Shown here: positions 1 through 64,000 of the stretch, piece after piece
How positions within the stretch are numbered: position 1 is the first letter of the stretch
How the letters are laid out: each line of letters starts with the position of its first letter
Virus record (IMG/VR): IMGVR_UViG_3300031884_000002
Span: 1-64,000 of that record
Length of the DNA: 64,000 nucleotides
Direction: 5' to 3' (one strand)
Notes under the pieces: model-generated
Database searches by the model: none
The model's input: the letters and a program-made list of their open reading frames with translations, nothing else
What the model was told of the DNA's origin: nothing
Made by a program: the position numbers and the translations under genes

Positions 1-425
1 CTTAAATCCATATATTCATTCAACCATTGAAATGATATTCCTTCAGTTGCCAAAAATGGAATCATACTATGTAATCTAACATACCAATTTACATTCGGAT
101 GTAATTTGGATAATTCTTTAAATTTTTCAGGTACTACCCATAATGCTTCAATAAAGCAATGAGTTGGTTTATAATTAAAAACTTCACGGTCAATATCATT
201 ATTATCAATGACTTGAATCACCTTTACTTCAATGTTATTTTCTCTTAATACATTGGCGACAAACTCACAAGAATTAACCAGACCATAAGATACTGATTTG
301 GTTCCATAGATGTTTCTTTCTTTTATAATAAACAGTATTCTTATAGATTTTTTTATATCTTTATCAGTAGAAGAACTTTGTTTTTTAAAAAATGTTACAA
401 TCGGATTTAAAATTGATTTTTGCAT
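1..425 (-). CDS. Partial ORF running off the window edge; glycosyltransferase-like N-terminal domain
   Basis: Manual translation from ATG at 425-423: MQKSILNPIV...VIQVIDNNDIDREVFNYKPTHCFIEALWVVPEKF...WYVRLHSMIPFLATEG, open to base 1. Resembles phage glycosyltransferase N-domains (by eye). Confidence 0.45.
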   Translation of the reverse strand, partial: MQKSILNPIVTFFKKQSSSTDKDIKKSIRILFIIKERNIYGTKSVSYGLVNSCEFVANVLRENNIEVKVIQVIDNNDIDREVFNYKPTHCFIEALWVVPEKFKELSKLHPNVNWYVRLHSMIPFLATEGISFQWLNEYMDL

Positions 426-485
426 ACGTTTATAAATAGGAAAATATTTATAAAACATTGTTACAATTTGATTAAACATAATAAA

Positions 486-563
486 TGGGGTGTTTAGCCG
501 GAATTGAACCGTGCTCTTTTAATTTCACAAATTAAAGTGCAAAACCTTTACACTATAAACACC
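486..563 (-). tRNA. trnH: tRNA-His(GUG) with encoded G-1 and CCA
   Basis: Anticodon arm TTTAA-TT GTG AA-TTAAA region, T loop GGTTCAATTCC, G-1 opposite C73 (His identity), CCA end. Confidence 0.9.
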
Positions 564-569
564 ATTAAA

Positions 570-1118
570 TATAGTTTTTATTCTGCTGCCCCAGATATTT
601 TACTGTTACACTACAAGAACTATTAACTTGATTGGATTTGCACCAATAACTCATGGACGTGATTGTTTTTACGTTTGCAGATTGTATCGTTTAACGCTAC
701 GTTGTGCAACTTAAAAATTGGCATACATAAAAGTTTACATCACTTTACCTCGTACATATGATACGATGACCTATGTTAGTCGATATGTATATTAAATCGT
801 TGATTCGTCAGACTGGTTCAACGAGAAAACCCTTGATATCTTACTTACCACTGGTAAGGAAGTCTGCATTACGCCGAGATACTGCCTCCCGCTTTCCAGA
901 TTTGGAGTTTGGATTGTTCCTTGAACTGCGTAATATTAAAATGCCTTGTTTGCTATTACGATTCCAGTATGAAAGGCTAATCAACCGTCTAAAGTTTAAT
1001 GGTTCATTTGTAGCATTAAAATTATACCTATCAATGAATATTACTCTCGATAGGATTAGTATTTTGATTGTCGGGAAACGTAATGTCCACCGAATAGGTC
1101 TTCACCTAGAAGATTATA
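570..1118 (-). ncRNA. Candidate large structured RNA(s) between two tRNA genes
   Basis: About 550 nt with no credible ORF, many hairpins and a T-arm-like ATTGG-TGCAAAT-CCAAT on the minus strand. Confidence 0.35.
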
Positions 1119-1120
1119 AA

Positions 1121-1208
1121 TGGTGCGGACAACGAGATTCGAACTCGTGATGGATCAATGATCTATGGATTAAAAGTCCATTGGTTTCGGCCACTTACCT
1201 ACATCCGC
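1121..1208 (-). tRNA. tRNA with UUU (Lys) anticodon on a long-variable-arm (Leu-like, type II) body
   Basis: GCGGATG/TGTCCGC acceptor, A73, CCA; anticodon arm ATGGA-CT TTT AA-TCCAT; variable arm GATC-ATT-GATC; T arm ACGAG-TTCGAAT-CTCGT. Confidence 0.85.
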
Positions 1209-1209
1209 A

Positions 1210-1364
1210 TTAAAATTATTACACTTAACACAACTTTCGCCTTGTCACCTGTCAGATTCGTCATCTGGGTCGATGATAGACCGATCTCCGTTTTTGTCAC
1301 ACTTGGGTTCCGCTTGGATAGAGTTCTGCTTTAACCCAACTCTAACTTACAAATTCTTTATTAC
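1210..1364 (-). ncRNA. Candidate structured RNA with H-type pseudoknot, upstream of the tRNA cluster
   Basis: Minus strand AGAGTT..AACTCT interleaved with GGGTT..AACCC, plus hairpins GGTC/GACC and CAGAT/ATCTG. Starts just after the promoter at 1371-1398. Confidence 0.35.
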
Positions 1365-1370
1365 TTAACT

Positions 1371-1398
1371 ATCTTACCACACTTTTTACATTTGTCAA
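1371..1398 (-). promoter_or_regulatory. Sigma70-type promoter for the RNA-gene cluster
   Basis: TTGACA-N16-TAAGAT on the minus strand. Confidence 0.6.
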
Positions 1399-1400
1399 AC

Positions 1401-1429
1401 AAAAAACCGACCTTATTTTCTGGTCGGTT
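1401..1429 (-). terminator. Intrinsic terminator
   Basis: AACCGACC-loop-GGTCGGTT hairpin followed by a U-tract on the minus strand. Confidence 0.55.
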
Positions 1430-1647
1430 GGTTCATTTTTACTTTTCCCTTACACTTTCCCTTTATGAACCAACCTTTCTCTTATCTTCCGCTCCTAACA
1501 CTGCAACTGTACTTTGATTATTATATGAATGTACAGTGAGACACATCCCTTTATTCGAGGGGCGGCTAAACCATTTAATTTTATTTACTGTATTCATTCT
1601 ATTTTATACATATAAGCGACTTTTAAATTATTCGCAAATATTTTCAT

Positions 1648-1953
1648 TTATTTTTTCGTCTCAACTTTCAACATCATATCAGATTTTATATTTTTGTCAA
1701 GTTCTTTTTTAAATCTTCCGTTTTTATCTCTTCTGGTTGACGTATTCAACATATTTAATACTTTATAAACGGCATCACTATAATTCCCATTCAATGGAAT
1801 TGTAAATGCTCTTTCATTGGACCATAACTGCAATTGTAATGTTCCATAATCATCTTTATAAATTGAATGATGACCTCTAAAACCACTATGCATTGTAGAA
1901 TATGGAAATTCGTTTTCCAATTTCGTTAAAAACTCGTTTATTTCATTTAACAT
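1648..1953 (-). CDS. Hypothetical protein with RDxxGRF motif
   Basis: ORF track; own promoter TTGACA-N17-TATGAT directly upstream. Confidence 0.7.
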   Translation of the reverse strand: MLNEINEFLTKLENEFPYSTMHSGFRGHHSIYKDDYGTLQLQLWSNERAFTIPLNGNYSDAVYKVLNMLNTSTRRDKNGRFKKELDKNIKSDMMLKVETKK

Positions 1954-2075
1954 GCCAACATCATATCAGAAATTTAAAAATTGTCAATAAAAAATATTTT
2001 CAATTTTATCATATTTTTAATCATCTTGCTACTATTTATATATAACATAAACAAATAAAGTAGCAAAATGATATT

Positions 2076-2756
2076 ATGAAATGGACTTCTGAAGACGATA
2101 ATGTTCTAATAAACGGAACAAACAAACCAATTACTCAACTTATGGCACAACTTGGACGAGATAGAAATTCCGTTCGACAACGTATTTTAAAATTGAAAAA
2201 GAAAGGATTTGTTATAAATCCTATTATTAAAAAGGGAAAATGGAGTGATGAAGAAATAAGAATATTTAATGAAAACATTGAAATAAAAACTATGAATGAA
2301 TTATGTGAATTGCTCCCGCATCGAAGTAAATTGTCTATTAAAACGAGAAGTCATAGATTAAAAAAATATGCTATTAAACAAAATGTTAGAGGTAATAAAT
2401 CATTTAATTTTAAAGGATATAAAGAAATAAGTGCTCATAAATTCAATAGTTATAAATCAAATGCCAAGAAGAGAAATATAGAATTTTCTGTTACTATTGA
2501 ATATTTGTGGGAATTATTAGAAAAACAAAATTTTAAATGTGCTATATCAGGTCTTCCACTTACAATATCATCTGAACGAATGTTATTTACTGCCTCTCCT
2601 GATAGGATAGATAATAATTTAGGATATATAAAGGGAAATATTCAATGGGTTCATAAAAATGTTAATTTTTCTAAACATACATTATCAATGAAAGATTTTA
2701 TAACTTTATGTAAAACTATTGCAGAAAAATGGAGTAATATAAATTGTTATAATTAA
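2076..2756 (+). CDS. Homing endonuclease-like protein: Myb/SANT-like HTH repeats plus His-Me (HNH-like) domain
   Basis: KWTSEDD/KWSDEE repeats; C-terminal CAISG...SPDRIDNNLGYIKGNIQWV. Confidence 0.8.
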   Translation: MKWTSEDDNVLINGTNKPITQLMAQLGRDRNSVRQRILKLKKKGFVINPIIKKGKWSDEEIRIFNENIEIKTMNELCELLPHRSKLSIKTRSHRLKKYAIKQNVRGNKSFNFKGYKEISAHKFNSYKSNAKKRNIEFSVTIEYLWELLEKQNFKCAISGLPLTISSERMLFTASPDRIDNNLGYIKGNIQWVHKNVNFSKHTLSMKDFITLCKTIAEKWSNINCYN

Positions 2757-2759
2757 ATA

Positions 2760-4034
2760 TCAATTTAAACTTTGTTCTGGTTGTTTTTCAAATAATTCAG
2801 TTTTAATAACGTTTATACGCTTAATTATAAAGTCCGATGCCTTTTTAATTATATCAAGGTTACGTTTAATGGAGGTAGAATTACTCTTCCATAAACTTAA
2901 ATACACCGCATGATGTTCTACGGGAAGATTATAATATTTTAATACAACATAGGAAACTGATTCGGCTTGAAGTTCTCTTATTTCTCTGCTTAAATCATTA
3001 CTATCTTCATCATCTCCAATATAAGATTTGAATTGTCCTCGGGAATGTAATAATTCATGTGCTATTTCATGTATAAATGTAGAAGCTTTTGCCGCACCTG
3101 CAATATCACTGGATAGGTTAATATGACCTCCAGCACTAAATCCTTTTTCTCCTCTGGTTGCATCTACATTAGTTACTTTAATTCCCATTTCACTACATAT
3201 TTGTTCGGCACATAAACATATTTCATCGGCTAATTCGCTGGCATCATTTTTTCCATGCCATTGTAATTTATCTGGAATTGCTCCTTGTTCGTCAATTGGT
3301 TCCGTATCGGAAATATCAAATACACTAACTGCCATAAATCTAACAAATTGACGTTGTTTTGTGCCAGCATCAACATCGGCTTCATCTCCACCCGATGTAG
3401 CAGTTGCATTGGGAACTTCTTCTTTTCTTTTAATAGGTGCCAAGATAGTTATACTTTTTGCTCCTTTTTTAACACGTCTATGAAACTTTTCTTCCCATTG
3501 TTTAAATCCGGCAACGTGGGTAGCATCACGTCTTTGTAAATAAATTAACATGGTATTATAAAAACTATATCCATGAAATTTAGCATAAAACTCCAAGAAT
3601 TGTTTTACTTTTGCTGATTGAGTAGTAGCATCAACTGCCAAACTTAATTCATCAACATATTTTTCAATCTGCTGTCCCAATTCATCTTTACGGGATAAAT
3701 TATCGGTATTTTCTAAAAACTCAGGTATTTCCTCTATTTTATCGATAAACTTCTCGATTGGTTTTTTATTTATAATTCCTAATACTTCTTGGGCATGTTG
3801 CAATCTGTTAGCATCTATAGCCCATGAGTTTAATGTTGGATTCCATTTAAATCCTCTTGTTTTCAAGGCATCTTTATTACGAAAAGTTTCAGCACTTTGT
3901 CCTTTTCTATCGGGGGCATCGGATACGGCTACTAGTTTATCACCGGCACGTTTTAGAAGAAGTCCTTCAAATAAAATATAATCATTTAATTTGAATTGAT
4001 TGTTATTTTCGAGTATAAATAGTTTTGGAGTCAT
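2760..4034 (-). CDS. ArdC-like antirestriction/ssDNA-binding protein with zincin metallopeptidase domain
   Basis: FHGYSFYNTMLIYLQ...VAGFKQW...VKKGAKSITILAP (ArdC N-domain); HEIAH motif and ELQAESVSY. Confidence 0.8.
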   Translation of the reverse strand: MTPKLFILENNNQFKLNDYILFEGLLLKRAGDKLVAVSDAPDRKGQSAETFRNKDALKTRGFKWNPTLNSWAIDANRLQHAQEVLGIINKKPIEKFIDKIEEIPEFLENTDNLSRKDELGQQIEKYVDELSLAVDATTQSAKVKQFLEFYAKFHGYSFYNTMLIYLQRRDATHVAGFKQWEEKFHRRVKKGAKSITILAPIKRKEEVPNATATSGGDEADVDAGTKQRQFVRFMAVSVFDISDTEPIDEQGAIPDKLQWHGKNDASELADEICLCAEQICSEMGIKVTNVDATRGEKGFSAGGHINLSSDIAGAAKASTFIHEIAHELLHSRGQFKSYIGDDEDSNDLSREIRELQAESVSYVVLKYYNLPVEHHAVYLSLWKSNSTSIKRNLDIIKKASDFIIKRINVIKTELFEKQPEQSLN

Positions 4035-4081
4035 AATATAACATATAAATATATTATAATGAGATTAAAATAGAATATTTA

Positions 4082-4158
4082 TGGAGCCATAATTCAGATT
4101 TGAACTGAAATATTTAGTTTACGAAACTAAAGTATTAACCAAATTATACGATTATGGC
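4082..4158 (-). tRNA. trnT: tRNA-Thr(CGU)
   Basis: GCCATAA/TTATGGC acceptor; TTAGT-TT CGT AA-ACTAA; T loop TTCAAAT; CCA. Confidence 0.9.
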
Positions 4159-4315
4159 AATATATCTATAAATACTATTCCGATGACAATTTTCTCATAG
4201 TTTTACACTCTGGATGGTCTCCCAATGATTGAAATTCGTGTTTATCGGTATATCCAGCCGATTTACATTTACAAAATTGTTTGCTAAATGATTTCATATT
4301 TTCATAATATTATTT

Positions 4316-5195
4316 TTAATACGACCACTGACTAGTAAAACTTATTCCAAATCCAAATAATTGAAATATTATTGATTCATATCCATATGCTCGTTGATAG
4401 GATATTCGGGTATTAAAATCTAATGTAGTTGTTGTATTTCCTTCACCATCTTCATATTTATATATAAATGTAGGAATCCAAATACCAACACAATAATAAT
4501 CAAAATCACTATTTTCCCATCCTATTGCAATATTATAAATAATCCATCTTAACCATTTATTTTTATAATAACTATTGGTATTTGTTTTTAATTTCTTACG
4601 AACCGACTCATAAATCGTCATAAATATTTTGTTTTTAATTGTTCCAATTTATCGGAAGCATCTTCAATAATTTCGGAAAATTTATCAGTTAATTCAAATG
4701 TAGTATCTTCTTTTGATTCTGCTCTTCCTATATCAAATGAAGTGTTACACATATCATCTATTTTCAAATTATTAACAAAATGATTAACTATTTTTTTGGT
4801 AAATAGTTTCCATTGTTCTCTTTCTGAGAATGATAGTGTATTTACATCTGGATAAAATTGATATAGTTCAGACCATAATGATTCAAATTGAGCCGGAACT
4901 TTATTTAAAATGTCGGCAATATCATCCATATATTTTATTTCATTTTTCATAATTACCCAGCATCATATAATCTATCACCATTATCATCGTGTTTAGGTTC
5001 TACCATATCATTCAATGAAATATCCCATTTGAACTTTGGTTTATAATCACCATCGCCATCACAATATAGAGATACGATACGAGAACCTCCCAATCCTCCT
5101 AATTGTTGCATATATTTTAACATAGCAAGAAAATGAGGTATCCATCTTTCGGACATTTCACATTCAATAGTAAACTTTTTATTTTGGTATTTCAT
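4316..5195 (-). CDS. Three small co-oriented hypothetical proteins (4316-4621, 4618-4950, 4953-5195)
   Basis: ORF track; abutting or overlapping start/stop codons. Confidence 0.7.
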
Positions 5196-6063
5196 TTGTA
5201 TCGGGATTATATTTTATTGCTTCATAAAATTTTTTAATTAAAACTATTATTTCTTCAGGTAAATACGAACATGCAGTTTCGACTAATTCTTTGGATATAG
5301 ATTCCGTTCCATAATATGCTTCGGCAATAGCTCCAGCAATTGCGGCATTAGTATCTGTATCACCTCCGATATATATAGCATTTCTAATTGCAGATTCGTA
5401 ATTATTAGATTCCATAAATGCAATTAATGCTTGTGGTGCAGTAACATTACATCGAATAGTTGTCTTTGGTTGTTTTCTGGCTTCGTCTAATGTAATATTG
5501 AGCATATGACCGTAATTCTCTTGAATATAATCTGCAATTTCCATTTTATCATATCCATTTTTTGCCATATGGATTGCAGTAACAATAGATTTTACCCCTC
5601 TGATAGATTCGGGAGAGTTATGCGTATATTTAATACTTTCTTCTGCATTTTCCAATGCAGTTTCTATATTAGAATCACTATAATACATTCCGATAGGACT
5701 ACACCGCATCATTGCTCCATTGGCATAACTATTATTAATTTGTAAAACTTTACTCGAATCTGCCAACCATTTTTTAAACCCGCTTCCATATCCTCTATCG
5801 GGATATTTAGTTCCCCATTTATAATAACTATCAGAATATTTGATTGGAGTAGGAACCCTAAATCCAAAAAAATGAACTGGATGATTTATTATTGCTTCTG
5901 CGGTGGCACAAGTCAATACTGTATCATCGGTAAATCTACATTGGGGAGTAAATAACCTAAAGTTTTTATTTTGAACTGGTCGTTTTGGATATTTGGGCGA
6001 CGATTCGTGCCTACTTCCTATTATGTCTCCGATTATTGCGCCGAGCATAGAACTCCTTCCCAC
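5179..6063 (-). CDS. ADP-ribosylglycohydrolase (DraG/ARH family)
   Basis: GAIIGDIIGS, TDDT, NGAMMR, GGDTDTNAAIAG motifs; true start probably at MLGAIIG. Confidence 0.92.
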   Translation of the reverse strand: MGRSSMLGAIIGDIIGSRHESSPKYPKRPVQNKNFRLFTPQCRFTDDTVLTCATAEAIINHPVHFFGFRVPTPIKYSDSYYKWGTKYPDRGYGSGFKKWLADSSKVLQINNSYANGAMMRCSPIGMYYSDSNIETALENAEESIKYTHNSPESIRGVKSIVTAIHMAKNGYDKMEIADYIQENYGHMLNITLDEARKQPKTTIRCNVTAPQALIAFMESNNYESAIRNAIYIGGDTDTNAAIAGAIAEAYYGTESISKELVETACSYLPEEIIVLIKKFYEAIKYNPDTNEIPK

Positions 6064-6269
6064 TTTCTTAATTGTTGTCTGTATATTTTTCTCATTCGTT
6101 TCCTACAGCAGTTCTTTGGAAATCTACAACGTATAATTAAATAATTTGCAGTTGACGTATTGGTTTTTTCATATATTTCGTTGGCTACCTTTTGTATTTT
6201 TTCACAGAGAGTCATACTTTATTCTCCTTTGATATCTTAATACAATCTTCCAATAATGCTAATTGTTTT

Positions 6270-6821
6270 TCATATCTTAATACTTCGTTTTGCTGCCTCG
6301 ATTAAATCATATTCTTTACTATTTACCAATAGTTTAAACCCTACTAATTTAGATTTAGGAGACCATTCTTTAATTCTGTTAATTAACTTTGGAAGTTGTT
6401 TTAATTTGATATTAAACATATCATTACTACGGAGTTTTCCATTGAAATAATTTTCAACTCCATAATCACTTACTGCTGCCGCCAGAACTATAACATCGGG
6501 CTGTTCCACTCCAATAATAAACTTTAAACCGTCAGAATATTGGTCGTAAGTGGAATAATCATATTCAGTGTAATGTTCTATATATTTAGAAGTTTTATTA
6601 TACCATTCAGCAAAACGTTCAATATCATATCCAGTCATCACATTGATATTTGTTGACATTGGAGTTTTAGAATCTTTAGATTTATAAAATACCAATTCAT
6701 GTCCCAGTTTCAATAATTCAGTTCCAATTTTAGAACCGAATGTTCCAGAACTCATATTGGTTATTCTACGAACGGAATCTATTGGGACTACTGTTCCGCC
6801 ACTGGTCAAAAGTATTTTCAT
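6270..6821 (-). CDS. CoaB-like phosphopantothenate-cysteine ligase domain, probably C-terminally truncated
   Basis: ILLTSGGTVVPIDSVRRITNMSSGTFG, LAAAVSDY, LVGFKLL; lacks the usual distal D-x-V-V-A-N segment. Confidence 0.75.
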   Translation of the reverse strand: MKILLTSGGTVVPIDSVRRITNMSSGTFGSKIGTELLKLGHELVFYKSKDSKTPMSTNINVMTGYDIERFAEWYNKTSKYIEHYTEYDYSTYDQYSDGLKFIIGVEQPDVIVLAAAVSDYGVENYFNGKLRSNDMFNIKLKQLPKLINRIKEWSPKSKLVGFKLLVNSKEYDLIEAAKRSIKI

Positions 6822-6825
6822 ATGT

Positions 6826-7194
6826 TTATGAAGTTATTTCAGTAAGCCAATTATCTGAAAAATATCCAATTTCGTTTTTATTATTATAATTTTTAATGAA
6901 AAATAAAACAATAAAATCAGTTGAGTCGATATGACAAGAATGTATAAATCTCCCAATTTCCATTCCAATTAGATTTTTAAACTGTCCTATACTACGAACT
7001 CTCCAGAACTTTGTATTTTTATTATGTAAAAATCCAAATGTATCTAATCTAGATTTAACTTCTGGTAACGTTTCGAGTTTTAATTCTGGTTTCCAACCTT
7101 TGGGCCAAGTTTTAACTATATCTTCGGCACAATCTACACAAAATAAAAAGTCATTGGGAACTTCATTATTGCACATTCTACATATATTTTTCAT
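6826..7194 (-). CDS. Hypothetical protein with N-terminal CxxC...CxxC
   Basis: ORF track. Confidence 0.65.
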   Translation of the reverse strand: MKNICRMCNNEVPNDFLFCVDCAEDIVKTWPKGWKPELKLETLPEVKSRLDTFGFLHNKNTKFWRVRSIGQFKNLIGMEIGRFIHSCHIDSTDFIVLFFIKNYNNKNEIGYFSDNWLTEITS

Positions 7195-7200
7195 AATTTT

Positions 7201-8525
7201 TGGAGGAAGGAAACCACGACGGCTTTAGCCTCGTGGAGGAATTCCGACCATTCTCAATATTAACACACCACCCATCAAATGTCAACCAAAAATATCTTCA
7301 CTGTATGAAAGATTTTTTGTGTTTTGGGATTCTCACGTGTATTTATATGTAGATGAGTAAATTAACATACAACACCAAGTTGATATTCACGGACGATAAT
7401 GATAAATCAAATATCATTAAAATGCTTGACTCCCAACTGTTTGTGTGGAATGAATGCTCAAAAATCCAATTTACTCTACCGAAAAACTCCATCATTGATT
7501 TACATTCTAAATTTTATAAGTCATTCCGAGAAAATAACCCAACCATTCCATCCCAAGTAGTAATTTCCGCAGAACAGTCCGTATTATCTACATTTAGGAC
7601 AATTAAATCAAATAAACAAAAAATAAAAAATCCACCAATTAAAAAGAATTTGTCAATTCGTCTTGATAAAAGAACATACTCCTATAAAAATGGAACATTT
7701 AGTTTGATTAGTTTGGGAAAACGAGTTAAATGTCAACCATACATATTCCCTAAATTACGAGAATTAATGTCTAAATATGCCTTTTGTGACCCATTGCTTT
7801 TTGTTCATAATAACGATATTTACATTGCTTTAACTTTTACCATTTCCGAAGTTAAATCTCAAAACAAATTAGCGATTGGAGTTGATTTGGGATGTGTGAA
7901 TTTAGCGGCAACAAGTGAAGGTAAATTGTATAAATGCGCATCATTTAATGCTAGAAAGAGACAATTACGACATCTCAAATCGGCATTAAAATCTAAAGGG
8001 ACGAAATCATCCCGAACCCATTTAAATAAATTACGACATAAAGAGCATAACGTAAACAAGAATATGTCTCATAATTTGGCAAATAGAATCATCCAAGACA
8101 CGACTGCCGATGTTATTGTCTTAGAGAATCTTAAATCATTAAAAGTTAAGAAGCATAAGTATCAGAATAAAAATAGAATTTCTCAAATTCCAATGTTTGA
8201 ATTGAGAAGAATAATTACCTATAAGGCACTCTTAAATGAGAAAACGGTTATCGTAGTAAATCCATCATACACAAGTCAAATTGACCATCGAACTGGAAAA
8301 CTCGACGGTCAAAGAATTGGTGGCAGGTATATCGGAAAAGATGGTCAAATATTACATGCGGATATTAATGCGGCTTGTAATATAGGACTTCGTTCCAAAC
8401 TCCCATGCTCAATAAATAATTATTATGCGTGGCAGGTGAAAGTCAACTCACCAATCGTATGTAAACCTTCTGCTAGTCGGGAAGTATTACAAGCACCTAT
8501 CCCTTTAGGGTAGGTGTTGTTTGAC
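7201..8525 (+). mobile_element. IS200/IS605-family tnpB-only element (IS1341-like); left boundary approximate (7200-7212)
   Basis: Left-end hairpin CCACGA-CGGCTTTAGCC-TCGTGG; right-end hairpin CACCTATCCC-TTTA-GGGTAGGTG followed by TTGTTTGAC; no tnpA. Confidence 0.8.
7353..8513 (+). CDS. tnpB: TnpB RNA-guided nuclease
   Basis: RuvC motifs GVDLG, VLENL, HADINAACNI; YTSQ motif without the usual CxxC zinc finger. Confidence 0.9.
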   Translation: MSKLTYNTKLIFTDDNDKSNIIKMLDSQLFVWNECSKIQFTLPKNSIIDLHSKFYKSFRENNPTIPSQVVISAEQSVLSTFRTIKSNKQKIKNPPIKKNLSIRLDKRTYSYKNGTFSLISLGKRVKCQPYIFPKLRELMSKYAFCDPLLFVHNNDIYIALTFTISEVKSQNKLAIGVDLGCVNLAATSEGKLYKCASFNARKRQLRHLKSALKSKGTKSSRTHLNKLRHKEHNVNKNMSHNLANRIIQDTTADVIVLENLKSLKVKKHKYQNKNRISQIPMFELRRIITYKALLNEKTVIVVNPSYTSQIDHRTGKLDGQRIGGRYIGKDGQILHADINAACNIGLRSKLPCSINNYYAWQVKVNSPIVCKPSASREVLQAPIPLG

Positions 8526-9689
8526 TGTAGTTAATACGTCTTTAACTACATCTTTATTATATGATGCTTCTTTTTTCTGTCTTGTTGGAATCTCTGGTAA
8601 TGGCTGGTCGAGCACTCCTTCCATTGGTTGACAATATTTAATCCATTTCGTAGGCACTGGACTAATAATGCCAATCATTCCACCAACAATAGCACAATTT
8701 GTATCAACATCACCAGAACATTGACAGACTTCAATGATTGCCTTTTCATACATTTCATCGATTGGATATTTTCTCAATGCTTTAATGGTTAAAAATACAC
8801 ATAGAGGAACGGTATCTTGGCAAGTAACATGAGTTCCATTTCCTAATACTTCAATTAGTTTTGCCAATGGAGTCCCAATGGATAATTTAGATGCTTTTTC
8901 AATTCCATTCCACACTTCTCCTTTGGGAACAAAGCTCAATAATGATTTATAATGGATTTCAGAATCTATTGTTAAATTTGGATTTACTTTCATCAGTTCA
9001 ACCATAGAAGCAATAAAGTTTGATAATAATGCTATTGCAATAGCCCCAGCAACTCCTTCAGGGTGACTGTGAGTTGGTTCGGCGGATAATGTGGCTTGTT
9101 TAATAACATCAGTTATTGGACTTCCATAGTAATAAGCACCCAATGGAGGAATACGCATAACCGAACCATTTCCACATGAACCTACTAATTGTTGGTCGAT
9201 TGGTTTATTACCCGATAAACTTTTCAAAGCCGCCAAACTTTCTTTTACTGATTTTCCAGCGGCAAGACCGGCAATAACATTATCGGTTGAAGACATTCCT
9301 TCACTTTTTTTAAATGTTAAATTGGCTTCTCTCCAAGGTTTTCCTTCATATATATCTTTTAATACCTTACGAGTCATCAACCCATATCCCATATATTCTC
9401 CCCCATCTTGATGATACATAAATCGTTTGGAGAACTCCATTGCCAAATCATCTTGTAATATTTCTTTATTTTTAAGAATATGATTAAATAATACAATTGC
9501 TTCATCCGTATCATCAGAATATTGAAAAGAGGCTCCTCGTGAATCGATATTATTTATTCCAAACTTAGATATTCCTTCATCGAATGCTTTTAGAATATCG
9601 GTTACATTATAAAGTTGCCCCATATTTCCAATACAGTCGCCAACCCATAATCCTATTAATGATTTTAATGCTAATTCTTCGTTATTCAT
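8505..9689 (-). CDS. ADP-ribosylglycohydrolase (second paralogue)
   Basis: GDCIG, YSDDT, GNGSVMR, HPEG, GDVDTNCAIVG; its last codons lie inside the IS right end. Confidence 0.9.
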   Translation of the reverse strand: MNNEELALKSLIGLWVGDCIGNMGQLYNVTDILKAFDEGISKFGINNIDSRGASFQYSDDTDEAIVLFNHILKNKEILQDDLAMEFSKRFMYHQDGGEYMGYGLMTRKVLKDIYEGKPWREANLTFKKSEGMSSTDNVIAGLAAGKSVKESLAALKSLSGNKPIDQQLVGSCGNGSVMRIPPLGAYYYGSPITDVIKQATLSAEPTHSHPEGVAGAIAIALLSNFIASMVELMKVNPNLTIDSEIHYKSLLSFVPKGEVWNGIEKASKLSIGTPLAKLIEVLGNGTHVTCQDTVPLCVFLTIKALRKYPIDEMYEKAIIEVCQCSGDVDTNCAIVGGMIGIISPVPTKWIKYCQPMEGVLDQPLPEIPTRQKKEASYNKDVVKDVLTTVKQHLP

Positions 9690-9691
9690 AA

Positions 9692-10375
9692 TTATTTTTT
9701 CTCCAATTCTTCGGCTATTTTAAAACATAAATCTACTACTATATTAGATGCTTTGTATGTATCTATTTCAGAATTTTCTGGCAATTTTTTCCAACATCCA
9801 GTTGCCAATCCAATTGCCTCCCATACTGCCATATACATTTCATTTGATATTCTATAGCACAGTGGTCTTTTATTTAAAGGTAAAGCCATTGCTTCATCAT
9901 TTGACATTATAATAGCAGTGTTAAAAGCAGAGCCATCTGGTAATATTGTTGTTTCATTCATAATTTTTAATAGTATCACTTTTCCAATAATATGTTTTTC
10001 CTTGTCGTCTAGCTTGAGAAATACGAATACAATTATATAATGTAAAACATAGTAACATAGGCAATCCGATGAATACAAATACTATAGTCTTGAATATTTC
10101 CAATGTAATATATTTCATATAATTTAATTATGTCCAGTAACTAACATTTTGGGGTCGGCACAAAAATTAAAGTTTCCTTCATATGGATTAGGAGTTTCTG
10201 TGATTTGGTTTACATATTTAAATGGAGTTTGTTTAACCAATTCAGGATAAAACTCGTCATACATGACTCTTGGAACATGTAATGCTAATTTTATAGTTTT
10301 ACATTTGGTTTCATCGGATTCATATATAAATCCAAGTTTTTCAATTTCTTCTTTTGTTAAAATAGGAATATTCAT
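9692..10375 (-). CDS. Two hypothetical proteins (9692-10078, 10124-10375)
   Basis: ORF track; the first probably starts at MNETT. Confidence 0.6.
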
Positions 10376-10377
10376 GT

Positions 10378-11196
10378 TTAATATTCTTTTAATTCTTCGC
10401 TTACCGCATCACATCTAAAAAATCTACAGTTCAAATGTGATTTTATTTCATTCATTCGTCTTTTATCTGCTTCTTTTCGTTGATTATGATGACCTTCATC
10501 ATATTCCATTACTATATTTTTGTTTTTATCATATGCATCCAACCAATATCCCAGTTCTTTAACATAAAATTCTCCTCCATTTAATGCGTGCTGTAAATTC
10601 CATCCGTCTTTATTTAATTTATCAAAATATTTACATGCCTCAATACTAAACCTTGGCGTTACTCGATTTCCTCCGAATCTTGTTTTTTCAATGTATTTAA
10701 TACGGGAAAGGCGCATTTTTCTACGAGTTTCATCTGAGCATTTTCGTTGTTTATTTCCATCTATAACTTTTTGTTTTAATTCTGGAGCCATATTTAATAA
10801 TCCATTTCTTATTTTCATTCTCCATTCTTTAGGTGATGGTTTCCCTTTATTATGAGTTGGTTTTCCAATTCTCGCTAATGTGCCTTTTAATATCCAACTT
10901 TTTCTTTTATCGGGTGGCATATTTTGTAATCCCAATTTTACATTTCTTTTACGTTCTTCGCTTAATTTTCTACCTTTTAATGAGTTACTTATTTTTGCTC
11001 TATATTCCAGTGAACGGGGTCTTCCCTTAAATGCACAACTATAACATGCCGATTTAATTTTATTAGATAAATTAAAATATTTTTTAGATTTACATATAAT
11101 TTCTTTACCACACTTAGGACAAGTTCGTATCCATTGTTTTTTATTAATTTCCATATAGTCAAATGTCACCTTTAACATAACATGGGATTTTATCAT
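10378..11196 (-). CDS. NUMOD3-repeat homing endonuclease with Vsr/PD-(D/E)xK-like C-domain
   Basis: KISNSLKGRKLSEE and SDETRRKMR repeats; YWLDAYDKNKNIVMEYDEGHH. Confidence 0.75.
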   Translation of the reverse strand: MIKSHVMLKVTFDYMEINKKQWIRTCPKCGKEIICKSKKYFNLSNKIKSACYSCAFKGRPRSLEYRAKISNSLKGRKLSEERKRNVKLGLQNMPPDKRKSWILKGTLARIGKPTHNKGKPSPKEWRMKIRNGLLNMAPELKQKVIDGNKQRKCSDETRRKMRLSRIKYIEKTRFGGNRVTPRFSIEACKYFDKLNKDGWNLQHALNGGEFYVKELGYWLDAYDKNKNIVMEYDEGHHNQRKEADKRRMNEIKSHLNCRFFRCDAVSEELKEY

Positions 11197-11863
11197 ATGA
11201 TAGATTATACTTTTGACACATTTCTAAACATTTTCTATATGCTGCCACGGACTCATCTATACTTGATGACCGAGAAGCAAGTGCTTTTAATTTTTTAATT
11301 GTATTAAAAGTTTTTAAATCAACATTATCATAAATAAGAGTTTCCATATCAGGTTCAGTCGTTTCTCCAACTTCTTCTATTGTGGTATTTTCTCTTAACT
11401 GTTGATTTATATTCTGCCTCTCCTCGCTTCTTTCATATAGCAGTTCTGCAATATCTTGTAATGCTTCATCGGATTCTAATATATCATTTTCCGTTTTATA
11501 TGTAGATGTCAAATATTCATTTAATTTATCCCTTTTACGTTGTAATTCTTTCCCATAATATGGGTCGGTATCTGATTCGGATAATAAAAAATATAACATA
11601 TTAAGTATAGGTGTAGATTTCATTGGAATAAATCCACGACCCGCAAATATCTGTTCTTCACTCATTCCCTTTCGATTTCCCTCAGTTAAAAGATTCAGGC
11701 GCAACGCTTCGCCTTCCAATACTTCCTGTTTATATTTATTACCATAATTTTCGGCACAGGATAAAATCTTTCCTTTATCTTCTTTTACTTCATCAATTCG
11801 TTTGGCCAGACGACGTTGAAAATCAGAATCTGATTTTAATAGATTTATTAGGGATAATGACAT
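11159..11863 (-). CDS. Hypothetical protein with C-terminal DUF2786-like segment
   Basis: TIKKLKALAS...ESVAAYRKCLEMCQKYNL. Confidence 0.6.
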   Translation of the reverse strand: MSLSLINLLKSDSDFQRRLAKRIDEVKEDKGKILSCAENYGNKYKQEVLEGEALRLNLLTEGNRKGMSEEQIFAGRGFIPMKSTPILNMLYFLLSESDTDPYYGKELQRKRDKLNEYLTSTYKTENDILESDEALQDIAELLYERSEERQNINQQLRENTTIEEVGETTEPDMETLIYDNVDLKTFNTIKKLKALASRSSSIDESVAAYRKCLEMCQKYNLSYDKIPCYVKGDI

Positions 11864-11865
11864 AA

Positions 11866-12246
11866 TTATTTTCTTTCTTTTAAATGTGTAAGATATGTTT
11901 CACAATATTCGGCTTCGTCATCCACTCCACAAGCACCTTGACGGTAATTAGTAGGACTTACAATTCCGTTTTCATCAACATATTTTTCAAAATCAAGAAA
12001 TAAATTAGTAATATTTACTGGTCTATTATCTTCATTTATATTTTCGTTATATATTCTAACTAATATTGGCAATATCATACCGGACACAAATCCACCTCGT
12101 TCTTCAATTTCTCCAGTTGAATCTCCATATTTTAATATTAATAATTGAGCCAATTCTTCCAATCCATTTGCCAATTGGTCTTTTATATCGGCAGAACTAC
12201 CTTCAAGTAATCCGGTCTTTTCCCATTTTTCTGCATTTTTATTCAT
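11866..12246 (-). CDS. Small protein resembling the N-terminus of T4-like major capsid proteins
   Basis: EKWEKTGLLEG and ILPILVRIY resemble gp23-type prodomain motifs (by eye). Confidence 0.5.
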   Translation of the reverse strand: MNKNAEKWEKTGLLEGSSADIKDQLANGLEELAQLLILKYGDSTGEIEERGGFVSGMILPILVRIYNENINEDNRPVNITNLFLDFEKYVDENGIVSPTNYRQGACGVDDEAEYCETYLTHLKERK

Positions 12247-12283
12247 AACAATATTATAATTTATTTCTTGTTAATTGTAAAGA

Positions 12284-12991
12284 TTATTTATTTTCTACGA
12301 ATTTCGATTGATATTCGTAAATTTTTTTAATATGGTTTATAAAATCTAAATCAGACAGTTTTAATTTCATAAAATTACATCTTTTACAGCACGATACTAC
12401 ATTTTCAGATATATAACCTTTGTTATTATCTTTTCTATCTATACCATTATAGATATAAATTTCTGTTCTATTTCTTGCATGTTTAATATTACTTGGAATT
12501 TCGCCACAATAATAACAATTATTTTTAGTTAGAAGTTCAAATTCATTCGGTGTTAATTTAAATTCACGATTTTTAGATTTGGCTCCTGTTCGATAGTCAT
12601 TATATAGATTATTAAATGCAGATCTTCCGATTTCTTTAACTTTAAATTCATTTTTCTTTTTACAATATATACACATAGATTGTCGTTTAACACTGCCTAT
12701 TCTTTTATTTATTCCCATATGTCCACAATTACATGTGTAATCGACTTTAATAATTTTACTACCACATGGAGAAAATCCATTATATTGTTTTATTATTATT
12801 AATGATCCAAATTTATTTCCGATATAATTTACTTTCTTTTTGTTTCCAATATTTTTCCATTCGTTCTTCTCGGATTCGTAATTTGTTTCGTTGATAATAT
12901 TTTTTGGATCTGTTATTCCATTGTTCTCTAATTTCATCTTCGGCTCGATTGAGTTTTTTTCTTCCCATATAGTTAATGTATTTTTATTCAT
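12284..12991 (-). CDS. HNH homing endonuclease
   Basis: CYYCG...GIDRKDNNKGYISENVVSCCKRCNFMK. Confidence 0.85.
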   Translation of the reverse strand: MNKNTLTIWEEKNSIEPKMKLENNGITDPKNIINETNYESEKNEWKNIGNKKKVNYIGNKFGSLIIIKQYNGFSPCGSKIIKVDYTCNCGHMGINKRIGSVKRQSMCIYCKKKNEFKVKEIGRSAFNNLYNDYRTGAKSKNREFKLTPNEFELLTKNNCYYCGEIPSNIKHARNRTEIYIYNGIDRKDNNKGYISENVVSCCKRCNFMKLKLSDLDFINHIKKIYEYQSKFVENK

Positions 12992-13032
12992 ATTATATAA
13001 ATATAGAGTGAAAACATAAAAAGTGAAACTAT

Positions 13033-14196
13033 TTATTGTTTATTTTCTATAAATTTATATAAATCTTTGGACGCTTTTAAAATATATGTTATTGCTTCTT
13101 CTGGATTGTATGCTCTATTTGATAATTTAATAATATCTGTGGCACATTCAATCACAGAAAGTCTAATCTCATATGCATTTTTTGAACTTTTTATTATTGT
13201 TTGATCTCCATCTTTTTTAGGTTCTGAGCCGGAAGATACATACTTTGGAGTTGGTTTATTTTTTGATATTCCGGCAAGATATTTAAATCTTCCAGCAGTA
13301 TCCATTTTAATAGTTCCATCTTCAATTTTAACACCGGAATCTTCCTCTTGGTTGGTTACTAATTCTCCGTCTATTGATATTGGAACTCCAAATGTGCTAA
13401 CTGGATTTTTTGGATGAATAACAGTATTAAATAAACGAATTGTTATATTAGAATTTTGTTTTAATTCACATTCTTTTTCCAATTCCCCTATCATTTTATC
13501 TATCATTTTATCTATTTCGTTGATAGTTGTATCTTGTTCTTCTATTTTTAATTTGGATTTGACTTTAAATATCAATTCAAAATCTTTAGTATCATCTAAT
13601 TTTACAGTAAATTTTTCCCGAATGATGTCATTATTATTTTGTTTGTCTAATTGCTCGGTTATAACCTTTTTGTCATCGTCCGGTAGATTGTTTAATATAA
13701 CTTCATTTTCAAGTGCCACCGCAATATTTAATACTGTGGCAGTTTCTACTGAAATATATTGGGGATAATTAGCCATACATTTTTTAAAATTTGATATGGT
13801 GTCTCCTATTGGAATATCAACATTGGTATTTAATTTAGGCAATACATTACTTCCTAAAAAATCATCAGAAGTCCAAGGTTTAACAGAAGATGAGTTTGAT
13901 AGTGGAATTTCTGTTGAATTTAATGATTGAGTTACCCAACTGGCATTTCCAACAACAGAGTTTAATTCTTCATTGAATATTTTTTTATATCTATTACCAA
14001 ATGCGTCTTCTAATACTTTTTTGGCATTTTCTATTGTTTTTTTTCTTTCATCAATTATACACGAAGAAGTCACTGGTATATAATTTTTTTGGAATTCTTC
14101 GGTATTGGAAAATACAGATTGTGGAAATGTTGTATTTGGAATAGAAGGAGTAGCAGACTGCGTAACGGTATGTTTCTTTTTAGAACTTTTTTTCAT
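13033..14196 (-). CDS. Hypothetical protein (387 aa)
   Basis: Long ORF; no recognised motif. Confidence 0.75.
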   Translation of the reverse strand: MKKSSKKKHTVTQSATPSIPNTTFPQSVFSNTEEFQKNYIPVTSSCIIDERKKTIENAKKVLEDAFGNRYKKIFNEELNSVVGNASWVTQSLNSTEIPLSNSSSVKPWTSDDFLGSNVLPKLNTNVDIPIGDTISNFKKCMANYPQYISVETATVLNIAVALENEVILNNLPDDDKKVITEQLDKQNNNDIIREKFTVKLDDTKDFELIFKVKSKLKIEEQDTTINEIDKMIDKMIGELEKECELKQNSNITIRLFNTVIHPKNPVSTFGVPISIDGELVTNQEEDSGVKIEDGTIKMDTAGRFKYLAGISKNKPTPKYVSSGSEPKKDGDQTIIKSSKNAYEIRLSVIECATDIIKLSNRAYNPEEAITYILKASKDLYKFIENKQ

Positions 14197-14267
14197 ATAT
14201 CTTACTTTATGTGTGTTAGACGAACTGTATTGTCCGTTCTAAATTATAAATATATGATAAAAATAAA

Positions 14268-14293
14268 AAACACCGAATTATTTTTCGGTGTTT
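14268..14293. terminator. Probable bidirectional intrinsic terminator
   Basis: AAACACCGAA-TTATTT-TTCGGTGTTT with an A-run on the left. Confidence 0.6.
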
Positions 14294-14312
14294 GTGATGA
14301 TTGAGAATTATA

Positions 14313-15122
14313 TCAGGCTAAACTTGCACTGGTCCAGCGAGTTCCATTGAATACAAATAATAAATTATTTGACCCTGATGCAGTGGTTACAGTTTGAAAA
14401 TATGCCGATGCCGTTGCATAATTTACATTAACTATATGAGCCGAACTGCTATAAGGAAATTGGAATATTGTAGCATTTACAGGTCCAACTACGGCACTTG
14501 CAGTTCCCATTAAAGATGCGGTTATAGCAAGACAGTTGATAATAGTAGAACTAATATTATATGCATTAACATTACCGGCAACATCCAATGTATATTGGGG
14601 ATTAATATTGTTAATACCTACTTTATTATTGGAACCAACCGTGTAAATAGCAGGAGACGATTGATTTCCGAAACTAAATACACCTTGACCTCTGAAATAA
14701 TAACCGCCTAAATCAGTATTTTCACCATAATAATTATCGGCATTAGGACTATTTTTATCTTCTACTTTATTGGCACTTCCGGTTGAAGCTCCGGTTGGAC
14801 CAGAATAGATTCTGGTAAATCCAGCGGCATCAGTTGCTACGGAATATACGGTTGCTCCCGTCGATGATTTTATACCCATATAAACAGGATATGAACTTCC
14901 AACTGTAGTTGCGGCATTGTTAATAAATAATGCCGATGCTGAAACATTTTTTAGATACCCATTACCCGATGCATCAATAACTTCCGAGTTATTGCTACCA
15001 CTTCCACTAATAATGGTGTTTACGAAGTATCCCATACTATTGATACTTCCACTTACATCCAAGTTATATTGGGGATTAGGTTGATTGATTCCAACGTTAA
15101 TTGGAAAGTTAATTGTACTCAT
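14313..15122 (-). CDS. Tail-fibre/virion beta-repeat-like protein
   Basis: Two VGIN(x)xNPQYxLDVxG repeats; S/T/G/N-rich. Confidence 0.6.
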   Translation of the reverse strand: MSTINFPINVGINQPNPQYNLDVSGSINSMGYFVNTIISGSGSNNSEVIDASGNGYLKNVSASALFINNAATTVGSSYPVYMGIKSSTGATVYSVATDAAGFTRIYSGPTGASTGSANKVEDKNSPNADNYYGENTDLGGYYFRGQGVFSFGNQSSPAIYTVGSNNKVGINNINPQYTLDVAGNVNAYNISSTIINCLAITASLMGTASAVVGPVNATIFQFPYSSSAHIVNVNYATASAYFQTVTTASGSNNLLFVFNGTRWTSASLA

Positions 15123-15247
15123 TTTTATTCTTTCTATTTTTTGTTATATTTGTTAAGTATAACTCTTCAGAGTAATAAGTATAGAAGATTATCCAATATT
15201 GATGTAACAATTTAACGTGGCGTAACTATTTGTATATCAAGAACTTA

Positions 15248-15637
15248 TGGTGGAGATGAAGGGAATTGAACCCTTGTGTTATGAACTAATCTTAAATAAT
15301 ACTATATGTTTAGTTTATTATGATTTTAACTGATATATCAACAAACAATTTACTTCAGTCGAGATGAATTAATTGATTCATCACCAAACAAATGATTGGA
15401 ACCATTTGCAGTTTTTTTCTGCTATTAGATGTAAGAGTTTTAGCAGAAATCCAACTCTTACATACTGTTCAGGCTATTGCTAACTCTTCACAGTCAACGG
15501 ACAAATCTACTTCATCCATTGCAGCCAATTGAGATAATCGATTAGCATTTAATTTTTGACTGATTTTTATCGTAGCCAACAATCATCTACGACATACATT
15601 ATTTAGTCAGAGAACATAGTCGATACCTGTCATCCCC
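15248..15637 (-). ncRNA. ssrA: tmRNA; tag ANRLSQLAAMDEVDLSVDCEELAIA*
   Basis: 5' GGGGATG / 3' CATCTCCACCA with G3-U70 wobble; T arm GGGTTCAATTCCC; resume context TTAAAT-GCT; upstream TTGACA-N17-TATATT. Confidence 0.93.
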
Positions 15638-15682
15638 ATAACAATTATAAATATAACAGATTTTTAGAAACTTGTCAATATC

Positions 15683-15958
15683 TTATAAAACTTCAATAGA
15701 ATTGATTATTAGTTGTATTCCTGAGTAATTATCTTTCATATGTAATTTATATTTAATAAATTCATCGGAGATTAAACTATCAGACAAAAATTTATCTATA
15801 CAATATTGTGTATCTTTGTCTGAAAAATTAAGAAATTCACATTGCGATTTAATTCTATCAACAAAACAATCAAATTCTTCATAAGTTCCTCCGTGCCACA
15901 TTGCTCGTAATGGATAATACGGCAACCGATTTAATAATAACCTATCATATGGTGTCAT
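15683..15958 (-). CDS. Hypothetical protein
   Basis: ORF track. Confidence 0.6.
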   Translation of the reverse strand: MTPYDRLLLNRLPYYPLRAMWHGGTYEEFDCFVDRIKSQCEFLNFSDKDTQYCIDKFLSDSLISDEFIKYKLHMKDNYSGIQLIINSIEVL

Positions 15959-16149
15959 ATAAAATTAAATATTCTATAAATCAAAAATAAACATACATTG
16001 GTATGATAAACCATACATTCGTTCGCCATAACCATACATTTTATAATCATACTTTATACATATATTAAAAAAATATAACCGGTGATATTTTATGAATGTC
16101 ATTCATTTTAATTTTTTTAATGTTTTTTTATTTTGAATGATATTTATAC

Positions 16150-17301
16150 TTGATGATAACTTATAATACACAAATTATACCAGAATGTAAAGAAGATTTT
16201 GATAACTTGAAATCTATACTTGAAATGGAACAATTGGTATTTAATTTTGCATCTAAACAACAATTTACAGAAAATAAAAAATCATTAGTAGTATTACATT
16301 CCAAAGTATATAGAAATATAAGAAAGAAGTATGCGAATATCCCATCCCAAGTGATTATCAAAGCCGAACAGGACTGTTTATCTAAATATAGAAGTATAAA
16401 ATCTAATCAACATAAAATAAAAAAACCAATAGAAAAAAGAAAATTATCACTTAGATTGGATAAACATTTATATTCTCATCCTTCAAAGGATGAAAAATAT
16501 TCAATCAGAATAACAACTATTAGTGGCAGAAAAATATTTAAGTTTATCATTTATCACAAACTGAAAGAATTACTCGATAAGTATAAATATCGTGATCCAT
16601 TAATTTATGAGAATAGCGGTAAATTATTCATATCATTCACATTTGAAAATAAACCGCAAGATAAATTAAAACAAAAATTAGCATTAGGAGTAGATTTAGG
16701 AATTAGACGTGCCGCTGGGACTTCGATTGGAAAACTTGTCATAGATAAAAAGTTTAATGGTGAAAAACGAAAACTTAGATTTAATAAACGAAAATTACAA
16801 TCGAAAGGAACTAAATCAGCAAGAAAACATTTATTTAAATTAAAACATAAAGAACATAATAAAAATAAAAATCAAACTCATTTAATAGCGAATGAGATAT
16901 TAAAAACAAATGCCGATACAATTGTATTGGAAAATCTAAAAGGAATAAAAAGAAAGAAAACAAAATATCAAAATAAGCGTTCAATCGGACAAGTTCCGAT
17001 ATATGAACTTCGTAGAATAATAACCTATAAGGCAGAGAACCAAGGTAAAACGGTTCTTTTAGTTTGCCCTTCTTATACTTCTCAACGAGACTCCGTAACG
17101 GGTAAAATTGAAGGTGAAAGAAGAGGTTGTAGATTTTATTCTAAGAATGGACTTATTTATGATGCAGATATAAATGCAGCAATAAACATTGCTAAATTAT
17201 CTAAACTTCCCATATCACAGACTAATAATTTGACTTATGGGCAGGCATCCATCAATGTGCCATATATATATAAATCTTCTACTAATGTAGAAGTAGTATA
17301 A
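16150..17301 (+). CDS. tnpB: Second TnpB nuclease, intact RuvC triad, no recognisable left end
   Basis: GVDLG, VLENL, YDADINAA; clear paralogue of 7353-8513; likely ATG at 16153. Confidence 0.9.
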   Translation: MMITYNTQIIPECKEDFDNLKSILEMEQLVFNFASKQQFTENKKSLVVLHSKVYRNIRKKYANIPSQVIIKAEQDCLSKYRSIKSNQHKIKKPIEKRKLSLRLDKHLYSHPSKDEKYSIRITTISGRKIFKFIIYHKLKELLDKYKYRDPLIYENSGKLFISFTFENKPQDKLKQKLALGVDLGIRRAAGTSIGKLVIDKKFNGEKRKLRFNKRKLQSKGTKSARKHLFKLKHKEHNKNKNQTHLIANEILKTNADTIVLENLKGIKRKKTKYQNKRSIGQVPIYELRRIITYKAENQGKTVLLVCPSYTSQRDSVTGKIEGERRGCRFYSKNGLIYDADINAAINIAKLSKLPISQTNNLTYGQASINVPYIYKSSTNVEVV

Positions 17302-17333
17302 ATATTTAAGATTAATTCTTAGGTATATTCGAT
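17239..17333 (+). ncRNA. Degenerate omegaRNA/right-end scaffold of the second tnpB
   Basis: Aligns with 8431-8525: GGCAGG..., CTTCT/AGAAG stem, then TATTTAAGA-TTAAT-TCTTAGGTA hairpin. Confidence 0.55.
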
Positions 17334-17497
17334 AATTCAGTACTCCATTTTTTAATAGCGGCAGTTATTTTCTTCAATTCTCTAAGTTCTCTATTAAAAG
17401 ATTGCGTTTCTTCTTCGGATACAGTATCATAATATTTATCAATGATATTTAATACCTTTTTCAATAGTTCCTTACGGTCTTTTTCAAATATTTTCAT
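17312..17497 (-). CDS. Hypothetical protein converging on tnpB2
   Basis: ORF track. Confidence 0.6.
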   Translation of the reverse strand: MKIFEKDRKELLKKVLNIIDKYYDTVSEEETQSFNRELRELKKITAAIKKWSTELSNIPKN

Positions 17498-17499
17498 TC

Positions 17500-17596
17500 A
17501 GATAATAAATATCAGATAGAATTATGAAAAATGAATGAAGATAATAAATATCAGATAGAATTATGAAAAATGAATGAAGATAAAAATATCAGATAA
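17500..17596. repeat. Tandem repeat, 39-bp unit, about 2.5 copies
   Basis: AGATAATAAATATCAGATAGAATTATGAAAAATGAATGA at 17500 and 17539, partial copy at 17578; no spacers. Confidence 0.9.
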
Positions 17597-17650
17597 TCGG
17601 CACAAAACAATGTATAAATATTAAAGGTTGACAATAATCTATTTTCTGAT

Positions 17651-17893
17651 ATGCTATGTCAAATTATGAATATCAATATTGACCCAATTAGAGAATCCAT
17701 TACTCCAAAAGAACCAATCAAATACATTAATGCGGCACAATGTAAAAAATTTGCCATAGAATATGCCAAACAAAATAAACCCAAGTTTACCAGAGTATCC
17801 AAGGAGTTCTTAAAATCATGTGAATATGTGGTAAGAAACCATATGGAATCAAGGATTAGAAACCACATTTCCAAAGGAAAGACTTTAATGTAA
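17651..17893 (+). CDS. Putative histone-fold protein (short, lacking helix 3); likely start 17666
   Basis: INAAQCKKFAIEYAK-loop-RVSKEF-long helix-SKGKTLM parallels the archaeal histone RVS and RKT loops. Confidence 0.55.
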   Translation: MLCQIMNINIDPIRESITPKEPIKYINAAQCKKFAIEYAKQNKPKFTRVSKEFLKSCEYVVRNHMESRIRNHISKGKTLM

Positions 17894-17894
17894 T

Positions 17895-18955
17895 ATGAAA
17901 AAATTAAAAATAATCAAAAAAGTTATAGGTTATATAGATACTAATGGATTTTATCTTGAATTAGAAGATAAATCTTTTATATCCTGTAATATGAAAATAT
18001 ATCATTCGGTAAATATAGGAGACGAAGTTGAAATAGAAGTAAACTTAGTTAGAACCATACGAGAAAGTATTATATGAATATTATTGATTATATCATGTTT
18101 TCATATTACATTAAAGTCACTATTTCTAATAATGTCATTGGTTTGTATTGCCTTGTTTAATATATGTGAAATAGTGTTATTTAATAAACTTAAAATTAAA
18201 TGGCACCACCGACAAATAAAAAATCATTATAAAAAATCCAAATTATATCCTATTGAAAAAGATGCCGACGATAGATTTAATGGAAATATAAATAAAGATT
18301 TTAGAATATATCATTTAAATCAGGCACAGCATCATAAAGATGAAGTTAGAAAAATAATAAACAATTCATAATGACATGGGAATGGATAATATTAGGGATG
18401 ATTTTTTTATTTTTATGTATAATTGAAAATAAAGAATAATATTTCTATATTTATAGAATATGATTATTATATCCATAATGTTGAATATTCTATTAGTTCT
18501 TACTATTCTGGGACTTATGAAATATTATAGAAATAAACCGCAATGTAATTTCAAAAACTCATGTACCAAGTTTAATTCACAAGATATTGTTTCTGCCGCC
18601 AAAAGAATAGTGGATTTAATTGTCGAAGAGCATCAGCATCAAAGCCTTATACGAAAAGAACTTATAAAATATATCAAATCTAAATAACAGAACCACTACA
18701 ATAATTAAAGTTACAATCTTCCAACATATTATTTAAATCAGACCCAGTAGCAGGTGTATTGTAAATGCTTTGTGAAATAGAAGAAGAATATAACTCTAAT
18801 TTAGCAGCCGCTTCTTTTTCCGCTTTCTTTTTATAATATCGAGCCAAATCTTTGGCATTCTTTTCTTCCTTGTTTCTCAAATAATAGCGATGGGAAGCTT
18901 CATTTAAAGCTCCTCTTTTTTCGTTATTGTTATAATATTTTTTTAGTCTTCCCAT
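17895..18955. CDS. Small hypothetical proteins: 17895-18077(+), 18084-18371(+), 18460-18687(+), 18680-18955(-)
   Basis: ORF track; two have N-terminal hydrophobic segments. Confidence 0.55.
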
Positions 18956-19370
18956 AATACTTTATAAATATAATCGACTTTGTTAATTATCTTATAAATT
19001 GTTAACCTGAATATTTTTCTAATTTATTTTTTGAATATGCCGCCAAAATTATTATAAAAATCAATTTTCCAATATTTTTTATTACCTTTTCTTTAAAATA
19101 ATTACTTTTTGACTTCTTATATTAAAAATCATTACTTTTTTCTTTGTTTAAGCCATAAATTATCTTATAAATTGTTCTATTGAAAAAATTACCTCGTATC
19201 GTGAATGACTAGGAGCCAGCGGTGAAGTGTCTATTTTTTGGACAGTCAGAAGCATACCACCGGTGGGGTGGGTGCCATTTATACCACTATAAGTAGTATG
19301 GTTATACATAGCAACAAGTGTGCCAAGTGATTTATTAGTTCACTTGGCACGTTAATTGTTTCCTACTTAT

Positions 19371-19799
19371 TTACAGACTTGGCATAAGAGTTGCGTAGTC
19401 CTCTTTAGGATTGTCCCGAATGAAGTCAAGTTTTCCATCGCTTGACAAAGCTTGCCTGACAGCATTAATTTTGCTGGCGATTTCGCCATGTACTTTCGTC
19501 ATAAGGTTAAGCAAGGAAAAATCCATTGCCTTGCTTTCGTCCGGCAAGATTTCATCGGTTGCCGATACGATGGAAAAGGTTGCATCACATTCAACCAAAA
19601 AAGCATCCAACGTGTCATCTTGCTTGGCGAGCATGGCATTATATTCCGCATCAGCTTCAATATCATCGGCGGAAATTTCCGGTTGCGCCACGGTCAAGCT
19701 TGGCTCAATTGCGATTGTTTCCGCATGAATATCAGACAAGCCAAGACTGGCGAGTTTAGCAATGGTGGATTTATTTTTAGAACCTTTTGGGCGAGACAT
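19371..19799 (-). CDS. Hypothetical protein with N-terminal RPKGSKNK (AT-hook-like) motif and acidic body
   Basis: ORF track; A/C-rich leader upstream. Confidence 0.7.
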   Translation of the reverse strand: MSRPKGSKNKSTIAKLASLGLSDIHAETIAIEPSLTVAQPEISADDIEADAEYNAMLAKQDDTLDAFLVECDATFSIVSATDEILPDESKAMDFSLLNLMTKVHGEIASKINAVRQALSSDGKLDFIRDNPKEDYATLMPSL

Positions 19800-19944
19800 A
19801 TATTTTTTATTGTTTGATTGTTTAGTTTATTGTGTTTTAACTTACGAAAATGATTTTATATTTTATTTGGCGAATTGCAAGAAAAAAGATGATTTATTTT
19901 TTGATTAGACTGGCTTTTTTGTTTTCCAGTCACTATTTATTTAT

Positions 19945-20343
19945 ATGAATACAAACACACGAGAAAAAGTTATTGACTTAAAATTAAAAGGATATAGCAA
20001 TCCCAAAATATCAAAATTATTAAATATTGGAATTTCTACTGTAAGATGGCATTATGATGAAAATTTTAGAAATACTAATCGTCAATGGAAAACAAAAAAA
20101 CGAAATGATATTTTGTATAAGTTAAAATCATTGAAAGGTAATAAATGTGAATTATGTGGTTATGATAAATGTCAATCTGCATTGCATTTTCATCATAAAA
20201 ATCCAGCCGAAAAATTATTTGAAATATCAGATAAACCACTACATAAATCACATCAAATTTTATTAGATGAAATTGATAAATGTCAATTGCTATGTGCGAA
20301 TTGTCACGCTGAAATAACATGGCCAGATTCGCACATAACATAA
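19945..20343 (+). CDS. HTH plus HNH endonuclease
   Basis: CELCGY...LHFHH...CQLLCANCHAE. Confidence 0.85.
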   Translation: MNTNTREKVIDLKLKGYSNPKISKLLNIGISTVRWHYDENFRNTNRQWKTKKRNDILYKLKSLKGNKCELCGYDKCQSALHFHHKNPAEKLFEISDKPLHKSHQILLDEIDKCQLLCANCHAEITWPDSHIT

Positions 20344-20349
20344 ACTAAT

Positions 20350-20934
20350 TTAGTTTTTGGCAACCAAGTAGAATTTGCGACGGGGACGTTCATTTTTGGC
20401 TTTGCGGTTTTTATCTTCAACGTTAGAAAGGATGATAGTGGCAACTTTCTTGCTACCCTTTTCACCCTGATTCATTTTGACCGATAGATATTGATAGATA
20501 GTCGCATCAGGATAACGGTCAAAGCCAAATTCTTTACGAATATCGGCAATAATATCCGACACAAAAACAGACTGGACTAATGCGATTGAACGCAATTTGC
20601 CTAATTCGGCACCAAGGGCATTAATTGCGCCACGTTTTTCCATAAGCTTTTCAATCAGTTGCGCCACGCCATTAACCCCGTTTTTAACGTAATGTGCTCG
20701 AAACGCCAACGGGGTTTTTACGCTGGCGAGAATTGCGTTAATTTCACGCAATTGATTTTTCAGGGAAACGGAGGCATTGTAACGGACGATATTGTTTTGG
20801 CTTTTCAAGGATTTTTTCAGGTTAATCATATGTTTTTTAGTTTTGCGGTTATACTGGTTTAGTTGCTTTCGATATTTAAAGATTATCAGTTTGCCGGTTA
20901 ATTTCAATAAAAATCGTATTTTATTTTGAAGCAC
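20350..20934 (-). CDS. Hypothetical basic protein, possible winged-helix C-domain
   Basis: ORF track; C-terminal RPRRKFY. Confidence 0.6.
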   Translation of the reverse strand: MLQNKIRFLLKLTGKLIIFKYRKQLNQYNRKTKKHMINLKKSLKSQNNIVRYNASVSLKNQLREINAILASVKTPLAFRAHYVKNGVNGVAQLIEKLMEKRGAINALGAELGKLRSIALVQSVFVSDIIADIRKEFGFDRYPDATIYQYLSVKMNQGEKGSKKVATIILSNVEDKNRKAKNERPRRKFYLVAKN

Positions 20935-23456
20935 TTATACTGGTATAAGTGGTATGCGGTGAAAACTGTCTCGATTTGAGACAGTGTGGTATAATTGCTT
21001 AGGCTTGCGGTGAGTTCATTAGCATATTTAATATGCTATTAATCACAACTTTATCAGAGTTTGCCGCACGATAAGCCATTGGTGCAAATCCGTTAGGTGA
21101 ATTGGAATGTGCCTTGCTCCACAATTCAATCCTATCATTGGTACTATGTTCCTTCATGATTTTTAATGCTTCATCAATATCTTTTATTCCATTGGTGCCA
21201 CGCCAAAGAACCATATAAGAACGGTTTGATAAGGTTGCTTCAATGAATAGATTATTGTTGTTTTGCATATGTAAGAGAATATAGATTTAAATCTATTTGT
21301 CAACCGTAAATCACTTCTTTAAAGATTGCCAGTTGAATGAATGCGTCAAAATCCATTGCATCACAATTACAGAGCCAATTGTCCCAAGTATCAAAGTTGT
21401 TTAGATTGGTGCTAGGTGGCTGAGTACAGCCTTTAGGCCACTTATCCGTAAAAATCAAAGGGAACGTTGCAATAAGCATATCCTTGCCAACGGCATGTTT
21501 TATTCCAGTGTCTTGGTTGATAAATCCAAATAACCAGTTTTTATAATTCCAGTCAATACATTCCAACGATGAACCTTGGCTGGCTTCTGGAAAGTTTGCC
21601 ATTATGCCTTTGACTACGGATTCAACTGTTTTGTCGTTAATTTCAATGGTAATTTTCATATGTTATAGAAATTGGTTTTTATTGTGCGGTAAACTCCATC
21701 ATTGTGCCATTGCGGATTTGACGGGCATTGCGGGCCTTGTTAAAGGTCTGACACCGTTCCCGGGCTTGTTCATAAGTCAAGCCGGTATCCACCGTGGTTT
21801 TCCGGCCATTGACAAAGGTTGTCCAATTGGTGCAACTACGTTTGAATGTCTTGTAAAATGTCATAGTCGTAATATATAGATTTAAATCTATTTGTCAAAT
21901 GTTAAGAGTGCGCCACGCATCAAAAACCGCCCAACTATGAAATTGCTTCTTACGTTCCTCAATTGAGGTTCCGGCACACTCCCACAAATCCAATCCACCG
22001 CATTCGGCAACTGTTTCGTCATAGAATGCTTCGATTAAATCTTTATGGATAGGGTCATTTTCAAAATCAATGTCTGGCTTATCGCCACCTGTCCAAGCTC
22101 TACGTTGATAGGTATGTCCTAATTTGGTTGTTATGGTGTATGGAGATGTCATATGTAAGTAAAAGAATATAGATTTAAATCTATTTGTCAATGGATTTTT
22201 GATAGTTATGCATTTATACTGGTATAAATGGATATAGCATAATTGCCGCAGTCCAGTTACGAACCACGGCAACTAACACATATGAACCGCACCAAAATTA
22301 AGATACCAATTTGTCTTGAATGTTAAACAAATCCAGTGCCAATCGAGTACATTCGTCCATTGATACTTTTATTGGAAGATAAACAGGTGATTGAATAAAT
22401 CTTAGCATATTCGTTCCTGATGTTACTCCAGCCCAACGAGAAAGCATTCGAGCTTCTTTTACAGTCAATTCCAAAATAACTTTTTCAATTTGAGGTGGTG
22501 GAGGCGGCTGCGGCACAGATTTAATAGTTGTTACTTTCATATTCAGTATATTATAGATTGTTTATTGTTTGTCAATTCAATTCCAGCAAGGTTTAAACTT
22601 TTCTTTGCGGCTGTAATTCTTTTTGCTTTCGACCCGCTTGGTTACGGGGTTTAATACTCCCCAAGTTTTACGGATGCGAATGTCGGCTTGTTTGATTGTT
22701 GTTTTCATATGTTGATAACAATATATAGATTTAAATCTATTTGTCAACCTTCAATGTTCTGACATTCCGTTATATCAAAGGTTTTGGTAAAATCCTTGCC
22801 ATTGGTCAAAATCAAATCCAATTGGCTTGAATAGTATCCATTGTTATATCCATGTCCAGCAACCCGCACAGGATGCCCATGAATAGGTAGCAATTCAATT
22901 CCATAACCATCGACCCGCTTGAAAAAAGCATCAGTTGACAAATCAAACTCCAATCCGTCAAAATCTGCCAGACTCAAATCATGAAAATACAATCTCAAAT
23001 CATGAAAATACAATTCATGAAACTCACAACAATCTTGACTGTGATAGGATAATAATTCAAGTCCATTGTCAAAGATAATTCCATAGTTATTCACCACGAC
23101 AACCTTGGATTTATTTAAATTAGATATTTGTTCCATATGTGAATACAGTATATAGATTACTGAGTAAAAGTCAATAGAAAATAAAACTATTTTTGCCGCA
23201 AGTAATTATACTGGTATAATTGCTATTTTAAGCGAAGTCCATTCCTCATCTATAATATAGATTTCAATTTAAAAGTCAATCACAATTGATATTCTTTTTT
23301 CAAATATTTAGCAAGGTGTTTTACCGTTTTCAAAAAGCAACGTGCCTCATATTTAGTCAGTGTATGAGTTTTCTTTCGCTTGCGATTGCGGAAACATCGG
23401 ACAGAAAATGTATCATTCATAAGTAAAATTATACAGAATTAAATCTATTAGTCAAA

Positions 23457-23490
23457 TAAAAAAGTTGCCTAGTTTTTAGGCTAGGCAACT
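23457..23490 (-). terminator. Intrinsic terminator
   Basis: AGTTGCCTAG-loop-CTAGGCAACT with an A-run on the left (U-tract on the minus strand). Confidence 0.75.
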
Positions 23491-23506
23491 CGTAACACAT
23501 ACACTA

Positions 23507-24040
23507 TTATACAACCACCAAAGTTTGCTTCATTGCGTTCATTTCAATCACATTGTTAAGCGTGAGACAATTCACGATAGGCTTAAATTCGCTTTCCTTT
23601 TTTGCATATAGCCAAGGTTTGAGGTCATCGTAAGCAATCGGCTTGCCAGTTTTGTCAAAATACTCCGAAAATAGAGTTTTATTGTGCCGATAGAAAAGAT
23701 AAAACTTTTCATTTGGATTTTTATTGATATGGACACAAGTAGGCTTGCCATCCTCATTCATCATAGGAACGTGCCACGATGTTCCTAGAGTGTATTCTAC
23801 TTCGCTGGCGTCAATACCAAGTTTCTTCGCCACGTTTTTCTCTACTGCCTTTTTGAATGAGAAATTGACCCAGCCATTGACAATCGCCCGCTTAAACACT
23901 TCGCCAAACGGATTTTTCTTCTTAATATCCGTAACCGGAGTTACGGCTGTAACCGTAATAAATCGGGATTGAGTTCCGGCATCCACCGTAAGAAACTTAA
24001 CCAACCCAGCAACCGTAAGTTTTTGTATAGCTCGTTTCAT
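23507..24040 (-). CDS. Hypothetical protein (177 aa)
   Basis: ORF with A/C-rich leader, own promoter and terminator. Confidence 0.75.
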   Translation of the reverse strand: MKRAIQKLTVAGLVKFLTVDAGTQSRFITVTAVTPVTDIKKKNPFGEVFKRAIVNGWVNFSFKKAVEKNVAKKLGIDASEVEYTLGTSWHVPMMNEDGKPTCVHINKNPNEKFYLFYRHNKTLFSEYFDKTGKPIAYDDLKPWLYAKKESEFKPIVNCLTLNNVIEMNAMKQTLVVV

Positions 24041-26233
24041 ATTTTTTATTTTTTGGTGTTATGTGTTACTGACAAAAGAGATAATATAGATTTTTAGATT
24101 AAAGTCAAATGTTTTCAATCAAAATTAACAGAATCTTCAAAAATATTATTCAACCGGATGCGAATAGTATCTAACTTTGCCGCAATATTAGGATACTCAA
24201 TAACATCTTCAGCCGTTAATTCGCCAGTGATAATCAGAACATTTTCAATGGCTTCTTTGATAGATTGCTCGTTAAAGTTCATAGTTGTAGAATATAGATT
24301 TTTAGATTAAAATCAAATTAAATCCAGCCATTTTCTGATAGTTGCATAGTAATCATATTCCAAACCACGAGCCAAACAGACACCCTGAAAAAATCCAACA
24401 GTGGAGGAAATCACATGTATTTTACTGGTGGGCGAGTCTGCCAATGATATACATGCGGTCTTAACATTACTATCAATATGTTTAACCAATTCTTCTAAAG
24501 TGCAAGTTTTATAATTCATATGTTCCTAAAAGAATATAGATTTAAATCTATTTGTCAACCGGAATCGTAAAAATCATTAACACCACTTAGACCAATATAA
24601 ATGGAGTTTTATGCGGTGAAAATAGGTTGCATTTATACTGGTATAATAAGGTGTTTAAAAGGTTGGCATATGAGAATAGACAAAGACTCATATGCCAATT
24701 TGAAATGCAATTTATGAAAACAATAACTAAACAGACGATAGCACCAAAATTAGACGGTGACAACTTCAGCCAGCAATTCAACATCGGGTTTATTATTCTT
24801 GCTGGCATTCTTAACACGGCGAATATAACCATTCATCTTCAAATCATGCCGCTTGTTAATCTCATTCAATGTCTCAATATGGTTAATGATGAAATTGGCA
24901 GCTTGAAGCGGAGAAACAGAAGTTGCCATATTAACATTCAGCTTGGAGGTTACGAAATTGCGAACTTCAATCAGACGTTCGTGAGAAAGTGCGTCCAATT
25001 CATTCGTAAAGGTTTTTCCATCGGTGGTTTCGTATGCGATAACTTTTTTCATTTTATTTTTTGGTTTATTGTTGTTATGTGTTACTGACAAGAAAGAGAA
25101 TATAGATTTTTATTTAAATGTCAATCAGATTTCAGTGTAGGCCACAGAAATATCAATTGGTGGTTTGGAAAAAATCCAACCATCGGAATTAGTAGTATTG
25201 TGAGTAGAACTATATTTCTTCTTGGCTTTCTTCTCAGCCGCATTGTGACTGCCAGCTTTGATATAACCGGTTTCAACTCCATTAACATAGACGATGTAAG
25301 TTTTCATATGGTTAAGAATATAGATTTTTATTTAAATGTCAATCTTTTCCTTCAATTCTATCTTCACTCCAATCATCATAATCAGGTTCATCCATTTTAA
25401 CCGTATCGGCCCATTTATCAACATTGGCTTCAATGGCAGCTTCAACCGATTTAATTTCATCCGGTGAAAATCCAGTTTTATTCCAATCCCATTCTTCAAT
25501 GTAAAAATAAGTAGTGCCACGGTCAACGCCCTTGCATCCCCAGTACTCATATGCTCCGATTCCATCGTTTTCCCAGTCCCCTTTGGTGGTGACTTCAATT
25601 TCAACTTCATCTTCGCCACGAGTTGGAAGTTCAACGGATAGTGTAAATGTGTTAATCATAGGATTAGAATATAGATTTAAATCTATTTGTCAAATGAAAT
25701 CAGCAATTTCAATTGCCTTTTCAATATATTCTCCCTTAAGTTCTGCCAATTTACAATCATAATCAAATCTTAGTTGAATCAATGAGTTTCGGATTTTAAC
25801 TCCAGTATCATATGGCAAAATTGCCTTTGGCTTGAACCAGCCCATATAAGATGGAGAATAAACCAATCCTTCATCATTTAGTTTAGTTATTTCAGCACCC
25901 AAGATATAGGGGAACTGGTCATATTTCCAAAAAGCCATTAGTCGTGTATTCATAAATGTAAGAATATAGATTTATATCTATTTGTCAACAGGTTTTTGAT
26001 AATTATGCATTTATACTGGTATAAGTGGTTGATTACCAATTATATAGGTAGAATTAGAATGCGGTGAAACTACTCAGTGAATACTTGAACTAAATTACGC
26101 CACGTCGAAATTGTCTGTTTAAGAAGAAAATCCTTAATTGCTTTCTTTTGCTTACGAGAACATTTAGCATTCATAAGTTTTTTATTATTCTTCACATAGT
26201 ATAAATATAATCTATAAAATGTCAAGTTAAAAA

Positions 26234-26340
26234 TGGTGGGCCTTGACAGGAATTGAACCTGCATCGTCTGTATGTGTTCCAATAGTTATCGTTACGCTTC
26301 TATTGTACTATACTCCCATTTCCGTTTGGGTACAACGCCC
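26234..26340 (-). ncRNA. tRNA-like RNA with CCA end and a greatly extended anticodon arm
   Basis: GGGCGTTG/CAAGGCCC acceptor (one G.G mismatch), T arm GCAGG-TTCAATT-CCTGT, ACCA end; no 7-nt anticodon loop. Confidence 0.75.
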
Positions 26341-26349
26341 ATTAAAATT

Positions 26350-26602
26350 GGTATTTAGAGGATTTCACGTAAGTAATTCATTCTAATAAAGAGGAATTGA
26401 ACCTCAATCAACCCTTGCGGGTAATGCACCTTACATCATATTATCTATCTCTTCAGGAACCATCTAAAAGGAGCTACCTTTTAGAAACCTGTTTCTTTGC
26501 GCTTAGAAATTGTATGCGTCATTTCGAGGGTTCATGACGCTAACCCATGTTTATCTTAACTGTTATTTACATTTTTAATAGGAATGTAATAAACCGAATA
26601 CC
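26350..26602 (-). ncRNA. Candidate 253-nt structured RNA containing an anticodon-less mini-tRNA domain
   Basis: 5' GGTATTCGG pairs with 3' CTAAATACC; internal GAGG-TTCAATT-CCTC and ACCC-GCAA-GGGT; starts at the predicted TSS of the promoter ending at about 26632. Confidence 0.6.
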
Positions 26603-27390
26603 TATATACTACCGATTCTAATCTATTTGTCAACTGTTTTTACGAAACATCCACTTAACCCGAACCATGTTTGTTTGCTGGCAGAAATAAGTTTTAATCT
26701 TCATTTTGTTTATTGGTTGTTTGTTGTTACTGACATAAACAAGCATACAGATTAAAATCTATTCGTCAATCATTATATTCCAACAGGAATTGAATGAGAG
26801 AAGTCCAATCAGGCAAGGGACCATCACCAAAGGAGTTATTAAACTCAGGCGTGTCTGATACAGTAACCCATTGATTCTTATCAGAGTTCCACTGCAATTT
26901 CAACTGATGTTTAACCCAAGAGTCTGGATTTCCAACCTCAATGGCAAATGTATTGTCTTCAAAACGTTCAATGTTAATATTATTCATAGGCGATAAGTAT
27001 ATCAGGAATAGATTAAATGTCAAGGGAATTTTAAAGATATAATTTACTCTAATAGTTGTAGTAGAAGCACTTATACTGGTATAGATAGTATAACAAAAGA
27101 ATGCCGCACTTTTAATGCGGCAATCTATTCGTAGCTCTTAATTCCCCACCTTGCCAAGATTATCTAAACCGCCAACCAAATCCAAAATGAAACAGTTAAA
27201 ACATCTAAAGCAATGGACCAACCGTAAATGTTACTTACTAACTTTTGTTTTTCTGCTTGACTTTTGGACTTCATCATATTAAATAGACAAATCCAACCAA
27301 AACTTGATAGAATCGTCCAAATTACGGCTAAAATTATTAGAAATTTAATCATATGAGTATATTATAGATTTTTATTTATTTATTTATCAA

Positions 27391-27660
27391 TTACTTTGTT
27401 TCGTAAATATTGTATGTTCCTTGAAATACTCCCCACGATGATTGTTCTTTCATAGTATAAGACTCAGGAACTTCATTGGTTCGCATTTGACGGGTCAAAT
27501 ACCACAAATGGCTTTCCTCCCATGTGACACATATCAACTTTTGATTGGGTGGCAGTTTCAATTCAGCATTTCCGCCAAATTGTTTGGCTCTTTGATTTTG
27601 AGTGCAACCAGTTAAAGCCAAGGTTGGAATTAGTAACAGGATTGGTAGTATTCGTTTCAT
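27391..27660 (-). CDS. Small lipoprotein
   Basis: MKRILPILLLIPTLALTGC: signal peptide with lipobox. Confidence 0.7.
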   Translation of the reverse strand: MKRILPILLLIPTLALTGCTQNQRAKQFGGNAELKLPPNQKLICVTWEESHLWYLTRQMRTNEVPESYTMKEQSSWGVFQGTYNIYETK

Positions 27661-28080
27661 AGTGTTAAAAGTATATAGATTGTTATTTATTTGTCAAGAT
27701 CCAAACGGTTCTACATTCCAATCATCATCTGCTACTTTGATTATAGTAGTTTTACTAATTGTTGAATCAGGAATACAAATCGCAACTTTGCGAGACCAAT
27801 TACGAAATATACGAAAATAATATTTTACACCATCAATGGTTACTGGATCTATTCTGCAAACTACGGAATAAGATACAGAAAAAGGTCTTTTATCATATTT
27901 AAGATGCGCTTGAATATAATCTGTTACTGCCCCACCGCACGAACCAATTGAACAATATGTATATGGAATTTTCATATTTGTATTTTATAGATTTTAGAAT
28001 AAATGTCAACAAAAAATAATTTATGTTTTTTGGTAGAGCACTTATATGTATATAAGAACACTCTACCAGAAAGGTAAAAT

Positions 28081-28827
28081 ATGGCAAGCAAAATAATGAC
28101 AATAGATAAAAATGAATTACAACTAATAATAGACAACAGTAAAACTTACGGTGACGTATTACGTCATTTTGGGTTGGAAAATAAAGGAGGAAATCACAAT
28201 ACTCTAAAACGAAGGATAAAAAATGATAATTTATCAACTGATAATATTATTAAATTTAAATCAGGAGGAGGATGGAATAAAGGATTACATGGATTTGATA
28301 TTAAAGCATTATCTAAAGAAGAAGTATTAAATATAGTGTTTATTAAAAATTATACTGGTGGAATACGACCAAGAACATATATTAGGAGATATAATCTAAT
28401 AGAAGAAAAATGTAATGAATGTGGATTAACTAATATCTGGAATAATAAACTAATTACATTAGAATTAGATCATATAGATGGCGACTCACATAATAATTTA
28501 TTAACTAATTTACGATGGGTATGTCCTAACTGCCATAGTCAAACTGATACATTCAGAGGTCGAAATAGAAAAATAGAACATTTTTGTGAATGTGGAAAAT
28601 TAAGATGTAAATCATCCAATAAATGTGTAGATTGTAATCATAAAGAACAATTAAATAAAAATCATAAAATTATTTGGCCAAGTGATACTGAACTTATGGA
28701 AATGATGAAGACTACTTCATTATATAAATTAAGTAAAACTCTTGGTGTTACTTCCAATTCTATTAGAAAACATTGTTATAAACGTAATATAAATTGGAGG
28801 AAAGATGGTGCAATGGGAGGGATTTGA
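28081..28827 (+). CDS. HNH homing endonuclease; 3' end overlaps tRNA-Lys antisense
   Basis: CNECG...LELDHIDGDSHNNLLTNLRWVCPNCHSQT. Confidence 0.9.
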   Translation: MASKIMTIDKNELQLIIDNSKTYGDVLRHFGLENKGGNHNTLKRRIKNDNLSTDNIIKFKSGGGWNKGLHGFDIKALSKEEVLNIVFIKNYTGGIRPRTYIRRYNLIEEKCNECGLTNIWNNKLITLELDHIDGDSHNNLLTNLRWVCPNCHSQTDTFRGRNRKIEHFCECGKLRCKSSNKCVDCNHKEQLNKNHKIIWPSDTELMEMMKTTSLYKLSKTLGVTSNSIRKHCYKRNINWRKDGAMGGI

Positions 28828-28885
28828 ACCCGTCTATCGTCCGATTAAAAGTCGGATGCTTATTCCAGATTTAAGCTTCCATTGC
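28806..28885 (-). tRNA. trnK: tRNA-Lys(UUU), canonical short variable loop
   Basis: TCCGA-CT TTT AA-TCGGA; GCAATGG/CCATTGC acceptor; ACCA. Confidence 0.9.
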
Positions 28886-29980
28886 ATTAAAAAGAAATCA
28901 AAGTTTTTACCACCAATCAACTTAATTACTGTCGATTGATGGCTAGGGTTATCCACCTGTTTGCTGCAACCAACATCTATATAATACCGATTAAATCTAT
29001 TTTGTCAACTGTTTTCAGCTAACCGCCCAATTAAGTTTCTCCGCATAATTCCACACTTCATTAGTGGAAAACGTGCCATCCTCATTTTCAACTTGAACGT
29101 CAACATTGGTATGATTTTTGAATGCGGCTGTAATGGCAAATTCCAGTCCGGTATGGTCCACTGGGAAGGTTAGGGTTTCAGTTTCAGTTTCAACGATGTA
29201 GTTTGTTTGTTTCATAGGTTATATATTATAGATTTTTAGTTAAAAGTCAATCAACAATTGGATTATTTTCCCAAGCTGGTGAAGTGCCATCAGGATTATT
29301 ATATTCATACTGAAAAAATCCTCCAATGTCACCACCCAAAGGGTTATTCTCAATAATCTTATCAATACAGGAATAACAGTAAGGATTGTTTTTAAGGACA
29401 ATATCATCTACCCAGTTAAGTGTTGTCATATTTAAGATTATAGAGATTATTGTTTATTTGTCAATTTATTTGCGGTTAATTCTTTCGTAGGTTCTGGCAA
29501 TGGCTTCCAGTATGCAGATGAATAATAGTAATGAACCAACCAATTTCATTGTCAATGTTTCTTTTGATTTCTTTTACAGGTTTGAAAAGAATGCTTGGAA
29601 GTTTTCTTTTGCCGGAATCCATTACGATGAGCCACTGGATTTTGCCAGCAAGGACCATCATTATAGATGCTGCGGTTGATGTAAGTGTCACCGTATATAG
29701 TTTCTTTTTGCATATGAGTAGAATATAGATTTAAATAGATTTGTCAATCTATTCTGGTATATATTTTATATTTCATCGTAGGATAATATTTCCTCAAATC
29801 TATTACATAAGAATTTATTTCTTCTAATGTATGAAACTCCTGATAATTTGTAATTCCATTATAATAACAGTCAATTCGTACAATATATTTCATAGTGTTA
29901 AAAGTATATAGATTAGAATTAAAAAGTAAAGAAAAATACCGGAATATTTATTAGACATTCCGGCATTTTTTACTTGATTT

Positions 29981-31000
29981 TTACACCGTAGCCAGCAATT
30001 TCTCTCCCCGCACTTTCCATGCCACTTCGATTTCAGGGTCACGAACCCCAGTCCAAAAATCCCGCTTGGCAACCAATCCGGCACCAAACTCCGAGGATTC
30101 AACTTGCTTCATCGCATTATCCTTAGAGCGGCTGCTGGTATGCGTATAGTAATCCGTAACCGCTGACATTGCATCGCTCAAATCGTTACCATCATTGCCC
30201 TTGCCAGTGCGAAATAAAGTTTCCAACGTTTCAACCGTGTTAAACGTGCGAGTGGAAAGCTTTTCCGGCTTTGTAACCCGAGTGAGAAAACCGGCAAACA
30301 AACAACGTGCTTCGGTAACACCAATCTTGACTTCGGACATTTTTTCAAACTCAATTTGAAACTCAGCTTGCACCCCAATAGCCTTATCAATCAACTTGGC
30401 AAACTCAGGCAATCGCAACGTAGCATTTTTCGTATGCCGCTGGTTAATTGCAATATCATCACTTTCATCGGCACCACCATTAGCAATCTTATTTTCAACC
30501 GAAAACAGATTAGCCGAAAAAGTATTATCACATACAGTACAAACATTAGAAGTATTAACCCACAATACACTTGACTTATCGTGACCATTACCAAAGTTAA
30601 GATAAGCCGAAAACTCCCTGCCTGCCGCTTTGAACTTTTCCATACCATTAAGTTCAACTGATAGGAAAACCCTACCACGGTTACGGGTGGAACCATTAGA
30701 CACAATCTTGTGAGACGTGCCACCAATCGAGCCACGAACCAAATCCAAGAATGCCTTATTCGTAAGGGGTGTAAAAGTTGCCGGATTGTAAGGTTTTCCA
30801 ATTTCCAATCCTTCAACATCGGAGCATTCCAAAATGGAATATTTGCTAGGTTGTCCCCTTTTTTCCAGTTGCACCGCAACCAAATCCCATTTGTTAAGAT
30901 AAACCGTATCAAGTGTAAGTTCCGGCACCACGTTCGTTTTACCATGCCAGCCCATTTCAGTTGCTTCGTGCATGTCGTATGTAAAGATTCTATCAGCCAT
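29981..31000 (-). CDS. DUF932-family phage/plasmid protein
   Basis: GWHGKT, RGRVFLSVEL, NGHDKSS, VCDNT motifs. Confidence 0.75.
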   Translation of the reverse strand: MADRIFTYDMHEATEMGWHGKTNVVPELTLDTVYLNKWDLVAVQLEKRGQPSKYSILECSDVEGLEIGKPYNPATFTPLTNKAFLDLVRGSIGGTSHKIVSNGSTRNRGRVFLSVELNGMEKFKAAGREFSAYLNFGNGHDKSSVLWVNTSNVCTVCDNTFSANLFSVENKIANGGADESDDIAINQRHTKNATLRLPEFAKLIDKAIGVQAEFQIEFEKMSEVKIGVTEARCLFAGFLTRVTKPEKLSTRTFNTVETLETLFRTGKGNDGNDLSDAMSAVTDYYTHTSSRSKDNAMKQVESSEFGAGLVAKRDFWTGVRDPEIEVAWKVRGEKLLATV

Positions 31001-31349
31001 ATGTTTTATTTTTGTTTAATTGTTTCGTTTACTGCTACCAACATTTAAGATATTACAGATTTATTTTTAAAAGTCAAACTAAAACAGATTTATTTTTAAT
31101 GTTCCGGTTTGGTTTGTAATACCGTTTACTTCCAAAAGAATATAGATTTATTCTAAAGAGTAAAGATAAATCTATTCTATTTTTTGCCAGCAGTTCCCAT
31201 GCCAACCGGCACAGCAGTACGCACTTATATTGGTATAAGTGGTTGATTACCAATTATATAGGTAGAATTAGGATGCGGTGAAAACAATAAAAAACGCCTT
31301 GCATTCGGTGAAGAACACAAGGCATTAACACATGAACCCAACACCAAAA

Positions 31350-31664
31350 TTAAGATTTAATTTTTCTTGTTGAACCCTTCTTTGGTTTCTCGGTGACTTG
31401 CACCTTTGTCACAGGAACCGGCACACTTGGCTTAAGTTTCAACAACTTAGCAAGTTGCCGCTTGGAGCCGCCGGGAATGCAACTCTTAATCTTCTCATCC
31501 AAAGATAGAGCATCATACTTGGCTTGCCTATCATCCGCTTCATATTGAAGCTTTCGCCGCTTGGCTTGCAAATGAGCCGATGAATATCCATTAGTTTTAC
31601 CCCGCTTGGACTCCGTAGAAGTCGAGGTTGAGGTTGATTTGGTATTTACGTATTTTTGTGCCAT
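31350..31664 (-). CDS. Basic hypothetical protein
   Basis: ORF track; own promoter at about 31690-31723. Confidence 0.65.
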   Translation of the reverse strand: MAQKYVNTKSTSTSTSTESKRGKTNGYSSAHLQAKRRKLQYEADDRQAKYDALSLDEKIKSCIPGGSKRQLAKLLKLKPSVPVPVTKVQVTEKPKKGSTRKIKS

Positions 31665-34600
31665 AATTTTTTATTTTCTATTCGTTACGTTTAAGAGTAT
31701 ATCAGATTAAATCTATTTGTCAATCACTTCCGTTACAATTGGAAACTTCATATCAATAATATCAAACCCCATTTGTTTAAAATAATCCATAACACCGTTA
31801 GGGTCGGTTTGCCAATCACGTTTAAGTTTTTCAATGCTTTTCTTTGGCATTTGGAGAATAATCGAAGTTTTTGGTGTTTTCATATTTAAAATTATATAGA
31901 TTTTAGGTTAAATGTCAAATTTAAATTGAAGTCCTCTTTCCTGCTGGATTTGTTTAGCCGAATTAAAATCATCACTACCATAGGTAAATGAACTTAATGG
32001 ATGTTCGTAATATTTACAGCCACAATAAGCACATTGTCCTTTTGGTTCTCCCATATCATCACAGATAGCAGGGTCTTCAAGGTATTTTCCACAAGTGGTT
32101 AAAATGATTGGTTCACGCATATAGGTATAGAATATAGATTGTTATTTAAATGTCAATAGAATTTTTGGGAGTTGACAAATAGATTTATATCTATATACTG
32201 CTTTAACTATGAACGACAAAATACCACATATTCCTAAACTTGCAAGTATTATCTACTGGAAGGATACCGCCGAAAAGGAGCGAGTCGAGCGGTGGATTAA
32301 GAAGTTAATGGAACAGGGACATATCGAAGCCCATACTACAAGGGAATACAATTCTTATTGCGGTGAACCAGTATGGTTTATACCGTGATTATTCCATTGA
32401 CATTTATATTTTAATCTATATACTTTATCAACTATGAAAATTTACATTTATCATCGTTTCAAAAATTGGTGTCCTCCCCGAACATTTGGAGTGGAATGTT
32501 ATGGTCCATTTAATTCGGTGAAAGGTGCTACTTTGGCACTGGAATATCAAAAACGTGTAAATGCCAATACGGGAGAATATCTTAGTTCGGTGAAAATCAT
32601 TCGTAGAAAAAATGAACCAGAGTTTAGAACTTTGGAATGGCCGGATGTCTGTAAGTCAGACCGACGGTTTATGGAAGATAAAAAAGATTGGCATTTGATT
32701 TGACATTTAAATAATAATCTATATTCTATAAACATATGAATGATTTAACTGCTAGAGAACATGCCTATGCCATCACAATGGCTGTTAATACACTGGTTTC
32801 CGCCATGGGAATGGTAGCCGAAAACAAACAACGAGAAATTGAAGGTAAATCTATGGCATATACCGAACAACAATTTAATGACTTAATTCTTAAGAATGGA
32901 TGTCACCATAATGGTGTTTTAGGATTAAATTGGAATAATTATTGACTTATAAAAAATAATCTGTATGCTTTAAATATTATGAATCTCAAACAATATACTG
33001 TCGGTGAAGTTACATATGGTTATTCTCTTAAATCCAAGAAATGGGAGTTTAAGATTAAGGATTTTACTTTTCTTTCTCCTTGTCCCGGTGGAAATGAAAT
33101 GGGTGAAAAGTTTGCCAAAATTGTTGCGGCAGGTTACGTTCGCACTAAAGGAAATGGAATTGGTGGTCTGGCACGGTCAAACATTGACAGACTGCTTGCG
33201 GTGAAATAATACTATGAATAAAAAAATTGTTGAAAAAGCACTTGAAGCATGGGATGAATATAATTCATTTGTTAATTTTAAACCTACCAATGAAAACTTT
33301 GATATAATTAAAGCGGCATTTATCAAAGGTTATATTTGGAAATGTGCCCAACTTGAAATCGAAAAATTTCCAATGTGAAATAATTATAGATTGACACTTT
33401 CTCGTAAACCTGTTATTATGTTGCCATTATGAATAATCAATGGCAATTTAAGAATGGGCTGAATACAACGGAGTTTCAAACTTTTCCGTTGGCTTTCAGG
33501 GCAATGTTTAATTTAGTCCGCAAAGGCGTCGAAGATAAGAAGCCGGTGGATACGTCAAAGTTTTCAATTGTTGGACCTAAAAATCCAAGAGGTGAAAACG
33601 TGCGTTATAACTATAATCAGGCAATGGAGTTTGCCGGTTCATTTGGTTTGGTAAACCAAGATGGATATTTGAATGGTAAAGAGTTTAAACGTAAAAACAG
33701 TTGACAAATAAAATATAATCGGTATAGTTATTTGTGTTGGGAGAGTACCTCAGTGGTGATTTGTGAAAATGTTAATCTTAATACCTTGACTTTTGGCGAA
33801 GACTATACTATAATTCAATATCCTTAATAACATATGCATATTCACAAACAAAATATTTTAAATCTAAAAGATGGAGAAGTTTATTTTTTAGATTTAGGCG
33901 AAGAGTCAGGTGCTGAGGTTTGGAAGAAAAATGACCTTTACTTTTTATTTGACATTCCTCAATATGGAGGCACTCCAACGTATTGTGGACATTTCAATGT
34001 ATTAAATATTGACGACGCAATTAAAAATGTGTTATCTTGGACTTAATTATTATGAATAAACAAGAACGACTATTGCGAATTAAAGCATTTGCTGAAAAGC
34101 AAGAAATAGAAACTACCATTCTATTTTCTGAACTTCCATTCTCCAAGCAGGAAATTGAAGAAACGGTTAATGATATGGAGGCATATACCGAACATAAAAG
34201 AAATGAAAAAGAAGCATTGACTTCGGATGAATAATCCGTATAATTAAAATATGAATACTACACGAGCAATCTATATTGGAAACCGATTTAGCCGAAATAA
34301 TTTTACGGGTGATTATAACAAAGATACTTGGCAATTCTTTCCCGATGGAATGCCAAACTTTGATTTTTTCACTGGGCCTAATTTTGTTTATCTTCCTCAT
34401 GATTGTAATGAGTGGGATGATTCTGATGAAGCCGATAAATCAATTGCAGGTTATATTACTTTACCGATATGATGTTTCTATTCCCGTTCGGGAATACTTT
34501 ATACAATTATACTAATATAATTAGTAATGTTACCGCTCGGGTATTTATACTAGTATAAATGGTATATCAGGCCAACTTTTATTTTTAATTTATAGTTAGC

Positions 34601-35713
34601 TACAATGGTAATCCTACCATCATCCATCTGATTAAATTGTTGCTTTTGCTTTGGCTATGATTTCACCAGCTCGCTTCATTGCGGCAATAACGGATTCATC
34701 GCCTTCAACATCACAATTTGACCCTAATCCTATTAAATATAGGGATTCAAGTGCTTCAAGCACTTCATTATATTCAATATGATTTTTCATAGTTTTAACA
34801 GTATATAGATGTTTGTTTATTTGTCAATATCAGATTTCCGATACAGTTAAATACAAATCGATTTTAGGAGAATCAAAATAACCTGTTTTAATAATTGCTT
34901 CAATATCCTCATCATCTAAGACATAACCAGTATCTTTCAATTTTTCACTAAAACAAGCCTTGGCTTCTTTAATACCGGCTTCATCATTTACAAATGAAAT
35001 AATACCGTCGAGGACTCCGTTATAGATTGTGATTACGTTAATGGTTTGAATTCTCATAGTGTTAAAAGTATATAGATTTATTCTTAGTTGTCAACTTGGT
35101 TTTTTATTATCACCTGCAATTTCAATCCATCGAAGAGGATGATTAGTTTTACGAAATGGGGTTACATTAACTGGATGGCATAGATGACTCATAGGTGCAT
35201 TTTCCCAATGAATATCAGGCCAGCATACTATGCCACTTAGAGAATCATTAAAAAAACTTTTACCTACTAAAATACCAATTTTATTGACATCTGGTTTATA
35301 TCCAGATTCTTTCATCCAGTGTTTACTATGTTTAACTAAAGTTCCAATCGGATAATCGGTAAAGTTTACGATTTTCATATTTAAAAGTATATAGATAAAA
35401 ATCTATTTGTCAATAGGAAAATGCCGCTTGACTTTTAGATGATAATCTATATACTTTTGACTATGAATATTATACGCACAATTTTTACAGACCATAAAAG
35501 CGGTGACATTTCATATGGATTTCGAGCCTATGATGATACGGGCTGCACATATTGCACCGGAATGCTTCAAGATGAACTCTTATATAAGGATGAAAACTTT
35601 CTAATTCTTATCATTGAACAATATGCCGATGAAGTATTTGATGATATGTTTAGAGTTTCCGATGAAATTATCATTGATGATACAAACTATAATATTGATA
35701 GGAATATTGAACC

Positions 35714-36358
35714 TTGGAAATTGGTTGCTATTTAGATTATCATCTGTATAATACTCATATGATTAAATTACAGGAACAATTCAAATCGGGTGCCGGTGGA
35801 TTTTCGGGACCAGAAATCCTAACGTATAATCAGGTTATTCGTTCGGATACGGCTGCGGTGTATGAACGGTCTAGAGATGGTAAAGTAAAGGATTTTGAAG
35901 TATTTAAGATTAAGTTTTATCCAAAGGGAATGATACAAAAGTTTCCTAATGGTACTACAACCACAATCGAGGATGATACCGAACGCTATCCATCCAATGG
36001 TGACTTTGGAAAAATTGCTTGGTGTTGTGGAAAAACGGAGGCAATGCGTCGTTTCAATGAAATTAGTAATTCAGCGGTGAAATTGGATGATGAAGATGAT
36101 GAAATTAAAATCATTGAAATTGATGAAACTGTGCCAGTCGTATCAACTGGACGCAGGGGACGTGCTCCTAAACAACGTCACGATTTAGTTATTCCCGATG
36201 GAGAGTTTACCACTAATGATTTAACTGAATTGAATCAGGTTGACCGTAATGATGCTGTATTCTATATTAACCAAGAATTAGGCAAGAAAATCCAATTCAT
36301 TGGAGAAAAACGTATCGGTGAAAATAAACGACCCAGTAAGATTTATAAGAAGATTTAA
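35714..36358 (+). CDS. Hypothetical protein with a putative C-terminal DNA-binding (wHTH-like) domain
   Basis: RRGRAPK...PDGEFTTNDL...RPSKIY; similar to 38011-38553. Confidence 0.6.
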   Translation: MEIGCYLDYHLYNTHMIKLQEQFKSGAGGFSGPEILTYNQVIRSDTAAVYERSRDGKVKDFEVFKIKFYPKGMIQKFPNGTTTTIEDDTERYPSNGDFGKIAWCCGKTEAMRRFNEISNSAVKLDDEDDEIKIIEIDETVPVVSTGRRGRAPKQRHDLVIPDGEFTTNDLTELNQVDRNDAVFYINQELGKKIQFIGEKRIGENKRPSKIYKKI

Positions 36359-36365
36359 TTTTAAT

Positions 36366-36442
36366 GGCTCGATGGTGAAAATGGATTATCATAAGGCACT
36401 TCTAATGCTAAGTTCTGGGTTCAACTCCCAGTCGAGCCACCA
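36366..36442 (+). tRNA. trnR: tRNA-Arg(UCU)
   Basis: GGCTCGA/TCGAGCC acceptor; loop CT TCT AA; CTGGG-TTCAACT-CCCAG; ACCA. Confidence 0.9.
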
Positions 36443-37092
36443 TTTCTATTGACAAACATCTAAAAATCTATATTCTATAAACATATGGGATTACGAATAA
36501 ATCTATTTAAAATGTTAGGACTTCCGCCAACTGTTGGAGAATATTTAGATGGTTCATTTGCAGTTATGGTTGATGAACTTGATATTTGGAATTAGAAATA
36601 AATTGACATTTCCCTTTAAGTAGTTTATATTTATTGTTATATGGCAAAAAAACCCGACGACAAGAATAACGAAAACTTGGATATGTTCAAGGATTTTCTA
36701 AAAAAGAAACAGGGTAATACTGATAAACCCAAAATTGTTCCAACACATCCTATGGATGAATTAGCCAAAGAAGGAGAGAAGCTATTGGCGGATGAAAATG
36801 CTGTAATTGAGCCGCCAGGAATTCAAGAAGCTACCAAGCCAGCACCCAAGATTGATAAGAATCCTTATTCACGAGCCAAATCATATGTTCTATCCAAAAT
36901 GGATGAATGGAATAGAAATAAGTTTCTTAAAATCTGTCGTGATATGGAAAAGGGATTGACGGTTGATAATTTTGCCGACCAACGGCTTCATGATGATACA
37001 TCTTGGAAAATTACTATTCTTGGTAATGATTTAGCCGATGGAATTCCATTGCCTAAAAAGTAAAATAGATTAGAATTAAACTTTACACAACA

Positions 37093-37120
37093 CCGAACTG
37101 ATTTAGTTCGGTTTTTTGTT
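37093..37120 (+). terminator. Intrinsic terminator
   Basis: CCGAACT-GATTT-AGTTCGG followed by TTTTTTGTT. Confidence 0.8.
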
Positions 37121-38010
37121 TTATAGCATTTATACTGGTATAATAAAACATCCATTTATACCAGTATAGTTAGTTTAATTAAGTAAAAAATACATTTGAC
37201 ATATAGATTTAAATCGGTATTCTATTGGCATATGAAAAAACACATTAAATGTATAGTATCAGTTACAAACTCAAACGGTGAACCTGATTTGTTTTTTATT
37301 ATTGTCAATGCAACAGAGGAACAAATTGAAAATGGGGAACATTACGATACTGCAAAAGATGAAGCTTGTGATTATGGATACGAGCCTTATTTGGTGTATG
37401 ATGAAAATGATTCGGCTGGCAAATCTATGCTTTCATTATTTCAATGGGAAACTGCCTCGGTGATTGAATGTAATTGACAAATAAAATACAATCTATATAC
37501 TCTTAAATATGAAAAACAAAATACCATGTTGTAAAATTACCAATCCAGTTTTGAAAAAAACATTGGCAACTCTAACTAAAGAAAATGGCTATCCCATTGA
37601 TGAACGATATTGGGATTATGACAGTAACAGTGCTATTTTTTTCGTGCCAAACGATGAAGTAAATCGGGGTGCTGGATTTGCTTTTACTAACTTGACAAGC
37701 TATAATAATTCAAGCGGTGATACTGCCTTTAAAACGGTTTCTATTGAAGAAATGTTTGATATTATGTCTAAACCTTATGAGGCTCCATTTCAGCCTATTG
37801 AGGTGAAATTGAATGATGAATATACCGCTAAAGTTCAACGGGATGGTTCGGTGAAAGTTGGATGCCAAACTTTTCCTATGCAATCGATTGTTAGTCTTTA
37901 TACCGCAGTCCAATTGGTAGTATCTAAAAATAATATTTGACAAATAGATTTTAATCTGTAAACTTTACATATCGTTAAAAACAAAACAACAAAAAACAAA
38001 AAATTAAATT

Positions 38011-38553
38011 ATGAAAAATAAAAACAACAAAAATAAAAAATCAACCGCAACTGTTAAACCCGCTGGTCCTGGTCGTCCTGCCAAGGCCATTAAATGGCCC
38101 GCTACCAAGCAATTCACTATGGATGACATGGTGAAGGTCAATGAAGGTATTTGTTCCAAGCTGTGTATTATTCAGCATTTGCAACGGGATGCCAAGCTTG
38201 GCAAGAAGTCCATGATTGTCAAGACGGATGAGAAGCGGGATAATTCTAGTGGGCGGGGACGCAAGCTCGAAGTGTATATGAAGCGGGCAAAGGTTGATGG
38301 GGATGTCAGCATTACCAAAGTTAGCCGAACGGTGAAAGTGGTTGATATTGCTCCGGTTACGACTACGGAACAATACGAGGCAATGAAGGCAGAATTGGCT
38401 GCTCCGTCTGCTCCGGTTGCGGTTGCCGATATTCCGGCTGTTGAAACGGTTGCGACTCCTGAAGTTGTGGCTGAAGTGACTCCTGAACCGGCTCCGGTGG
38501 CTGAAGTTGTGGAAACTCCGGTTGTGGCTGAAACTGTTACGGTCACGGCATAA
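38011..38553 (+). CDS. Hypothetical protein: basic wHTH-like N-domain plus Ala/Val/Pro/Glu-rich tail
   Basis: GPGRPAK...PATKQFTMDD...RGRKLEVY. Confidence 0.7.
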   Translation: MKNKNNKNKKSTATVKPAGPGRPAKAIKWPATKQFTMDDMVKVNEGICSKLCIIQHLQRDAKLGKKSMIVKTDEKRDNSSGRGRKLEVYMKRAKVDGDVSITKVSRTVKVVDIAPVTTTEQYEAMKAELAAPSAPVAVADIPAVETVATPEVVAEVTPEPAPVAEVVETPVVAETVTVTA

Positions 38554-38572
38554 TAAAACAAATTAAAACAAT

Positions 38573-38602
38573 AACCCTATTCTTAACGGAATAGGGTTTT
38601 TT
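38573..38602 (+). terminator. Intrinsic terminator
   Basis: AACCCTATTC-TTAACG-GAATAGGGTT followed by a T-run. Confidence 0.8.
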
Positions 38603-38633
38603 ATTTGACATATAGATTTTAATCAATATACTC

Positions 38634-39422
38634 TTGGCAATGAAATTACTATCATTCGATGACAATTCTAAAACAATTAAAAGCAATGTGTACGGTTATG
38701 CAACTGGTATTTTATACCTTGCTCCAGCCGATGAAAGCGGGGTAATGAATGTTTGCCCTAACGCATCCAATGGTTGCAAATCCGCTTGTTTGTTTACGGC
38801 TGGCATGGCTCAAGCATTCCCTGAAATCAATGAATCCCGGAAAAACAAAACTATTCTATTTAAACATAATCGGGAATGGTTCATGAAAAATCTAATCGGT
38901 GATATTAATGATTTTATTATTCAAGCCAATAAATTTAAATTAACTCCTGTTTTAAGATTAAACGGAACATCAGACCTTGCTTGGGAAAGTATTAAGCACG
39001 ATGGAAAGTCTCCAATGGAACATTTCCCTGATATTCAATTCTATGATTATACGAAATCTCCATCTCGAATGATGCGATTTTTGAGCGGTGATTTTAATAA
39101 AAATTATTACTTGACATTCAGCAAAAGCGAACATAATTATGAAGATTGCCGCAAAGTTTTACGCAATGGTGGAAATATTGCGGTGGTGTTTAAAGGTCAA
39201 TTGCCGAAATATTACATGGGCAAATCAGTCATTAGTGGTGATGCCCACGATATTAGATTCATTGATCCTGATAATGTGGTTGTCGGCTTAACTGCAAAAG
39301 GAAAGGCAAAAAAAGATGAAAGCAATTTTGCGGTTAAGTTTAAACAAGTACAGGAATTAGGATTTGTGGCTCCTACTCCGTTGCGATTTACTATGAAGAA
39401 AAATAGATTGACAACGGTTTAA
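38634..39422 (+). CDS. GP88-family (radical-SAM-like) protein
   Basis: CPNASNGCKSAC, RLNGTSDL, FYDYTK, YYLTFS motifs. Confidence 0.75.
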   Translation: MAMKLLSFDDNSKTIKSNVYGYATGILYLAPADESGVMNVCPNASNGCKSACLFTAGMAQAFPEINESRKNKTILFKHNREWFMKNLIGDINDFIIQANKFKLTPVLRLNGTSDLAWESIKHDGKSPMEHFPDIQFYDYTKSPSRMMRFLSGDFNKNYYLTFSKSEHNYEDCRKVLRNGGNIAVVFKGQLPKYYMGKSVISGDAHDIRFIDPDNVVVGLTAKGKAKKDESNFAVKFKQVQELGFVAPTPLRFTMKKNRLTTV

Positions 39423-40233
39423 TCTTTGATATATTAACTACAATGACTAATTATTATATCATCGGCTCAAAATCTACGGAAGACCAACCTAATACATATT
39501 GGAATTCTTTAATTGGCTGGACGGAAGATTTTGATTTGGCTCATTCATTTCACGAAGATATTGTAAACTATCCTTTGCCGGATGGCACAACATCTATTAT
39601 GGTTGAAGATGATGATGAAGAATATGAAACTATTCCGTTGACAAATAACTAATAATCTATATATTAAAACTATGACATTCAAAGCAACCATCGACCAAAA
39701 AGTTACCGTCTGGCAACGTAATGAAATTACCTTTAGTGCCGAAAATGAAACGCAAGCCAGAGAAATATTAAATGGTGGAAGATTACCGGCTGATACGGAT
39801 TTTCTTGATACTGAAACTCTATATGATACGGAACATACAATGACACCGGCTGAAAATAAAGGACAACCAACCTTTGAAATTATTGAATTGAATCCGGCTT
39901 GACAAATAAAAAATAATCGGTATATTAACAATATAACAAAAAACAAAAATATGGAAAAACTTATTTATCAACGTACTCGGGACCGCAAAGGGAATCCAAA
40001 GGGCGTGCTCGTAGCCAAGAAATTGAAAAACGGAACCATTTCAATTTCATATTCTCTCACAAACTTTAAGGCGGGAGATAAGTTCAATCTAAAAGAAGGA
40101 TTGGCTATTGCTACTGCTCGTGCAGTTCATGGTTCTCCCATCGAAGTTCCAAACTCGATTCATAATGATTATTCGGATTTTGTAAATAGATCTAAACGTT
40201 ATTTCTACCCTAATCAAACTGTAAAAATTGTTC

Positions 40234-41136
40234 CTAATTAAACAATATCCAATTATGTGTCATTATGCGTTCGCCTCTGGTTATGCGGCGGACCATATTG
40301 GCATTTAATTTGTATTTATTTATAAAATCAAATTGTATTCCTTCATATATTTCATTCGTAATAATATTTTTAAACTTAAATATTGTTTTTAACTTCAATG
40401 AATTAGATATTTGTGATTTTTTAATAAAATTAATATTTCGACGAGTTTCTCCTTTATATTTCCATTCTTTAACTAATGATTTAAACTTATTTACGTTTAT
40501 ATTATATGATATGGCTAATTGTAAAGCAGATGAATATCCAAGTTTCTCATATAAACTTTGTAATTCTCTTTGTTTATAATTTTCTATGTGAATATAACAT
40601 GGATTAGATTTTCCTCTTACTCTATTCGTATGATTTAATCTAAATTGTTTATCATTCCATAATAATTTCATATTATCTCTACACAATAGTCTCATATTTT
40701 CAGTGTTATACCCACCCGTAACATCAAACTTTAAATTATACACTTTATATTTATTTAATTTAGCAATATCTAAATAATATTGTTCTATTTTATTAAGCGT
40801 CTTTCTGTTCGATTTGGCATATTCCAGTTCTACAAATATAAATGCTTCTTTTCCATATTTATTCCATGCACTCTGTAAATATTTATTTGTGTGTTTATTA
40901 GTTATTAAATGTCGTTTGTGATTATTTCTAATTCTATGCCAAAAGTTTTTAGTACTTCCAACATACCATTTTCCATTGATTTTATTTACTATTAGGTAAA
41001 TCCCGCTTTTCTTTGACATCGTAGTATCTGTCAAGTTTCCGTTTACGTTCGGTAATTTTGTGCCGGTCATAATAGCGTTTATAACGTTCTCTATTTTTTG
41101 CTCTCGTTCGCTCAAGACGTTGTTTAAGTTCTTCAT
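40234..41136 (-). CDS. GIY-YIG homing endonuclease; true start probably at MSKKSGIY
   Basis: SGIYLIVNKINGKWYVGS...HTNKYLQSAWNKYG...LNKIEQYYLD. Confidence 0.9.
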   Translation of the reverse strand: MKNLNNVLSEREQKIENVINAIMTGTKLPNVNGNLTDTTMSKKSGIYLIVNKINGKWYVGSTKNFWHRIRNNHKRHLITNKHTNKYLQSAWNKYGKEAFIFVELEYAKSNRKTLNKIEQYYLDIAKLNKYKVYNLKFDVTGGYNTENMRLLCRDNMKLLWNDKQFRLNHTNRVRGKSNPCYIHIENYKQRELQSLYEKLGYSSALQLAISYNINVNKFKSLVKEWKYKGETRRNINFIKKSQISNSLKLKTIFKFKNIITNEIYEGIQFDFINKYKLNANMVRRITRGERIMTHNWILFN

Positions 41137-41516
41137 AGGTATATTCTTTCTTTTTCATACATATAAATATCATCAATTTTTCCAAACGCATAGAAAATAT
41201 CACTTGACTATTTTCTAAAAATCTGTAATATGTATTCAGTTGTAAGCGAAAAGTTAAGAAATCAATAAATTAGTCCAAAAAATATTTCTTGACTTTTTTC
41301 TAAAGTCTGATAATATTTATGTCTTGTTAAGATTTGAGACAAAAGTGGGGTGACTCCCATAGACAAAACTCAAAAAGTATATCTAGTCCATATACTTTAC
41401 TTCGGGTCTGATATGATAGACTCGACAGAGATTAATAAGGAACGATTAAGCTCTGAATTATAAAAGATAGGTTTTTTGGGCAAGTTTCCTTATATAAAAA
41501 ACTGCCAGTTTAATTT

Positions 41517-41590
41517 TGCAGATTAGTGTAATCCGGCAACACATTTGGCTCATAACCAAAAGTTTCAGTTCAAATCTGAGTCTGCTACCA
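41517..41590 (+). tRNA. tRNA-Met(CAU) with 1:72 mismatch (initiator-like; Ile2 not excluded)
   Basis: TTTGG-CT CAT AA-CCAAA; T1:T72 mismatch; ACCA. Confidence 0.85.
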
Positions 41591-41859
41591 TTTGGTTTCC
41601 TTTGTTAAACCGGCAAAGGATTGTCCGAATCACAGAAAATGTTTCATTGGAGGTTTATCGCCAATGATGAATTGAAGAATAAAACAGATATGAAATGAAC
41701 TTCTTCATTGGATGTGGTTAAAAACTGATTTGTTTATGCCCTAATTGTCGGGACTACATAAACAAATCAAACTTTAATATCCCATAATATAGAAATATGT
41801 TATGGGATCTTTCATTTATAAGGGATATGCCGGTATATAGGGTAGTTATACCAGTATAA

Positions 41860-42372
41860 TTACTTATTGTAATCTTTAATTTGAAGAGTGGCAACAGTAG
41901 GAAATAATGAAGGATTAAAGAACATCATTAGTTTATGGTTGCCGCTGGCTTTATCCGTGGTAAACTTCATCTCCCATTTATCACCTCGTTGATTAACTGG
42001 GTTAGCATCGGCAAGTAACTCATTGGCTTTAGTTTTGATTGCGGCAGTATTATAAATAGACAATAATCCTTGAGGATTGACTATAACATATAATTGGGCC
42101 TTTGAAATCATATCTCTACCCATAATATTGGCTTCCCAATCTTTAACCGCTTCAAATATTATGTCGGCACCACCTTCTCTAAACTTTAATTGAAAAGATA
42201 ATCTACCTCCCGTTTTAGGACAAAAGAATCCATCTATTTTATCAAACTTATCTTGTTGACTGGTAGGAAGGTCTATTTTATAACCATTATGATTTAAGTA
42301 ATCTATAATATATGCTTCTTGTTCTTTTCCTAAAGCAATTCTACTAGTATAATCAGTGACAGTGTTTAACAT
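41860..42372 (-). CDS. Hypothetical protein, possible PD-(D/E)xK nuclease fold
   Basis: E...DKIDG...QLK pattern (weak). Confidence 0.5.
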   Translation of the reverse strand: MLNTVTDYTSRIALGKEQEAYIIDYLNHNGYKIDLPTSQQDKFDKIDGFFCPKTGGRLSFQLKFREGGADIIFEAVKDWEANIMGRDMISKAQLYVIVNPQGLLSIYNTAAIKTKANELLADANPVNQRGDKWEMKFTTDKASGNHKLMMFFNPSLFPTVATLQIKDYNK

Positions 42373-42428
42373 AATATATAAATATTATATCATATAAAGA
42401 ATAATTAGTCAATGAAAATAAAATGAGT

Positions 42429-42502
42429 TGGTCCCCCATGAAGGAATCGAACCTTCATCAAAGCCTTATAAAGACTCCGCTAGACCTTCCAGCTAATGGG
42501 GG
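42429..42502 (-). tRNA. trnI: tRNA-Ile(UAU)
   Basis: GAGTC-TT TAT AA-GGCTT; CCCCCAT/ATGGGGG acceptor; A73; CCA. Confidence 0.85.
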
Positions 42503-43626
42503 AACCGACTAACTACTAAATAACTATATCACACTATTCTAAATTGTCAAAATGTTTTTTAATTGCCGCATGAGTATAAATCAATTTAGCAACTTCAAAG
42601 GTGTTATTACAATTGGCTCCGACAGATTCAAAATGCTTATAATACGGAACATCTACTATTCCAATTAGTTTATCCAATGTATCGGTAATAGGAGTATAAT
42701 TAAACAATGAACCAAAAACATCCAATTCTCGTTGAGTTTCAAAGGTGAATGAAACGGTAACAGGTTTAAACTCAGTTGATTTATCAGTTGTGATTTTCAT
42801 ATTATGGTTAAAGTATATAGATGTTTAGATGAATGTCAAGCAATAGTTTTTTGAGGAATATATTTCTCTTCAATGATTTCATATGCCGCATCAGGATTTT
42901 GATTTCGAGTATATCCAAATACTTCAACGGGACAAGCACGGTTATTACAGAACATAGTCAAACCATAGCCTTCTTTGTTATGATTAAATACATTTCCAAG
43001 GCTGATAGACAATGGAACATTACACATGGGACAAGAATAAGATTTTTCAGTCATAATTTTATAGACCATCTGCCGCTTTAATTTCAGTTTTATCTAAAAA
43101 AAGTTCTTCATCAGTTTGTTTTAACCCACCGCAAGAAGTGCAATATTTACCATTGCCAAATGCAGGTTTATTATTAAGTTGGTGCCAGCAATACGATTGC
43201 CCTAAATCATCGTCATCACTGTATATATATGTTTTAGTCATATATACAATATATAGATTAAATATTATTTGTCAACTTCCAACCGGCAATTTGTTTATGA
43301 GAAATGCCATATAATCCATCTCGCTGAACGTATAACATATCATCAACTTTGTTAATAATATACTCGACATCCATAAAATCTTCATCATATTCTGCCGCAG
43401 ATAAAATGTCAAAATAATGTTCTTTGGTTTCTTCTAAAGACCAGTTACTTTTAATGGCTTTAGCCACAATTACACTGGTTAAATCTGAATGTTGACTCAT
43501 ATAATAATTTAAAATAAACAGCAGTCACATGTTACAGCATGGATTAGTTTTAAGGTTCCCGTACTGTAAATACTCGAACCACATTCACGATCTCGATTTA
43601 CGAGGTATCCCGTTTTACTGTTAAAA

Positions 43627-43907
43627 TGGTAGCGATAACCGGACTTGAACCGGTACAACTTTTCAGGGTTCTTGGATTTTCATACTACTATGGTTTTCAC
43701 CACCTACTTAGTTTGTAGTCTGGACTTTACCTTCATCCGGTCTGGATGCACTCCGTCAAGTCTCTACACCTTCCTATTTCTAGGCTTGGCTCGGTATTAC
43801 CATTTTACAGGCTTCACCGACTTTGAAGTGTTCTACTTTTTGGATTCCTCCAAAAGCACTCAATTTTTCTCTAAGTCCAATGCGTCTGCCAATTTCGCCA
43901 TATCGCC
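43627..43907 (-). tRNA. trnL: tRNA-Leu(UAA) interrupted by a group I intron
   Basis: Exon 1 ...GACGCATTGGACTT; exon 2 AAAATCCAA...GGTTCAAGTCC...ACCA; spliced loop CT TAA AA. Confidence 0.92.
43681..43872 (-). other. Group I intron (192 nt, no ORF), tRNA-Leu(UAA) type
   Basis: Q AATACCGAGCC, R GTGTAGAGACTTGACGG, S AAGGTAAAGTCC; 5' splice after U; terminal G. Confidence 0.9.
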
Positions 43908-44390
43908 ATTACCGACTAAAATAGATTATACCGATTATTTATCAGAAGTCAACAACTTCCAAAGCGATATGACACAAATCCATACTCCGATTTATGAAAT
44001 CCTAATTCTTCTAATCGTTCAACCTCATCGGCTAATACTTTACTTGTATCACAAGTTACAAAAAAATTATCATGTTCACAATGAGTTGGAGCATAATCAT
44101 TGTTATATTTAGATAGAATCGTAAGTGCTTCGATTAAGTCTTTCATATTAAAGAATATATAGATTATTATTCCGAAATCAAGGTTAATTGACTGGCATCA
44201 CAATCCCACACATTATCATCTTGGTCCTTAACTTGAATATATCCACCTTGTTTATATCCAATAACAACACCTTGAAACTCATTGAGAAAATCACCATCCA
44301 ATGGTTCAGCAATTACTTCAGTTCCAATTTTAAATGTTTTCATATTAAAGAGTATATAGATTATAGATTGGAAGTCAATACATAACCAAC

Positions 44391-45071
44391 TCAGACAGCA
44401 TCTTTAACATATCCTTTATACTTATAAATGCCAGATGCACGAGTTTTATTAAATCTCTTATAACCGGTATTCCCATTGTTAACTTGGATACCTTCAATAT
44501 ACTTGTCGGATTCCTTTACAATCTTAACCACACGAAATTGATGGTCTCCATTATGGGGATAATCAAACTCAGCAATTTCATCCATTTTAATGAATCTGCC
44601 GCTGGCATCCCGTTTCAATTTAGTATGAGAATCATTAGCATACTTATCATTTTGAATAGTATCCAAAACATCATTAACATTAGAATAAATCTTATTCTTA
44701 ATTTTGACACCACCCTTGGGAATAGGTAAATTATTTAGTGCGTCAATTACAACATCTTTAATTTTTCTATTCTTGGTATATTGAGCCGATGCTTTGACAA
44801 TAGGCTTAGACACCTTTGGATTGGAAATAGGATAATCAAATGTCTTTTTCAAATCTGAAGCATTAGGAGTAACCCAGTTCATAATTTGACCCGTTACAAT
44901 ATCAACTTCCAAATCAATATAATCACCAGAATGTTGAAAGTTTTTATTAGGTAGCCAGTTCGGCACATAGCCATTATAGATTTTACCTAATTGATTGCCA
45001 TTTTCATCATACAAATCCAAATACAAAAGGTCGGAACATTTGGAAGAGATTAGAATCGTTTTATTTCTCAT
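44391..45071 (-). CDS. Hypothetical protein with RDASGRF motif and possible WYL-like C-domain
   Basis: ORF track; FDY...RVV...EG...YKRF pattern (weak). Confidence 0.55.
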   Translation of the reverse strand: MRNKTILISSKCSDLLYLDLYDENGNQLGKIYNGYVPNWLPNKNFQHSGDYIDLEVDIVTGQIMNWVTPNASDLKKTFDYPISNPKVSKPIVKASAQYTKNRKIKDVVIDALNNLPIPKGGVKIKNKIYSNVNDVLDTIQNDKYANDSHTKLKRDASGRFIKMDEIAEFDYPHNGDHQFRVVKIVKESDKYIEGIQVNNGNTGYKRFNKTRASGIYKYKGYVKDAV

Positions 45072-46589
45072 ATTATTTTAGTTGTTTTTTGTGTTATTTA
45101 AGTGTTAAAAGTATATCAGATAATAGATTTTAGTCAATGACTAATTCTATTCAATTCATCTCTAATTCCATTAACAATATTATCAATATTGATTTTAGTA
45201 TCAAGCAATGAAACATCCTTATGTTTATAATTAAAAACAGATTGATTTATATACTTTTGAGCCTGATAATAAGTAGCGTGTCCCAATACACCAATTATAA
45301 CAAGGATTTCATCCTCATTCAATTCAAGTTTAAAAATCCGAGGAGGTTTAGGCTGCGGCACAATTTCCGATGTAATTTTCATAGTTAAAACAGTATATAG
45401 GTTAAATTTAAAATGTCAATGATTATTTTTCTTTGGGTAAATTGTGCCAGCAATCCATAATATGTTCAATTTCAGTAAATGTCAATGCCAGACAATCATC
45501 ATTATTCAAATTTAATTCCGGCTCACTGCCATCCCATGCTATTACATAGCCAATCGGAGTCAAGCCAGATGAAAAGATTAAAACATCTTTATTCCATTTA
45601 CATTGTATATTCATAATAATTTAATTTGCCAATGTAACTTGTCCGCTATAAATTGCCCAATGAGATTCTTTAAAGGGAACTGGACCTACCTCACTTACCT
45701 CACTTCCAATGGTTACATATCTGCCAGCATTATTCGCTTCAGCGGGAATATGGATAATCGTTCCATTGTTTTCATCTCTAGCCAAGACAATTATTCCTTT
45801 CCAAGATCCGGCACCACCTCCAATTGCACCCAGATGAATAAGTAAGCATGGATAATTTCGAGTTTGTGTATCGTTAGTAATAGTAGCAGTAGATTTCATA
45901 GATAAATACATTATACCGATTTCATTTCCTGAGTCAAGTGAATATTCCAATAGTCCGAATTACTCAATATCGCATAATAAAATCCCTTGGCGGCATCCAA
46001 AGAGTCAAATTCTTGAAAGTTATTTTCCCAGCATCCACAGTCCCCATCATCAAATCGATTAGGATGATTATAAACCCTATAAATTACAAAGTATTTCATA
46101 ACTTCTATACTATAGATTTATTTTATAAAGTCAATATCTTTATTTAATTTAACCACATTAAATGGTTCGGTTCTGGTAATATACAATCTATTTTGAAACG
46201 AATATTCAATTTTAACTTTTTGTGGCGTAAATCCAACAATTTTAGCCTTAATAATTCCTTTATATGTGGGAGGATTAAAAGCAATTGAATCTCCTTCATT
46301 CAATTGCATTCCTGAAATATCATTCATATAAATCTATTCTACCGATAATCTGACGATTAGCAAGGAAAATCTTACGATAATCTGACGATACCACTTATAC
46401 CAGTATAAATGGGTAAATTAGCATTTATACCTATATAATAAGAGAGGACCACTTATACCAGTATAATAAGCAATCTTTAATAAAGAACCCTATATATAGA
46501 TAGATATATAAATCATGCGGTGAAAAAATCTATATTTTTAGTGATTTTATAGTATATGTATAATTAGTATAAAATAATAAACTAAATAT

Positions 46590-47360
46590 ATGAATGAATT
46601 AAATACTAATTATAAAATATGTTCTCAATGTAAAGAAAATAAATCCATTGAAACCTTCTATAAAAATAAACAATGTAAAGACGGATTACATTCCAAATGT
46701 AAATTATGCTTAAAAACAAATCACCAAAAATATTATATTAATAATAGAGAAGATATCAGGGAAAAATCCAAAGAATGGAAATTAAATAATCCAGAAAAAT
46801 TCAAACAATCTAACATAAATTGGCACAATAAAAACAAAGAAAAAATGGAAGTATATATTAAAGAATATGGAAAACAATATTATCAAAATAATAAAGAAAA
46901 AGTGGCTCAATATATAAAAAATTATTATCAACAAAACAAAGAAAAACTAAAACAAAAAGCGGCTGAGTATAATAAAAAACCGGAAGTTATAATACGAAAA
47001 CGAGAATCTAAGAGAAAAAGTGATAGAAAAAAAATGGAAAATCCTTTCCATCGTATATCTAATAATATGCGAGGTAATATGTATCACGCATTAAAAGCCA
47101 AAAAAGGATTTAGAAAATGGGAAGATTTAGTAGGTTATACATTACAAGATTTAATTAATCATATGACTCCATTATTAATAGATGGAATGACTTGGGATAA
47201 TTATGGTTCAGAATGGCATGTTGACCATATTAAACCTAAATCGTGGTTTAATTATCAATCAACTGATGAGCCACAATTTAAAGAATGCTGGTCATTATTC
47301 AATCTCCAACCTAAATGGAAACATGATAATTTAAGTAAAGGTAATAGGTTTATTGGTTAG
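46590..47360 (+). CDS. HNH homing endonuclease
   Basis: CSQCKE...CKLC zinc motif; WHVDHIKP...NLQPKWKHDNLSKG. Confidence 0.9.
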   Translation: MNELNTNYKICSQCKENKSIETFYKNKQCKDGLHSKCKLCLKTNHQKYYINNREDIREKSKEWKLNNPEKFKQSNINWHNKNKEKMEVYIKEYGKQYYQNNKEKVAQYIKNYYQQNKEKLKQKAAEYNKKPEVIIRKRESKRKSDRKKMENPFHRISNNMRGNMYHALKAKKGFRKWEDLVGYTLQDLINHMTPLLIDGMTWDNYGSEWHVDHIKPKSWFNYQSTDEPQFKECWSLFNLQPKWKHDNLSKGNRFIG

Positions 47361-48300
47361 TATCTAAATTTAGCCAATAATACGAGTTCTTCTACATCTA
47401 ATTTAACGGCTAACTCATTGAATGGCAACACTATACATTCACCATCTCCCAATACTCTATTAAACTTTAATACTGTTACAGTATTATCATCATTCTTTTT
47501 AATTACTAATCCTTTATTAGTCTTAGGTAATAGAAAAAATTGACTCTCTGTTACATCTTTATCAACCTCTGATTGTTCTCCTAATAAAGTAATAAATGAA
47601 CCTACTTCTATATTCTTTAATGAAGTAGCTATTAAATATGGTTGTTTATTTAGATTTACTGTTTTTATAGATATTTTAGTCATATGTCAATACATATAAT
47701 CAAATATTAAGAAATTGTATTATAATAAGTAATATGCGGTGAGAAATAAAATATTAAACGTGTTAAATTCACTGTATATAGAGATTATATACAGTATAAT
47801 AAGTGTAAGGTAGGAAATGGGGTGTTATGGGGTAAAAAGGGTTAATATGGATGTTTATCCATTGCTTCAATGAAATATGTTAATATTTTATGATTAGACT
47901 TATTATATAATTACCAATGTCCAATAAACCCTAATAGGTAAAGAGTTATTAAAAGTGACAGGGATATACTCCATAAGATTAAACCTATACAGAATATATG
48001 AACAGCTATATATTCAAAGTATTCTATACCGGAATTTGGATTGTATTTTTTAAACATGATTATTAATTGAATGTATGATACATGATGTCAATTAAGAACC
48101 ATACGGTTCCAACATATAGGAATACCATGCCAAGGAGTATAAGGTTATAATATATAGGAATAGTATTATTAGGAGATTAAAATCAGAAGGAGTTATAATG
48201 ATTGGTGATGGCATATTCTTAGGTAGATGTATATTATTATAGAGAGTATGGAAAATAATTCTATTAGATTAAGGATGAGCCGCTCATTAGGATTCATGAA

Positions 48301-49187
48301 TAGAGGCAAACCAATGACAAATTAAAAACAAAAGTATAATAAAGCATGACATTCCTCGATAGGAATAATTCGTTTAACAATTATCTCATTACAAAGAACA
48401 GTGCCGACTTTAGGAAGAGTAACTTTACCTATCTCATATTGAGTAGAGATTTTATCAAAATTTCCATTCTTACTTTTTAGATAAGAATAGTATTTGCCGT
48501 CGATGTGAGTTAGGAGTTTATAAACTGTTGTCATATATTTTATCTTATGTATTATTCAGGGTCGATTATTAAAGAGAGTGCCACTATCAATATAAGTGCT
48601 AATGTGAAAAGTATGTCATTCATAATTGTTATGTAGATTCGGTTATCCACAGTGTCAACATTGATATTAGAAAAAATAGGATAGTAAATATTATTAAGTC
48701 ATTCATATTTTATCTTATCGATAGGATAATGGAGCATACGTTAGAGGCTGTGTTAATAGTCATAGGTAATAGTATAGCAGGTTTATTCTAAAAGGAAAGG
48801 ATTATTTTTCTTGAAGCCATATTCAGAAATATACTTAGATTGTGCCGGATTTAATAATTCGGTAATAAATGGAATTATGTAGTTTTGATACTGTGTATGT
48901 TCTTCCATTATATCGGATGGAATCTCTTTAGATAAATCAATGCTTGACTCGCACTTGGGTATATCATTAGTTAAATCTATAGTAAAACTATGAACTTTGC
49001 CGCTTTTAAATTGGTGATAGAATTTATGTATCATAAATTATGATACCGATGCAAACCAATATAAAAATAGCAAGAACTACAATTATATACGAAATAGCAA
49101 AATATTGTAATGTTAATAGAAACGTTTTCATTTTTTAATCCATAGAGGCAAACCAATGACAAATTAAAAACAAAAGTATAATAAAGC
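48301..49187. repeat. Exact 45-bp direct repeat (48301-48345 and 49143-49187)
   Basis: TAGAGGCAAACCAATGACAAATTAAAAACAAAAGTATAATAAAGC occurs twice. Confidence 0.9.
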
Positions 49188-49490
49188 CAGTTCCAAGTAA
49201 ATAAGGAGCATATATAGTTTCCGCTATATAAAAACATACGAAACAACCAAGAAATGTAATTAACGTGCCAGCAAAATATTTTAAAGTTAATAGAAAGGTT
49301 TTCATTTTTCATTTTCCTTTGCAGCGGCATAACATAGAGTAAATATACATATAAAACATGCAAGTCCAATCACAAGAGAGCCAACTGTTTTATGCATTAA
49401 AAAGTAAATAATATCTACTATAATCTCGACAGCTACAAATAAGCACATCACTATTATAAAATATTTTAAAGCTAATAGCAAGGTTTTCAT
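49024..49490 (-). CDS. Three tandem paralogous membrane peptides (49302-49490, 49135-49305, 49024-49131)
   Basis: Manual translation: MKTLLLALKYF..., MKTFLLTLKYF... (56 aa), MKTFLLTLQYF... (35 aa). The last two are not in the ORF track. Confidence 0.75.
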
Positions 49491-51613
49491 TTATTTTCTC
49501 CTTGAATTATAGATAAGGGAAGTTCAACCACAGTCAACCAATTTTCATTTCCTTTTTCACCTTCCAATAAAGGATGACCTTCGAGAATGTATACGGCATT
49601 TTGACCGTAATAACTCTTCATTATTTCTTCAACTGAAGGAGTTAAAACTCGTTGCAATTTAGTTAAACAATGTCGATTACTTCCGACTTGAAAATAATCA
49701 TTCCAAATGACAGTATATTTTTTCATATGCCAACATTGTATAGATTATAGATTGGAAGTCAAGGGTAAATAATTTCCATATTATAATAGGTATTATGCGG
49801 TGAAAATACTCTAAAATAAAATTGACATTTTGATATTATATGGTATAGTTATTGGCATATGGACGAACATATTAAACGAGGAATACAATTGGTTGAAACC
49901 AGTAAAATGATTTTGGATAGTATCACTTTTACTCAGGTTCAAATTGATAAATTATCATCAGATTTAACCGAAAAAGAATTGCAGTTGGTGATTTCATTGA
50001 TGGGTAAATTGAAGTTTGATTATATGGAATTAAAAAAACTTGAGCGGGAACATGATAAATTGCGGAAAGAAGTCAATACTTTTTATAAAAGAGAAGTTAT
50101 GGCTCCCATAACTCCTATGGAAGATTTAGATTTTAGTGTTTGATATTTTATTTCCATTTGGGAGAATATAATACGTAAGCCGAACTTAGAGGATGTGAAA
50201 TCATATCAAATGCGCACATAGTTGAAGCGGAAAAATTATGCCAGTTCAATCCTTGGATTGAAATGCTCCAAGTTGCTTCTGCTTTCTTTACTAATTGAGA
50301 CATTAAAATAACGTGTTTATCAGTTATAGCATTAGTAATGGATGAATCATCTTTTTTATTGGTTAAATTACATTTAGTTAATTTAATACATTTAATTTTA
50401 TGTTGCCGCAAATATTTCAACATAAACTCATCGGAATAATGGTCTTTCCAATCGTTTGTTTTTCTAATTGACCAAGGACTATTTCCTGTTATTAAAGCAA
50501 GTGCATTGGCACCACACCCGACAGTTTCATATATACTGCGGTCAAATAAATACATTGGAAACTTGGTTACAATATAATTATTCCATTTTCTATAATCGTT
50601 ATAATTTCCAGTCTCCATATATAAAATAAAAAAGCCAGTTTTTAACAAAGAACTGGCAAACTTTATGAATGTAACTTTTTGGTTAATTCAATGAACTGGC
50701 AAACCGAACAGTGGAAGTTTTATTAGGAGAATCCGCAGTTTCGGTAACAACTGGAGTTTCGGAAACTTCAGTAAGAGTTTCAACTGGCTTAACCTCCTTG
50801 GTGACTTTCTTAGTTGCGGTTTTCTTGGTAGTAGTTTTCTTTGGCATAATTTTATTATTTTTTTATTGTTTAATACGAGGAAGAGTATATCAGATTTTAA
50901 AAGATTGTCAAGTGTTTTTCAATGGTGTAAATGTTTTATAAAAGTTTCCTCGAATGAATCCGTATTTTTATTATTTAATATATTTTTAATATCATCCAAT
51001 TTTCTAAAATGTAAATAATTAAATCCTACTTCTGTATTATCAACAATTCCAAATGCAGTTAATCCTCCTACAAATGATAATCCATACATATGGACAGGCC
51101 AATTAGAATAATGTAATATTTTAGATATTACATATATTTTGTCTTTTATAGGAATCCCATTTGGATGGTAATTATCTTCTGAAATAAGAGGCTCAAGTTT
51201 ATTAATACAAACGACTTTATCTCCAATTTCAAACATATTATTCCTTTCTCCAATTTGGATTTGTTGAATATAATGAAGTTTCAAGTTTTTCTGTAACTAT
51301 ATCAAAACTTCTATCAAACCATTTACCAATAGCATTTAAACATACAAGATAAAATAAAAGCGATGCTAAACAAAATGTAACTCCCAATATAAACAAAACT
51401 CCTATTTTAATATATAAAAATATTTTCATCTATTTAATAGAAATTTAAGTGCCGCATAAATCTTCTCTTGATTTTTATAAAGAACTTCTAATTTATTTTC
51501 AATTGCTGAAAATTGACAATAAGTAGAATGATAAATTGGTTCTAAATCTGGAAGATTAGGAAGTTCTCCAATAGGAGCGTAAATATTATTGATTACTTTT
51601 TTTATATTTTTAC

Positions 51614-51988
51614 TCATAACAATTCGGGAGTTTCGTATATATTACCAATTACTTCGGGATTATTTGCCAGCACTTGTTTCTCTTCATCAATTCTTAGATA
51701 GAATGGATAATAACCACCAACATTAACATCATAATATACCAGAACTGGTTTAAATTGATTATTACGAATAATATCACCTTCGTAAATCCCAATTCCGTTT
51801 TTATCTATAATCTCGGTATATTGGTCTAATTTTATATCTCTGGAAAAAGATATATTTGGATGATATTCCATAAGTCCCGCTTTAATAGCATCGGACATAT
51901 GAAAATAATAAAATGTTTTATCATTATTATTCCAATATCTAAATTGAAGTTCTCTATTCATAAACACAATAAAAACCCAAATACACAA
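51614..51988 (-). CDS. YopX-family protein
   Basis: RELQFRYW...QYTEIIDKNGIGIYEGDII...EVIGNIYETPELL. Confidence 0.85.
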   Translation of the reverse strand: MCIWVFIVFMNRELQFRYWNNNDKTFYYFHMSDAIKAGLMEYHPNISFSRDIKLDQYTEIIDKNGIGIYEGDIIRNNQFKPVLVYYDVNVGGYYPFYLRIDEEKQVLANNPEVIGNIYETPELL

Positions 51989-53535
51989 ACATTAAACAAA
52001 CTAATCATAATCATTATTATTTTATAAACAGACGGTTTTTGATTAAATGATTCACACCATACAAATAATAGGAAAATATTAAGGATTAAAAATAGAAGGT
52101 TCATAGTTAGTAAATTACAAATATAGTTAATATTAGAAATAATGCAGCAACCGTACCAATAATCGTTCCTAACATATTTAATTTTAATGAATTGTTAGAT
52201 TTCATAAAAGCATAAAAATTAACACCTGCCATAAATGAGTTAAGGTATAGAAGACATAATAATGTTAACATGATGATTTAGTTATTTGATATCCCAGTTT
52301 CCAAGTATAAACTAAAAGTCGAATTGGATATTCTGTTCCTCTATATTCAAGATATACAGTACAAGATTTCTGAATCCATAGGTCATCTTCTTTAGAATTT
52401 TCATCATCTTTAAAAAGATTTTTATCCAGAGGACGACTCCATGGGTCGAGCCATCCGTCTTCGTCTAAGTCACATTCTTCCGCAAACCAAGTAGTATCAA
52501 CTTCGTTAGCCCAGTTGTTACTGGTCTGAGGATATACCAAGTTCATTTCTCCCTGTGATAATTTTTTCATCATAAAAACGAGTATAGAGATTATAGTTTA
52601 TAAGTCAAGGAAAAAACCACCATCCGCCACTATTTCCACTATTTTTACATCCATTGTTACTGTCTTGTATGTTTACAAAAATAAAAAAAGAAATAATACC
52701 AGTTACCAATATAACAGCACCAATCCCAGTTATAATTGGATGAAGGTCAAACCAATTAGGAACATAAGGAGTAGGAGGACCATATAAATAGTTATCCAAT
52801 TTACCAGCTTCACGATTAACAGAACCGGCTACATGTTTTCCTAAAGTAAATATATTATGCATATCACGGAATAGGATGACCTACTTTAAATCCTAATTGT
52901 AACAATTCATTCCACTTGATAGTTTTAATTTTATCAATTGGAATAGATGCAATTATTTTGGCATTATCCCAATGAGAAGTCCAAGACGGCATTGGTTGTC
53001 CCAATTGACATTGGCAATATAAATAGAAATGAGGATATTCATCCTTATTATAATTATCAGGGTCAACCGGAACCATCATATCTGCGGCATCCGCAGGTTT
53101 AATTAACATTGAAGGAAAAGCAATCATAAATAATTTTAGTTTAAACTCCAATATCATCAGAACTTTCTGCCAATACATTACGGACTTTTTTAAGGATGTT
53201 TTGCCGCTCTTCCATCGTAGCAGGAAATTGTTCTACACTGGTTGAAAATCCATAACAATTTATTTTAGTAATTTCATCGAGATTAGTTTCATCGGGAGAA
53301 TTAAAATGATACATTTCAAATGGAATAGGACAAGAACATCCACTGTCTTTAGCATAAAATACACGCTTGGATTCGGGATGTTGCCATACTGCCAAGATAT
53401 TAAACGCATAATCAAGCGGCTCGTTTAATTCATCGACCAACACAAGATTACAGGCTTTTGGATTATAATAAGGATTTTGTTCGTAACTCATAATAGTAAA
53501 AGTATAGAGGTTATATCTAAAATGTCAAGTATGTT

Positions 53536-54396
53536 TTATTGTCTATTATGTCGTTGATTGCAACCAAGCATACCACATATATCACACCGTTTTTTAACTG
53601 GCGGCATATCATTTACCAACCCATATTTTCTTAATTCTTTATGATTAAGTTGCCGGTCCAATGTAATTTTAATAGAACCATAATTATATTTACTATAAGA
53701 ATATAAATGAGACCTATCTTTTCTAACATCAACCATTAAATCTCTCGGTCCTATTTTTTTATAATTACCCCCGAAATCATAAGGACGAGGAGTAGGAATT
53801 AAAATCTTACCGTCTAATATTCTATGTCTATCTCCTTCTCTAACGAACTTGACAATATTATAATGAAGTCCATCTATTACAACTTCATCAGATTCTGATT
53901 TTAGAGGTTCGCCCTTTAATTCGTGCCAAATACCATCAATTTTAACTAATTGATGATAATTACCAAGAATACGATACGTTTCTTCTTTTTTCTTTTTAAT
54001 TTCTTTTCTGGGTTTCTGTTTACACAGTAATTTAGTTACGGGATGAACGTAAAACTTTCCGGTTTTATAATAAAAATGAGTGTCAATGTGACAATCTATG
54101 CCATCTCTTGTATCTAAATAATATACTTCTCCATTTTTTATAAAAGTATCAACCACGACATCCCATTTTATGGTTTCGAGATTTTTATAATATTCCGGCA
54201 CCCAATCTGCCGCAATATATTTAGAATAAACCACATCCCAATTAACACCAATATTACTTTTAAGGAACCGTTCAATTTTATTTGCGGGATATGAATATCC
54301 ATGCCGATATCTATGGTCTCTCATTTGCATTTTTTCACGATGCGGAAGTTCGGCAATTTTCTCAACATCGTGTTCTCGGTTTAATAAATCTTTCAT
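53536..54396 (-). CDS. Hypothetical protein (286 aa)
   Basis: Long ORF with own promoter. Confidence 0.75.
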   Translation of the reverse strand: MKDLLNREHDVEKIAELPHREKMQMRDHRYRHGYSYPANKIERFLKSNIGVNWDVVYSKYIAADWVPEYYKNLETIKWDVVVDTFIKNGEVYYLDTRDGIDCHIDTHFYYKTGKFYVHPVTKLLCKQKPRKEIKKKKEETYRILGNYHQLVKIDGIWHELKGEPLKSESDEVVIDGLHYNIVKFVREGDRHRILDGKILIPTPRPYDFGGNYKKIGPRDLMVDVRKDRSHLYSYSKYNYGSIKITLDRQLNHKELRKYGLVNDMPPVKKRCDICGMLGCNQRHNRQ

Positions 54397-54918
54397 CTTC
54401 CAAAATTATATAGATTAAATCTATTTTGTCAATTTATTTCATCGTTCTTTTTTGGCAGATTTTAAAGAGGTAAATAATGCCACAAAATGGAAATCTCCAA
54501 GAGTATTGCAAGATTTCCAGCAATAGCCCAATTGATATTTAGTCTTAATCATTTATTAAAATATTGAAATGCCCCACCTTTTACATAGATAAAAATCACA
54601 AGCGACAATGTAAATATATAAGTCCAAAAACCGTATTTAAAGGATTTTTCACGGTCAAGACCCATAATTACAAGTCCCATTGTAAGCATACACACATAGG
54701 TAATTTGTGGCCAATTAAAAACATTAAAAAATCCACACAAATATAACAAGCCACAAAACATAATAGATTTTAAAAGTGATGCTTCAAAAGTTGGTTTAAC
54801 TTCTTTACCAATTCGACTGGCTTGAATGGTCCAGTCAACAACAATCCAGATCAATAATATTATAGGAAAAATAGTCATAATGTTTATAGTATATAGGTTA
54901 TAGTTAAAATGTCAATGG

Positions 54919-56025
54919 TTATTTTTTGAGGCATTGGAAAATGAGCCGCTTATAATTTTCCGGTGTAAGAGGTTTATTATCAAGTAGTTGGAAAAGCATA
55001 CCTGAACGATTATTATTCTCTCCACCATACGATGATATAATTGCTCGGGCAGCAATACCACGCTCTTCTTTTGTAAGAGGTCTATCCTTTTTAAAAGGTT
55101 CTATAAATCTTTTCATTCCGGCTTCAATTTGCTTAACTTGTCGCCAAGCATCACAAATATTAGAAATATTACCACGACAATATTCGGCTAACTCATAATC
55201 AAAGGTAGTTAGAATATAGTTATAAAATTCAATATATGACGGATAGTTTTGAGAAATCCATACATCGATAATTTTCTCAACCGAGGATAACTCGCTTTTC
55301 ATTTTATGTAAAAATAAATATTTTGCCGCTTTTATTTTTAATTGCTGTTGATGATTGACATATAAAACAATTCCTTCTTTATCGGACCATTTATCTACAT
55401 TTTCAAGGAGATTTTCTAATGTAGTAAACAAATATGTCGCCGGTCTTTTCATGCCCAAGTCGATTGCCAATTTATCAAGATCAAATTGAGACATTAAAGT
55501 ATAATTTTTATGATAAATTAAACCAGTCAATATAAAATCAATCTCATTATATTTTAATACTATTTGATTATTAGGACTCACATATTCTGTAATGACGGAA
55601 AAATCCCAAGTATCATCAGTTGATAATTCAAATAATTTAGGATACTTTTGTTTAATAACGTCCATTTCATTTCCAGTAGTTAAGGTATAAGCATCTATCG
55701 TTCCTCGGGAACGTATTATAAAATTTCCTTTATACCGGCTTATTATAATTGTCGAACCATCTATTTTTTCTACAATAACACTATTATTTAGATTTGACGG
55801 AATAGGCGAAAGGTCTGGTTTTTCTCCATAATTAAAAAACTTTTTGTAAGATAAACTAACAGGTTCTCCTAAATAATTCCAAACACTTGACCTGAAAATC
55901 AGATTATTAGAATTCCAAGTCGCTCCAATTTGTTTAGGAGTAACTAAATATAACAATTTCCCATTCCAAATATGTTCGTTTACATAAAACTGTTCTCTGT
56001 CAATTTTTTGAATGTCTATAATCAT
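54919..56025 (-). CDS. RNA ligase (T4 Rnl-like nucleotidyltransferase)
   Basis: EKIDGS (motif I), TEYVSPNNQIV, EGIVL, LKIK. Confidence 0.85.
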   Translation of the reverse strand: MIIDIQKIDREQFYVNEHIWNGKLLYLVTPKQIGATWNSNNLIFRSSVWNYLGEPVSLSYKKFFNYGEKPDLSPIPSNLNNSVIVEKIDGSTIIISRYKGNFIIRSRGTIDAYTLTTGNEMDVIKQKYPKLFELSTDDTWDFSVITEYVSPNNQIVLKYNEIDFILTGLIYHKNYTLMSQFDLDKLAIDLGMKRPATYLFTTLENLLENVDKWSDKEGIVLYVNHQQQLKIKAAKYLFLHKMKSELSSVEKIIDVWISQNYPSYIEFYNYILTTFDYELAEYCRGNISNICDAWRQVKQIEAGMKRFIEPFKKDRPLTKEERGIAARAIISSYGGENNNRSGMLFQLLDNKPLTPENYKRLIFQCLKK

Positions 56026-56832
56026 AATGCGAGTATATCAGCAATAAATAATGTTGTCAATAATACAGATTATCAATGGGAAGTCAAGTGCCATTTATTA
56101 CAATGAGGACATAAATAAGTTCTCAGATAATCAACTTTTAAATCTTTAACTAAAACTTCACCGGCACGAATAGCAGCCAATTCGTGAGTTTTAAACTTTA
56201 TCTTGCCGGATTTTCGACACGGCTTTTTCATATTTAATCACCATTAATACGTTCCATTATTTCATCATATGATTCTGATAAAAGCAAATTACTTCCACTT
56301 TTTAAGTAAATGCGGCACCAATTTTTATCAGGAGAAATCCGTTCAACTTCAGACATATTAAATGTATTCCATTCCGCCCAATTTCTACCATCGCTATGGT
56401 AGGTGTCAACTGGTAATTCAACAAAGTTTTTAATTTTCATAAGTATTTTGTATTTCTCCACTTTCCACTATTTGTCTAATAGCCTTTAAACAATTAGGAT
56501 AACCAATCCAATCAACCGGAACATTATTTTTTTCGGCGGTTAATTTTTGATAATGAGGATGAAAATCTCTATCGTATGTATCGAGATTTCTTAGTATTTC
56601 TGCTAATCTATTCATAACTTCCTATCGCCCATTCAATTATAATGAGTCCCAGTGGGGTTAGACGAGCCACATTATCATTCACTTCTACTAATTCAGGTGG
56701 TAATTTTTCAATATATGGAAATATGACATCGCTTATTTTAACCCAACCTACAATGTTAGCATCTCGTTTTAATAAACGTAACATATGCCTTTGTCCCATA
56801 TCCAGTTTGTTAATTCTTGGTTCTTTCATATA

Positions 56833-57702
56833 TCAATCAATAAATACAGTATTATCATTCACCTGACCGTCATTTTCAATTTTAATCACGGCATCATCAG
56901 CAGGAACAATACTAACAGAAATATCTTTAATTGCTTTGCTTCCATTAGCATTCTTTACATCAATCCATAAAGTATCATAATTGATACTGATTAAATGAGT
57001 TCCATTCCAACTAAATGTGTGCTTTCCAATACTGATATTATATGGATTAGTAGTTTTAAGGAGAGCAGTTCGCCCAATACAACTTTTATCTACCAATTCA
57101 TATTTAGCGATATATTCTGGATATAATTTAATCAATTCACTATATAGAAAAGGAAAAACTTCCATTAAATGAATTAAAAATGTAGGAATTGTTTCTTCTT
57201 GATATTGAGTTATTTCACCACCCATCAATGCACGAGGATGAAAATCAACAATTGATTTAATCACACCAATGGTAAATTGTTCTATTTTAATATAAGGGGT
57301 TCCACTGACAAATAAAGAATCGTGTCTTTCCACCGGCAATGATGTATTCATAGTCATATGAGCGTAGGGAATATAAACCCAATCTCCAACTATGGCAAGT
57401 TTATTGGGAGGAGAACCTTTAATACGCTTATATTCCCCATATTCTTTTTTCATCTGCTCTATCCACGGACGACATTGCTTTGATTTTTTATTAAATCCAA
57501 GTATAACTTCAATATGACCGTGAGGACACTTACATCCAAATACCAAATTATTTATACATTGTCCCCGTTTAAGCAATTCACAAGTATCAGCCTTCTCACA
57601 ATAGTAAAGAGTGCATTTACTTTTATCTTTAATAGTAGGTTTAAAAAATAATTGTTTTTCTTGAGGACTCCAAATTACAGCACTGATTAGTGTATCTTTC
57701 AT
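56833..57702 (-). CDS. Hypothetical Cys-containing protein (289 aa)
   Basis: Long ORF. Confidence 0.75.
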   Translation of the reverse strand: MKDTLISAVIWSPQEKQLFFKPTIKDKSKCTLYYCEKADTCELLKRGQCINNLVFGCKCPHGHIEVILGFNKKSKQCRPWIEQMKKEYGEYKRIKGSPPNKLAIVGDWVYIPYAHMTMNTSLPVERHDSLFVSGTPYIKIEQFTIGVIKSIVDFHPRALMGGEITQYQEETIPTFLIHLMEVFPFLYSELIKLYPEYIAKYELVDKSCIGRTALLKTTNPYNISIGKHTFSWNGTHLISINYDTLWIDVKNANGSKAIKDISVSIVPADDAVIKIENDGQVNDNTVFID

Positions 57703-59647
57703 ATTATTTTAAATTATTAGCCCAAATTGTATTTCCTTGCATTTTTGGATATCCCATATCATTCATAAGTCCAAGTGCATTTAAACGATGGTCGGAATAT
57801 TTTTTACGTCCCTTAAAACTTTTAAGTTTCCATAACTTTTTAGCATCGGAACAAAGAACATCATCGGAACAATTACATTTGTTATTCATAAATATCTCCA
57901 TCGGAGTCCCTTAAATCTTCAGCCCATGCGTATTCCATAATAATTTAATCGTTAAGTAGTTCCAGTAACCGTTTAAGTTCTTGCTTAACCAGTTTTAATT
58001 TTTCATTTTTTTCTTTACAAATACAAAATATACACCAGCCCGACTCAATCAGGGAAGGACTCATTGAAACTTTACATATCATGCAAGTTTCCCTGCATTT
58101 TTCAACATCAAAATCATCGTCAATATCATTCATAAATAAAAGGTTTTCCCAAAAGTCCATAGGATTTTCTACATAAAAACGTTCCAAGTCCCATAAATAC
58201 TGCATCGTTAAAATTAGATTTATATCCATCTTTAAACTGCGAATGGAAAAGATCAAAAGATATAGTCTCCGTAACTTTAACTTGACTTCCATTTACATTA
58301 TAAATGCAATATCCAGCCAAATCTTCCTGTTTTTCAGAATACCAACAATAATTTTCATTTTTCATAATCTCAAGTTTATTTATTTTAGAAATCCATCCAG
58401 TTTGCCACGCATAAAACTCATGAGTATTTTGTTTAAAAGGATTTTTATAATTATGTCCAGCACATAATTCTCCCATCTCATACGCCTTGATAGCAATCAT
58501 TCTCTTATAATCAGATTTATCAGTCATAACTTAATTAGAGTTTCAATTGTATCAACAATCTGTTTAATGTGTTTTTTAGATTTAAACTCTCCCGACCACA
58601 TTACTGTGCCGCTCAATTCATCTCTATCACCAGCAGCAGGAGCACAACATCCACTTGGAACTAATGAAACTTTATTCTTCTTGTATTTAGAATAATTTTC
58701 TTTAGATAACTTAAATACTTCAACATTTTTAGGATATAAATTGCTTATTACAATAAATGTATATAATTCCGGTATCTCTTTCTTATAAAGAGAATGACAA
58801 TTGGATTGAAATAAATTACAACCAACAAATCCCAATTCTTTTACTTGATTTAATCTAACTGTCATAATTATTTAATACCAACACATTTCATCATAATGTA
58901 TTTAGTACACATTTTAGTGGGACAAAGTACATATTGTTTATTATCACCTAAGTATTTTATATCAAAATAATCAGCCTCAACTTCACAGCCACAGTTTTCA
59001 CATGTTCCTCTATAATAGAGTTCGGTTAATTTGGGTAATGTTCCTTCTTTAAGTATTTTCATGTTTATAGTCTATAGATAAAATCTAAATTGTCAAGTCT
59101 GATTTGTTCTCCTACATCCATACATATATCCATAATAAAAAGCATCTGTCCATAATTGAGCCGGAATAATATCGCTTACATCTGTGTTTTTACTATATTT
59201 ATTCCAATAATTACATTTAGCCTTGTTAAAGGCATTACATTTTTTAATTTTATCTTTAAGTTTCATATTTCTCGCCATCTCCTGATTTTAAAATCGGCAA
59301 CAATTCATAAAATAATCCACACATAGTCCTAAAATCATCATCTTGCTTTCGGGATAATGCTCCTATATGTAAATCATCAATATTATTCGTAATACATTCT
59401 AATCCACATTTAATATTGTTAATATGACAGATATAATCTTCATATCCATTTTCGGTTAATATATCTTTTGGATTATACATAATTTTAATTTAAAAAAGTA
59501 AAACATTCTCTATGGTCACATTCCCAATGTAGCGCACTTTCACGTTTAGCAATCAGAGATTTACGATATGCCTTCAATCGCTTCAAATCCATTGTTTTTA
59601 GATTTTTAAATATCATGAGTGGAATAATACAGATTATAAATTATAAG

Positions 59648-60100
59648 TCAAGGATGTAATTTCAAGTGTCCCAATATTGGGTCAAGTTCTTCCTTGGTTC
59701 CAAATATATAAGCACAAGTAACTTCAGGACGGAAAATAGTAAATGTTTTATCCTCTTCATTAAAGATACTGAGACGTGGTATGATTTTTTTAGTATCTAT
59801 TAAATTATAGACTTCCGATGTAACTTTGATACTATATTCTGGGTCAGCTACATAACTTAATATATTAGAATGTTTATATTCACATTTAAATACTTCTCGT
59901 ATTTCGTGTAATGATGCCGCCAAAACAATAGCAGTTCCAAATCCTTGACAGGTTTGATTTTGCCATTCTATTACATCTCTCACATGTCCGTGTTGTTTAA
60001 TAAAAGCATTGGATGCATGAGATGCTTGAGCCATTGCCCTTCCAGTTGTCATAGATGACAAGTCAGTTCTCATTAAAATATATAATCGGGTATCTTTCAT
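59648..60100 (-). CDS. Peptidyl-tRNA hydrolase, Pth2-like
   Basis: LYILMRTDL.SMTTGRAMAQASHA...IVL. Confidence 0.75.
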   Translation of the reverse strand: MKDTRLYILMRTDLSSMTTGRAMAQASHASNAFIKQHGHVRDVIEWQNQTCQGFGTAIVLAASLHEIREVFKCEYKHSNILSYVADPEYSIKVTSEVYNLIDTKKIIPRLSIFNEEDKTFTIFRPEVTCAYIFGTKEELDPILGHLKLHP

Positions 60101-61050
60101 AATTTAATATATTTGATTGAACTCTTCTTTTTCTGGGATATAAACCCAGATTAATTTTTTGTTATTTATATCTTTTACAATTACAGGCTGTAAACCGTTC
60201 ACTTTCAATGCTTTATAAACTTGATTGGCAGTTACACTTTCCATAAAATTACATCCGTGTTTATACATCTTATATATTTCGTCACAAGTATATTTCATAA
60301 TCTTTTTAAGCTTTCGTTTTTACTTTCAATAGAAGATTTAATATATTTTATTAAAGATAAACATCTATTTAATTCGTCGGTTAAAGGATGATAACTCCAT
60401 CCATATCTACATACCAATTTATTTAAATTGATTGCTTCTTCTTCTATTTCATTGGAAATTGTATAAACATCATCACTCATAATTCATTATAACCCTCATT
60501 CTGTCTTAATTTATATTCAATAGAATCAATCTGATTTTGTAGTATATCAAATCGAGCATCAACATAATTCTTTAAAGCATATATTACTTGTTCTTCTTCA
60601 AGCGATTGAATATATTCTTCAATGTCATCATTTAATTTTTGATTCCATTCTTCAAGTTCTTTTTTCATATAAAATATTAAATAATTCTTGCAATTCCAAT
60701 TTAGATAACTCTCTTCCTAAAAAGGACACATTCAAAGGTTTATTTTTAGATTCTTCTATTCTACAAATTATTTTTTCATTTTCATCTTCGTCCATTTCTA
60801 CTAGAATAAGAGTAGAATCATGTTTTTTCCATACTGACCCATCATGGGTAACAATACAATAACAATCTTTTGGAACATTATAAATAGTAGTGTAACCAGT
60901 CCAACAAATAATATCAACGAAATCTCCATTATCTTTAATAGAAGATGCGGTAATACCACTATTTCTTAGATATACTTCCACACCAGTTCTGAACGGGTCA
61001 TATGAAGTAGTAATAGCTTCAAATGTTTTTGTAAAGTAAATAGTCATAAT

Positions 61051-61521
61051 TTAAATAAATCTAACAGGATTGTAATTACAAATAAAAATATCCAAAGTAC
61101 TATCTTTAAAGATTTCGGTAATAATGGTATTACAGATATTCCAACTTCCGCCGCCTAAAGTGCATCCCATATTTCGTGGAATAGCCAATGATTGTAGTCC
61201 CTTTGTGATTACATCTGATTTAACATATACTAATCCAGTATAATATGCCTCATAATTAGTTTGCCGCTTATGCGTTCCCAAATCATATTGAGAATACATG
61301 TTATAAATCCATCGTCCATCTTTCTTTCCTTGGACGATACTACAAGTTCCCAGTTTTTCCCTATCTCCATATTTAGTTTTTAAATCAGAGTCATATGCTT
61401 CGGGATAGATTGTTGAAACTCTGGCAGCAATTCCACCTCCCATAGCATGGAAACAATTACATTGATGAACCATCGCATCACATTGTTGTTTAAAAATATC
61501 AATATCAATTTCAGTAATCAT
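61051..61521 (-). CDS. Macrodomain (ADP-ribose binding/hydrolase)
   Basis: HQCNCFHAMGGGIA...YNMYSQ...IPRNMGCTLGGGSW. Confidence 0.9.
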   Translation of the reverse strand: MITEIDIDIFKQQCDAMVHQCNCFHAMGGGIAARVSTIYPEAYDSDLKTKYGDREKLGTCSIVQGKKDGRWIYNMYSQYDLGTHKRQTNYEAYYTGLVYVKSDVITKGLQSLAIPRNMGCTLGGGSWNICNTIITEIFKDSTLDIFICNYNPVRFI

Positions 61522-62500
61522 AAAAATATCAGTTAATACAAATTGAGTTTATTACAAAATCTTTTTCATATTCTTTTCTATACCATTCTGCTTCATCTTC
61601 TCCTATAAACTGTTTTTCATCAGAATCAAATTGACCTATTCCTCGATTTCCCCAAACTGTATCATATCTATTTCCTTCATCGTCCGATGAATAAATAACT
61701 TCCAAATCACCATGTTTATCTGCCATTTCTTGCAGTTCTTTAATATATTCGTTTAGTTTCATAACTGAGAGTATATAGATTTTAGGTTAAAAGTCAATGA
61801 TTATTTAATTGGTTCAAATGCCACTTGACAATATTTCGATAATGATTTTTTGCGGGGTCAACCAATTCATTATAGGGACAACCTGCTTTTCTTGGGTCGC
61901 CTGACAATCCATCCTTGGTAAGATTATCTTTGCGATTAGCACAGATAAAATCATATAGAGATTCGGCCAATTCTTCTTCGTTATTATTCATAAATCAAAG
62001 TCTATAGATAAAATCTAAATTGTCAATCATTATCGCCGCTATAATAGGCTTTCTGTTTTTTGATTATGTTAATTGGATACACACATTTCGGACAAGTTAT
62101 TAAAGGTGTGTTTGACTCTACATCCCATGCTAAAATAGTCCATTTACTATAATGAATATCTTTAGCATCCATAAAACTCATTGCTTTATTACAGATATCA
62201 CATTTAAGATGCCAATGATTAGCCATTATTAACTTGTTTTTCTAAATTATGATGAAACTTAAATGCTTCTTGTAATAATACAATCAAATGAAGAGTTTCA
62301 TCCGATGTAAATTTAAGTTCAATTTCATCAAATCCTTCTCCAACTTTAAGTTTTATGCCGCCATTATATTTAATTTCTTTAAGATTTATAGCATCATATC
62401 TATATTTTATATTGTGATTTTACTTCTATAGTAGATACGAGAAACATTACAGTTCCGGCAACAGACCACACTAACAACAATGCAATAATTATAAATTCTA

Positions 62501-63115
62501 TCATATTTTACATCCTTTATACATTTTCATTTCGTTAAGATTATAATGAAAACTAAAATCTGGTAATGATTTTTCTTTTATTCTATTTAAATACTTAGAA
62601 ATTGTGTCAGCGGTGCCACCATCCTTTAAAGTTTCTTTATCTCCAAACGTCATTGCCAGAATATAATGAGACATTGACACGTTAGTATTTCTATTTTTAA
62701 ACCCATGAACCACCGTAACATCGGCACCTTTATCTATTGCTTGTTGTATCTCTTTAATAGAGTTTTGTTTAGTTTCTTTTTCAAATTGACTATGATACCA
62801 GTTTGCAGTATCCGCAACTGTTCCAAAATCACTATAATTATCTATATAAGTTCCATTCTCATATTCACACGGAAGAAATAATTTAAGATTAGGCATTCTA
62901 TTATTAAGATATAATCTTACTGCTATCGAATCTGCGCCAGCCGCACCACCCGATACAAGCGTATTAAGTGGATATTTTTCTTTTAAATTTATATAATCTA
63001 TAAGTTTGTCTGCTACTCTATACATTTCATTATATAAATCAAGTGATAATTTATCATAATCATTATGACGAAATGCCGTTCCAACAATCGCAAGTGAATT
63101 TTCATCTTTTATCAT
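62501..63115 (-). CDS. SLOG-superfamily (YspA/DprA-like) protein
   Basis: AIVGT...LVSGGAAGAD...RNTNV...GGTADT. Confidence 0.75.
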   Translation of the reverse strand: MIKDENSLAIVGTAFRHNDYDKLSLDLYNEMYRVADKLIDYINLKEKYPLNTLVSGGAAGADSIAVRLYLNNRMPNLKLFLPCEYENGTYIDNYSDFGTVADTANWYHSQFEKETKQNSIKEIQQAIDKGADVTVVHGFKNRNTNVSMSHYILAMTFGDKETLKDGGTADTISKYLNRIKEKSLPDFSFHYNLNEMKMYKGCKI

Positions 63116-63223
63116 ACTTCAATAGTATATCAGAACATTTAGAAATGTCAATTGTTTTTATTCCAATTATAAATATGTTGTTATTTTTTGATTAAAATCA
63201 CTATATCTCTATATTTATAATGT

Positions 63224-64000
63224 ATGAAGACATCAAATATAAATTATAACGAACAACAAACTATCATTTCATATAGTAATAATGGAATGCTAGTAAATGA
63301 TATAGCAAATAAATTAAATAGAAATGAAAAATCTATAAGAAACATTCTTAATAAAAATAAAATTCCAATACACTTCAATGACAAAAGAATTAAAAAATGG
63401 AGCGAACAAAATATAACGACTCTTAAAAATATGGTCCAATCTAATATATCTCATAAACAAATAGCCATAAAATTAAATAGAGGGGTGGCTGCAATATCAA
63501 AAAAATTAAAAGAATTAAATTTAAATTCCAATTTTCTTTTAAAAATAGAAGAAAATAAATGTTTAAAGTCCCAAGGAAAGAAAAAATGTAATGAATGCCA
63601 ACAAATAAAGAATATAAAAGAATTTAAACATTGGTGTAGAAAATGTGAAAATTGCCGAAATTTAATATTACAAAATAGAATTGAAAAAATGTCTAAAAAT
63701 AATGATTTAAAATATATTTTGATGGAAAAATTAAAATGGAATAGATATAGAGTTAAAAAATATAAATTTGAATGTGACATTGACTTACAATTTTTAATAG
63801 AATTATATAATAAACAAAATGGAAAATGTTATTATTCAAATAGAGTAATGTCATTATCTACACATAATGAAAATTCTATTTCGATTGATAGAATAGATTC
63901 TACACAAGGTTATACTAAAAATAATGTTGTATTATGTTGTAATAGAGTAAATTTAATTAAAAACGATATGACAATAGAAAACTTTAAAAATATTATAATA
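63224..64000 (+). CDS. HTH plus His-Me homing endonuclease, partial (runs off the window); paralogue of 2076-2756
   Basis: Manual translation MKTSNINYNEQQ...KQNGKCYYS...SIDRIDSTQGYTKNNVVLCC. Confidence 0.85.
   Translation, partial: MKTSNINYNEQQTIISYSNNGMLVNDIANKLNRNEKSIRNILNKNKIPIHFNDKRIKKWSEQNITTLKNMVQSNISHKQIAIKLNRGVAAISKKLKELNLNSNFLLKIEENKCLKSQGKKKCNECQQIKNIKEFKHWCRKCENCRNLILQNRIEKMSKNNDLKYILMEKLKWNRYRVKKYKFECDIDLQFLIELYNKQNGKCYYSNRVMSLSTHNENSISIDRIDSTQGYTKNNVVLCCNRVNLIKNDMTIENFKNIII

What the first reader, a model, noticed from the sequence alone, without database searches (positions are those of the whole stretch)
1121..1208. Leu-type (long variable arm) tRNA body carrying a Lys UUU anticodon, alongside a normal tRNA-Lys
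Seen: anticodon loop CT-TTT-AA with a paired variable arm, short D stem and A73. A canonical tRNA-Lys(UUU) is at 28806-28885. Known: bacterial type II bodies normally belong to Leu, Ser, Tyr and Sec; LeuRS relies on A73 and tertiary shape rather than the anticodon, whereas LysRS reads UUU. Inference: it is either a Leu-charged AAA reader (missense tRNA) or a Lys tRNA re-scaffolded to evade host tRNA-Lys nucleases such as PrrC.
Basis: partly seen in the sequence, partly recalled or inferred. Interest (0 to 1): 0.75.

Follow-up and report, generated by a model that had tools for sequence, protein, structure and literature searches.

The report
Long-armed lysine tRNA of a giant phage
A 354-kb lake phage carries an intact lysine (UUU) tRNA with the extra arm textbooks reserve for leucine, serine and tyrosine tRNAs; it belongs to a widespread, apparently undescribed phage family that most likely still inserts lysine.

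Summary
Window 1121-1208 (- strand) is an intact 88-nt tRNA: anticodon UUU, 3-bp D stem, paired 16-nt variable region, A73, encoded CCA. It is identical in independent lake metagenomes.

The "Leu-type" label is not supported. It has G15/C48 and C20a instead of the A15-U48 and A20a that E. coli LeuRS needs. Its body resembles phage tRNA-Tyr and tRNA-Ser bodies more than tRNA-Leu.

It is not a one-off. A structural scan of IMG/VR gave more than 60 distinct long-armed tRNA-Lys(UUU) genes in unrelated, often 200-600 kb, phage contigs. The extra helix shows compensatory changes. A model built without the window sequence scores it 79.7 bits, second of 145 tRNAs. Cultured jumbo phages (CcrBL9, XacN1) carry long-armed Lys(CUU). 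One Actinomycetota genome has a long-armed tRNA as its only tRNA-Lys(UUU).

AAA is the phage's commonest codon, and in the capsid protein it aligns with Lys codons of relatives.

Best reading: a lysine-charged AAA decoder on a class-II scaffold. The arm's role, possibly escape from tRNA-cutting host defences, is inferred and untested. A missense tRNA is unlikely.

The parts
1121..1208 (-). Complete tRNA gene, 88 nt including the encoded CCA (1121-1123) and discriminator A73 (1124). A class-II (long variable arm) tRNA with anticodon UUU.
   Evidence: ARAGORN. Rfam RF00005 at 60.6 bits. Family covariance model R1 at 79.7 bits, E 2.5e-21.
1170..1176 (-). Anticodon loop CUUUUAA. The anticodon UUU lies at 1172-1174. 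Flanking 5-bp stem AUGGA (1177-1181) / UCCAU (1165-1169).
   Evidence: Read directly from the sequence. In the family alignment this stem is 98% paired, with compensatory changes at 4 of 5 pairs.
1149..1164 (-). Variable region of 16 nt: spacer A (1164), stem GAUC (1160-1163) / GAUC (1153-1156), loop AUU (1157-1159), 3' tail CAUC (1149-1152).
   Evidence: ARAGORN bracket structure and minimum-free-energy fold. Across the family the helix covaries, with 12, 22 and 16 double changes at its three pairs. The CAUC tail occurs in 20 of 62 members.
1183..1199 (-). D arm of class-II type: 3-bp stem GGU (1197-1199) / ACC (1183-1185), 11-nt loop AAGUGGCCGAA with G15, G18G19 and C20a.
   Evidence: A near-identical D arm (gtaggtaagtggcttaaacca) occurs in the long Lys(UUU) tRNAs of L167 and L177.
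1273..1300 (-). Promoter-like site GTGACA-16-TATCAT, about 60 nt upstream of the tRNA 5' end. A second one (TTGACA-16-TAAGAT) lies at 1371-1398.
   Evidence: Consensus scan only. It is not evidence of function.
28806..28885 (-). Second tRNA-Lys(UUU) of the phage. It has a short variable loop but an irregular structure (80 nt).
   Evidence: ARAGORN. Rfam 47.5 bits. R1 48.5 bits.

Best explanation
This is a functional phage tRNA gene of a widespread, apparently undescribed family: tRNA-Lys(UUU) built on a class-II (long variable arm) scaffold.

Inferred mechanism. The host's lysyl-tRNA synthetase charges it with lysine, because that enzyme reads the anticodon UUU plus A73 and both are present. 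The tRNA then decodes AAA, the phage's commonest codon, as lysine. The extra arm and the matching 3-bp D stem change the shape of the tRNA core without touching the decoding end.

Why the arm is kept is inferred at lower confidence, about 0.35. It would make the phage's Lys tRNA a poor substrate for host defences that cut or disable tRNA-Lys by recognising its body as well as its anticodon arm, such as PARIS AriB-like nucleases.

Shown here: the gene is intact, reproducible and a member of the family; the arm is under structural selection; AAA means Lys in this phage. Inferred: lysine charging, expression, and the protective role of the arm.
For: (1) The cloverleaf is intact and is the best-scoring tRNA of the window. 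It is identical in independent metagenome runs.

(2) The family exists. Of the 80 loci read, 61 carry distinct Lys(ttt) tRNAs of 82-94 nt, many on 200-600 kb contigs.

(3) Structural selection. On 61 members without the window sequence, 90% of cells pair. The covariation score is 0.69 against 0.197 in shuffles (0 of 500 shuffles reach it). The variable-arm helix has double changes at all three pairs. 47 of 62 variable regions fold into a hairpin of 3 bp or more, with mean free energy -2.64 against -0.55 kcal/mol in shuffles.

(4) Membership. Model R1, built without the window, scores it 79.7 bits, second of 145 tRNA hits. That is above every Tyr (73.4 or less), Leu (57.9 or less), Ser (56.6 or less) and type-I Lys (63.5 or less).

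(5) Lys identity. U34 U35 U36 and A73 make up the full published LysRS identity set, and a UUU anticodon transplant confers Lys identity (PMC9976931). C2-G71 and A73 argue against SerRS. G15-C48 and C20a argue against LeuRS.

(6) AAA is used at 71.7 per 1000, the top codon. The 13 AAA codons of the major head protein align to Lys codons in 87% of 1010 aligned codons of 79 relatives (62% AAG). None align to Leu or Tyr.

(7) In related phages, long-armed tRNAs with other type-I anticodons keep the cognate discriminator or acceptor marks: Asn G73, Gln U1-A72/G73, Cys U73, Thr U73. The genome's own three Arg tRNAs share one acceptor stem whether long-armed or not.

(8) One Actinomycetota genome (G059) has a complete set of 46 tRNAs in which the only tRNA-Lys(UUU) is an 85-nt long-armed one, lying among ordinary chromosomal genes.

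(9) Context for the protective role. AriB cuts tRNA-Lys(UUU) at 40|41 and needs contacts distal to the anticodon loop, and A41->C inhibits cutting (PMC12409363). The window tRNA has C41. The same scaffold, found without fixing the anticodon, also carries Asn(GUU), Lys(CUU) and Thr(UGU). The phage encodes a T4 Rnl1-type RNA ligase and an ArdC-like anti-restriction protein.
Against: No charging or expression data exist; the runs found are DNA contigs only.

No orthologue with a conserved anticodon was found in this phage's own close relatives. The family evidence therefore comes from more distant phages, and scan 1 fixed the UUU loop by design.

The body is closest to tRNA-Tyr. It keeps A73, U35 and G1-C72, which are main TyrRS determinants, so some tyrosylation cannot be excluded.

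Class IIb synthetases approach tRNA from the variable-loop side (from memory: Ruff et al. 1991), so a long arm might hinder LysRS.

18 of 68 family members have U73, which fits no simple rule.

The protective role rests on analogy. The anticodon loop is fully canonical, the host and its defences are unknown, and long arms also occur on tRNAs that are not known nuclease targets (Gly, Cys, Trp, Met).

In the actinobacterial genome AAA is a rare codon, so reassignment there is not excluded.
Confidence: 0.65

Rival explanations
1. Same molecule and same lysine charging, but the long arm has no adaptive role. The family would have arisen by anticodon shifts of duplicated class-II tRNA-Tyr genes in phage tRNA arrays: GUA to GUU to UUU, single steps that keep U35. 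The anticodon-reading class IIb synthetases (AsnRS, LysRS) simply followed. The tRNA then serves only to supply the heavily used AAA codon.
For: The body is closest to Tyr in the covariance-model ranking: XbC2 Tyr 73.4 bits and XacN1 Tyr 64 bits. The same scaffold carries Asn(GUU) 11 times and Lys(UUU) 9 times in the anticodon-agnostic scan. AAA is the top codon. Long arms occur on many other isotypes with no known nuclease link.
Against: 23 of 64 loci carry a short type-I Lys(UUU) next to the long one, and this genome has two Lys(UUU) tRNAs. That suggests the long form adds something a type-I copy does not. The arm is maintained by compensatory change across very distant phages. Long forms are frequent on the reported PARIS targets Lys, Thr(UGU) and Asn.
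Confidence: 0.25
2. Missense tRNA. The class-II body is charged by TyrRS, LeuRS or SerRS regardless of the anticodon, so AAA is partly read as Tyr, Leu or Ser.
For: A73, U35, G1-C72 and a Tyr-like variable arm are TyrRS determinants (PMC9976931). nev-tRNAs show that class-II tRNAs with type-I anticodons can be leucylated (PMC4033280; PMC3333845). The phage has no tRNA-Tyr or tRNA-Leu of its own.
Against: AAA makes up 7.2% of all codons and corresponds to Lys in conserved capsid positions, so misreading would damage every phage protein. nev-tRNAs, by contrast, read rare codons and are weakly expressed. The E. coli Leu tertiary elements A15-U48 and A20a are absent. C2-G71 and A73 disfavour SerRS. 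G34 is missing for TyrRS (A36 also differs). The full LysRS identity set is present. 18 of 68 family members have U73, which fits none of the class-II synthetases. No phage-encoded synthetase of the Lys/Asp/Asn, Tyr/Trp or Leu/Ile/Val families was found.
Confidence: 0.07
3. Non-translational decoy or pseudogene. The RNA presents a Lys anticodon arm to soak up or inhibit an anticodon nuclease, or the gene is a decaying copy, and it is not used on the ribosome.
For: [quoted passage not shown] A second Lys(UUU) tRNA exists in the genome.
Against: All four standard helices, the T loop UUCGAAU, G18G19, U33, A37, A73 and the encoded CCA are intact. It is the best-scoring tRNA of the window. Family-wide covariation in the acceptor and T stems is what selection for a translating tRNA predicts. 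In G059 a family member is the only tRNA-Lys(UUU).
Confidence: 0.03

Closest known systems
[quoted passage not shown] 2012, PMC3333845; review PMC4033280)
   Same: Class-II cloverleaf with a long variable arm, combined with an anticodon that belongs to a type-I amino acid.
   Different: nev-tRNAs are eukaryotic. They carry Leu or Ser identity elements, are leucylated, read rare codons and are weakly expressed. Here the tRNA is viral, lacks the E. coli Leu tertiary elements, carries the full LysRS identity set and reads the commonest codon.
Bacterial class-II tRNA-Tyr
   Same: A73, G1-C72, U35, a 3-bp D stem with a purine13.A22 mismatch, an AGYGG D loop, and a variable arm with a 1-nt 5' spacer, short stem and 3-4-nt 3' tail. 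Phage Tyr tRNAs score next after the family in model R1, from 52.4 up to 73.4 bits.
   Different: The anticodon is UUU, not GUA. The 3' tail consensus is CAUC rather than UUC/UCC. It decodes AAA, which is Lys in this phage.
Phage tRNAs that escape tRNA-targeting defences: T5 tRNA-Lys(UUU) against PARIS AriB (PMC12409363; Burman et al. 2024, PMC11464382), and anticodon-loop variants (van den Berg et al. 2023, PMC10264068)
   Same: A phage-encoded tRNA-Lys(UUU) that duplicates a host tRNA known to be a prime nuclease target. C41, as in the protective T5 change A41->C.
   Different: In the known cases escape comes from point changes in the anticodon stem-loop of a type-I tRNA. Here the whole core is rebuilt as class II while the loop stays canonical. 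No nuclease test exists for this form.
allo-tRNAs (Mukai et al. 2017; recalled from memory, not read here)
   Same: Bacterial long-variable-arm tRNAs carrying diverse non-Ser/Leu anticodons.
   Different: allo-tRNAs have 8/4 or 9/3 acceptor/T-stem geometry and Ser identity. This tRNA has the standard 7/5 geometry, A73 and C2-G71.

Membership tests
tRNA (Rfam RF00005) | Cloverleaf that matches the covariance model above the gathering score | tested here: met
   60.6 bits against 29, full-length match 1-71.
Class II (type II) tRNA architecture | Variable region longer than 10 nt that forms a helix, with a 3-bp D stem | tested here: met
   A 16-nt variable region with a 4-bp GAUC/GAUC stem, and D stem GGU/ACC with an A13.A22 mismatch.
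Bacterial tRNA-Leu | A73 discriminator | tested here: met
   A at window 1124. This feature is shared with Lys and Tyr, so it does not discriminate.
Bacterial tRNA-Leu | A15-U48 trans-Levitt pair and A20a in the D loop (E. coli LeuRS determinants, PMC9976931), plus a Leu anticodon | tested here: not met
   G15, C48, C20a and anticodon UUU. Leu tRNAs of related phages all have A14 A15. The Leu profile scores 6.7 bits with the loop masked.
tRNA-Lys (class II LysRS identity) | U34, U35, U36 and A73 | tested here: met
   Loop CUUUUAA and A73. The rule is from PMC9976931.
tRNA-Lys (canonical form) | Type-I body: 4-5-nt variable loop and 4-bp D stem | tested here: not met
   16-nt variable region and 3-bp D stem. 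The type-I Lys profile scores 4.7 bits.
tRNA-Lys (function) | Aminoacylated with lysine | not testable with these tools
   Needs charging assays.
Bacterial tRNA-Tyr | A73, U35, G1-C72 and a long variable arm | tested here: met
   All are present.
Bacterial tRNA-Tyr | Anticodon GUA (G34, A36) | tested here: not met
   U34 and U36.
Bacterial tRNA-Ser | G73, G2-C71, and a long variable stem with about 1 unpaired nucleotide on its 3' side | tested here: not met
   A73, C2-G71 (a listed antideterminant against SerRS), a 4-bp stem and a 4-nt tail.
nev-tRNA | Nematode-specific, Leu/Ser identity, reads rare codons | tested here: not met
   Phage origin. AAA is the commonest codon.
allo-tRNA | 8/4 or 9/3 acceptor/T-stem geometry | tested here: not met
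   7-bp acceptor stem and 5-bp T stem. The definition is recalled from memory.
   All features are present. R1, built without the window sequence, gives 79.7 bits, rank 2 of 145.

The most novel reading that the evidence does not exclude
Rebuilding a type-I tRNA on a class-II scaffold is a general counter-defence strategy acting at the level of tRNA shape. Phages, and a few Actinomycetota, add a variable arm to tRNA-Lys(UUU), and likewise to Asn(GUU), Thr(UGU) and others. The arm sits next to the 40|41 cleavage site and changes the core, so nucleases or other effectors that recognise the body of the host tRNA no longer act on it. The anticodon-reading synthetases still charge it correctly. If true, this breaks the rule that bacterial class-II tRNAs are only Leu, Ser, Tyr and Sec, and it adds a new mode of phage escape from tRNA-directed immunity.
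Probability: 0.3. Interest if true: 0.85.

Novelty: new variant of a known kind. Interest (0 to 1): 0.7.

Why it matters
Textbooks restrict the long variable arm in bacteria and their viruses to tRNA-Leu, Ser, Tyr and Sec. This window led to more than 60 distinct long-armed tRNA-Lys(UUU) genes in phage contigs. It also led to long-armed Asn, Thr, Met, Arg, Ile and other tRNAs, and to one bacterial genome whose only tRNA-Lys(UUU) has this form.

Some are already annotated as plain "tRNA-Lys" in cultured jumbo phages (XacN1, CcrBL9). I found no paper that remarks on them.

If they are lysine-charged, they show that LysRS tolerates a class-II core. That would matter for tRNA identity rules and for tRNA engineering. 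If the arm protects against tRNA-cutting defences, it is a new layer of the phage-host arms race. This can be tested directly in Caulobacter and Xanthomonas systems.

Tried and rejected
Exact 25-nt T-arm/acceptor pattern in IMG/VR: no hit.

BLAST of the tRNA against 55 records of phages related through the major head protein: only short chance matches.

Pattern AATGGACTNNNAATCCATAGATC: three hits that are a degenerate type-I Lys-like element, not homologues.

blastn of the tRNA against cultured phages: no match.

Metagenome scan with the variable-arm 20-mer: one chance hit and the phage's own source contig, Ga0316219_1000009. This is not independent evidence.

TAG, TGA or TAA recoding: code 11 fits and reading TAG as sense gives no real gain. 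No other code was used.

Phage-encoded synthetases PF00152, PF00579 and PF00133: none found.

A third 'Lys(ttt)' of 91 nt at genome 347166-347256 appears only at a lowered ARAGORN threshold. Its structure is poor, so it was rejected.

Variable-arm geometry as a Leu/Tyr/Ser classifier: not decisive, because Leu tRNAs of this clade also have 1-3-nt tails.

Expression: only DNA runs held as contigs were found, so there is no RNA evidence either way.

300 further genomes of the class of G059: none has the long Lys pattern, so it is not a general actinobacterial trait.

BLAST hits in Salmonella and Rhizobium phages annotated tRNA-Ser are Ser(ACU) tRNAs, not Lys.

No structure or complex prediction was run, because the tool gives no verdict for RNA.

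Full report
**What is there.** The window is the first 64 kb of a 353,772-bp virus record that CheckV rates 100% complete, with about 30% G+C. It recurs in at least 16 lake-water metagenome runs and in a freshwater run from another study.

ARAGORN and Rfam both call a tRNA at 1121-1208 on the - strand. At 60.6 bits it is the best-scoring tRNA of the window.

Read from the sequence, it has:
- a 7-bp acceptor stem, GCGGAUG/UGUCCGC;
- a 3-bp D stem, GGU/ACC, closed by an A13.A22 mismatch, with an 11-nt D loop AAGUGGCCGAA;
- a 5-bp anticodon stem, AUGGA/UCCAU, with loop CUUUUAA;
- a 16-nt variable region made of one spacer nucleotide, a GAUC/GAUC stem, an AUU loop and a CAUC tail;
- a standard T arm, A73, and an encoded CCA.

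The unconstrained fold gives the acceptor, anticodon, variable and T helices; its D-region pairing differs from the cloverleaf D stem. Contigs of runs X1 and X16, and of X17 from a different study in 2023, cover the gene with no differences.

A promoter-like GTGACA-16-TATCAT lies about 60 nt upstream, but this is a consensus match only. The second tRNA-Lys(UUU) at 28806-28885 is real. It is irregular (80 nt, 47.5 bits) and is the less canonical of the two.

**The genome around it.** Whole-genome ARAGORN finds 25 tRNAs and a tmRNA. Rfam finds 27 tRNAs. Most lie in an array at 336-353 kb, which continues across the record's ends into the first 4 kb of the window.

This tRNA is not the only odd one. 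Arg(UCU) of 91 nt, Arg(ACG) of 86 nt and Cys(GCA) of 81 nt also have enlarged variable regions. The three array Arg tRNAs (UCU, UCG, ACG) share one acceptor stem, GCUGUCG/CGGCAGY, whether long-armed or not. The arm was therefore gained or lost inside a cognate family.

The standard code fits the genome, and reading TAG as sense gives no real gain. No synthetase of the Lys/Asp/Asn, Tyr/Trp or Leu/Ile/Val families is encoded, so charging depends on the host. The phage does encode:
- a T4 Rnl1-type RNA ligase at 54919-56025;
- a CCA-adding enzyme;
- an AAA_33 kinase-domain protein;
- an ArdC-like anti-restriction protein 1.5 kb from the tRNA.

**Not a Leu body.** The published identity rules (PMC9976931) give four sets.
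- E. coli LeuRS needs A73 plus the A15-U48 pair, G18G19 and A20a.
- TyrRS needs A73 and U35, with G1-C72 in bacteria.
- For SerRS, G73 is a determinant and C2-G71 an antideterminant.
- LysRS needs the three anticodon bases and A73, and a UUU transplant confers Lys identity.

This tRNA has G15, C48 and C20a, which is not Leu-like. It has C2-G71 and A73, which is not Ser-like. It has U34 and U36, so it lacks G34, the recognised first anticodon base for Tyr (A36 also differs). It has the complete Lys set. All Leu tRNAs of related phages have A14 A15.

With the anticodon loop masked, profile HMMs score the window tRNA as follows:

| Profile | Bits |
|---|---|
| Long-Lys family | 18.4 |
| Ser | 15.8 |
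| Leu | 6.7 |
| Type-I Lys | 4.7 |
| Tyr | no hit |

In the structure-aware model described below, phage Tyr tRNAs are the nearest canonical bodies. "Leu-type" is therefore not supported. The scaffold is generic class II, nearest to Tyr or Ser.

**Relatives of the phage.** No orthologue of this tRNA was found in IMG/VR by exact pattern. BLAST against 55 records related through the major head protein also found none.

Those relatives do carry many long-armed tRNAs with type-I anticodons: Arg(ACG), Asn(GUU), Gln(UUG), Met(CAU), Ile(UAU) and Thr(UGU). In each case where it can be judged, the discriminator or acceptor marks are those of the amino acid named by the anticodon. Asn has G73, Gln has U1-A72 and G73, Thr has U73, and Met has an initiator-like 1-72 mismatch; this genome's own long-armed Cys has U73. 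That is the opposite of what missense tRNAs built on a Leu or Ser body would show.

**A widespread family.** I scanned IMG/VR for a Lys anticodon loop placed 16-30 nt from a T loop, which is too far for a type-I tRNA.

In the 80 loci returned, ARAGORN distinct tRNA-Lys(ttt) of 82-94 nt. Many are on contigs of 200-600 kb. In 23 of 64 loci a short type-I Lys(UUU) lies nearby. Members share:
- a 3-4-bp D stem with an AGUGG..AA loop;
- one spacer nucleotide;
- a 3-5-bp variable helix, often closed by a GAAA loop;
- a 3-4-nt tail whose consensus is CAUC, present in 20 of 62 members and in the window tRNA.

The structure is under selection. On the alignment of 61 members without the window sequence, 90% of cells pair. 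The covariation score is 0.69, against 0.197 in shuffles, and 0 of 500 shuffles reach it. Sliding the partners drops pairing to 37-49%. The variable-arm helix has 12, 22 and 16 sequences with changes on both sides at its three pairs.

A covariance model built from these 61 sequences scores the window tRNA 79.7 bits, second of 145 tRNA hits in 175 kb of tRNA-rich phage DNA:

| tRNA | R1 bits |
|---|---|
| CcrBL9 long Lys(CUU) | 83.3 |
| Window tRNA | 79.7 |
| XacN1 long Lys(CUU) | 75.9 |
| Best Tyr | 73.4 |
| Best type-I Lys | 63.5 |
| Best Leu | 57.9 |
| Best Ser | 56.6 |

The window tRNA is a member of this family.

**Is the anticodon tied to the body?** Scan 1 fixed UUU, so I ran a scan that leaves the anticodon free, using the tail plus T arm, CCATCGTGGGTTCGAATCCCAC. 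It gave 31 contigs:
- long Asn(GUU), 11;
- long Lys(UUU), 9;
- long Lys(CUU), 1;
- long Thr(UGU), 1;
- long Met(CAU), 1;
- a doubtful 'Leu(taa)' whose loop reads UUUUUAA, 1;
- a short suppressor tRNA, 1;
- no tRNA call, 6.

The scaffold is therefore shared by a small set of anticodons. Tyr GUA, Asn GUU and Lys UUU are linked by single steps that keep U35. That fits an origin by anticodon shift from class-II tRNA-Tyr genes, followed by the anticodon-reading class IIb synthetases. This is inference.

**Cultured phages and cells.** Long-armed Lys(CUU) tRNAs are present, annotated simply as tRNA-Lys, in Caulobacter phage CcrBL9 and its relatives and in Xanthomonas phage XacN1. The XacN1 paper does not mention their shape.

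In GTDB genomes the pattern hit 20 contigs, all from metagenome-assembled genomes. Most are phage-like tRNA arrays. Four Actinomycetota genomes carry a solitary copy, and in the one examined (L253) it lies beside ordinary chromosomal genes (PPK2, DsbA). It is the only Lys(UUU)-type pattern match in those genomes.

A full census of one of them, G059, gives 46 tRNAs covering all 20 amino acids. The 85-nt long-armed tRNA is the only Lys(UUU), beside a type-I Lys(CUU). None of 300 other genomes of that class has the pattern.

Seven literature searches found no description of long-armed tRNA-Lys in phages or bacteria. The library does not hold most subscription journals.

**What amino acid?** AAA is the phage's commonest codon, at 71.7 per 1000 against 13.0 for AAG. 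The 13 AAA codons of its major head protein align with Lys codons in 87% of 1010 aligned codons from 79 relatives. Of these, 62% are AAG. Arg accounts for 5%, and none are Leu or Tyr.

A phage tRNA that put anything but Lys at AAA would damage every protein. Four further observations point the same way: the full LysRS identity set, the cognate discriminators on other long-armed tRNAs, the U73 subgroup of the family that fits no class-II synthetase, and the cell whose only AAA reader has this form. I conclude that it most likely carries lysine.

This is inference. Residual tyrosylation through A73, U35, G1-C72 and a Tyr-like arm cannot be excluded without assays.

**Why the arm?** This was not tested. 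tRNA-Lys(UUU) is the classic target of anticodon nucleases. [quoted passage not shown] It is inhibited by A41->C. It also needs contacts distal to the anticodon loop, because restoring the cleavage site in T5 tRNA-Lys does not restore cutting (PMC12409363).

The variable arm emerges right next to that strand. The window tRNA has C41. Long arms are frequent on Lys, Asn and Thr(UGU). This overlap is suggestive only. Long arms also occur on Gly, Cys, Trp, Met and Arg tRNAs, the sampling was seeded with Lys, and the host is unknown. A neutral origin by anticodon shift is a serious rival.

**Verdict.** "Leu-type" is wrong and a missense reading is unlikely. "Re-scaffolded Lys tRNA" is supported as to what the molecule is, and open as to why it has this form.

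The wider result is a large and apparently unremarked family of class-II-shaped tRNA-Lys, with sister Asn and Thr forms, in big phages and a few bacteria.

Noticed in passing
window 1124-1166 as seen in run X18: In run X18 the contigs match up to 1123 and again from 1166. At 1166 one contig continues with 15 unrelated letters (CCTATAAAATATCCG on the + strand). A strain in that sample may therefore carry a different 3' half of this tRNA (variable and T arms). It could also be an assembly break.
   Followed up: no
G000:C1:131456-131530 (+), outside the window: A tRNA with anticodon CUA (an amber suppressor, which ARAGORN labels 'Pyl'). Yet reading TAG as sense barely lengthens the open frames. 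Its role is unexplained.
   Followed up: partly
window 15248-15637 (-): A phage-encoded tmRNA (Rfam 82.9 bits) with tag peptide ANRLSQLAAMDEVDLSVDCEELAIA.
   Followed up: no
G000:C1:338456-338546, 342973-343058, 342139-342219 (-): Further long-armed tRNAs of the same phage: Arg(UCU) 91 nt, Arg(ACG) 86 nt and Cys(GCA) 81 nt. The Arg ones share their acceptor stem with a normal 76-nt Arg(UCG). A long Arg(ACG) with a different but still paired arm also occurs in relative L090:2833-2919.
   Followed up: partly
L225-L246 (IMG/VR loci), e.g. L234:243-330: A family of 87-88-nt long-armed tRNA-Asn(GUU). It has the same CCAUC tail and T arm as the Lys family, and some members (e.g. L234, L244) have U73 instead of the usual Asn G73.
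   Followed up: partly
L302 (G059:C15:37180-37263) compared with L305 (G059:C16): In the Actinomycetota genome, the long-armed tRNA-Lys(UUU) has D and T arms nearly identical to those of the genome's own tRNA-Ser(UGA). The D arms differ at 2 positions and the T arms are identical. The acceptor stem, discriminator and variable arm differ. It looks like a chimaera or a converted Ser body.
   Followed up: no
window 54919-56025 (-) and G000:C1:128104-128511 (+): A T4 Rnl1-type RNA ligase (Pfam RNA_lig_T4_1, phrog_562) and a separate AAA_33 kinase-domain protein. Together they could be a tRNA-repair pair like T4 Rnl1 and Pnkp.
   Followed up: partly
window 7353-8513 (+) and 16150-17301 (+): Two TnpB/Cas12f-like (OrfB_IS605) genes. 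Two ADP-ribosylglycohydrolase genes also lie nearby, at 5179-6063 and 8505-9689.
   Followed up: no
L314:285-375 (Salmonella phage 7t3) and L315:290-379 (Rhizobium phage RHph_TM30): Class-II tRNAs with the unusual anticodon ACU (A34), annotated tRNA-Ser. The Salmonella phage one has A73 rather than G73.
   Followed up: no

What the first reader, a model, noticed from the sequence alone, without database searches (positions are those of the whole stretch)
16020..17355. Second TnpB looks domesticated: catalytic triad intact, RNA scaffold structure kept, transposon ends lost
Seen: no left-end hairpin upstream. The 3' region aligns with the first element. Its terminal hairpin has drifted to AT but still pairs (TATTTAAGA/TCTTAGGTA, two G-U), and it ends TCGAT rather than TGAC. 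The gene sits directly behind a TATTTATA motif. Inference: an immobile RNA-guided nuclease with a fixed guide (from about 17334, AATTCAGTACTCC...), possibly used like a homing endonuclease against competing phage alleles.
Basis: partly seen in the sequence, partly recalled or inferred. Interest (0 to 1): 0.65.

Follow-up and report, generated by a model that had tools for sequence, protein, structure and literature searches.

The report
Stranded TnpB nuclease in jumbo phage
A transposon-derived RNA-guided nuclease gene in a 354-kb lake phage has lost the DNA ends it needs to jump, yet its protein and guide-RNA scaffold are still under selection; it most likely survives as a stationary homing gene, and it has not been shown to be a domesticated weapon.

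Summary
Window 16153-17301 encodes an intact 382-aa TnpB with RuvC residues D181/E260/D339. A covariance model built only from relatives matches its 3' end over the full length, ending exactly at 17333. All local helices pair, including an AT-rich terminal hairpin that is stable as RNA but not as single-stranded DNA. No left-end hairpin is detectable, and the family's invariant right-end signals (CAAGC, TTGAC) are mutated. The same phage carries a Y1 TnpA and canonical copies elsewhere.

Removing 15959-17333 rejoins two minus-strand ORFs with an ATGA stop/start overlap at a GTCAT site, so this is an old, precise IS605-type insertion. The protein is under purifying selection: terminal-branch dN/dS is about 0.15, and 137 of 138 conserved columns are kept. 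Synonymous change is suppressed fivefold where the gene overlaps the guide-RNA scaffold.

"Domesticated" is not shown. The sister copy (79% identity) sits at a different locus in a related phage. End erosion recurs across the clade. The flanking genes are ORFans. The guide matches nothing except its own flank.

Best reading: an immobilised TnpB-omegaRNA module aimed at the uninterrupted allele of its own locus, persisting by TnpA-independent homing. Activity is untested.

The parts
15683..15958 (-). 91-aa ORF (MTPYD...). Its start codon is the CAT of the GTCAT that abuts the element's left boundary.
   Evidence: It has no homologue other than itself among 5.8 billion proteins.
15954..15958 (+). 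GTCAT: the presumed target site, and candidate TAM, 5' of the former left end. Canonical relatives have TTCAT here; L012 appears to have GTCAT.
   Evidence: TTCAT directly precedes the left end in nine relatives plus copies 1 and 3 (L018 has TTCAC). The junction was reconstructed.
15959..16152 (+). Former left end and 5' UTR. There is no left-end hairpin. It contains three CATACATT repeats (15992, 16012, 16033) and the element-borne TATTTATA box at 16141-16148. Positions 16101-16136 were not sent to search tools.
16153..17301 (+). tnpB copy 2: 382 aa, RuvC D181/E260/D339 intact, zinc-finger cysteines absent as in the whole clade.
17179..17333 (+). omegaRNA-like scaffold. Helices lie at 17209-17241, 17244-17261, 17276-17293 and the terminal hairpin at 17302-17326. 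It ends in TCGAT.
   Evidence: Covariance model hit at 112 bits. The single-sequence fold reproduces the helices, z -5.1. Family covariation is shown.
17334..17353 (+). Predicted fixed guide (AATTCAGTACTCCATT...). It is antisense to the C-terminal codons of the 61-aa ORF.
   Evidence: The boundary comes from the model end and from the family's right-end boundary. The only perfect match in the genome is this site.
17312..17497 (-). Convergent 61-aa ORF. Its last seven codons and its stop lie inside the right-end remnant. Without the element it would end ...WSTEL* with an ATGA overlap onto the 91-aa ORF.
7195..8525 (+). It is a canonical non-autonomous element with TTCAT at 7190-7194, a left-end hairpin at 7209-7241, tnpB at 7353-8513 and a right end finishing in TTTGAC at 8525.

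Best explanation
Window 15959-17333 is an old IS200/IS605-type insertion. It went in at a (T/G)TCAT site between two translationally coupled phage genes.

It has since lost everything a Y1 TnpA transposase reads. The left-end hairpin is gone. The right-end hairpin no longer folds as single-stranded DNA. The invariant CAAGC and TTGAC are mutated. It is therefore stuck, although the phage carries a TnpA in another copy.

The TnpB protein and the RNA scaffold overlapping its 3' end are still under purifying selection. The locus therefore most likely still makes an RNA-guided nuclease whose guide is fixed by the right flank (AATTCAGTACTCCATT...). The only natural target of that guide is the uninterrupted junction (TCAT followed by the guide sequence), which is the same locus in a co-replicating phage genome that lacks the insertion. 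Cutting it would either copy the gene across by recombinational repair (TnpA-independent, 'non-restorative' homing, a gene drive) or eliminate the rival genome.

Shown: the anatomy, the boundaries, the loss of transposase signals, and the constraint on protein and RNA. Inferred: expression, RNA loading, the TAM, cleavage and homing.
For: - Family membership and the catalytic triad.
- Canonical ends were defined on independent insertions in relatives. They show strong covariation: 95.6% of cells paired, 22 pairs with compensatory changes, 0 of 500 shuffles as high.
- Copy 2 matches the RNA model over its full length, ending at 17333, with all local helices standard. Its own minimum-energy fold gives the same helices, z -5.1.
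- The hairpin is stable as RNA but not as DNA.
- The left end is not detectable.
- A TnpA (123 bits) and canonical ends are present elsewhere in the genome.
- Deleting 15959-17333 restores an ATGA stop/start overlap.
- Constraint on the protein: 1 deviation in 138 conserved columns, against a family median of 1. Terminal-branch dN 0.054, dS 0.35, ratio 0.15, within the range of canonical relatives.
- Constraint on the RNA: synonymous difference to the sister copy is 0.12 in the 35 scaffold-overlapping codons against 0.58 in the gene body (Fisher p = 2e-5), with similar non-synonymous difference.
- Precedent for TnpA-independent spread and for homing: PMC11870625, PMC10055086, PMC13565253.
Against: - There are no expression data; no RNA run holds the locus.
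- No insertion-free allele was seen, and the read-mapping test could not be run.
- Several positions invariant in canonical relatives are changed. GUCAA is AUCAA (also so in L028). CAAGC is UAAAU. Three of the 5 pairs of the predicted long-range helix are non-standard.
- The minimum-energy fold pairs the first four guide bases with the scaffold.
- The sister lineage has deleted the terminal hairpin outright. The hairpin may therefore be dispensable, and its retention here could serve another purpose, such as transcript ends between convergent genes.
- No member of this zinc-finger-less clade has been assayed.
- The dN/dS values are approximate (Nei-Gojobori plus least squares, dS near saturation for distant pairs), and part of the measured constraint may predate immobilisation.
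- The junction argument is only moderately strong; I estimate about 1 in 3 for the frame alone.
Confidence: 0.55

Rival explanations
1. True domestication. The immobile nuclease now serves the phage, for example by cutting a competing phage or host sequence other than its own empty site, and it is inherited vertically as an ordinary phage gene.
For: It is immobile but constrained. It is identical in 18 contigs of the same phage population. A local repeat array has replaced the left end and could be new regulation.
Against: The guide matches only its own flank in the genome. No TAM-plus-guide match above chance was found in viral, metagenome or prokaryote genome collections. The sister copy lies at another locus in a related phage. 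No orthologous locus exists in relatives to show vertical inheritance. The 18 contigs are 100% identical, so they give no independent support.
Confidence: 0.15
2. A relic on its way to decay. The copy was immobilised fairly recently, the measured constraint is inherited from its mobile past, and it has no present function.
For: Copy 4 of the same genome is a pseudogene with two TAA stops and an N-terminal truncation, so decay does happen here. Several scaffold invariants and the long-range helix are altered. No expression evidence exists.
Against: The non-coding ends have diverged to about 46-51% identity by hand alignment, with a strong shift to A+T, while a 382-codon frame stays open at 27% G+C (GC3 17%). 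The terminal branch carries dS of about 0.35 at dN/dS 0.15. The hairpin keeps all pairs through changes on both sides. Synonymous sites in the scaffold are protected along the path to the sister copy, which is also end-eroded.
Confidence: 0.2
3. Still mobile. It is moved by a different TnpA that reads TTGAT-type right ends, as in its subclade (L024, L028, L029).
For: Four lineages share TATAA plus a (T/C)GAT end in place of TACAAG plus TTGAC. This correlated change might mark an alternative recognition code. L028 keeps a G+C-rich hairpin.
Against: There is no left-end hairpin in copy 2, L024 or L028. The copy 2 right-end hairpin is unstable as DNA. The only TnpA in the genome sits in an element with TTGAC-type ends.
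Confidence: 0.05
4. An RNA-guided binder or regulator of the TldR type rather than a nuclease.
For: The transposon ends are lost, as in TldR loci (PMC10705468). The zinc-finger cysteines are absent.
Against: The RuvC D-E-D triad is intact and invariant. The zinc-finger loss is shared by the clearly mobile relatives and by the TnpA-linked copy. The C-terminal domain is full length. No conserved partner gene exists.
Confidence: 0.05

Closest known systems
IS200/IS605-family TnpB-omegaRNA modules (ISDra2, ISFba1; PMC8612924, PMC10055086)
   Same: The same protein family and fold class, with the RuvC D-E-D triad. The scaffold RNA overlaps the 3' end of the gene and runs to the right end, and the guide is set by the flank. 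Relatives have subterminal hairpins at both ends, a 5-nt target motif and a Y1 TnpA.
   Different: This copy has no left-end hairpin, a right-end hairpin that folds only as RNA, and mutated cleavage-site and guide-box motifs. It cannot be a transposon any more. The whole clade lacks the CxxC...CxxC zinc finger. The host replicon is a 354-kb lytic-type phage genome.
TnpA-independent TnpB gene drive and 'non-restorative homing' (plasmids: PMC11870625; concept for co-infecting phages: PMC13565253)
   Same: The proposed mode of persistence is the same. The nuclease cuts insertion-free copies of a multicopy replicon, so that insertion-bearing copies win or convert them. No transposase is needed.
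   Different: In those cases the element is an intact IS with working ends. Here the ends have eroded, so homing would be the only route left. Nothing has been tested experimentally for this locus.
Free-standing phage homing endonuclease genes (T4 seg/mob; reviewed in PMC13565253)
   Same: A stationary nuclease gene sits between phage genes. It would bias inheritance of its locus in mixed infections or exclude a rival's markers.
   Different: Target recognition would be by RNA guide plus TAM and not by protein. Self is distinguished from non-self by the presence of the insertion and not by sequence substitutions.
TldR, TnpB-like nuclease-dead repressors (PMC10705468)
   Same: Both are TnpB descendants without recognisable transposon ends or tnpA that keep a guide RNA found with covariance models. 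Some are phage-borne.
   Different: TldRs have lost RuvC catalysis and the C-terminal domain, and they sit beside a conserved target or partner gene. Here the triad and the length are intact, and no partner is conserved.

Membership tests
TnpB (OMEGA RNA-guided nuclease, Cas12f-like) | Sequence and fold match to the WED/REC/RuvC/TNB architecture | tested here: met
   Pfam PF07282 at 52.8 bits, above its cut-off; PF01385 at 25.6 bits, below its 30.5-bit cut-off. PHROG 506 at 7.9e-40. phmmer hits to AsCas12f and Cas12f chains. Foldseek top hits are Cas12f and ISFba1/ISDra2 TnpB at E about 1e-12, but TM is only about 0.3 and the model's pLDDT is 68.8, with a low-confidence RuvC region.
TnpB (OMEGA RNA-guided nuclease, Cas12f-like) | RuvC catalytic D-E-D triad | tested here: met
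   D181, E260 and D339 are invariant in a 30-sequence alignment and align to GIDLG / MEDL / ADYNAA of AsCas12f.
TnpB (OMEGA RNA-guided nuclease, Cas12f-like) | CxxC...CxxC zinc finger in the TNB domain | tested here: not met
   SQRDSVTGK and FYSKNGLIYDAD stand where SQRCSECG and FKCRACGYE align. Copies 1 and 3 and the relatives show the same pattern. This is a clade feature and is not specific to this copy.
TnpB (OMEGA RNA-guided nuclease, Cas12f-like) | Structured guide-RNA scaffold overlapping the 3' end of the gene, ending at the guide | tested here: met
   Covariance model at 112 bits, positions 1-155, ending at 17333. Fold z -5.1. Family covariation. Suppressed synonymous change. No Rfam family covers it.
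TnpB (OMEGA RNA-guided nuclease, Cas12f-like) | RNA-guided, TAM-dependent DNA cleavage | not testable with these tools
   This needs expression and a cleavage or interference assay.
IS200/IS605 transposon (mobile element) | Left-end subterminal hairpin | tested here: not met
   The left-end HMM finds nothing in 15940-16100. That stretch has no stable fold. A pattern scan for the left-end motif finds only the left ends of copies 1 and 3, plus one weak chance-like match near 68.1 kb.
IS200/IS605 transposon (mobile element) | Right-end hairpin foldable as single-stranded DNA, plus a conserved cleavage site | tested here: not met
   As DNA the fold is -2.0 kcal/mol and 46 of 200 shuffles do as well, against -8.2 kcal/mol and 1 of 200 for copy 1. 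It ends in TCGAT against TTGAC in canonical relatives. CAAGC has become TAAAT.
IS200/IS605 transposon (mobile element) | Y1 TnpA in cis or in trans | tested here: inconclusive
   There is none in cis. One TnpA (123 bits) lies in the copy 3 element at genome 110886-111269. Whether it can act on these ends is untested and seems unlikely.
IS200/IS605 transposon (mobile element) | Insertion 3' of the family's target motif | tested here: inconclusive
   GTCAT lies at 15954-15958, against TTCAT in eleven elements and TTCAC in L018; L012 may also have GTCAT. The reconstructed junction is coherent.
TldR (nuclease-dead TnpB-derived repressor) | [quoted passage not shown] | tested here: not met
   The triad is intact and the protein is full length.
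Homing element (functional class) | Presence/absence polymorphism at the same site among related genomes | not testable with these tools
The neighbours have no homologues elsewhere. Searches for the empty-site pattern were empty or at chance level.

The most novel reading that the evidence does not exclude
Copy 2 and similar end-eroded relatives would be a natural class of free-standing, RNA-guided homing nuclease genes in freshwater jumbo phages. They would be ex-transposons that gave up transposition entirely and persist only by gene drive or allele exclusion in mixed infections. That would make them a living intermediate between selfish TnpB and nuclease-active domesticated descendants such as Cas12.
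Probability: 0.3. Interest if true: 0.7.

Novelty: new variant of a known kind. Interest (0 to 1): 0.5.

Why it matters
TnpB is the ancestor of Cas12, and how a transposon nuclease leaves its transposon is an open question. The known exits are nuclease-dead (TldR) or already CRISPR-linked. Here, within one genome, the four copies span the stages: an autonomous element, a mobilisable one, a pseudogene, and a copy that has lost only the transposase-facing DNA signals.

The contrast is internally controlled. The hairpin folds as RNA but not as DNA, and synonymous sites are protected only in the scaffold. That pattern argues the nuclease-RNA pair can be selected on its own.

If the copy is active, it would be a compact, zinc-finger-less TnpB with a known scaffold. 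It would also be a test case for TnpA-independent homing in phages, which has so far been proposed only on theoretical grounds. If it is inactive, it is an ordinary decaying IS.

Tried and rejected
Nothing was laid.
- Handling of 16101-16136 afterwards. By oversight, locus L001, which contains them, was among the 17 targets scanned with my own RNA model. Nothing from those places was reported or used.
- Synteny. The 91-aa and 61-aa neighbours have no relatives in IMG/VR, in five jumbo-phage records or in the 5.8-billion-protein set (91-aa ORF only). The 387-aa and 269-aa proteins further upstream gave no usable anchor.
- No close phage record in the GenBank phage collection.
- Cryptic left end. 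An eye alignment suggested one at about 15990-16060, but the HMM does not support it, so I rejected it.
- Branch models. I used Nei-Gojobori distances fitted to a FastTree topology instead.
- Guide targets. All 13 metagenome 18-mer hits and the single prokaryote genome hit are at chance level and lack flank similarity. The 24-nt match in L035 lies at a NUDIX/glycosyltransferase gene junction with unrelated proteins and an ATCAT motif, so I judged it chance.
- The structure model is only moderate (pLDDT 68.8, RuvC region poor). It was used for family assignment only.
- TATTTATA as a phage promoter was rejected. The box is shared with elements in other phages and is not clearly enriched in the genome.
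Full report
SETTING

The window is the first 64 kb of a 353,772-bp IMG/VR virus record that CheckV rates as complete. It is about 30% G+C. It carries seven tRNA genes and a tmRNA (the tmRNA is confirmed by Rfam at 82.9 bits). It recurs in lake-water metagenomes.

The genome holds four TnpB-like copies:
- Copy 1 at 7353-8513.
- Copy 2, the finding, at 16153-17301.
- Copy 3 at 108690-109799(-).
- Copy 4 at 91217-92146, a pseudogene with two TAA stops and a missing N-terminus.

It also holds one Y1 TnpA transposase (PF01797, 123 bits) inside the copy 3 element. The genome therefore contains an autonomous IS605-type element. That makes the state of copy 2's ends informative.

THE GENE

Copy 2 encodes 382 aa.
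- It hits Pfam Cas12f1-like_TNB above its cut-off and OrfB_IS605 below its cut-off.
- It hits PHROG 506.
- Cas12f and TnpB are the only solved relatives by sequence and by fold. The model is moderate, so I use it for family assignment only.
- D181, E260 and D339 are invariant among 30 homologues.
- It is 49% identical to copy 1 and 70% to copy 3.
- The four zinc-finger cysteines of the TNB domain are absent. This is also true of copies 1 and 3 and of the relatives examined, so it is a property of the clade.

WHAT INTACT ELEMENTS OF THIS FAMILY LOOK LIKE

Fifteen relatives in IMG/VR contigs (66-75% identity), together with copies 1, 3 and 4, all end the same way. They have CAAGC, then a hairpin of about 9 bp whose sequence varies while its pairing is kept, then a few bases ending in TTGAC. 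Unrelated flanks follow.

Most relatives carry a left end with a similar hairpin about 130 nt before the start codon. Nine relatives and copies 1 and 3 have TTCAT directly before the left end; L018 has TTCAC and L012 apparently GTCAT. By analogy with IS608 and ISDra2 (my own knowledge), TTCAT is the target site and hence the likely TAM.

RNAalifold and a pair count on 19 sequences support five local helices. In the pair count, 95.6% of cells are paired, 22 pairs have changes on both sides, 0 of 500 shuffles reach the observed values, and slid registers reach at most 46%. A sixth, long-range helix shows one-sided changes only. No Rfam family covers this RNA.

THE ENDS OF COPY 2

Right end:
- A covariance model built from 13 relatives, without copy 2, matches 17179-17333 over all 155 positions at 112 bits. 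Every pair of the local helices is standard. Three of the 5 pairs of the long-range helix are not.
- From the last coding stem to the end, copy 2 has the same 41 nt as its relatives. By hand alignment only about half are identical, and most changes are G/C to A/T.
- The hairpin keeps all its pairs, two of them G-U. As RNA it folds at -7.6 kcal/mol and 3 of 200 shuffles do as well. As single-stranded DNA, the form a TnpA reads, it reaches only -2.0 kcal/mol and 46 of 200 shuffles do as well. Copy 1 reaches -8.2 kcal/mol with 1 of 200.
- The whole 175-nt stretch folds on its own into the family's helices, z -5.1.
- CAAGC and TTGAC are changed to TAAAT and TCGAT.

Left end:
- A left-end HMM finds nothing in 15940-16100.
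- That stretch has no stable fold.
- Only the roughly 60 nt nearest the start codon still align with relatives, including the TATTTATA box. The box is therefore element-borne.

BOUNDARIES

Joining 15958 to 17334 gives, on the minus strand...TGG AGT ACT GAA TTA TGA with the ATG of the 91-aa ORF overlapping the stop as ATGA. This is a typical coupled gene junction at a GTCAT site.

The last seven codons of the present 61-aa ORF are read from the right-end remnant. This agrees with a precise IS605-type insertion spanning 15959-17333. On its own the evidence is only moderately strong.

SELECTION

- Copy 2 differs from the consensus at 1 of 138 columns that are at least 95% conserved in 123 homologues. 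The family median is also 1.
- It is sister to the L024 lineage with 0.98 support. The pairwise values are dN 0.138 and dS 0.91. A least-squares fit gives its terminal branch dN 0.054, dS 0.35 and a ratio of 0.15. Terminal branches of relatives with canonical right ends (L005, L006, L008, L011) give 0.07-0.16.
- In the 35 codons that overlap the scaffold, the synonymous difference to the sister is 0.12, against 0.58 in the rest of the gene (p = 2e-5). Non-synonymous differences are alike at 0.10 and 0.13. This is the signature of an RNA constraint and not of recent gene conversion. It lies on a path between two lineages that have both lost their transposase signals.
- The frame stays open at 27% G+C.

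RELATIVES AND SYNTENY

- The exact protein occurs on 18 contigs. The two that were fetched and compared (L021, L022) are 100% identical to the window, and the rest were reported as similar places with the same neighbours, so this is one population.
- The flanking ORFs have no homologues anywhere searched. Orthologous loci cannot be compared.
- The nearest other lineage (P0005 cluster, 79% identity) shares the early stop (CAA to TAA) and a ...GAT end. Its right-end hairpin and left-end hairpin are deleted outright.
- That lineage sits in a related phage, whose flank proteins are 44-80% identical to genome 98.5-105 kb. There it lies between other genes, and the corresponding interval in this genome has no TnpB.
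- Two further lineages (L028, L029) also combine the early stop, a TTGAT end and a missing or truncated left end. L005 has lost its left-end hairpin through a deletion between repeats, and L008 shows no left-end hairpin.

End erosion with an intact gene and scaffold is therefore recurrent in this clade, and presence across phages is patchy.

THE GUIDE

- The 16 nt after 17333 have no second match within 2 mismatches in the genome.
- The reconstructed empty junction is absent from IMG/VR.
- TCAT plus 14-16 nt of guide gives only chance-level hits in metagenomes and prokaryote genomes.
- Nothing points to a host or foreign target.

INTERPRETATION

The data fit an immobilised IS605-family module whose nuclease and guide RNA are still selected. 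The only target its guide specifies is the insertion-free form of its own locus.

That is the known selfish role of TnpB: cutting vacant sites so that recombination restores or spreads the element (PMC10055086). It has been shown to work without TnpA in multicopy plasmids (PMC11870625), and it has been proposed on theoretical grounds for co-infecting phages (PMC13565253).

I therefore read copy 2 as a stationary, RNA-guided analogue of a free-standing phage homing endonuclease gene. I do not read it as a gene shown to serve the phage. TldR-type domestication (PMC10705468) does not fit, because the triad is intact.

The main rival is a slowly decaying relic. It is disfavoured by the contrast between eroded ends and protected coding and RNA sites, but it is not excluded without expression or activity data.

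LIMITS

- No reads could be laid.
- No RNA data exist for the locus.
- The dN/dS figures are approximations.
- The TAM is inferred.
- No member of the zinc-finger-less clade has been tested.
- After I kept positions 16101-16136 out of search queries. Locus L001, which contains them, was inadvertently included as a scanned target.

Noticed in passing
genome G000:C1:108644-111330 (outside the window; loci L002, L020): Copy 3 is an autonomous IS605-type element. It has a left-end hairpin at 111280-111312, a Y1 TnpA (127 aa, 123 bits) on the opposite strand, and a 161-aa Cys-rich ORF with no Pfam hit whose stop overlaps the tnpB start. Then come tnpB and a canonical right end. The tnpB frame departs from the family's C-terminus (ends ...KHLSL).
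   Followed up: partly
window 7190-8525 and 8505-9689(-): Removing copy 1 joins the ADP-ribosylglycohydrolase-like ORF in frame to the downstream Cys-rich ORF (...DVLTT|MKNICRMC...). Copy 1 may therefore have split one longer gene at an internal ATGAA. The present C-terminus, VKQHLP*, is read from the right end.
   Followed up: partly
window 16153-17301 and all relatives (alignment A4): The whole clade lacks the CxxC...CxxC zinc finger of the TNB domain while keeping the RuvC triad, mobile ends and a TnpA partner. It may be a naturally zinc-finger-less active TnpB lineage.
   Followed up: partly
window 15987-16040: Three copies of (A)A(A/C)CATACATT lie at 15992, 16012 and 16033, spaced 20-21 nt apart, in the stretch where the left end should be. 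The motif is not repeated genome-wide. It could be an operator- or iteron-like site between the divergent 91-aa operon and tnpB.
   Followed up: partly
window 17500-17595: A 39-nt tandem repeat (2.5 copies, 98% matches) lies just upstream of the 61-aa ORF on the minus strand. Each unit carries a weak promoter-like pair of hexamers.
   Followed up: no
window 15248-15637(-): A phage-encoded tmRNA (ARAGORN; Rfam RF00023 at 82.9 bits) lies just beyond the 91-aa ORF that abuts the element's left boundary. The window also holds seven tRNA genes.
   Followed up: partly
window 17190-17201 with 17331-17342: In the minimum-energy fold, AAUUAUC of the scaffold pairs perfectly with GAUAAUU, which spans the scaffold/guide boundary, and UGCU pairs with AGUA. 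The canonical long-range helix (AUCAA with UUGA) is broken. This could be chance in A+T-rich sequence, or a shifted closing helix that masks the start of the guide.
   Followed up: no
relatives L006, L007, L009-L011, L013, L014, L024, L028; window 7190-7198 and 15954-15958: The family's target, TTCAT, is the reverse complement of ATGAA. In the cases examined, the CAT is the start codon of a gene on the opposite strand, so the elements sit immediately 5' of that gene's ATG.
   Followed up: partly
L035:3821-3844 (metagenome contig Ga0172381_10021571): A 24-nt identity to the reconstructed empty junction (...KKWSTEL* with the ATGA overlap) lies at a NUDIX/glycosyltransferase gene boundary. The proteins are unrelated and the motif there is ATCAT. 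I judged it chance (roughly p = 0.02 after 13 hits).
   Followed up: yes
genome G000:C1:333107-333709(-) and 117841-118416(-): Two further weak TnpB-like tblastn matches (29% and 27% identity, E 2e-9 and 5e-4) were found to the sister protein. They were not examined.
   Followed up: no
L024, L028, L029 and window 17296-17333: TATAA (the early stop) and a ...GAT end always occur together, in four lineages that do not form one clade in the protein tree. TACAAG and TTGAC always occur together in the rest. This could be a correlated change in the presumed TnpA guide box and cleavage site, or right-end exchange between elements.
   Followed up: no

What the first reader, a model, noticed from the sequence alone, without database searches (positions are those of the whole stretch)
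17651..17893. Probable phage-encoded histone-fold protein
Seen: helix(INAAQCKKFAIEYAK)-loop-RVS-long helix-SKGKTLM, ending where helix 3 would begin, with its own TTGACA-N16-TATGCT promoter. Known: archaeal histones (HMf) have RVS in loop 1 and RKT in loop 2 as paired DNA-binding loops, and short prokaryotic histones lacking helix 3 exist. Inference: it may coat or compact phage DNA, or shield it from host nucleases.
Basis: partly seen in the sequence, partly recalled or inferred. Interest (0 to 1): 0.7.

Follow-up and report, generated by a model that had tools for sequence, protein, structure and literature searches.

The report
Phage histone-fold protein lacking helix 3
A 354-kb lake-water phage encodes a small, very basic protein that is predicted to pair up like a histone but lacks the third helix, and it belongs to a large, unnamed, phage-only family probably made early in infection to bind DNA.

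Summary
One correction: the -10 hexamer contains ATG 17651, so the likely start is ATG 17666 (75 aa).

The gene is real. It has hundreds of homologues, and the core dN/dS is about 0.02.

A family profile hits only one solved protein significantly: HTkC, an archaeal alpha3-truncated histone (E 3e-5). All six structural matches with Z of 5 or more are histone folds (TAF4, HTkC, HBb, HLp). A homodimer model passes its controls (0.65 against 0.09), and its contacts are those of the histone handshake.

The most conserved residues lie in loops L1 (F-T-R-V-S) and L2 (P-S-K-G-K-T), which form the DNA-binding site in known histones. The core is basic (pI 10). In 82% of members the protein stops 1-2 residues after the L2 threonine, so helix 3 is absent.

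The promoter belongs to a stereotyped class that is 13-fold enriched in the window and mostly drives leaderless mRNAs. Relatives sit in phage replication and early regions.

Pfam, PHROGs and NCBIfam do not model the family. DNA binding and biological role are inferred, not shown. Phage alpha3 histones have been catalogued before, so this is a new variant of a known kind.

The parts
17628..17633 (+). -35 hexamer TTGACA of the gene's promoter
   Evidence: Read directly. It belongs to the pattern TTGACA-N15-18-TAnnnT, found 82 times in the window against 6.25 expected. It is conserved in relatives L009 and L011 while the flanks diverge.
17647..17655 (+). Extended -10 element TGATATGCT; it contains ATG 17651
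   Evidence: TG before the second hexamer. The same ...CTGATAT(A/G)(C/A)T form recurs at about ten other promoters in the window.
17666..17893 (+). Most likely coding sequence (75 aa plus stop) of the alpha3-less histone-fold protein.
   Evidence: M6 is the shared start in 90% or more of close homologues. The ATG lies 10 nt after the -10, consistent with the genome-wide leaderless arrangement. Core dN/dS is 0.02-0.03.
17666..17722 (+). Variable N-terminal tail (residues 6-24 of the 80-aa numbering), modelled with low confidence
   Evidence: pLDDT is about 60. Tail length ranges from 2 to 56 residues across the family. The tail is not basic.
17732..17776 (+). Helix alpha1 (residues 28-42), carrying the conserved K32/K33, A35, L/I36 and A39
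   Evidence: DSSP assignment on the AlphaFold2 model; column conservation; it contacts alpha2 of the partner chain.
17777..17800 (+). Loop L1 (residues 43-50, KPKFTRVS): F46, R48 and V49 are 98-99% conserved, S50 92%
   Evidence: The RVS aligns with the RVS of HTkC. The loop pairs with L2 of the partner chain in the dimer model.
17801..17863 (+). Helix alpha2 (residues 51-71), the dimerisation helix
   Evidence: The two alpha2 helices cross antiparallel at residues 60/61. The spacing from S50 to G76 is 25 residues in all 122 members.
17864..17890 (+). Loop L2 and the C-terminus (residues 72-80, HISKGKTLM): G76 and T78 are invariant; family positions 73 (consensus P, here I) and 74 (S) are 93% conserved. 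No alpha3 follows.
   Evidence: 100 of 122 members end 1-2 residues after T78. It aligns with GRKTL of HTkC.
17895..18077 (+). 60-aa ORF starting 2 nt after the stop codon, probably co-transcribed; function unknown
   Evidence: A homologue was found only in L011 among the loci held. It has no significant family hit.
18460..18687 (+). 75-aa ORF with a hydrophobic N-terminus, a syntenic neighbour of the histone-fold gene
   Evidence: Homologues sit in the same position in L009, L010, L011 and L015. A TTGAAA-N17-TATATT site ends 8 nt before its ATG.
17312..17497 (-). Divergently oriented 61-aa ORF, a syntenic neighbour
   Evidence: Homologues lie next to the histone-fold gene in L009, L011 and L015.

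Best explanation
The gene encodes a roughly 8.9-kDa, strongly basic protein made of a variable N-terminal tail and a minimal histone fold: alpha1, L1, alpha2 and L2, with no alpha3.

Two chains are predicted to form the classical histone handshake dimer. The alpha2 helices cross antiparallel at their midpoints, and L1 of one chain pairs with L2 of the other.

By analogy with HMfB, HBb and HLp, I infer that the dimer binds DNA without sequence specificity. The contacts would be the two paired-loop sites (R48, S50, K75, K77, T78) and the lysines of alpha1 (K32/K33), and binding would bend or coat the DNA.

The family lacks alpha3 and the RD clamp. These carry the tetramer or polymer contacts in face-to-face and nucleosomal histones. 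I therefore expect a dimer that bends or coats DNA rather than a wrapping tetramer.

The gene has its own copy of the phage's stereotyped sigma-70-like promoter and is probably translated from a leaderless mRNA early in infection. Relatives lie in replication, recombination and early regions of many unrelated phages. The most likely role is therefore an architectural DNA-binding protein acting inside the infected cell, either on replicating or incoming phage DNA or on the host nucleoid.

Shown by computation: the gene is real, the fold and its homology, a plausible dimer, the promoter class and the genomic context. Inferred only: DNA binding, oligomeric state, timing of expression and biological role.
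For: Real gene: 33 homologues, 48 representatives at the 50% identity level, 669 at E<=10 with a profile, of which the listed best 120 are all below 1e-21. In the core, 17 synonymous against 3 non-synonymous differences give dN/dS 0.02-0.03.

Homology to histones: profiles against the PDB hit HTkC (9F2C), and the E-value improves as the profile broadens: 0.022, then 2.4e-4, then 3e-5. The match covers residues 3-54 of 59, and the next hit is at E=0.4.

Fold: the AlphaFold2 model has pLDDT 85. All six VIA-align matches with Z>=5 are histone folds, including HTkC at Z 5.5 with 26% identity over 53 of 58 residues, HBb at 5.3 and HLp at 5.2. The named AlphaFold DB matches are Histone, POLE4, CENP-X, CHRAC1 and CBF/NF-Y. 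The only Pfam-bearing neighbours in the Atlas are PF00808 and PF09123.

Dimer: ipSAE is 0.65 against a best control of 0.09. That mark was reached by 20 of 30 solved homodimers and 1 of 23 monomers. The runs agree at 96% or more, and partner pLDDT is 70 or more. Contacts include 60-60, 61-61, 65-34/35/38, 78-48 and 50-78.

Likely binding site: L1 and L2 are the most conserved columns. Core pI is 10.0 with net charge +9, and across the family pI runs from 9.5 to 11.9.

Alpha3 absent: 100 of 122 members end 1-2 residues after T78.

Promoter: 82 sites against 6.25 expected. Genome-wide there are 88 strict sites, and in 51 of 75 the ATG lies 6-9 nt after the -10. The genome has no Shine-Dalgarno signal. 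Relatives in seven other low-GC loci carry TTGAC[AT]-N15-19-TAnnnT upstream.

Context: DUF2800 nuclease, DNA polymerase A, helicase and primase in L006 and L013. Across 16 viral loci the neighbours are dominated by clamp loader, exonucleases, DNA polymerases, methyltransferases, integrases and RIIA/B.
Against: - No Pfam, PHROG or NCBIfam model matches the protein or its relatives.
- The Pfam histone models PF09123 and PF00808 find nothing in the phage genome even at E<=10.
- Foldseek E-values against the PDB are not significant (4-10), although the top hits are histones.
- VIA-align Z-scores of 5-6 lie in a range that small helical proteins can reach by chance (note).
- The RxTxxxxD motif of face-to-face and nucleosomal histones is reduced to the threonine alone.
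- The dimer score may partly reflect the model's memory of solved histone dimers (caveat).
- No RNA data exist for this phage, so expression and its timing are unverified.
- DNA binding was not modelled or measured.
Confidence: 0.6

Rival explanations
1. The protein has a true histone fold, but it serves as a specific regulator or a protein-protein module, like NF-Y, NC2 or the TAFs. It would work as a transcription or replication factor at particular sites or partners, for example with the adjacent DUF2800 nuclease or the replisome, rather than as a general DNA-coating protein.
For: The best structural match is the TAF4 histone fold at Z 5.7, and several TFIID, SAGA and NC2 chains follow. The gene sits immediately upstream of DUF2800 inside replication modules in two lineages. 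There is only one copy in a 354-kb genome. Nothing is known about its abundance.
Against: The conserved residues are those that contact the DNA backbone in histones (the L1 arginine, the L2 threonine, the alpha1 lysines), not an extra surface. The closest full-length sequence and structure matches are bulk DNA binders: HTkC, HBb and HLp. The neighbours differ between lineages, so there is no fixed partner gene.
Confidence: 0.2
2. The protein is a helix-loop-helix dimer that only resembles a histone. The RVS and GKT motifs and the fold match would be convergent, and the protein would do something unrelated to DNA, for example act as an anti-defence or host-takeover factor that binds a host protein.
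For: The Pfam histone HMMs do not detect it. Structural scores are modest. Two-helix hairpins are common arrangements. Many small early phage proteins inhibit host proteins.
Against: The profile match to HTkC at E=3e-5 covers the whole domain, has both loops in register, and improves as the profile broadens. Histone folds dominate the top structural matches in three independent libraries. The predicted contacts reproduce the L1-L2 pairing. The charge is uniformly basic across the family.
Confidence: 0.12
3. The protein is a packaged, virion-internal DNA-condensing protein that neutralises charge inside the capsid of a jumbo phage and is injected with the DNA.
For: It is small and very basic. 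Jumbo phages must pack very long genomes. A protein injected with the DNA could shield the DNA at once.
Against: The gene carries the early-type sigma-70-like promoter shared with the dense small-gene region at 20-45 kb. In other phages it lies in replication or early modules, and among the 25 commonest neighbour families listed none is a capsid or tail family; the only packaging gene there is one terminase. It also occurs in phages of 40-70 kb.
Confidence: 0.05

Closest known systems
HTkC of Thermococcus kodakarensis (PDB 9F2C), a face-to-face alpha3-truncated histone (Schwab et al. 2024, PMC11390915)
   Same: It is the only significant sequence match in the PDB (E=3e-5), with RVS in L1 and G(R)KTL in L2 in register and an ungapped alpha2 of the same length. 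The structural match is Z 5.5 with 26% identity over 53 of 58 residues. Both are small (59 aa against a 56-aa core).
   Different: HTkC keeps a short alpha3, the RxTxxxxD motif and the RD clamp, and it forms a torus-shaped tetramer through alpha2, L2 and alpha3 (PMC11390915, PMC12701072). The phage protein stops two residues after the L2 threonine and has G in place of the clamp arginine. It has six extra residues between alpha1 and RVS and an N-terminal tail. Its tetramer state was not tested.
HBb (Bd0055) of Bdellovibrio bacteriovorus (PDB 8CMP, 8FVX, 9EZZ), a bacterial dimer alpha3 histone
   Same: The fold matches at Z 5.3 and TM 0.66 with rmsd 2.1 A. It is a dimer-only, non-specific DNA binder that bends DNA (PMC12701072). 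This is the behaviour I predict for the phage protein.
   Different: HBb is cellular and essential and retains the RD clamp and a C-terminal turn. Sequence identity is only about 16%. No HMM-level match was seen.
Phage histones of Schwab et al. (A0A2E7QIQ9) and the Caudoviricetes histone-fold clusters of Liu et al. (VTTH, VFFH, VHHH, BBVH, VKH; bioRxiv 10.1101/2024.12.06.627149, also PMC13681535)
   Same: They are alpha3-type histone folds encoded by tailed phages, found by metagenome mining, and the phage histones lack the RxTxxxD motif. VFFH members carry N-terminal tails of 5-40 aa, and VHHH members lack the long C-terminal helix.
   Different: Phage histones and VTTH have the fold at the N-terminus followed by a long C-terminal tetramerisation helix. 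Here the fold is C-terminal and nothing follows L2. The VFFH tails are lysine-rich, whereas this tail is not. I could not check whether this family is in their lists. No supplementary text is held for Liu et al., and the motifs FTRVS and SKGKTL do not occur in the Schwab supplements.
Archaeal nucleosomal histones HMfA/HMfB (Pfam PF00808)
   Same: They share RVS in L1 and (R)KT in L2, the arginine-threonine pairing across the dimer, and the handshake dimer. The HMfB motifs are from my own knowledge. HPhA is a structural match at Z 4.0.
   Different: HMf has a 10-residue alpha3 and an alpha2 about one turn longer, and it polymerises into hypernucleosomes through alpha3 and alpha2 contacts (PMC11390915). 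PF00808 finds nothing in this genome.
TAF4 histone-fold domain in the TAF4-TAF12 crystal (PDB 1H3O)
   Same: It is the top structural match (Z 5.7, 49 of 49 residues aligned), and it too appears in the crystal as a two-helix alpha1-L1-alpha2 unit (the missing alpha3 is from my own knowledge).
   Different: It is a eukaryotic heterodimer partner in TFIID with 10% identity and no evidence of common descent beyond the fold. It is a protein-protein module, not a basic DNA binder.

Membership tests
Histone fold (structural superfamily) | alpha1-L1-long alpha2-L2-alpha3 helix-strand-helix layout | tested here: inconclusive
   alpha1 (28-42), L1, alpha2 (51-71) and L2 are present at pLDDT 90-97. alpha3 is absent, since the protein ends two residues after the L2 threonine. 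Four of the five elements are therefore met.
Histone fold (structural superfamily) | Antiparallel handshake dimer with L1 of one chain paired to L2 of the other | tested here: met
   Prediction only. ipSAE is 0.65 against a best control of 0.09. Contacts are 60-60, 61-61, alpha1 to the partner's alpha2, and 48/50 with 77/78/80.
Histone fold (structural superfamily) | Closest structures are histone-fold proteins | tested here: met
   All six chains with Z>=5 among 48,161, and most of the top 30, are histone folds. The same holds for the Foldseek PDB top hits and the named AlphaFold DB hits, though with weak E-values.
alpha3-truncated histones (Schwab et al. 2024) | alpha3 reduced to 3-4 residues or fewer | tested here: met
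   100 of 122 family members have only 1-2 residues after the invariant L2 threonine. This is more extreme than the definition quoted.
alpha3-truncated histones (Schwab et al. 2024) | alpha2 is 4-5 residues shorter than in nucleosomal histones | tested here: met
   alpha2 aligns without a gap to that of HTkC. The S50-to-G76 spacing is 25 residues in all 122 members. HMfB has about four residues more between RVS and RKT (own knowledge).
alpha3-truncated histones (Schwab et al. 2024) | Detectable sequence relationship to family members | tested here: met
   The profile matches HTkC at E=3e-5 against 177,635 PDB sequences, and it is the only hit below 0.4.
Pfam DUF1931 (PF09123) and CBFD_NFYB_HMF (PF00808) | Score above the curated cut-off of the Pfam model | tested here: not met
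   None of 74 members hits either model at E<=1. Neither model finds anything in the 354-kb genome at E<=10.
Face-to-face (FtF) histones | RxTxxxxD motif (the RD clamp plus the L2 threonine) | tested here: not met
   Only the threonine (T78) is present. The arginine position is G76, or a one-residue gap in the alignment. No residue exists at the aspartate position because the protein ends.
Face-to-face (FtF) histones | Tetramer through alpha2 C-terminus, L2 and alpha3 (HLp residues R49, S52, N53, R55, T61, F63) | not tested
   The alpha3 half of that interface cannot exist here.
Phage histones (Schwab) and VTTH (Liu) | N-terminal alpha3 fold followed by a long C-terminal tetramerisation helix | tested here: not met
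   The fold is C-terminal and nothing follows it. Only the N-terminus is extended, and it is modelled as disordered (definitions).
Functional histone or nucleoid-associated protein | Binds DNA and is abundant on DNA in the cell | not testable with these tools
   There are only indirect signs: core pI 10 and charge +9, and conserved L1, L2 and alpha1 lysine positions. No RNA runs hold this phage.

The most novel reading that the evidence does not exclude
This family may be the smallest natural histone fold: a two-helix unit of about 56 residues with no alpha3 at all. It appears confined to tailed phages. It would be expressed within the first minutes from a leaderless early transcript and build a phage-made chromatin. 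That chromatin would either coat incoming and replicating phage DNA to shield it from restriction or CRISPR nucleases, or remodel and silence the host nucleoid. Either way it would be a mode of phage-host conflict not yet demonstrated for any phage histone.
Probability: 0.3. Interest if true: 0.8.

Novelty: new variant of a known kind. Interest (0 to 1): 0.55.

Why it matters
[quoted passage not shown] The few studied so far (HBb, HLp, HTkC) each bind DNA in a different way, and I found no experimental study of a small alpha3-type histone-fold protein of a tailed phage in infection.

This family is large, with hundreds of sequences, and I found it in no prokaryote reference genome. Pfam, PHROGs and NCBIfam have no model for it. 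It shows how far the histone fold can be cut down while keeping its dimer interface and its loop residues.

Its early-promoter context and its place in replication modules point to a testable idea: that phages use their own minimal chromatin protein during infection. The protein is only about 75 residues long, so it is easy to synthesise, purify, crystallise and test for DNA binding, bending and nuclease protection.

The surrounding promoter analysis also shows a jumbo phage that appears to run dozens of early genes as leaderless mRNAs.

Tried and rejected
Family libraries:
- Pfam, PHROGs and NCBIfam scans of the protein and of 74 relatives gave no family. The few hits belong to a fused RlpA-like domain in P0062.
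- PF09123 and PF00808 searched against the phage's own genome found nothing.

Searches in other collections:
- Megablast of 6 kb, and tblastn of two family members, against 50,697 GenBank phage records gave no match. No cultured phage with a close homologue is known from that set.
- A scan of 185,579 prokaryote species genomes with two strict family motifs gave no confirmed relative. The patterns were narrow, so distant prophage copies could have been missed.
- The search for related loci with the wide alignment A2 failed for lack of a conserved block. A1 was used instead.

Structure and promoter scans:
- Foldseek against the PDB and BFVD gave no significant E-values apart from two uncharacterised family members.
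- The relaxed sigma-70 scan of 15-20 kb showed no enrichment (31 sites against 35.4 in shuffles). That result misled at first, because the strict pattern is 13-fold enriched.

Context and data:
- The neighbours of the gene in L002 and L004 have no Pfam or PHROG match.
- No RNA sequencing run holds the phage.
- The supplements of the two survey papers could not show whether this family was already listed.

Ideas rejected:
- A spurious ORF, given dN/dS of 0.02.
- A second paralogue for heterodimers, since there is one copy only.
- The downstream 60-aa ORF as a fixed partner, since it is present only in L011.
Full report
**Where the window comes from.** The window is the first 64 kb of a 353,772-bp IMG/VR virus record that CheckV rates as complete. 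It is a jumbo tailed phage with about 30% G+C. It carries eight tRNAs and a tmRNA, TnpB-type transposases, homing endonucleases and ADP-ribosylglycohydrolases. Near-identical DNA occurs in at least 17 lake-water and freshwater metagenome samples. No RNA run holds it.

**Checking the observation.** AlphaFold2, given a 74-sequence alignment, places helices at residues 28-42 and 51-71. pLDDT is 90-97 in the core and about 60 in the first 24 residues.

TTGACA (17628-17633), a 16-nt spacer and TATGCT (17650-17655) are present, with a TG that makes an extended -10. The -10 hexamer contains ATG 17651, so the promoter and that start codon exclude each other. The in-frame ATG 17666 (M6) is the start shared by 90% or more of close homologues. 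It is the more likely start, giving 75 aa.

**Is the gene real?** It is clearly a gene.
- The first search found 33 homologues.
- The exhaustive search of 50%-identity representatives found 48, two of which are low-complexity artefacts.
- A profile of 122 members found 669 proteins at E<=10, and the 120 listed are all below 1e-21.
- Against two orthologues, the 56-codon core has 16-17 synonymous and 3 non-synonymous differences, so dN/dS is about 0.02-0.03.

None of these proteins has a Pfam domain or any name other than "hypothetical". Pfam, PHROGs and NCBIfam do not model the family.

**Anatomy of the family.** The core is about 56 residues. Its consensus is LIN....KKFALE.A...R..KFTRVS..FL...E......I...V..HPSKGKTL(M/K).
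- The N-terminal extension varies from 2 to 56 residues.
- The distance from the L1 serine to the L2 glycine is 25 residues in all 122 aligned members.
- 100 of 122 members end one or two residues after the invariant threonine.
- The most conserved columns are not in the helices but in the two loops. They are F46, R48, V49 and S50, then the proline position (I73 in this protein), S74, G76, K77 and T78.
- The core has pI 10.0 and net charge +9. Every family member has a basic core, with pI 9.5-11.9.

**Is it a histone fold?** Three independent lines agree.

Sequence. A family profile searched against all PDB sequences hits one protein significantly: HTkC of Thermococcus kodakarensis (9F2C). The E-value improves as the profile broadens, from 0.022 with 32 sequences to 2.4e-4 with 74 and 3e-5 with 122. 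The match covers residues 3-54 of 59. RVS and G(R)KTL are in register and alpha2 is ungapped. The next hit is at E=0.4. HTkC is the crystallised face-to-face member of the alpha3-truncated histones (PMC11390915).

Structure. An all-against-all alignment of the model to 48,161 PDB chains gave six matches with Z>=5, and all six are histone folds. They are TAF4 at 5.7, HTkC at 5.5 (26% identity, 53 of 58 residues), TFIID chains, HBb at 5.3 and HLp at 5.2. Histones, TAFs, NC2 and CENP proteins fill most of the top 30. Foldseek E-values are not significant for so small a protein. Even so, its top PDB hits are H2B, HBb and a Marseillevirus histone. In the AlphaFold DB clusters, three family members are followed by entries named Histone, POLE4, CBF/NF-Y, CENP-X and CHRAC1. 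In the ESM Atlas the only neighbours with a Pfam family carry PF00808 or PF09123, at lead-level scores of 0.79-0.85.

Dimer. A two-copy prediction scored ipSAE 0.65 against a best control of 0.09. That mark was reached by 20 of 30 solved homodimers and 1 of 23 monomers. The runs agree at 96% or more, and partner pLDDT is 70 or more. The contact list is the histone handshake:
- the alpha2 helices cross at residues 60/61;
- alpha1 packs on the partner's alpha2 (65 with 34/35/38, 69 with 35/38/39);
- L1 residues 48-50 touch L2 residues 77-80 of the other chain.

The score may partly reflect the model's memory of solved histone dimers. It shows likeness, not binding.

**What is not met.** The Pfam histone models do not detect any of 74 members at E<=1. 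They find nothing in the phage genome at E<=10. The RxTxxxxD motif of face-to-face and nucleosomal histones survives only as the threonine, and the protein ends before the aspartate of the RD clamp could occur. The family is therefore a divergent, more radically truncated relative of the alpha3 histones. [quoted passage not shown] It is also not one of the "phage histones" of Schwab et al. or the VTTH of Liu et al., which carry a long C-terminal tetramerisation helix.

**The promoter.** A relaxed sigma-70 scan of 15-20 kb showed no enrichment. The strict pattern TTGACA-N15-18-TAnnnT tells a different story. It occurs 82 times in the window against 6.25 +/- 2.58 in shuffles, and none of 100 shuffles reached 82.

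Genome-wide there are 88 sites of the N16 form, 36 of them between 20 and 40 kb. Their consensus is stereotyped, ending ...(T/C)(C/T)(T/G)ATATA(C)T. In 51 of the 75 sites followed by an ORF, the ATG lies 6-9 nt after the -10 hexamer. That is about where transcription normally starts, so these would be leaderless mRNAs. This agrees with the complete lack of Shine-Dalgarno signal in the genome.

The target's promoter belongs to the ...CTGATAT(G/A)CT subclass, and its ATG 17666 lies 10 nt after the -10. The block from TTGACA to ATG 17666 is nearly identical in the related contigs L009 and L011, while the flanking intergenic DNA and the first codons diverge. Relatives in seven further low-GC phage loci also carry TTGAC[AT]-N15-19-TAnnnT just upstream. 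It suggests early transcription by a sigma-70-type host polymerase. Timing itself is an inference.

**Genomic context.** In the window the gene heads a short rightward unit inside a leftward-transcribed region. A 60-aa ORF starts 2 nt after its stop codon, and a 95-aa ORF follows. Three neighbours are syntenic in L009, L011 and L015: the divergent 61-aa ORF, the 75-aa hydrophobic ORF and the convergent 91-aa ORF.

The TnpB gene at 16150-17301 and the 39-bp x 2.5 tandem repeat at 17500-17595 are absent from L009 and L011.

In more distant phages the context is as follows.
- In L002 (a 312-kb contig) and L004, the gene is the first of a rightward operon at a divergent junction.
- In L006, L007 and L013 it lies inside replication modules, directly before a DUF2800 nuclease and near a helicase, DNA polymerase A and a primase-helicase.
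- In L012 and L014 it lies in runs of small early genes with Mu Gam, DnaJ or HTH proteins.
- In L005 it lies near an integrase.

A tally of ORFs of 140 aa or more within 4.5 kb in 16 non-redundant IMG/VR loci is dominated by DNA-metabolism genes: clamp loaders, PD-(D/E)XK exonucleases, DNA polymerases, DNA methyltransferases, integrases, endonuclease VII, HNH and RIIA/RIIB. Among the 25 commonest families listed there is one terminase and no capsid or tail family.

The family occurs on 29 IMG/VR contigs of 5.5-139 kb found with strict motifs. The loci that carry it span 31-64% G+C. It was not found in 185,579 prokaryote species genomes with those motifs, nor in 50,697 GenBank phage records.

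**Mechanism proposed.** The likely product is a homodimer of about 18 kDa with a two-fold symmetric basic face. Each end carries a paired L1-L2 site (R48, S50, K75, K77, T78). The centre carries the alpha1 N-termini with K32/K33.

In HLp-DNA crystals, the L1 and L2 loops and the alpha1 lysines are what contact the phosphate backbone (PMC12701072). In HMfB the L1 arginine and the L2 threonine form the classical pair (own knowledge). I therefore infer sequence-independent DNA binding.

The alpha3 helix and the RD clamp supply the dimer-dimer contacts in FtF tetramers and nucleosomal polymers. They are missing here. The protein is thus more likely to act as a dimer that bends or coats DNA, as HBb does, than to wrap it. 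This is untested.

Early promoter type and replication-module context point to action in the infected cell, on phage DNA (replication, recombination or protection) or on the host nucleoid. HLp and HMfB reorganise the E. coli nucleoid when expressed there, so a host-takeover role is plausible. I cannot choose between these roles.

**Rivals.**
- A specific regulator or protein-interaction histone fold, like the TAFs or NF-Y, is the main alternative (0.2).
- Convergent resemblance without homology is less likely, given the register-perfect profile match (0.12).
- A virion-internal condensing protein fits the charge but not the context (0.05).

**Novelty.** Phage-encoded alpha3-type histone folds have been catalogued from metagenomes (PMC11390915; bioRxiv 10.1101/2024.12.06.627149), so the kind is known. 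This family differs in architecture: the fold sits at the C-terminus, alpha3 is wholly absent, the alpha1-L1 segment is longer and the N-tail varies. Pfam's histone models do not detect it and it has no annotation anywhere. I could not establish whether it is included in the published lists. I rate it a new variant of a known kind, with moderate to good interest. The protein is an easy experimental target, and no phage histone-fold protein of this small type has been characterised in infection.

Noticed in passing
window 1-64000 (densest at 21000-45500); whole genome G000: A stereotyped sigma-70-like promoter, TTGACA-N16-TATA(C)T, occurs 82 times in the window against about 6 expected, and 88 times genome-wide in its strict form. 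In 51 of 75 cases the ATG of an ORF of 40 aa or more lies 6-9 nt after the -10. The genome has no Shine-Dalgarno signal. This jumbo phage therefore seems to express dozens of small early genes as leaderless mRNAs.
   Followed up: partly
window 15248-15637 (-): A full-length tmRNA gene is encoded by the phage (ARAGORN, and Rfam RF00023 at 82.9 bits, E 1e-31). It lies 2 kb from the finding. ARAGORN's tag peptide looks atypical and was not checked further.
   Followed up: partly
window 16150-17301 (+) and 7353-8513 (+): Two TnpB / IS605 OrfB-like genes (Cas12f1-like TNB domain, phrog_506). The copy at 16150-17301 sits between the tmRNA region and the histone-fold gene and is absent from the related contigs L009 and L011, so it is a recent insertion. 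Another family locus (L015) also has a TnpB nearby.
   Followed up: partly
window 17500-17595: A 39-bp unit is repeated 2.5 times at 98% identity in the divergent intergenic region just upstream of the promoter. It is absent from L009 and L011. Its function is unknown; it could be a regulatory repeat or a by-product of the TnpB insertion.
   Followed up: partly
window 17628-17662: TTGACA (17628-17633) and its inverted copy TGTCAA (17657-17662) bracket the promoter, which creates a promoter-like site on the minus strand as well (TTGACA-N15-TAGATT). The right arm reads TGGCAA in L009 and L011, so this is probably chance.
   Followed up: partly
window 5179-6063 (-), 8505-9689 (-), 2760-4034 (-): Two ADP-ribosylglycohydrolase-like ORFs (phrog_6572) and an ORF matching an anti-restriction protein family (phrog_7245) lie in the leftward block. 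The related contig L009 also carries an ADP_ribosyl_GH gene in the same relative place.
   Followed up: no
window 486-562, 1121-1208, 4082-4158, 28806-28885, 36366-36442, 41516-41589, 42429-42502: Seven tRNA genes (His, Lys x2, Thr, Arg, Met, Ile), including two tRNA-Lys(UUU) of unusual length (88 and 80 nt). These might contain introns or be mispredictions.
   Followed up: no
L006 8001-9550; L007 3809-5358; L013 8001-9366: In two separate phage lineages the histone-fold gene lies immediately upstream of a DUF2800 (PD-(D/E)XK-like) nuclease gene inside a helicase - DNA polymerase A - primase module. In L006 and L007 the two genes overlap; in L013 a gap of about 90 nt separates them. This hints at a functional link with recombination or replication.
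   Followed up: partly
protein P0062 (178 aa): One family member continues after GKTLM into a signal-peptide-like stretch and an RlpA/DPBB lytic transglycosylase domain. This is most likely two adjacent genes merged by a gene call rather than a true fusion.
   Followed up: no
window 19945-20343 (+), 40234-41136 (-): An HNH-motif ORF and a homing endonuclease of the GIY-YIG / phrog_314 type show that the region is rich in selfish elements.
   Followed up: no

What the first reader, a model, noticed from the sequence alone, without database searches (positions are those of the whole stretch)
20931..46470. Polar 22-bp palindrome family whose orientation flips at a head-to-head pair at 37.13-37.17 kb
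Seen: arms CAYTTATAC/GTATAARTG flank an asymmetric dinucleotide. It is TG at 20931, 22210, 23206, 24629, 26007, 27067, 31221 and 37126, and CA at 37152, 41846, 46391 and 46449. It is TA at the convergent junction 34541. Essentially all copies are intergenic, often beside terminators. Known: serine recombinases exchange at a central 2-bp core that sets directionality; parS/matS-type sites are dispersed palindromes. Inference: a dispersed protein-binding or recombination system organising the early region (segregation, injection control, insulation or rearrangement).
Basis: partly seen in the sequence, partly recalled or inferred. Interest (0 to 1): 0.75.

Follow-up and report, generated by a model that had tools for sequence, protein, structure and literature searches.

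The report
Conserved dyad sites between phage early genes
A lake-water jumbo phage carries about 18 copies of a 14-bp inverted repeat (TTATAC-NN-GTATAA) in the gaps between its early transcription units; they are most likely binding sites for a dimeric DNA-binding protein, not oriented recombination sites.

Summary
TTATAC-YR-GTATAA occurs 18 times (at most 1 mismatch) in the window against 0.6 expected. In the whole 353,772-bp phage genome, exact copies lie only at 20.9-46.5 kb.

- **Setting.** This is the early region: about 70 tiny ORFan genes, each with its own TTGACA-N16-TATAYT promoter and an ATG 6-11 nt behind it. The sites lie between units, usually after a terminator and 13-90 nt before the next -35 box.
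- **Relative R (72-86% identical).** It has the same family. At 13 orthologous sites the half-sites are 95% identical and the flanks 71%. The central dinucleotide is 73% identical, no better than the flanks.
- **Centre.** It is TG/CA or TA in 41 of 44 sites. It changes or inverts between orthologues.
- **Relative G001.** This more distant relative has its own family, CTCTAA-NN-TTAGAG, in the homologous region. The centre there is GG or CC against flanks of fixed orientation.
- **Absent genes.** No serine or tyrosine recombinase and no ParB was found.
- **Hairpins.** They are weak and show no compensatory changes.

Best reading: operator-like dyad sites inside PeSL-like terminator/promoter cassettes. 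The binder is unknown. The left-right "polarity" is a weak, non-conserved trend. A separate 7-mer, CGGTGAA, is strongly polar.

The parts
19276..19295 (.). Degenerate copy (core TTATACCACTATAA)
20932..20951 (.). Perfect 20-bp copy, centre TG on +. It follows the terminator hairpin of gene 20999-21268 (-) and the CGGTGAA motif.
   Evidence: orthologue in relative R at L294:11122
22211..22230 (.). Perfect copy, centre TG on +. The core ends 22 nt before the -35 box of the minus-strand promoter at 22164-22191.
23203..23222 (.). Copy with centre TG on +, 31 nt before the -35 box of the promoter at 23147-23174 (-)
   Evidence: orthologue L294:8545
24584..24603 (.). It pairs with 24630, 46 bp away. 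Its orthologue in R is inverted.
24630..24649 (.). Copy with centre TG on +, just after a 12-bp-stem terminator-like hairpin
   Evidence: orthologue L294:7106
26008..26027 (.). Copy with centre TG on +, 22 nt before the -35 box of the promoter at 25961-25988 (-). The orthologue in R has the centre plus neighbour changed (CTAA).
27068..27087 (.). Copy with centre TG on +, 9 nt after the tail of the terminator at 27102-27122 (-). The orthologue in R has centre AA.
31222..31241 (.). Copy with the arm variant TTATAT, centre TG on +, downstream of the terminator at 31293-31326 (-)
34504..34523 (.). Degenerate copy at the convergent junction (core TTATACTAATATAA), just after a plus-strand terminator-like hairpin
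34542..34561 (.). Copy with centre TA at the convergent junction. The orthologue in R has an asymmetric centre (TG on window +).
37127..37146 (.). Copy with centre TG on +, 9 nt after the tail of the terminator at 37092-37112 (+). This is the distal member of the head-to-head pair and is absent in R.
37153..37172 (.). Copy with centre CA on +, 26 nt before the -35 box of the promoter at 37196-37223 (+). It is conserved in R (L293:3510).
41843..41862 (.). Copy with centre CA on +. It overlaps the stop codon of gene 41860-42372 (-) and lies 29 nt after the terminator at 41779-41808 (+). Its 20-mer is identical in R.
42336..42355 (.). Weak copy (TTCTACTAGTATAA) inside the 5' part of gene 41860-42372. 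It may be chance or coding-constrained.
46392..46411 (.). First of a three-site array (30 and 28 bp apart), centre CA on +. It lies in the divergent region between gene 46118-46327 (-) and the HNH gene 46590-47360 (+).
46422..46441 (.). Middle, degenerate member of the array (core TTATACCTATATAA)
46450..46469 (.). Third member of the array, centre CA on +. Its 20-mer is identical in R (L298:6485).
22164..22191 (-). Example of the repeated early promoter cassette TTGACA-N16-TATTCT, followed by an ATG 11 nt later. Its spacer is itself a palindrome, ATAGATTTAAATCTAT. About 70 such promoters lie at 20-50 kb.
35759..36358 (+). Candidate binder, untested. This early protein has an AT-hook-like GRRGRAPK stretch and a C-terminal winged-helix-like domain. 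It is conserved in R, G001 and S.
38011..38553 (+). Candidate binder, untested. This early protein has a GRP motif and a predicted helix-helix-beta-hairpin module. It matches the NrtR winged-helix family only below threshold.

Best explanation
**What it is.** The element is a 14-bp dyad-symmetric duplex-DNA site, TTATAC-YR-GTATAA. It is part of the regulatory spacers that separate the many small early transcription units of an uncultured freshwater T4-related jumbo myovirus.

**What it most likely does.** It is most likely the operator of a homodimeric sequence-specific DNA-binding protein.
- Each monomer reads one TTATAC half-site.
- The central pyrimidine-purine step (TG, which is CA on the other strand, or TA) is needed only for its deformability. 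It can therefore point either way.
- Sites stand alone or in arrays 26-30 bp apart, which suggests cooperative binding.

**Inferred function.** The typical order is terminator, then dyad site, then promoter. From this I infer that the bound protein controls or insulates early units. It could block read-through between units, or shut early promoters down together.

**How the 'polar' pattern arises.** Neighbouring cassettes are copies of one another. Direction itself does not appear to be selected.

**Shown and inferred.** Shown here: the existence of the sites, their clustering, the selective conservation of the half-sites, and the freedom of the centre. Inferred only: that a protein binds, which protein it is, and the regulatory outcome.
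For: 1. **Enrichment and clustering.** 18 copies against 0.6 expected, all within 19-47 kb of 354 kb.
2. **Purifying selection on the half-sites only.** At 13 orthologous sites in relative R the arms are 148/156 identical, the flanks 1112/1560 (Fisher p = 8e-13) and the centre 19/26 (p = 1 against flanks).
3. **The centre.** It is a YR step in 41 of 44 distinct sites in either orientation.
4. **No compensatory changes.** None occur in the core, and the outer arms pair poorly.
5. **Weak RNA hairpins.** They fold at 0 to -7.5 kcal/mol and several copies do not fold at all.
6. **Arrays.** Spacings are 26, 28 and 30 bp in the window and 27 bp in the relatives.
7. **Position.** Sites lie between terminators and sigma-70-type promoters.
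8. **Parallel family in G001.** Relative G001 (major capsid protein 73% identical) has about 19 copies of a different dyad with the same arm and 2-bp-centre geometry. They lie in the region homologous to this early region.
9. **Candidate binders.** Two early proteins conserved in the window phage, R and G001 have winged-helix-like modules.
Against: - No binding protein is identified. The 53 early proteins have no Pfam DNA-binding domain at E <= 0.01.
- Both structure models are of low to moderate confidence, and the fold matches have weak E-values.
- A third relative, S, has homologues of both candidate proteins but no such palindromes in 15 kb of homologous DNA.
- The distance to the -35 box varies from 13 to 90 nt, so a fixed activator or repressor geometry is excluded.
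- Three sites (34504, 34542, 41843) have no promoter nearby.
- No RNA data could be obtained. The protein-DNA complex job was not folded.
- Copies are related by descent, so the p-values overstate independence.
Confidence: 0.5

Rival explanations
1. The palindrome is the stem-loop part of a classical PeSL cassette. It would work as a hairpin in RNA or single-stranded DNA, as a terminator or mRNA-end stabiliser, and as a short homology that lets cassettes recombine and shuffle genes.
For: - The phage is T4-related.
- The palindromes lie just upstream of repeated near-consensus sigma-70 promoters in a region of ORFan genes.
- Stem-loop consensus sequences of PeSLs are lineage-specific (PMC4122927), as they are here and in G001.
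- Strain X20 lacks one exact promoter-plus-gene module (25694-25993) and has 24094-25211 replaced by 72 nt.
- Gene content differs between the window phage and R next to several sites.
Against: - Predicted hairpins are weak or absent in the sense strand.
- A 2-nt centre cannot form a loop without opening the stem.
- No U-tract follows the palindrome, and separate G+C-richer terminators already precede many copies.
- No compensatory substitutions occur, and the outer arms do not pair.
- The indel junctions seen lie at promoters, not in the palindromes.
Confidence: 0.15
2. The palindromes are selfish REP-like or MITE-like repeats. They would spread through safe intergenic spots and have no function for the phage.
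For: - The sites are extragenic, often paired, and vary in copy number between relatives.
- They are present in the window phage, R and the P0003 lineage but absent in S.
- The genome encodes one Y1 (HUH) TnpA transposase and six TnpB proteins.
Against: - Orthologous copies keep their arms at 95% identity while the flanks drift to 71%. That is not expected for neutral relics.
- The IS605-type elements have unrelated G+C-rich end hairpins. They insert at TTCAC about 190 nt from a palindrome, not at one.
- No palindrome lies anywhere near tnpA at 110.9 kb.
Confidence: 0.1
3. Each arm is a promoter element for a phage-modified RNA polymerase (a 'middle' promoter). This would give a subset of early genes a second, later transcript. 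Alternatively, the TG strand acts as an extended -10 promoter that makes antisense RNA.
For: - The arm CATTTATA resembles the box TTATATTTATA. That box precedes 59 non-early genes by 3-6 nt and is nearly absent from 20-47 kb.
- On the TG strand the site reads TGGTATAAK, close to the extended -10 consensus TGnTATAAT. Two copies have TTGATA 17 nt upstream.
Against: - Nothing in a promoter role explains the dyad symmetry.
- The -7 position is usually G or A rather than T.
- The TG is replaced by TA, AA or CA at orthologous sites.
- No ORF follows the site in either direction.
Confidence: 0.08
4. One reading: crossover sites of a site-specific (serine) recombinase whose 2-bp core sets direction, or parS-like centromere sites.
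For: - The geometry of inverted arms around a 2-bp asymmetric centre resembles hix/gix sites.
- The TG/CA split is 8:1 against 0:4 around 37.14 kb.
- One contig end in run X18 continues from 23219 into the flank of the inverted site 41843. This may be only a 20-nt local match.
Against: - The complete genome has no resolvase, no tyrosine recombinase and no ParB.
- The core is variable and not conserved.
- In G001 the centre flips independently of the flanks.
- The head-to-head pair is not conserved.
Confidence: 0.04

Closest known systems
PeSL (promoter-early stem-loop) cassettes of T4-type phages (Arbiol et al. 2010, PMC2839356; Comeau et al. 2014, PMC4122927)
   Same: - Short composite regulatory cassettes repeated between small ORFan genes in a hyperplastic early region of a T4-related phage.
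- A near-consensus sigma-70 promoter with an inverted repeat just upstream.
- The repeat consensus is lineage-specific.
- Cassettes mark places of gene gain and loss between close relatives.
   Different: - Here the inverted repeat is an A+T-rich perfect dyad with a 2-bp centre, no U-tract and little hairpin energy.
- Separate terminators are present.
- Its sequence, rather than its pairing, is conserved.
- There is no Shine-Dalgarno part, because the genes look leaderless.
- Only about 1 in 5 of the promoters carries the dyad.
Dispersed operators of a phage repressor, for example the many C1 operators scattered over the P1 genome, or lambdoid operator arrays (from my own knowledge)
   Same: - Many copies of one short site spread over tens of kilobases next to promoters.
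- Some stand in closely spaced pairs or triplets.
- Half-site sequence is conserved and the centre is tolerant.
   Different: - No repressor is known here.
- The sites lie upstream of the -35 box at variable distance, or at gene ends, rather than over the promoter.
- The phage shows no integrase, so a lysogeny-type repressor is not expected.
REP/BIME extragenic palindromes of bacteria and their RAYT transposases (from my own knowledge)
   Same: Short extragenic palindromes at the ends of transcription units, often in pairs of either orientation. In bacteria they are bound by proteins such as gyrase and IHF.
   Different: - No RAYT-like gene is flanked by the sites.
- The only Y1 transposase belongs to an IS605-type element with different hairpins.
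- The sites are confined to 28 kb of the genome.
hix/gix crossover sites of serine invertases (from my own knowledge)
   Same: Inverted half-sites around a 2-bp asymmetric centre.
   Different: There is no invertase gene. The centre is variable and not conserved. There are many sites rather than one pair.

Membership tests
PeSL cassette | Host genome is a T4-type myovirus | tested here: met
   The major head protein (274479-276206) matches PHROG 138. By tblastn it matches 2,573 phage records, dominated by T4-like phages of Escherichia, Synechococcus, Klebsiella and others. A tail sheath is also present.
PeSL cassette | Strong sigma-70-like early promoter repeated between small non-essential ORFs | tested here: met
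   About 70 TTGACA-N16/17-TATAYT matches at 20-50 kb, oriented with the genes. There are 9 or more near-identical 26-nt copies. These are consensus matches only; activity was not tested.
PeSL cassette | Stem-loop just upstream of the promoter that acts as a transcription terminator | tested here: inconclusive
   The dyad lies 13-90 nt upstream of the -35 box. Its hairpin is weak (0 to -7.5 kcal/mol), lacks a U-tract and shows no covariation. Separate terminators precede it.
PeSL cassette | Shine-Dalgarno sequence and start codon at the 3' end of the cassette | tested here: not met
   The ATG lies 6-11 nt after the -10 hexamer in most units, which leaves no room for a Shine-Dalgarno sequence.
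PeSL cassette | Association with indels between close relatives | tested here: met
   - Strain X20 lacks 25694-25993, cut just upstream of two -35 boxes, and has 24094-25211 replaced by 72 nt.
- The window phage and R differ by whole modules, by an HNH gene and by TnpB insertions.
Serine-invertase crossover site (hix/gix type) | A serine recombinase encoded by the element | tested here: not met
   PF00239 has no match in the complete 353,772-bp genome, while the controls gave matches in 12 of 14 genomes.
Serine-invertase crossover site (hix/gix type) | Identical, conserved 2-bp core in partner sites | tested here: not met
   The centres are TG, CA, TA, AA and others. Orthologous conservation is 19/26, the same as the flanks.
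Serine-invertase crossover site (hix/gix type) | Both orientations of a bounded segment present in the population | tested here: inconclusive
   Only short-read contigs were available. One ambiguous contig end links 23219 to the flank of 41843, and the 'opposite strand' joints have short sides.
parS/ParB centromere | A ParB-family protein encoded with the sites | tested here: not met
   PF02195 has no match in the genome.
REP/REPIN with RAYT | A Y1 transposase gene flanked by the repeats | tested here: not met
   The only PF01797 gene is at 110898-111263. No palindrome copy lies outside 19-47 kb.
IS200/IS605 end hairpins | The repeat equals the sub-terminal hairpin of the IS | tested here: not met
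   The ends of the IS in relative R carry G+C-rich hairpins of the CCCTTTAGGG type, and the IS inserts at TTCAC.
Operator of a dimeric DNA-binding protein | Specific binding by a protein dimer | not testable with these tools
   The complex prediction was not run for protein plus DNA. The candidate winged-helix proteins are only leads.

The most novel reading that the evidence does not exclude
A clade of freshwater T4-related jumbo phages may organise its early region with lineage-specific dyad sites: TTATAC-NN-GTATAA here and CTCTAA-NN-TTAGAG in G001. These would co-evolve with a phage-encoded winged-helix protein. They would act as boundary or roadblock elements between dozens of leaderless one-gene transcription units. 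They work alongside a separate, strongly polar 7-mer (CGGTGAA). Together this would be an undescribed architecture for phage early-gene control.
Probability: 0.2. Interest if true: 0.65.

Novelty: new variant of a known kind. Interest (0 to 1): 0.5.

Why it matters
Early regions of large phages are full of tiny genes of unknown function, and little is known about how their expression is organised or switched off.

A site family that is under selection is found here, with a parallel family of different sequence in a relative. This gives a concrete handle. It predicts a cognate DNA-binding protein that can be found by pull-down, and a way to test how dozens of small units are insulated or shut down together.

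The work also corrects a tempting misreading. TG and CA at the dyad are the same base-pair step seen from opposite strands. An apparent 'polarity' of a palindrome can therefore arise by descent alone.

Tried and rejected
1. **Near-identical or clustered copies elsewhere.** An 18-mer scan of IMG/VR gave 25 singletons. The phage collection had no DNA match. Four MCP relatives have no clustered copies of the motif (only three isolated one-mismatch matches, in G004 and G005, no more than the reversed control pattern) and none has this promoter.
2. **RNA evidence.** No RNA run was listed.
3. **Rearrangements.** The single read-laying run gave contigs that break at the repeated promoters. Most joints are repeat artefacts. 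It gave two real module-level variants, but none with a junction in a palindrome.
4. **Host LexA box.** The Bacteroidetes SOS motifs are GGA-N5-TCC and CTAA-N5-TTAG, so there is no match.
5. **IS605/TnpA link.** Rejected.
6. **Binder identification.**
   - Pfam and PHROG scans of 53 early proteins found no DNA-binding family.
   - The ESM Atlas search was uninformative.
   - Phyletic profiling failed, because phage S has both candidate proteins but no palindromes in 15 kb.
7. **Other relatives.** G004 and G005 have no comparable upstream dyad family. G005 has only a palindromic promoter spacer.
8. **Isolated half-sites.** They are not enriched, so the element is not a pair of abutted transposon ends.

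Full report
**What the window is.** The window is the first 64 kb of a 353,772-bp virus record with 30.5% G+C, rated complete. It comes from lake-water metagenomes and is present in many runs. It encodes a T4-type major head protein and a tail sheath. The nearest cultured relatives by capsid are Microcystis phage Mel-JY01 and Flavobacterium phage immuto, at about 52% identity. Uncultured relatives reach 73-83% capsid identity. The host is unknown.

**Check of the observation.** The pattern is real and far beyond chance.
- There are 9 matches to the 20-mer at up to 2 mismatches against 0.02 expected.
- There are 18 matches to the 14-bp core at up to 1 mismatch against 0.61 expected.
- All ten exact cores in the whole genome lie at 20.9-46.5 kb. 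Looser matches elsewhere are isolated.
The copy at 24584 points the other way inside the 'TG' block.
- Only the 14-bp core is a true palindrome. In 44 distinct copies from this phage and its relatives, pairs 4-8 are nearly always complementary, while pairs 1-3 are complementary in only 15-32 copies.

**Surroundings.** The stretch from 20 to 50 kb is an early region of unusual regularity.
- About 70 genes of 35-340 codons each follow their own TTGACA-N16/17-TATAYT promoter. The ATG comes only 6-11 nt after the -10 hexamer, so the mRNAs would be leaderless or nearly so.
- Many promoters share a 26-nt sequence whose spacer is itself a palindrome, ATAGATTTAAATCTAT.
- Fifty-three of the proteins have no informative family.
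- The rest of the genome uses a different box, TTATATTTATA, 3-6 nt before the ATG. That box is almost absent from 20-47 kb.
- The dyad sites occupy the longer spacers between units. Eleven of 17 follow a terminator-like hairpin and 13 of 17 precede a promoter. The distance from the core to the -35 box is 13-90 nt.
- Three sites lie at gene ends with no promoter nearby. These are 34504 and 34542 at a convergent junction, and 41843.

**Relatives.**
- A scan of metagenome contigs found two contigs of a related phage, R, with several copies each.
- Look-ups by exact protein recovered about 30 kb of R's early region. It is 72-86% identical to the window and syntenic with 20.9-50.8 kb.
- At 13 orthologous sites the twelve half-site bases are 148/156 identical and the +-60-nt flanks 1112/1560 (Fisher p = 8e-13). 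The central dinucleotide is 19/26, the same as the flanks.
- Centres change between orthologues: TG to AA at 27068, TG to TA at 26008, and TA to TG at 34542. The centre is inverted at 24584.
- A closer lineage (P0003) has the same family. A further one, S, has none in 15 kb of homologous DNA.

**The centre.** In 44 distinct sites the centre is TG or CA in 32, TA in 9 and something else in 3. TG and CA are one and the same base-pair step read from opposite strands, and TA is the other flexible pyrimidine-purine step. What is preferred is therefore a YR step at the dyad (41/44 against 25% expected), not a direction. The copies are related by descent, so this p-value is inflated.

**Polarity.**
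- In window coordinates, TG dominates to the left of 37.14 kb (8:1) and CA to the right (4:0). Fisher p = 0.007 before allowing for the choice of break point.
- Gene strand does not explain this. Minus-strand genes at 20-31 kb see CCAG, while minus-strand genes at 41.8-46.3 kb see CTGG.
- Relative to the nearest downstream promoter, the orientation is 12:8 over both phages.
- Of R's seven extra sites, four fit the left-right rule and three do not.
- Neighbouring cassettes share long flanks, for example 22211 with 26008 and 26008 with 31222. Local duplication is therefore the simplest source of the trend.

**A parallel family in a distant relative.**
- G001 (369 kb, capsid 73% identical) lacks this dyad and this promoter.
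- It has about 19 copies of AA[C/A]TCTAA-NN-TTAGA[G/A]TT clustered at 304.9-320.3 kb, including a four-site array.
- That region is homologous to the window's early region. It holds the homologues of DUF932 and of genes 35463, 35714, 37232 and 38011.
- The centre there is GG in some copies and CC in others, while the oriented flanks (att on one side, gatcg on the other) stay the same. The centre therefore flips independently of the cassette.
- Same geometry with a different sequence is what a diverging protein-operator pair would give.
- G004 and G005 show no such family.

**Hairpin, promoter and mobile-element rivals.**
- RNA hairpins are weak. The sense strand folds at 0 to -6 kcal/mol and two of five copies do not fold. 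The other strand folds at up to -7.5 kcal/mol in four of the five copies tested and hardly at all (-0.4) in the fifth. No U-tract follows and no compensatory change was seen.
- On the TG strand the site resembles an extended -10 element. One arm resembles the non-early box. Neither explains the dyad or survives the centre changes.
- The genome carries six TnpB genes and one Y1 TnpA. In R strains a 1,277-bp TnpB element sits about 190 nt from the orthologue of 41843. Its hairpins are G+C-rich and unrelated, and it inserts at TTCAC.
- There is no resolvase, no tyrosine recombinase and no ParB.

**Plasticity.**
- Strain X20 lacks exactly one promoter-plus-gene module (25694-25993) and has 24094-25211 replaced by 72 nt. 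This replacement removes sites 24584 and 24630.
- The HNH gene 46590-47360 next to the triple array is absent in R.
- This matches the PeSL picture of T4-type hyperplastic regions (PMC2839356, PMC4122927). The junctions seen here lie at promoters rather than in the dyads.

**Who binds.** This is not solved. Two early proteins conserved in the window phage, R and G001 are leads only.
- Both carry GRP-type AT-hook-like stretches next to a predicted helix-helix-beta-hairpin module.
- For gene 35759-36358 the module has pLDDT 70-83. It matches winged-helix domains of ROK, MarR, PadR and NadQ regulators over 52-64 residues, with probability 0.9-0.99 but E-values of 0.2-1.
- For gene 38011-38553 the model is poor, and the only family match is below threshold (NrtR winged helix, E = 0.03).
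- Their putative recognition helices are identical between the window phage and R and differ in G001. That could simply reflect overall divergence.
- Phage S has both proteins but no dyads.

**Verdict.** The sites are real and selected. They are best read as operator-like dyad sites in PeSL-like cassettes, a new variant of a known kind. The direction of the centre is not a functional signal.

Noticed in passing
window 19220-49804. Sites: 19220, 20957, 24614, 25462, 26062, 31276, 31306, 32361, 32516, 32588, 33002, 33199, 36075, 36316, 37276, 37849, 38330, 46518, 49798: A strongly polar 7-mer, CGGTGAA (often ATGCGGTGAAAA).
- It occurs 19 times on the + strand and once on the - strand at 19-50 kb, against about 0.9 expected. 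GCGGTGA is 15:0.
- In the other 320 kb it is 9:9.
- Its orientation ignores gene strand. It is intergenic among minus-strand genes, and it lies inside plus-strand genes in two reading frames.
- The same orientation bias holds in the relatives: R 8:1, 13:2 and 16:1; the P0003 lineage 11:0 and 12:0; S 8:1 and 9:1. The loci of each lineage overlap, so these counts are not independent.
- It may be a Chi-like or translocase-orienting signal. This motif, not the palindrome centre, is the polar element of the early region.
   Followed up: partly
window 20000-50000, for example 21276-21303, 22164-22191, 37196-37223: About 70 early genes each have their own TTGACA-N16-TATAYT promoter with the ATG only 6-11 nt after the -10 hexamer. 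This implies leaderless or near-leaderless mRNAs throughout the early region.
   Followed up: partly
whole genome, for example window 13003, 18448, 63212: Non-early genes use a different box, TTATATTTATA, followed after 3-6 nt by the ATG (59 clear cases). A T-run or terminator often lies about 15-20 nt upstream. The box is the reverse complement of the T4 late box TATAAATA as read along the gene, and it is nearly absent from 20-47 kb.
   Followed up: partly
window 21281, 21876, 22169, 22725, 24536, 25671, 25966, 32179, 35391: The spacer of the repeated early promoter is itself a 16-bp palindrome, ATAGATTTAAATCTAT (9 exact arm matches). Relative G005 has a different palindrome, TTTTTATAAAAA, in the same position of its early promoters. 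It could be a second operator, lying over the promoter.
   Followed up: partly
window 7353-8513 and 16150-17301; genome 91-92 kb, 108660-109799, 110898-111263, 117814-118926, 332942-334270: The phage carries six TnpB (Cas12f1-like_TNB) genes and one Y1 TnpA. In strains of relative R, TnpB-only elements of 1,277 bp are present or absent at TTCAC in the early region.
   Followed up: partly
window 15248-15637, plus tRNAs at 486, 1121, 4082, 28806, 36366, 41516, 42429: ARAGORN calls a phage-encoded tmRNA with a 25-residue tag peptide, and seven tRNA genes.
   Followed up: no
window 46590-47360, 28081-28827, 40234-41136: Three free-standing homing-endonuclease genes (HNH, HNH, GIY-YIG) lie inside the early region.
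- The HNH gene at 46590-47360 is absent in relative R.
- In R only a C-terminal remnant of the HNH gene at 28081-28827 is left, and 27164-28600 is missing.
   Followed up: partly
window 24094-25211 and 25694-25993: In run X20 a strain of this phage has the first stretch replaced by 72 nt. It lacks the second, which is exactly one promoter-plus-gene module, with TGAGG at the joint.
   Followed up: partly
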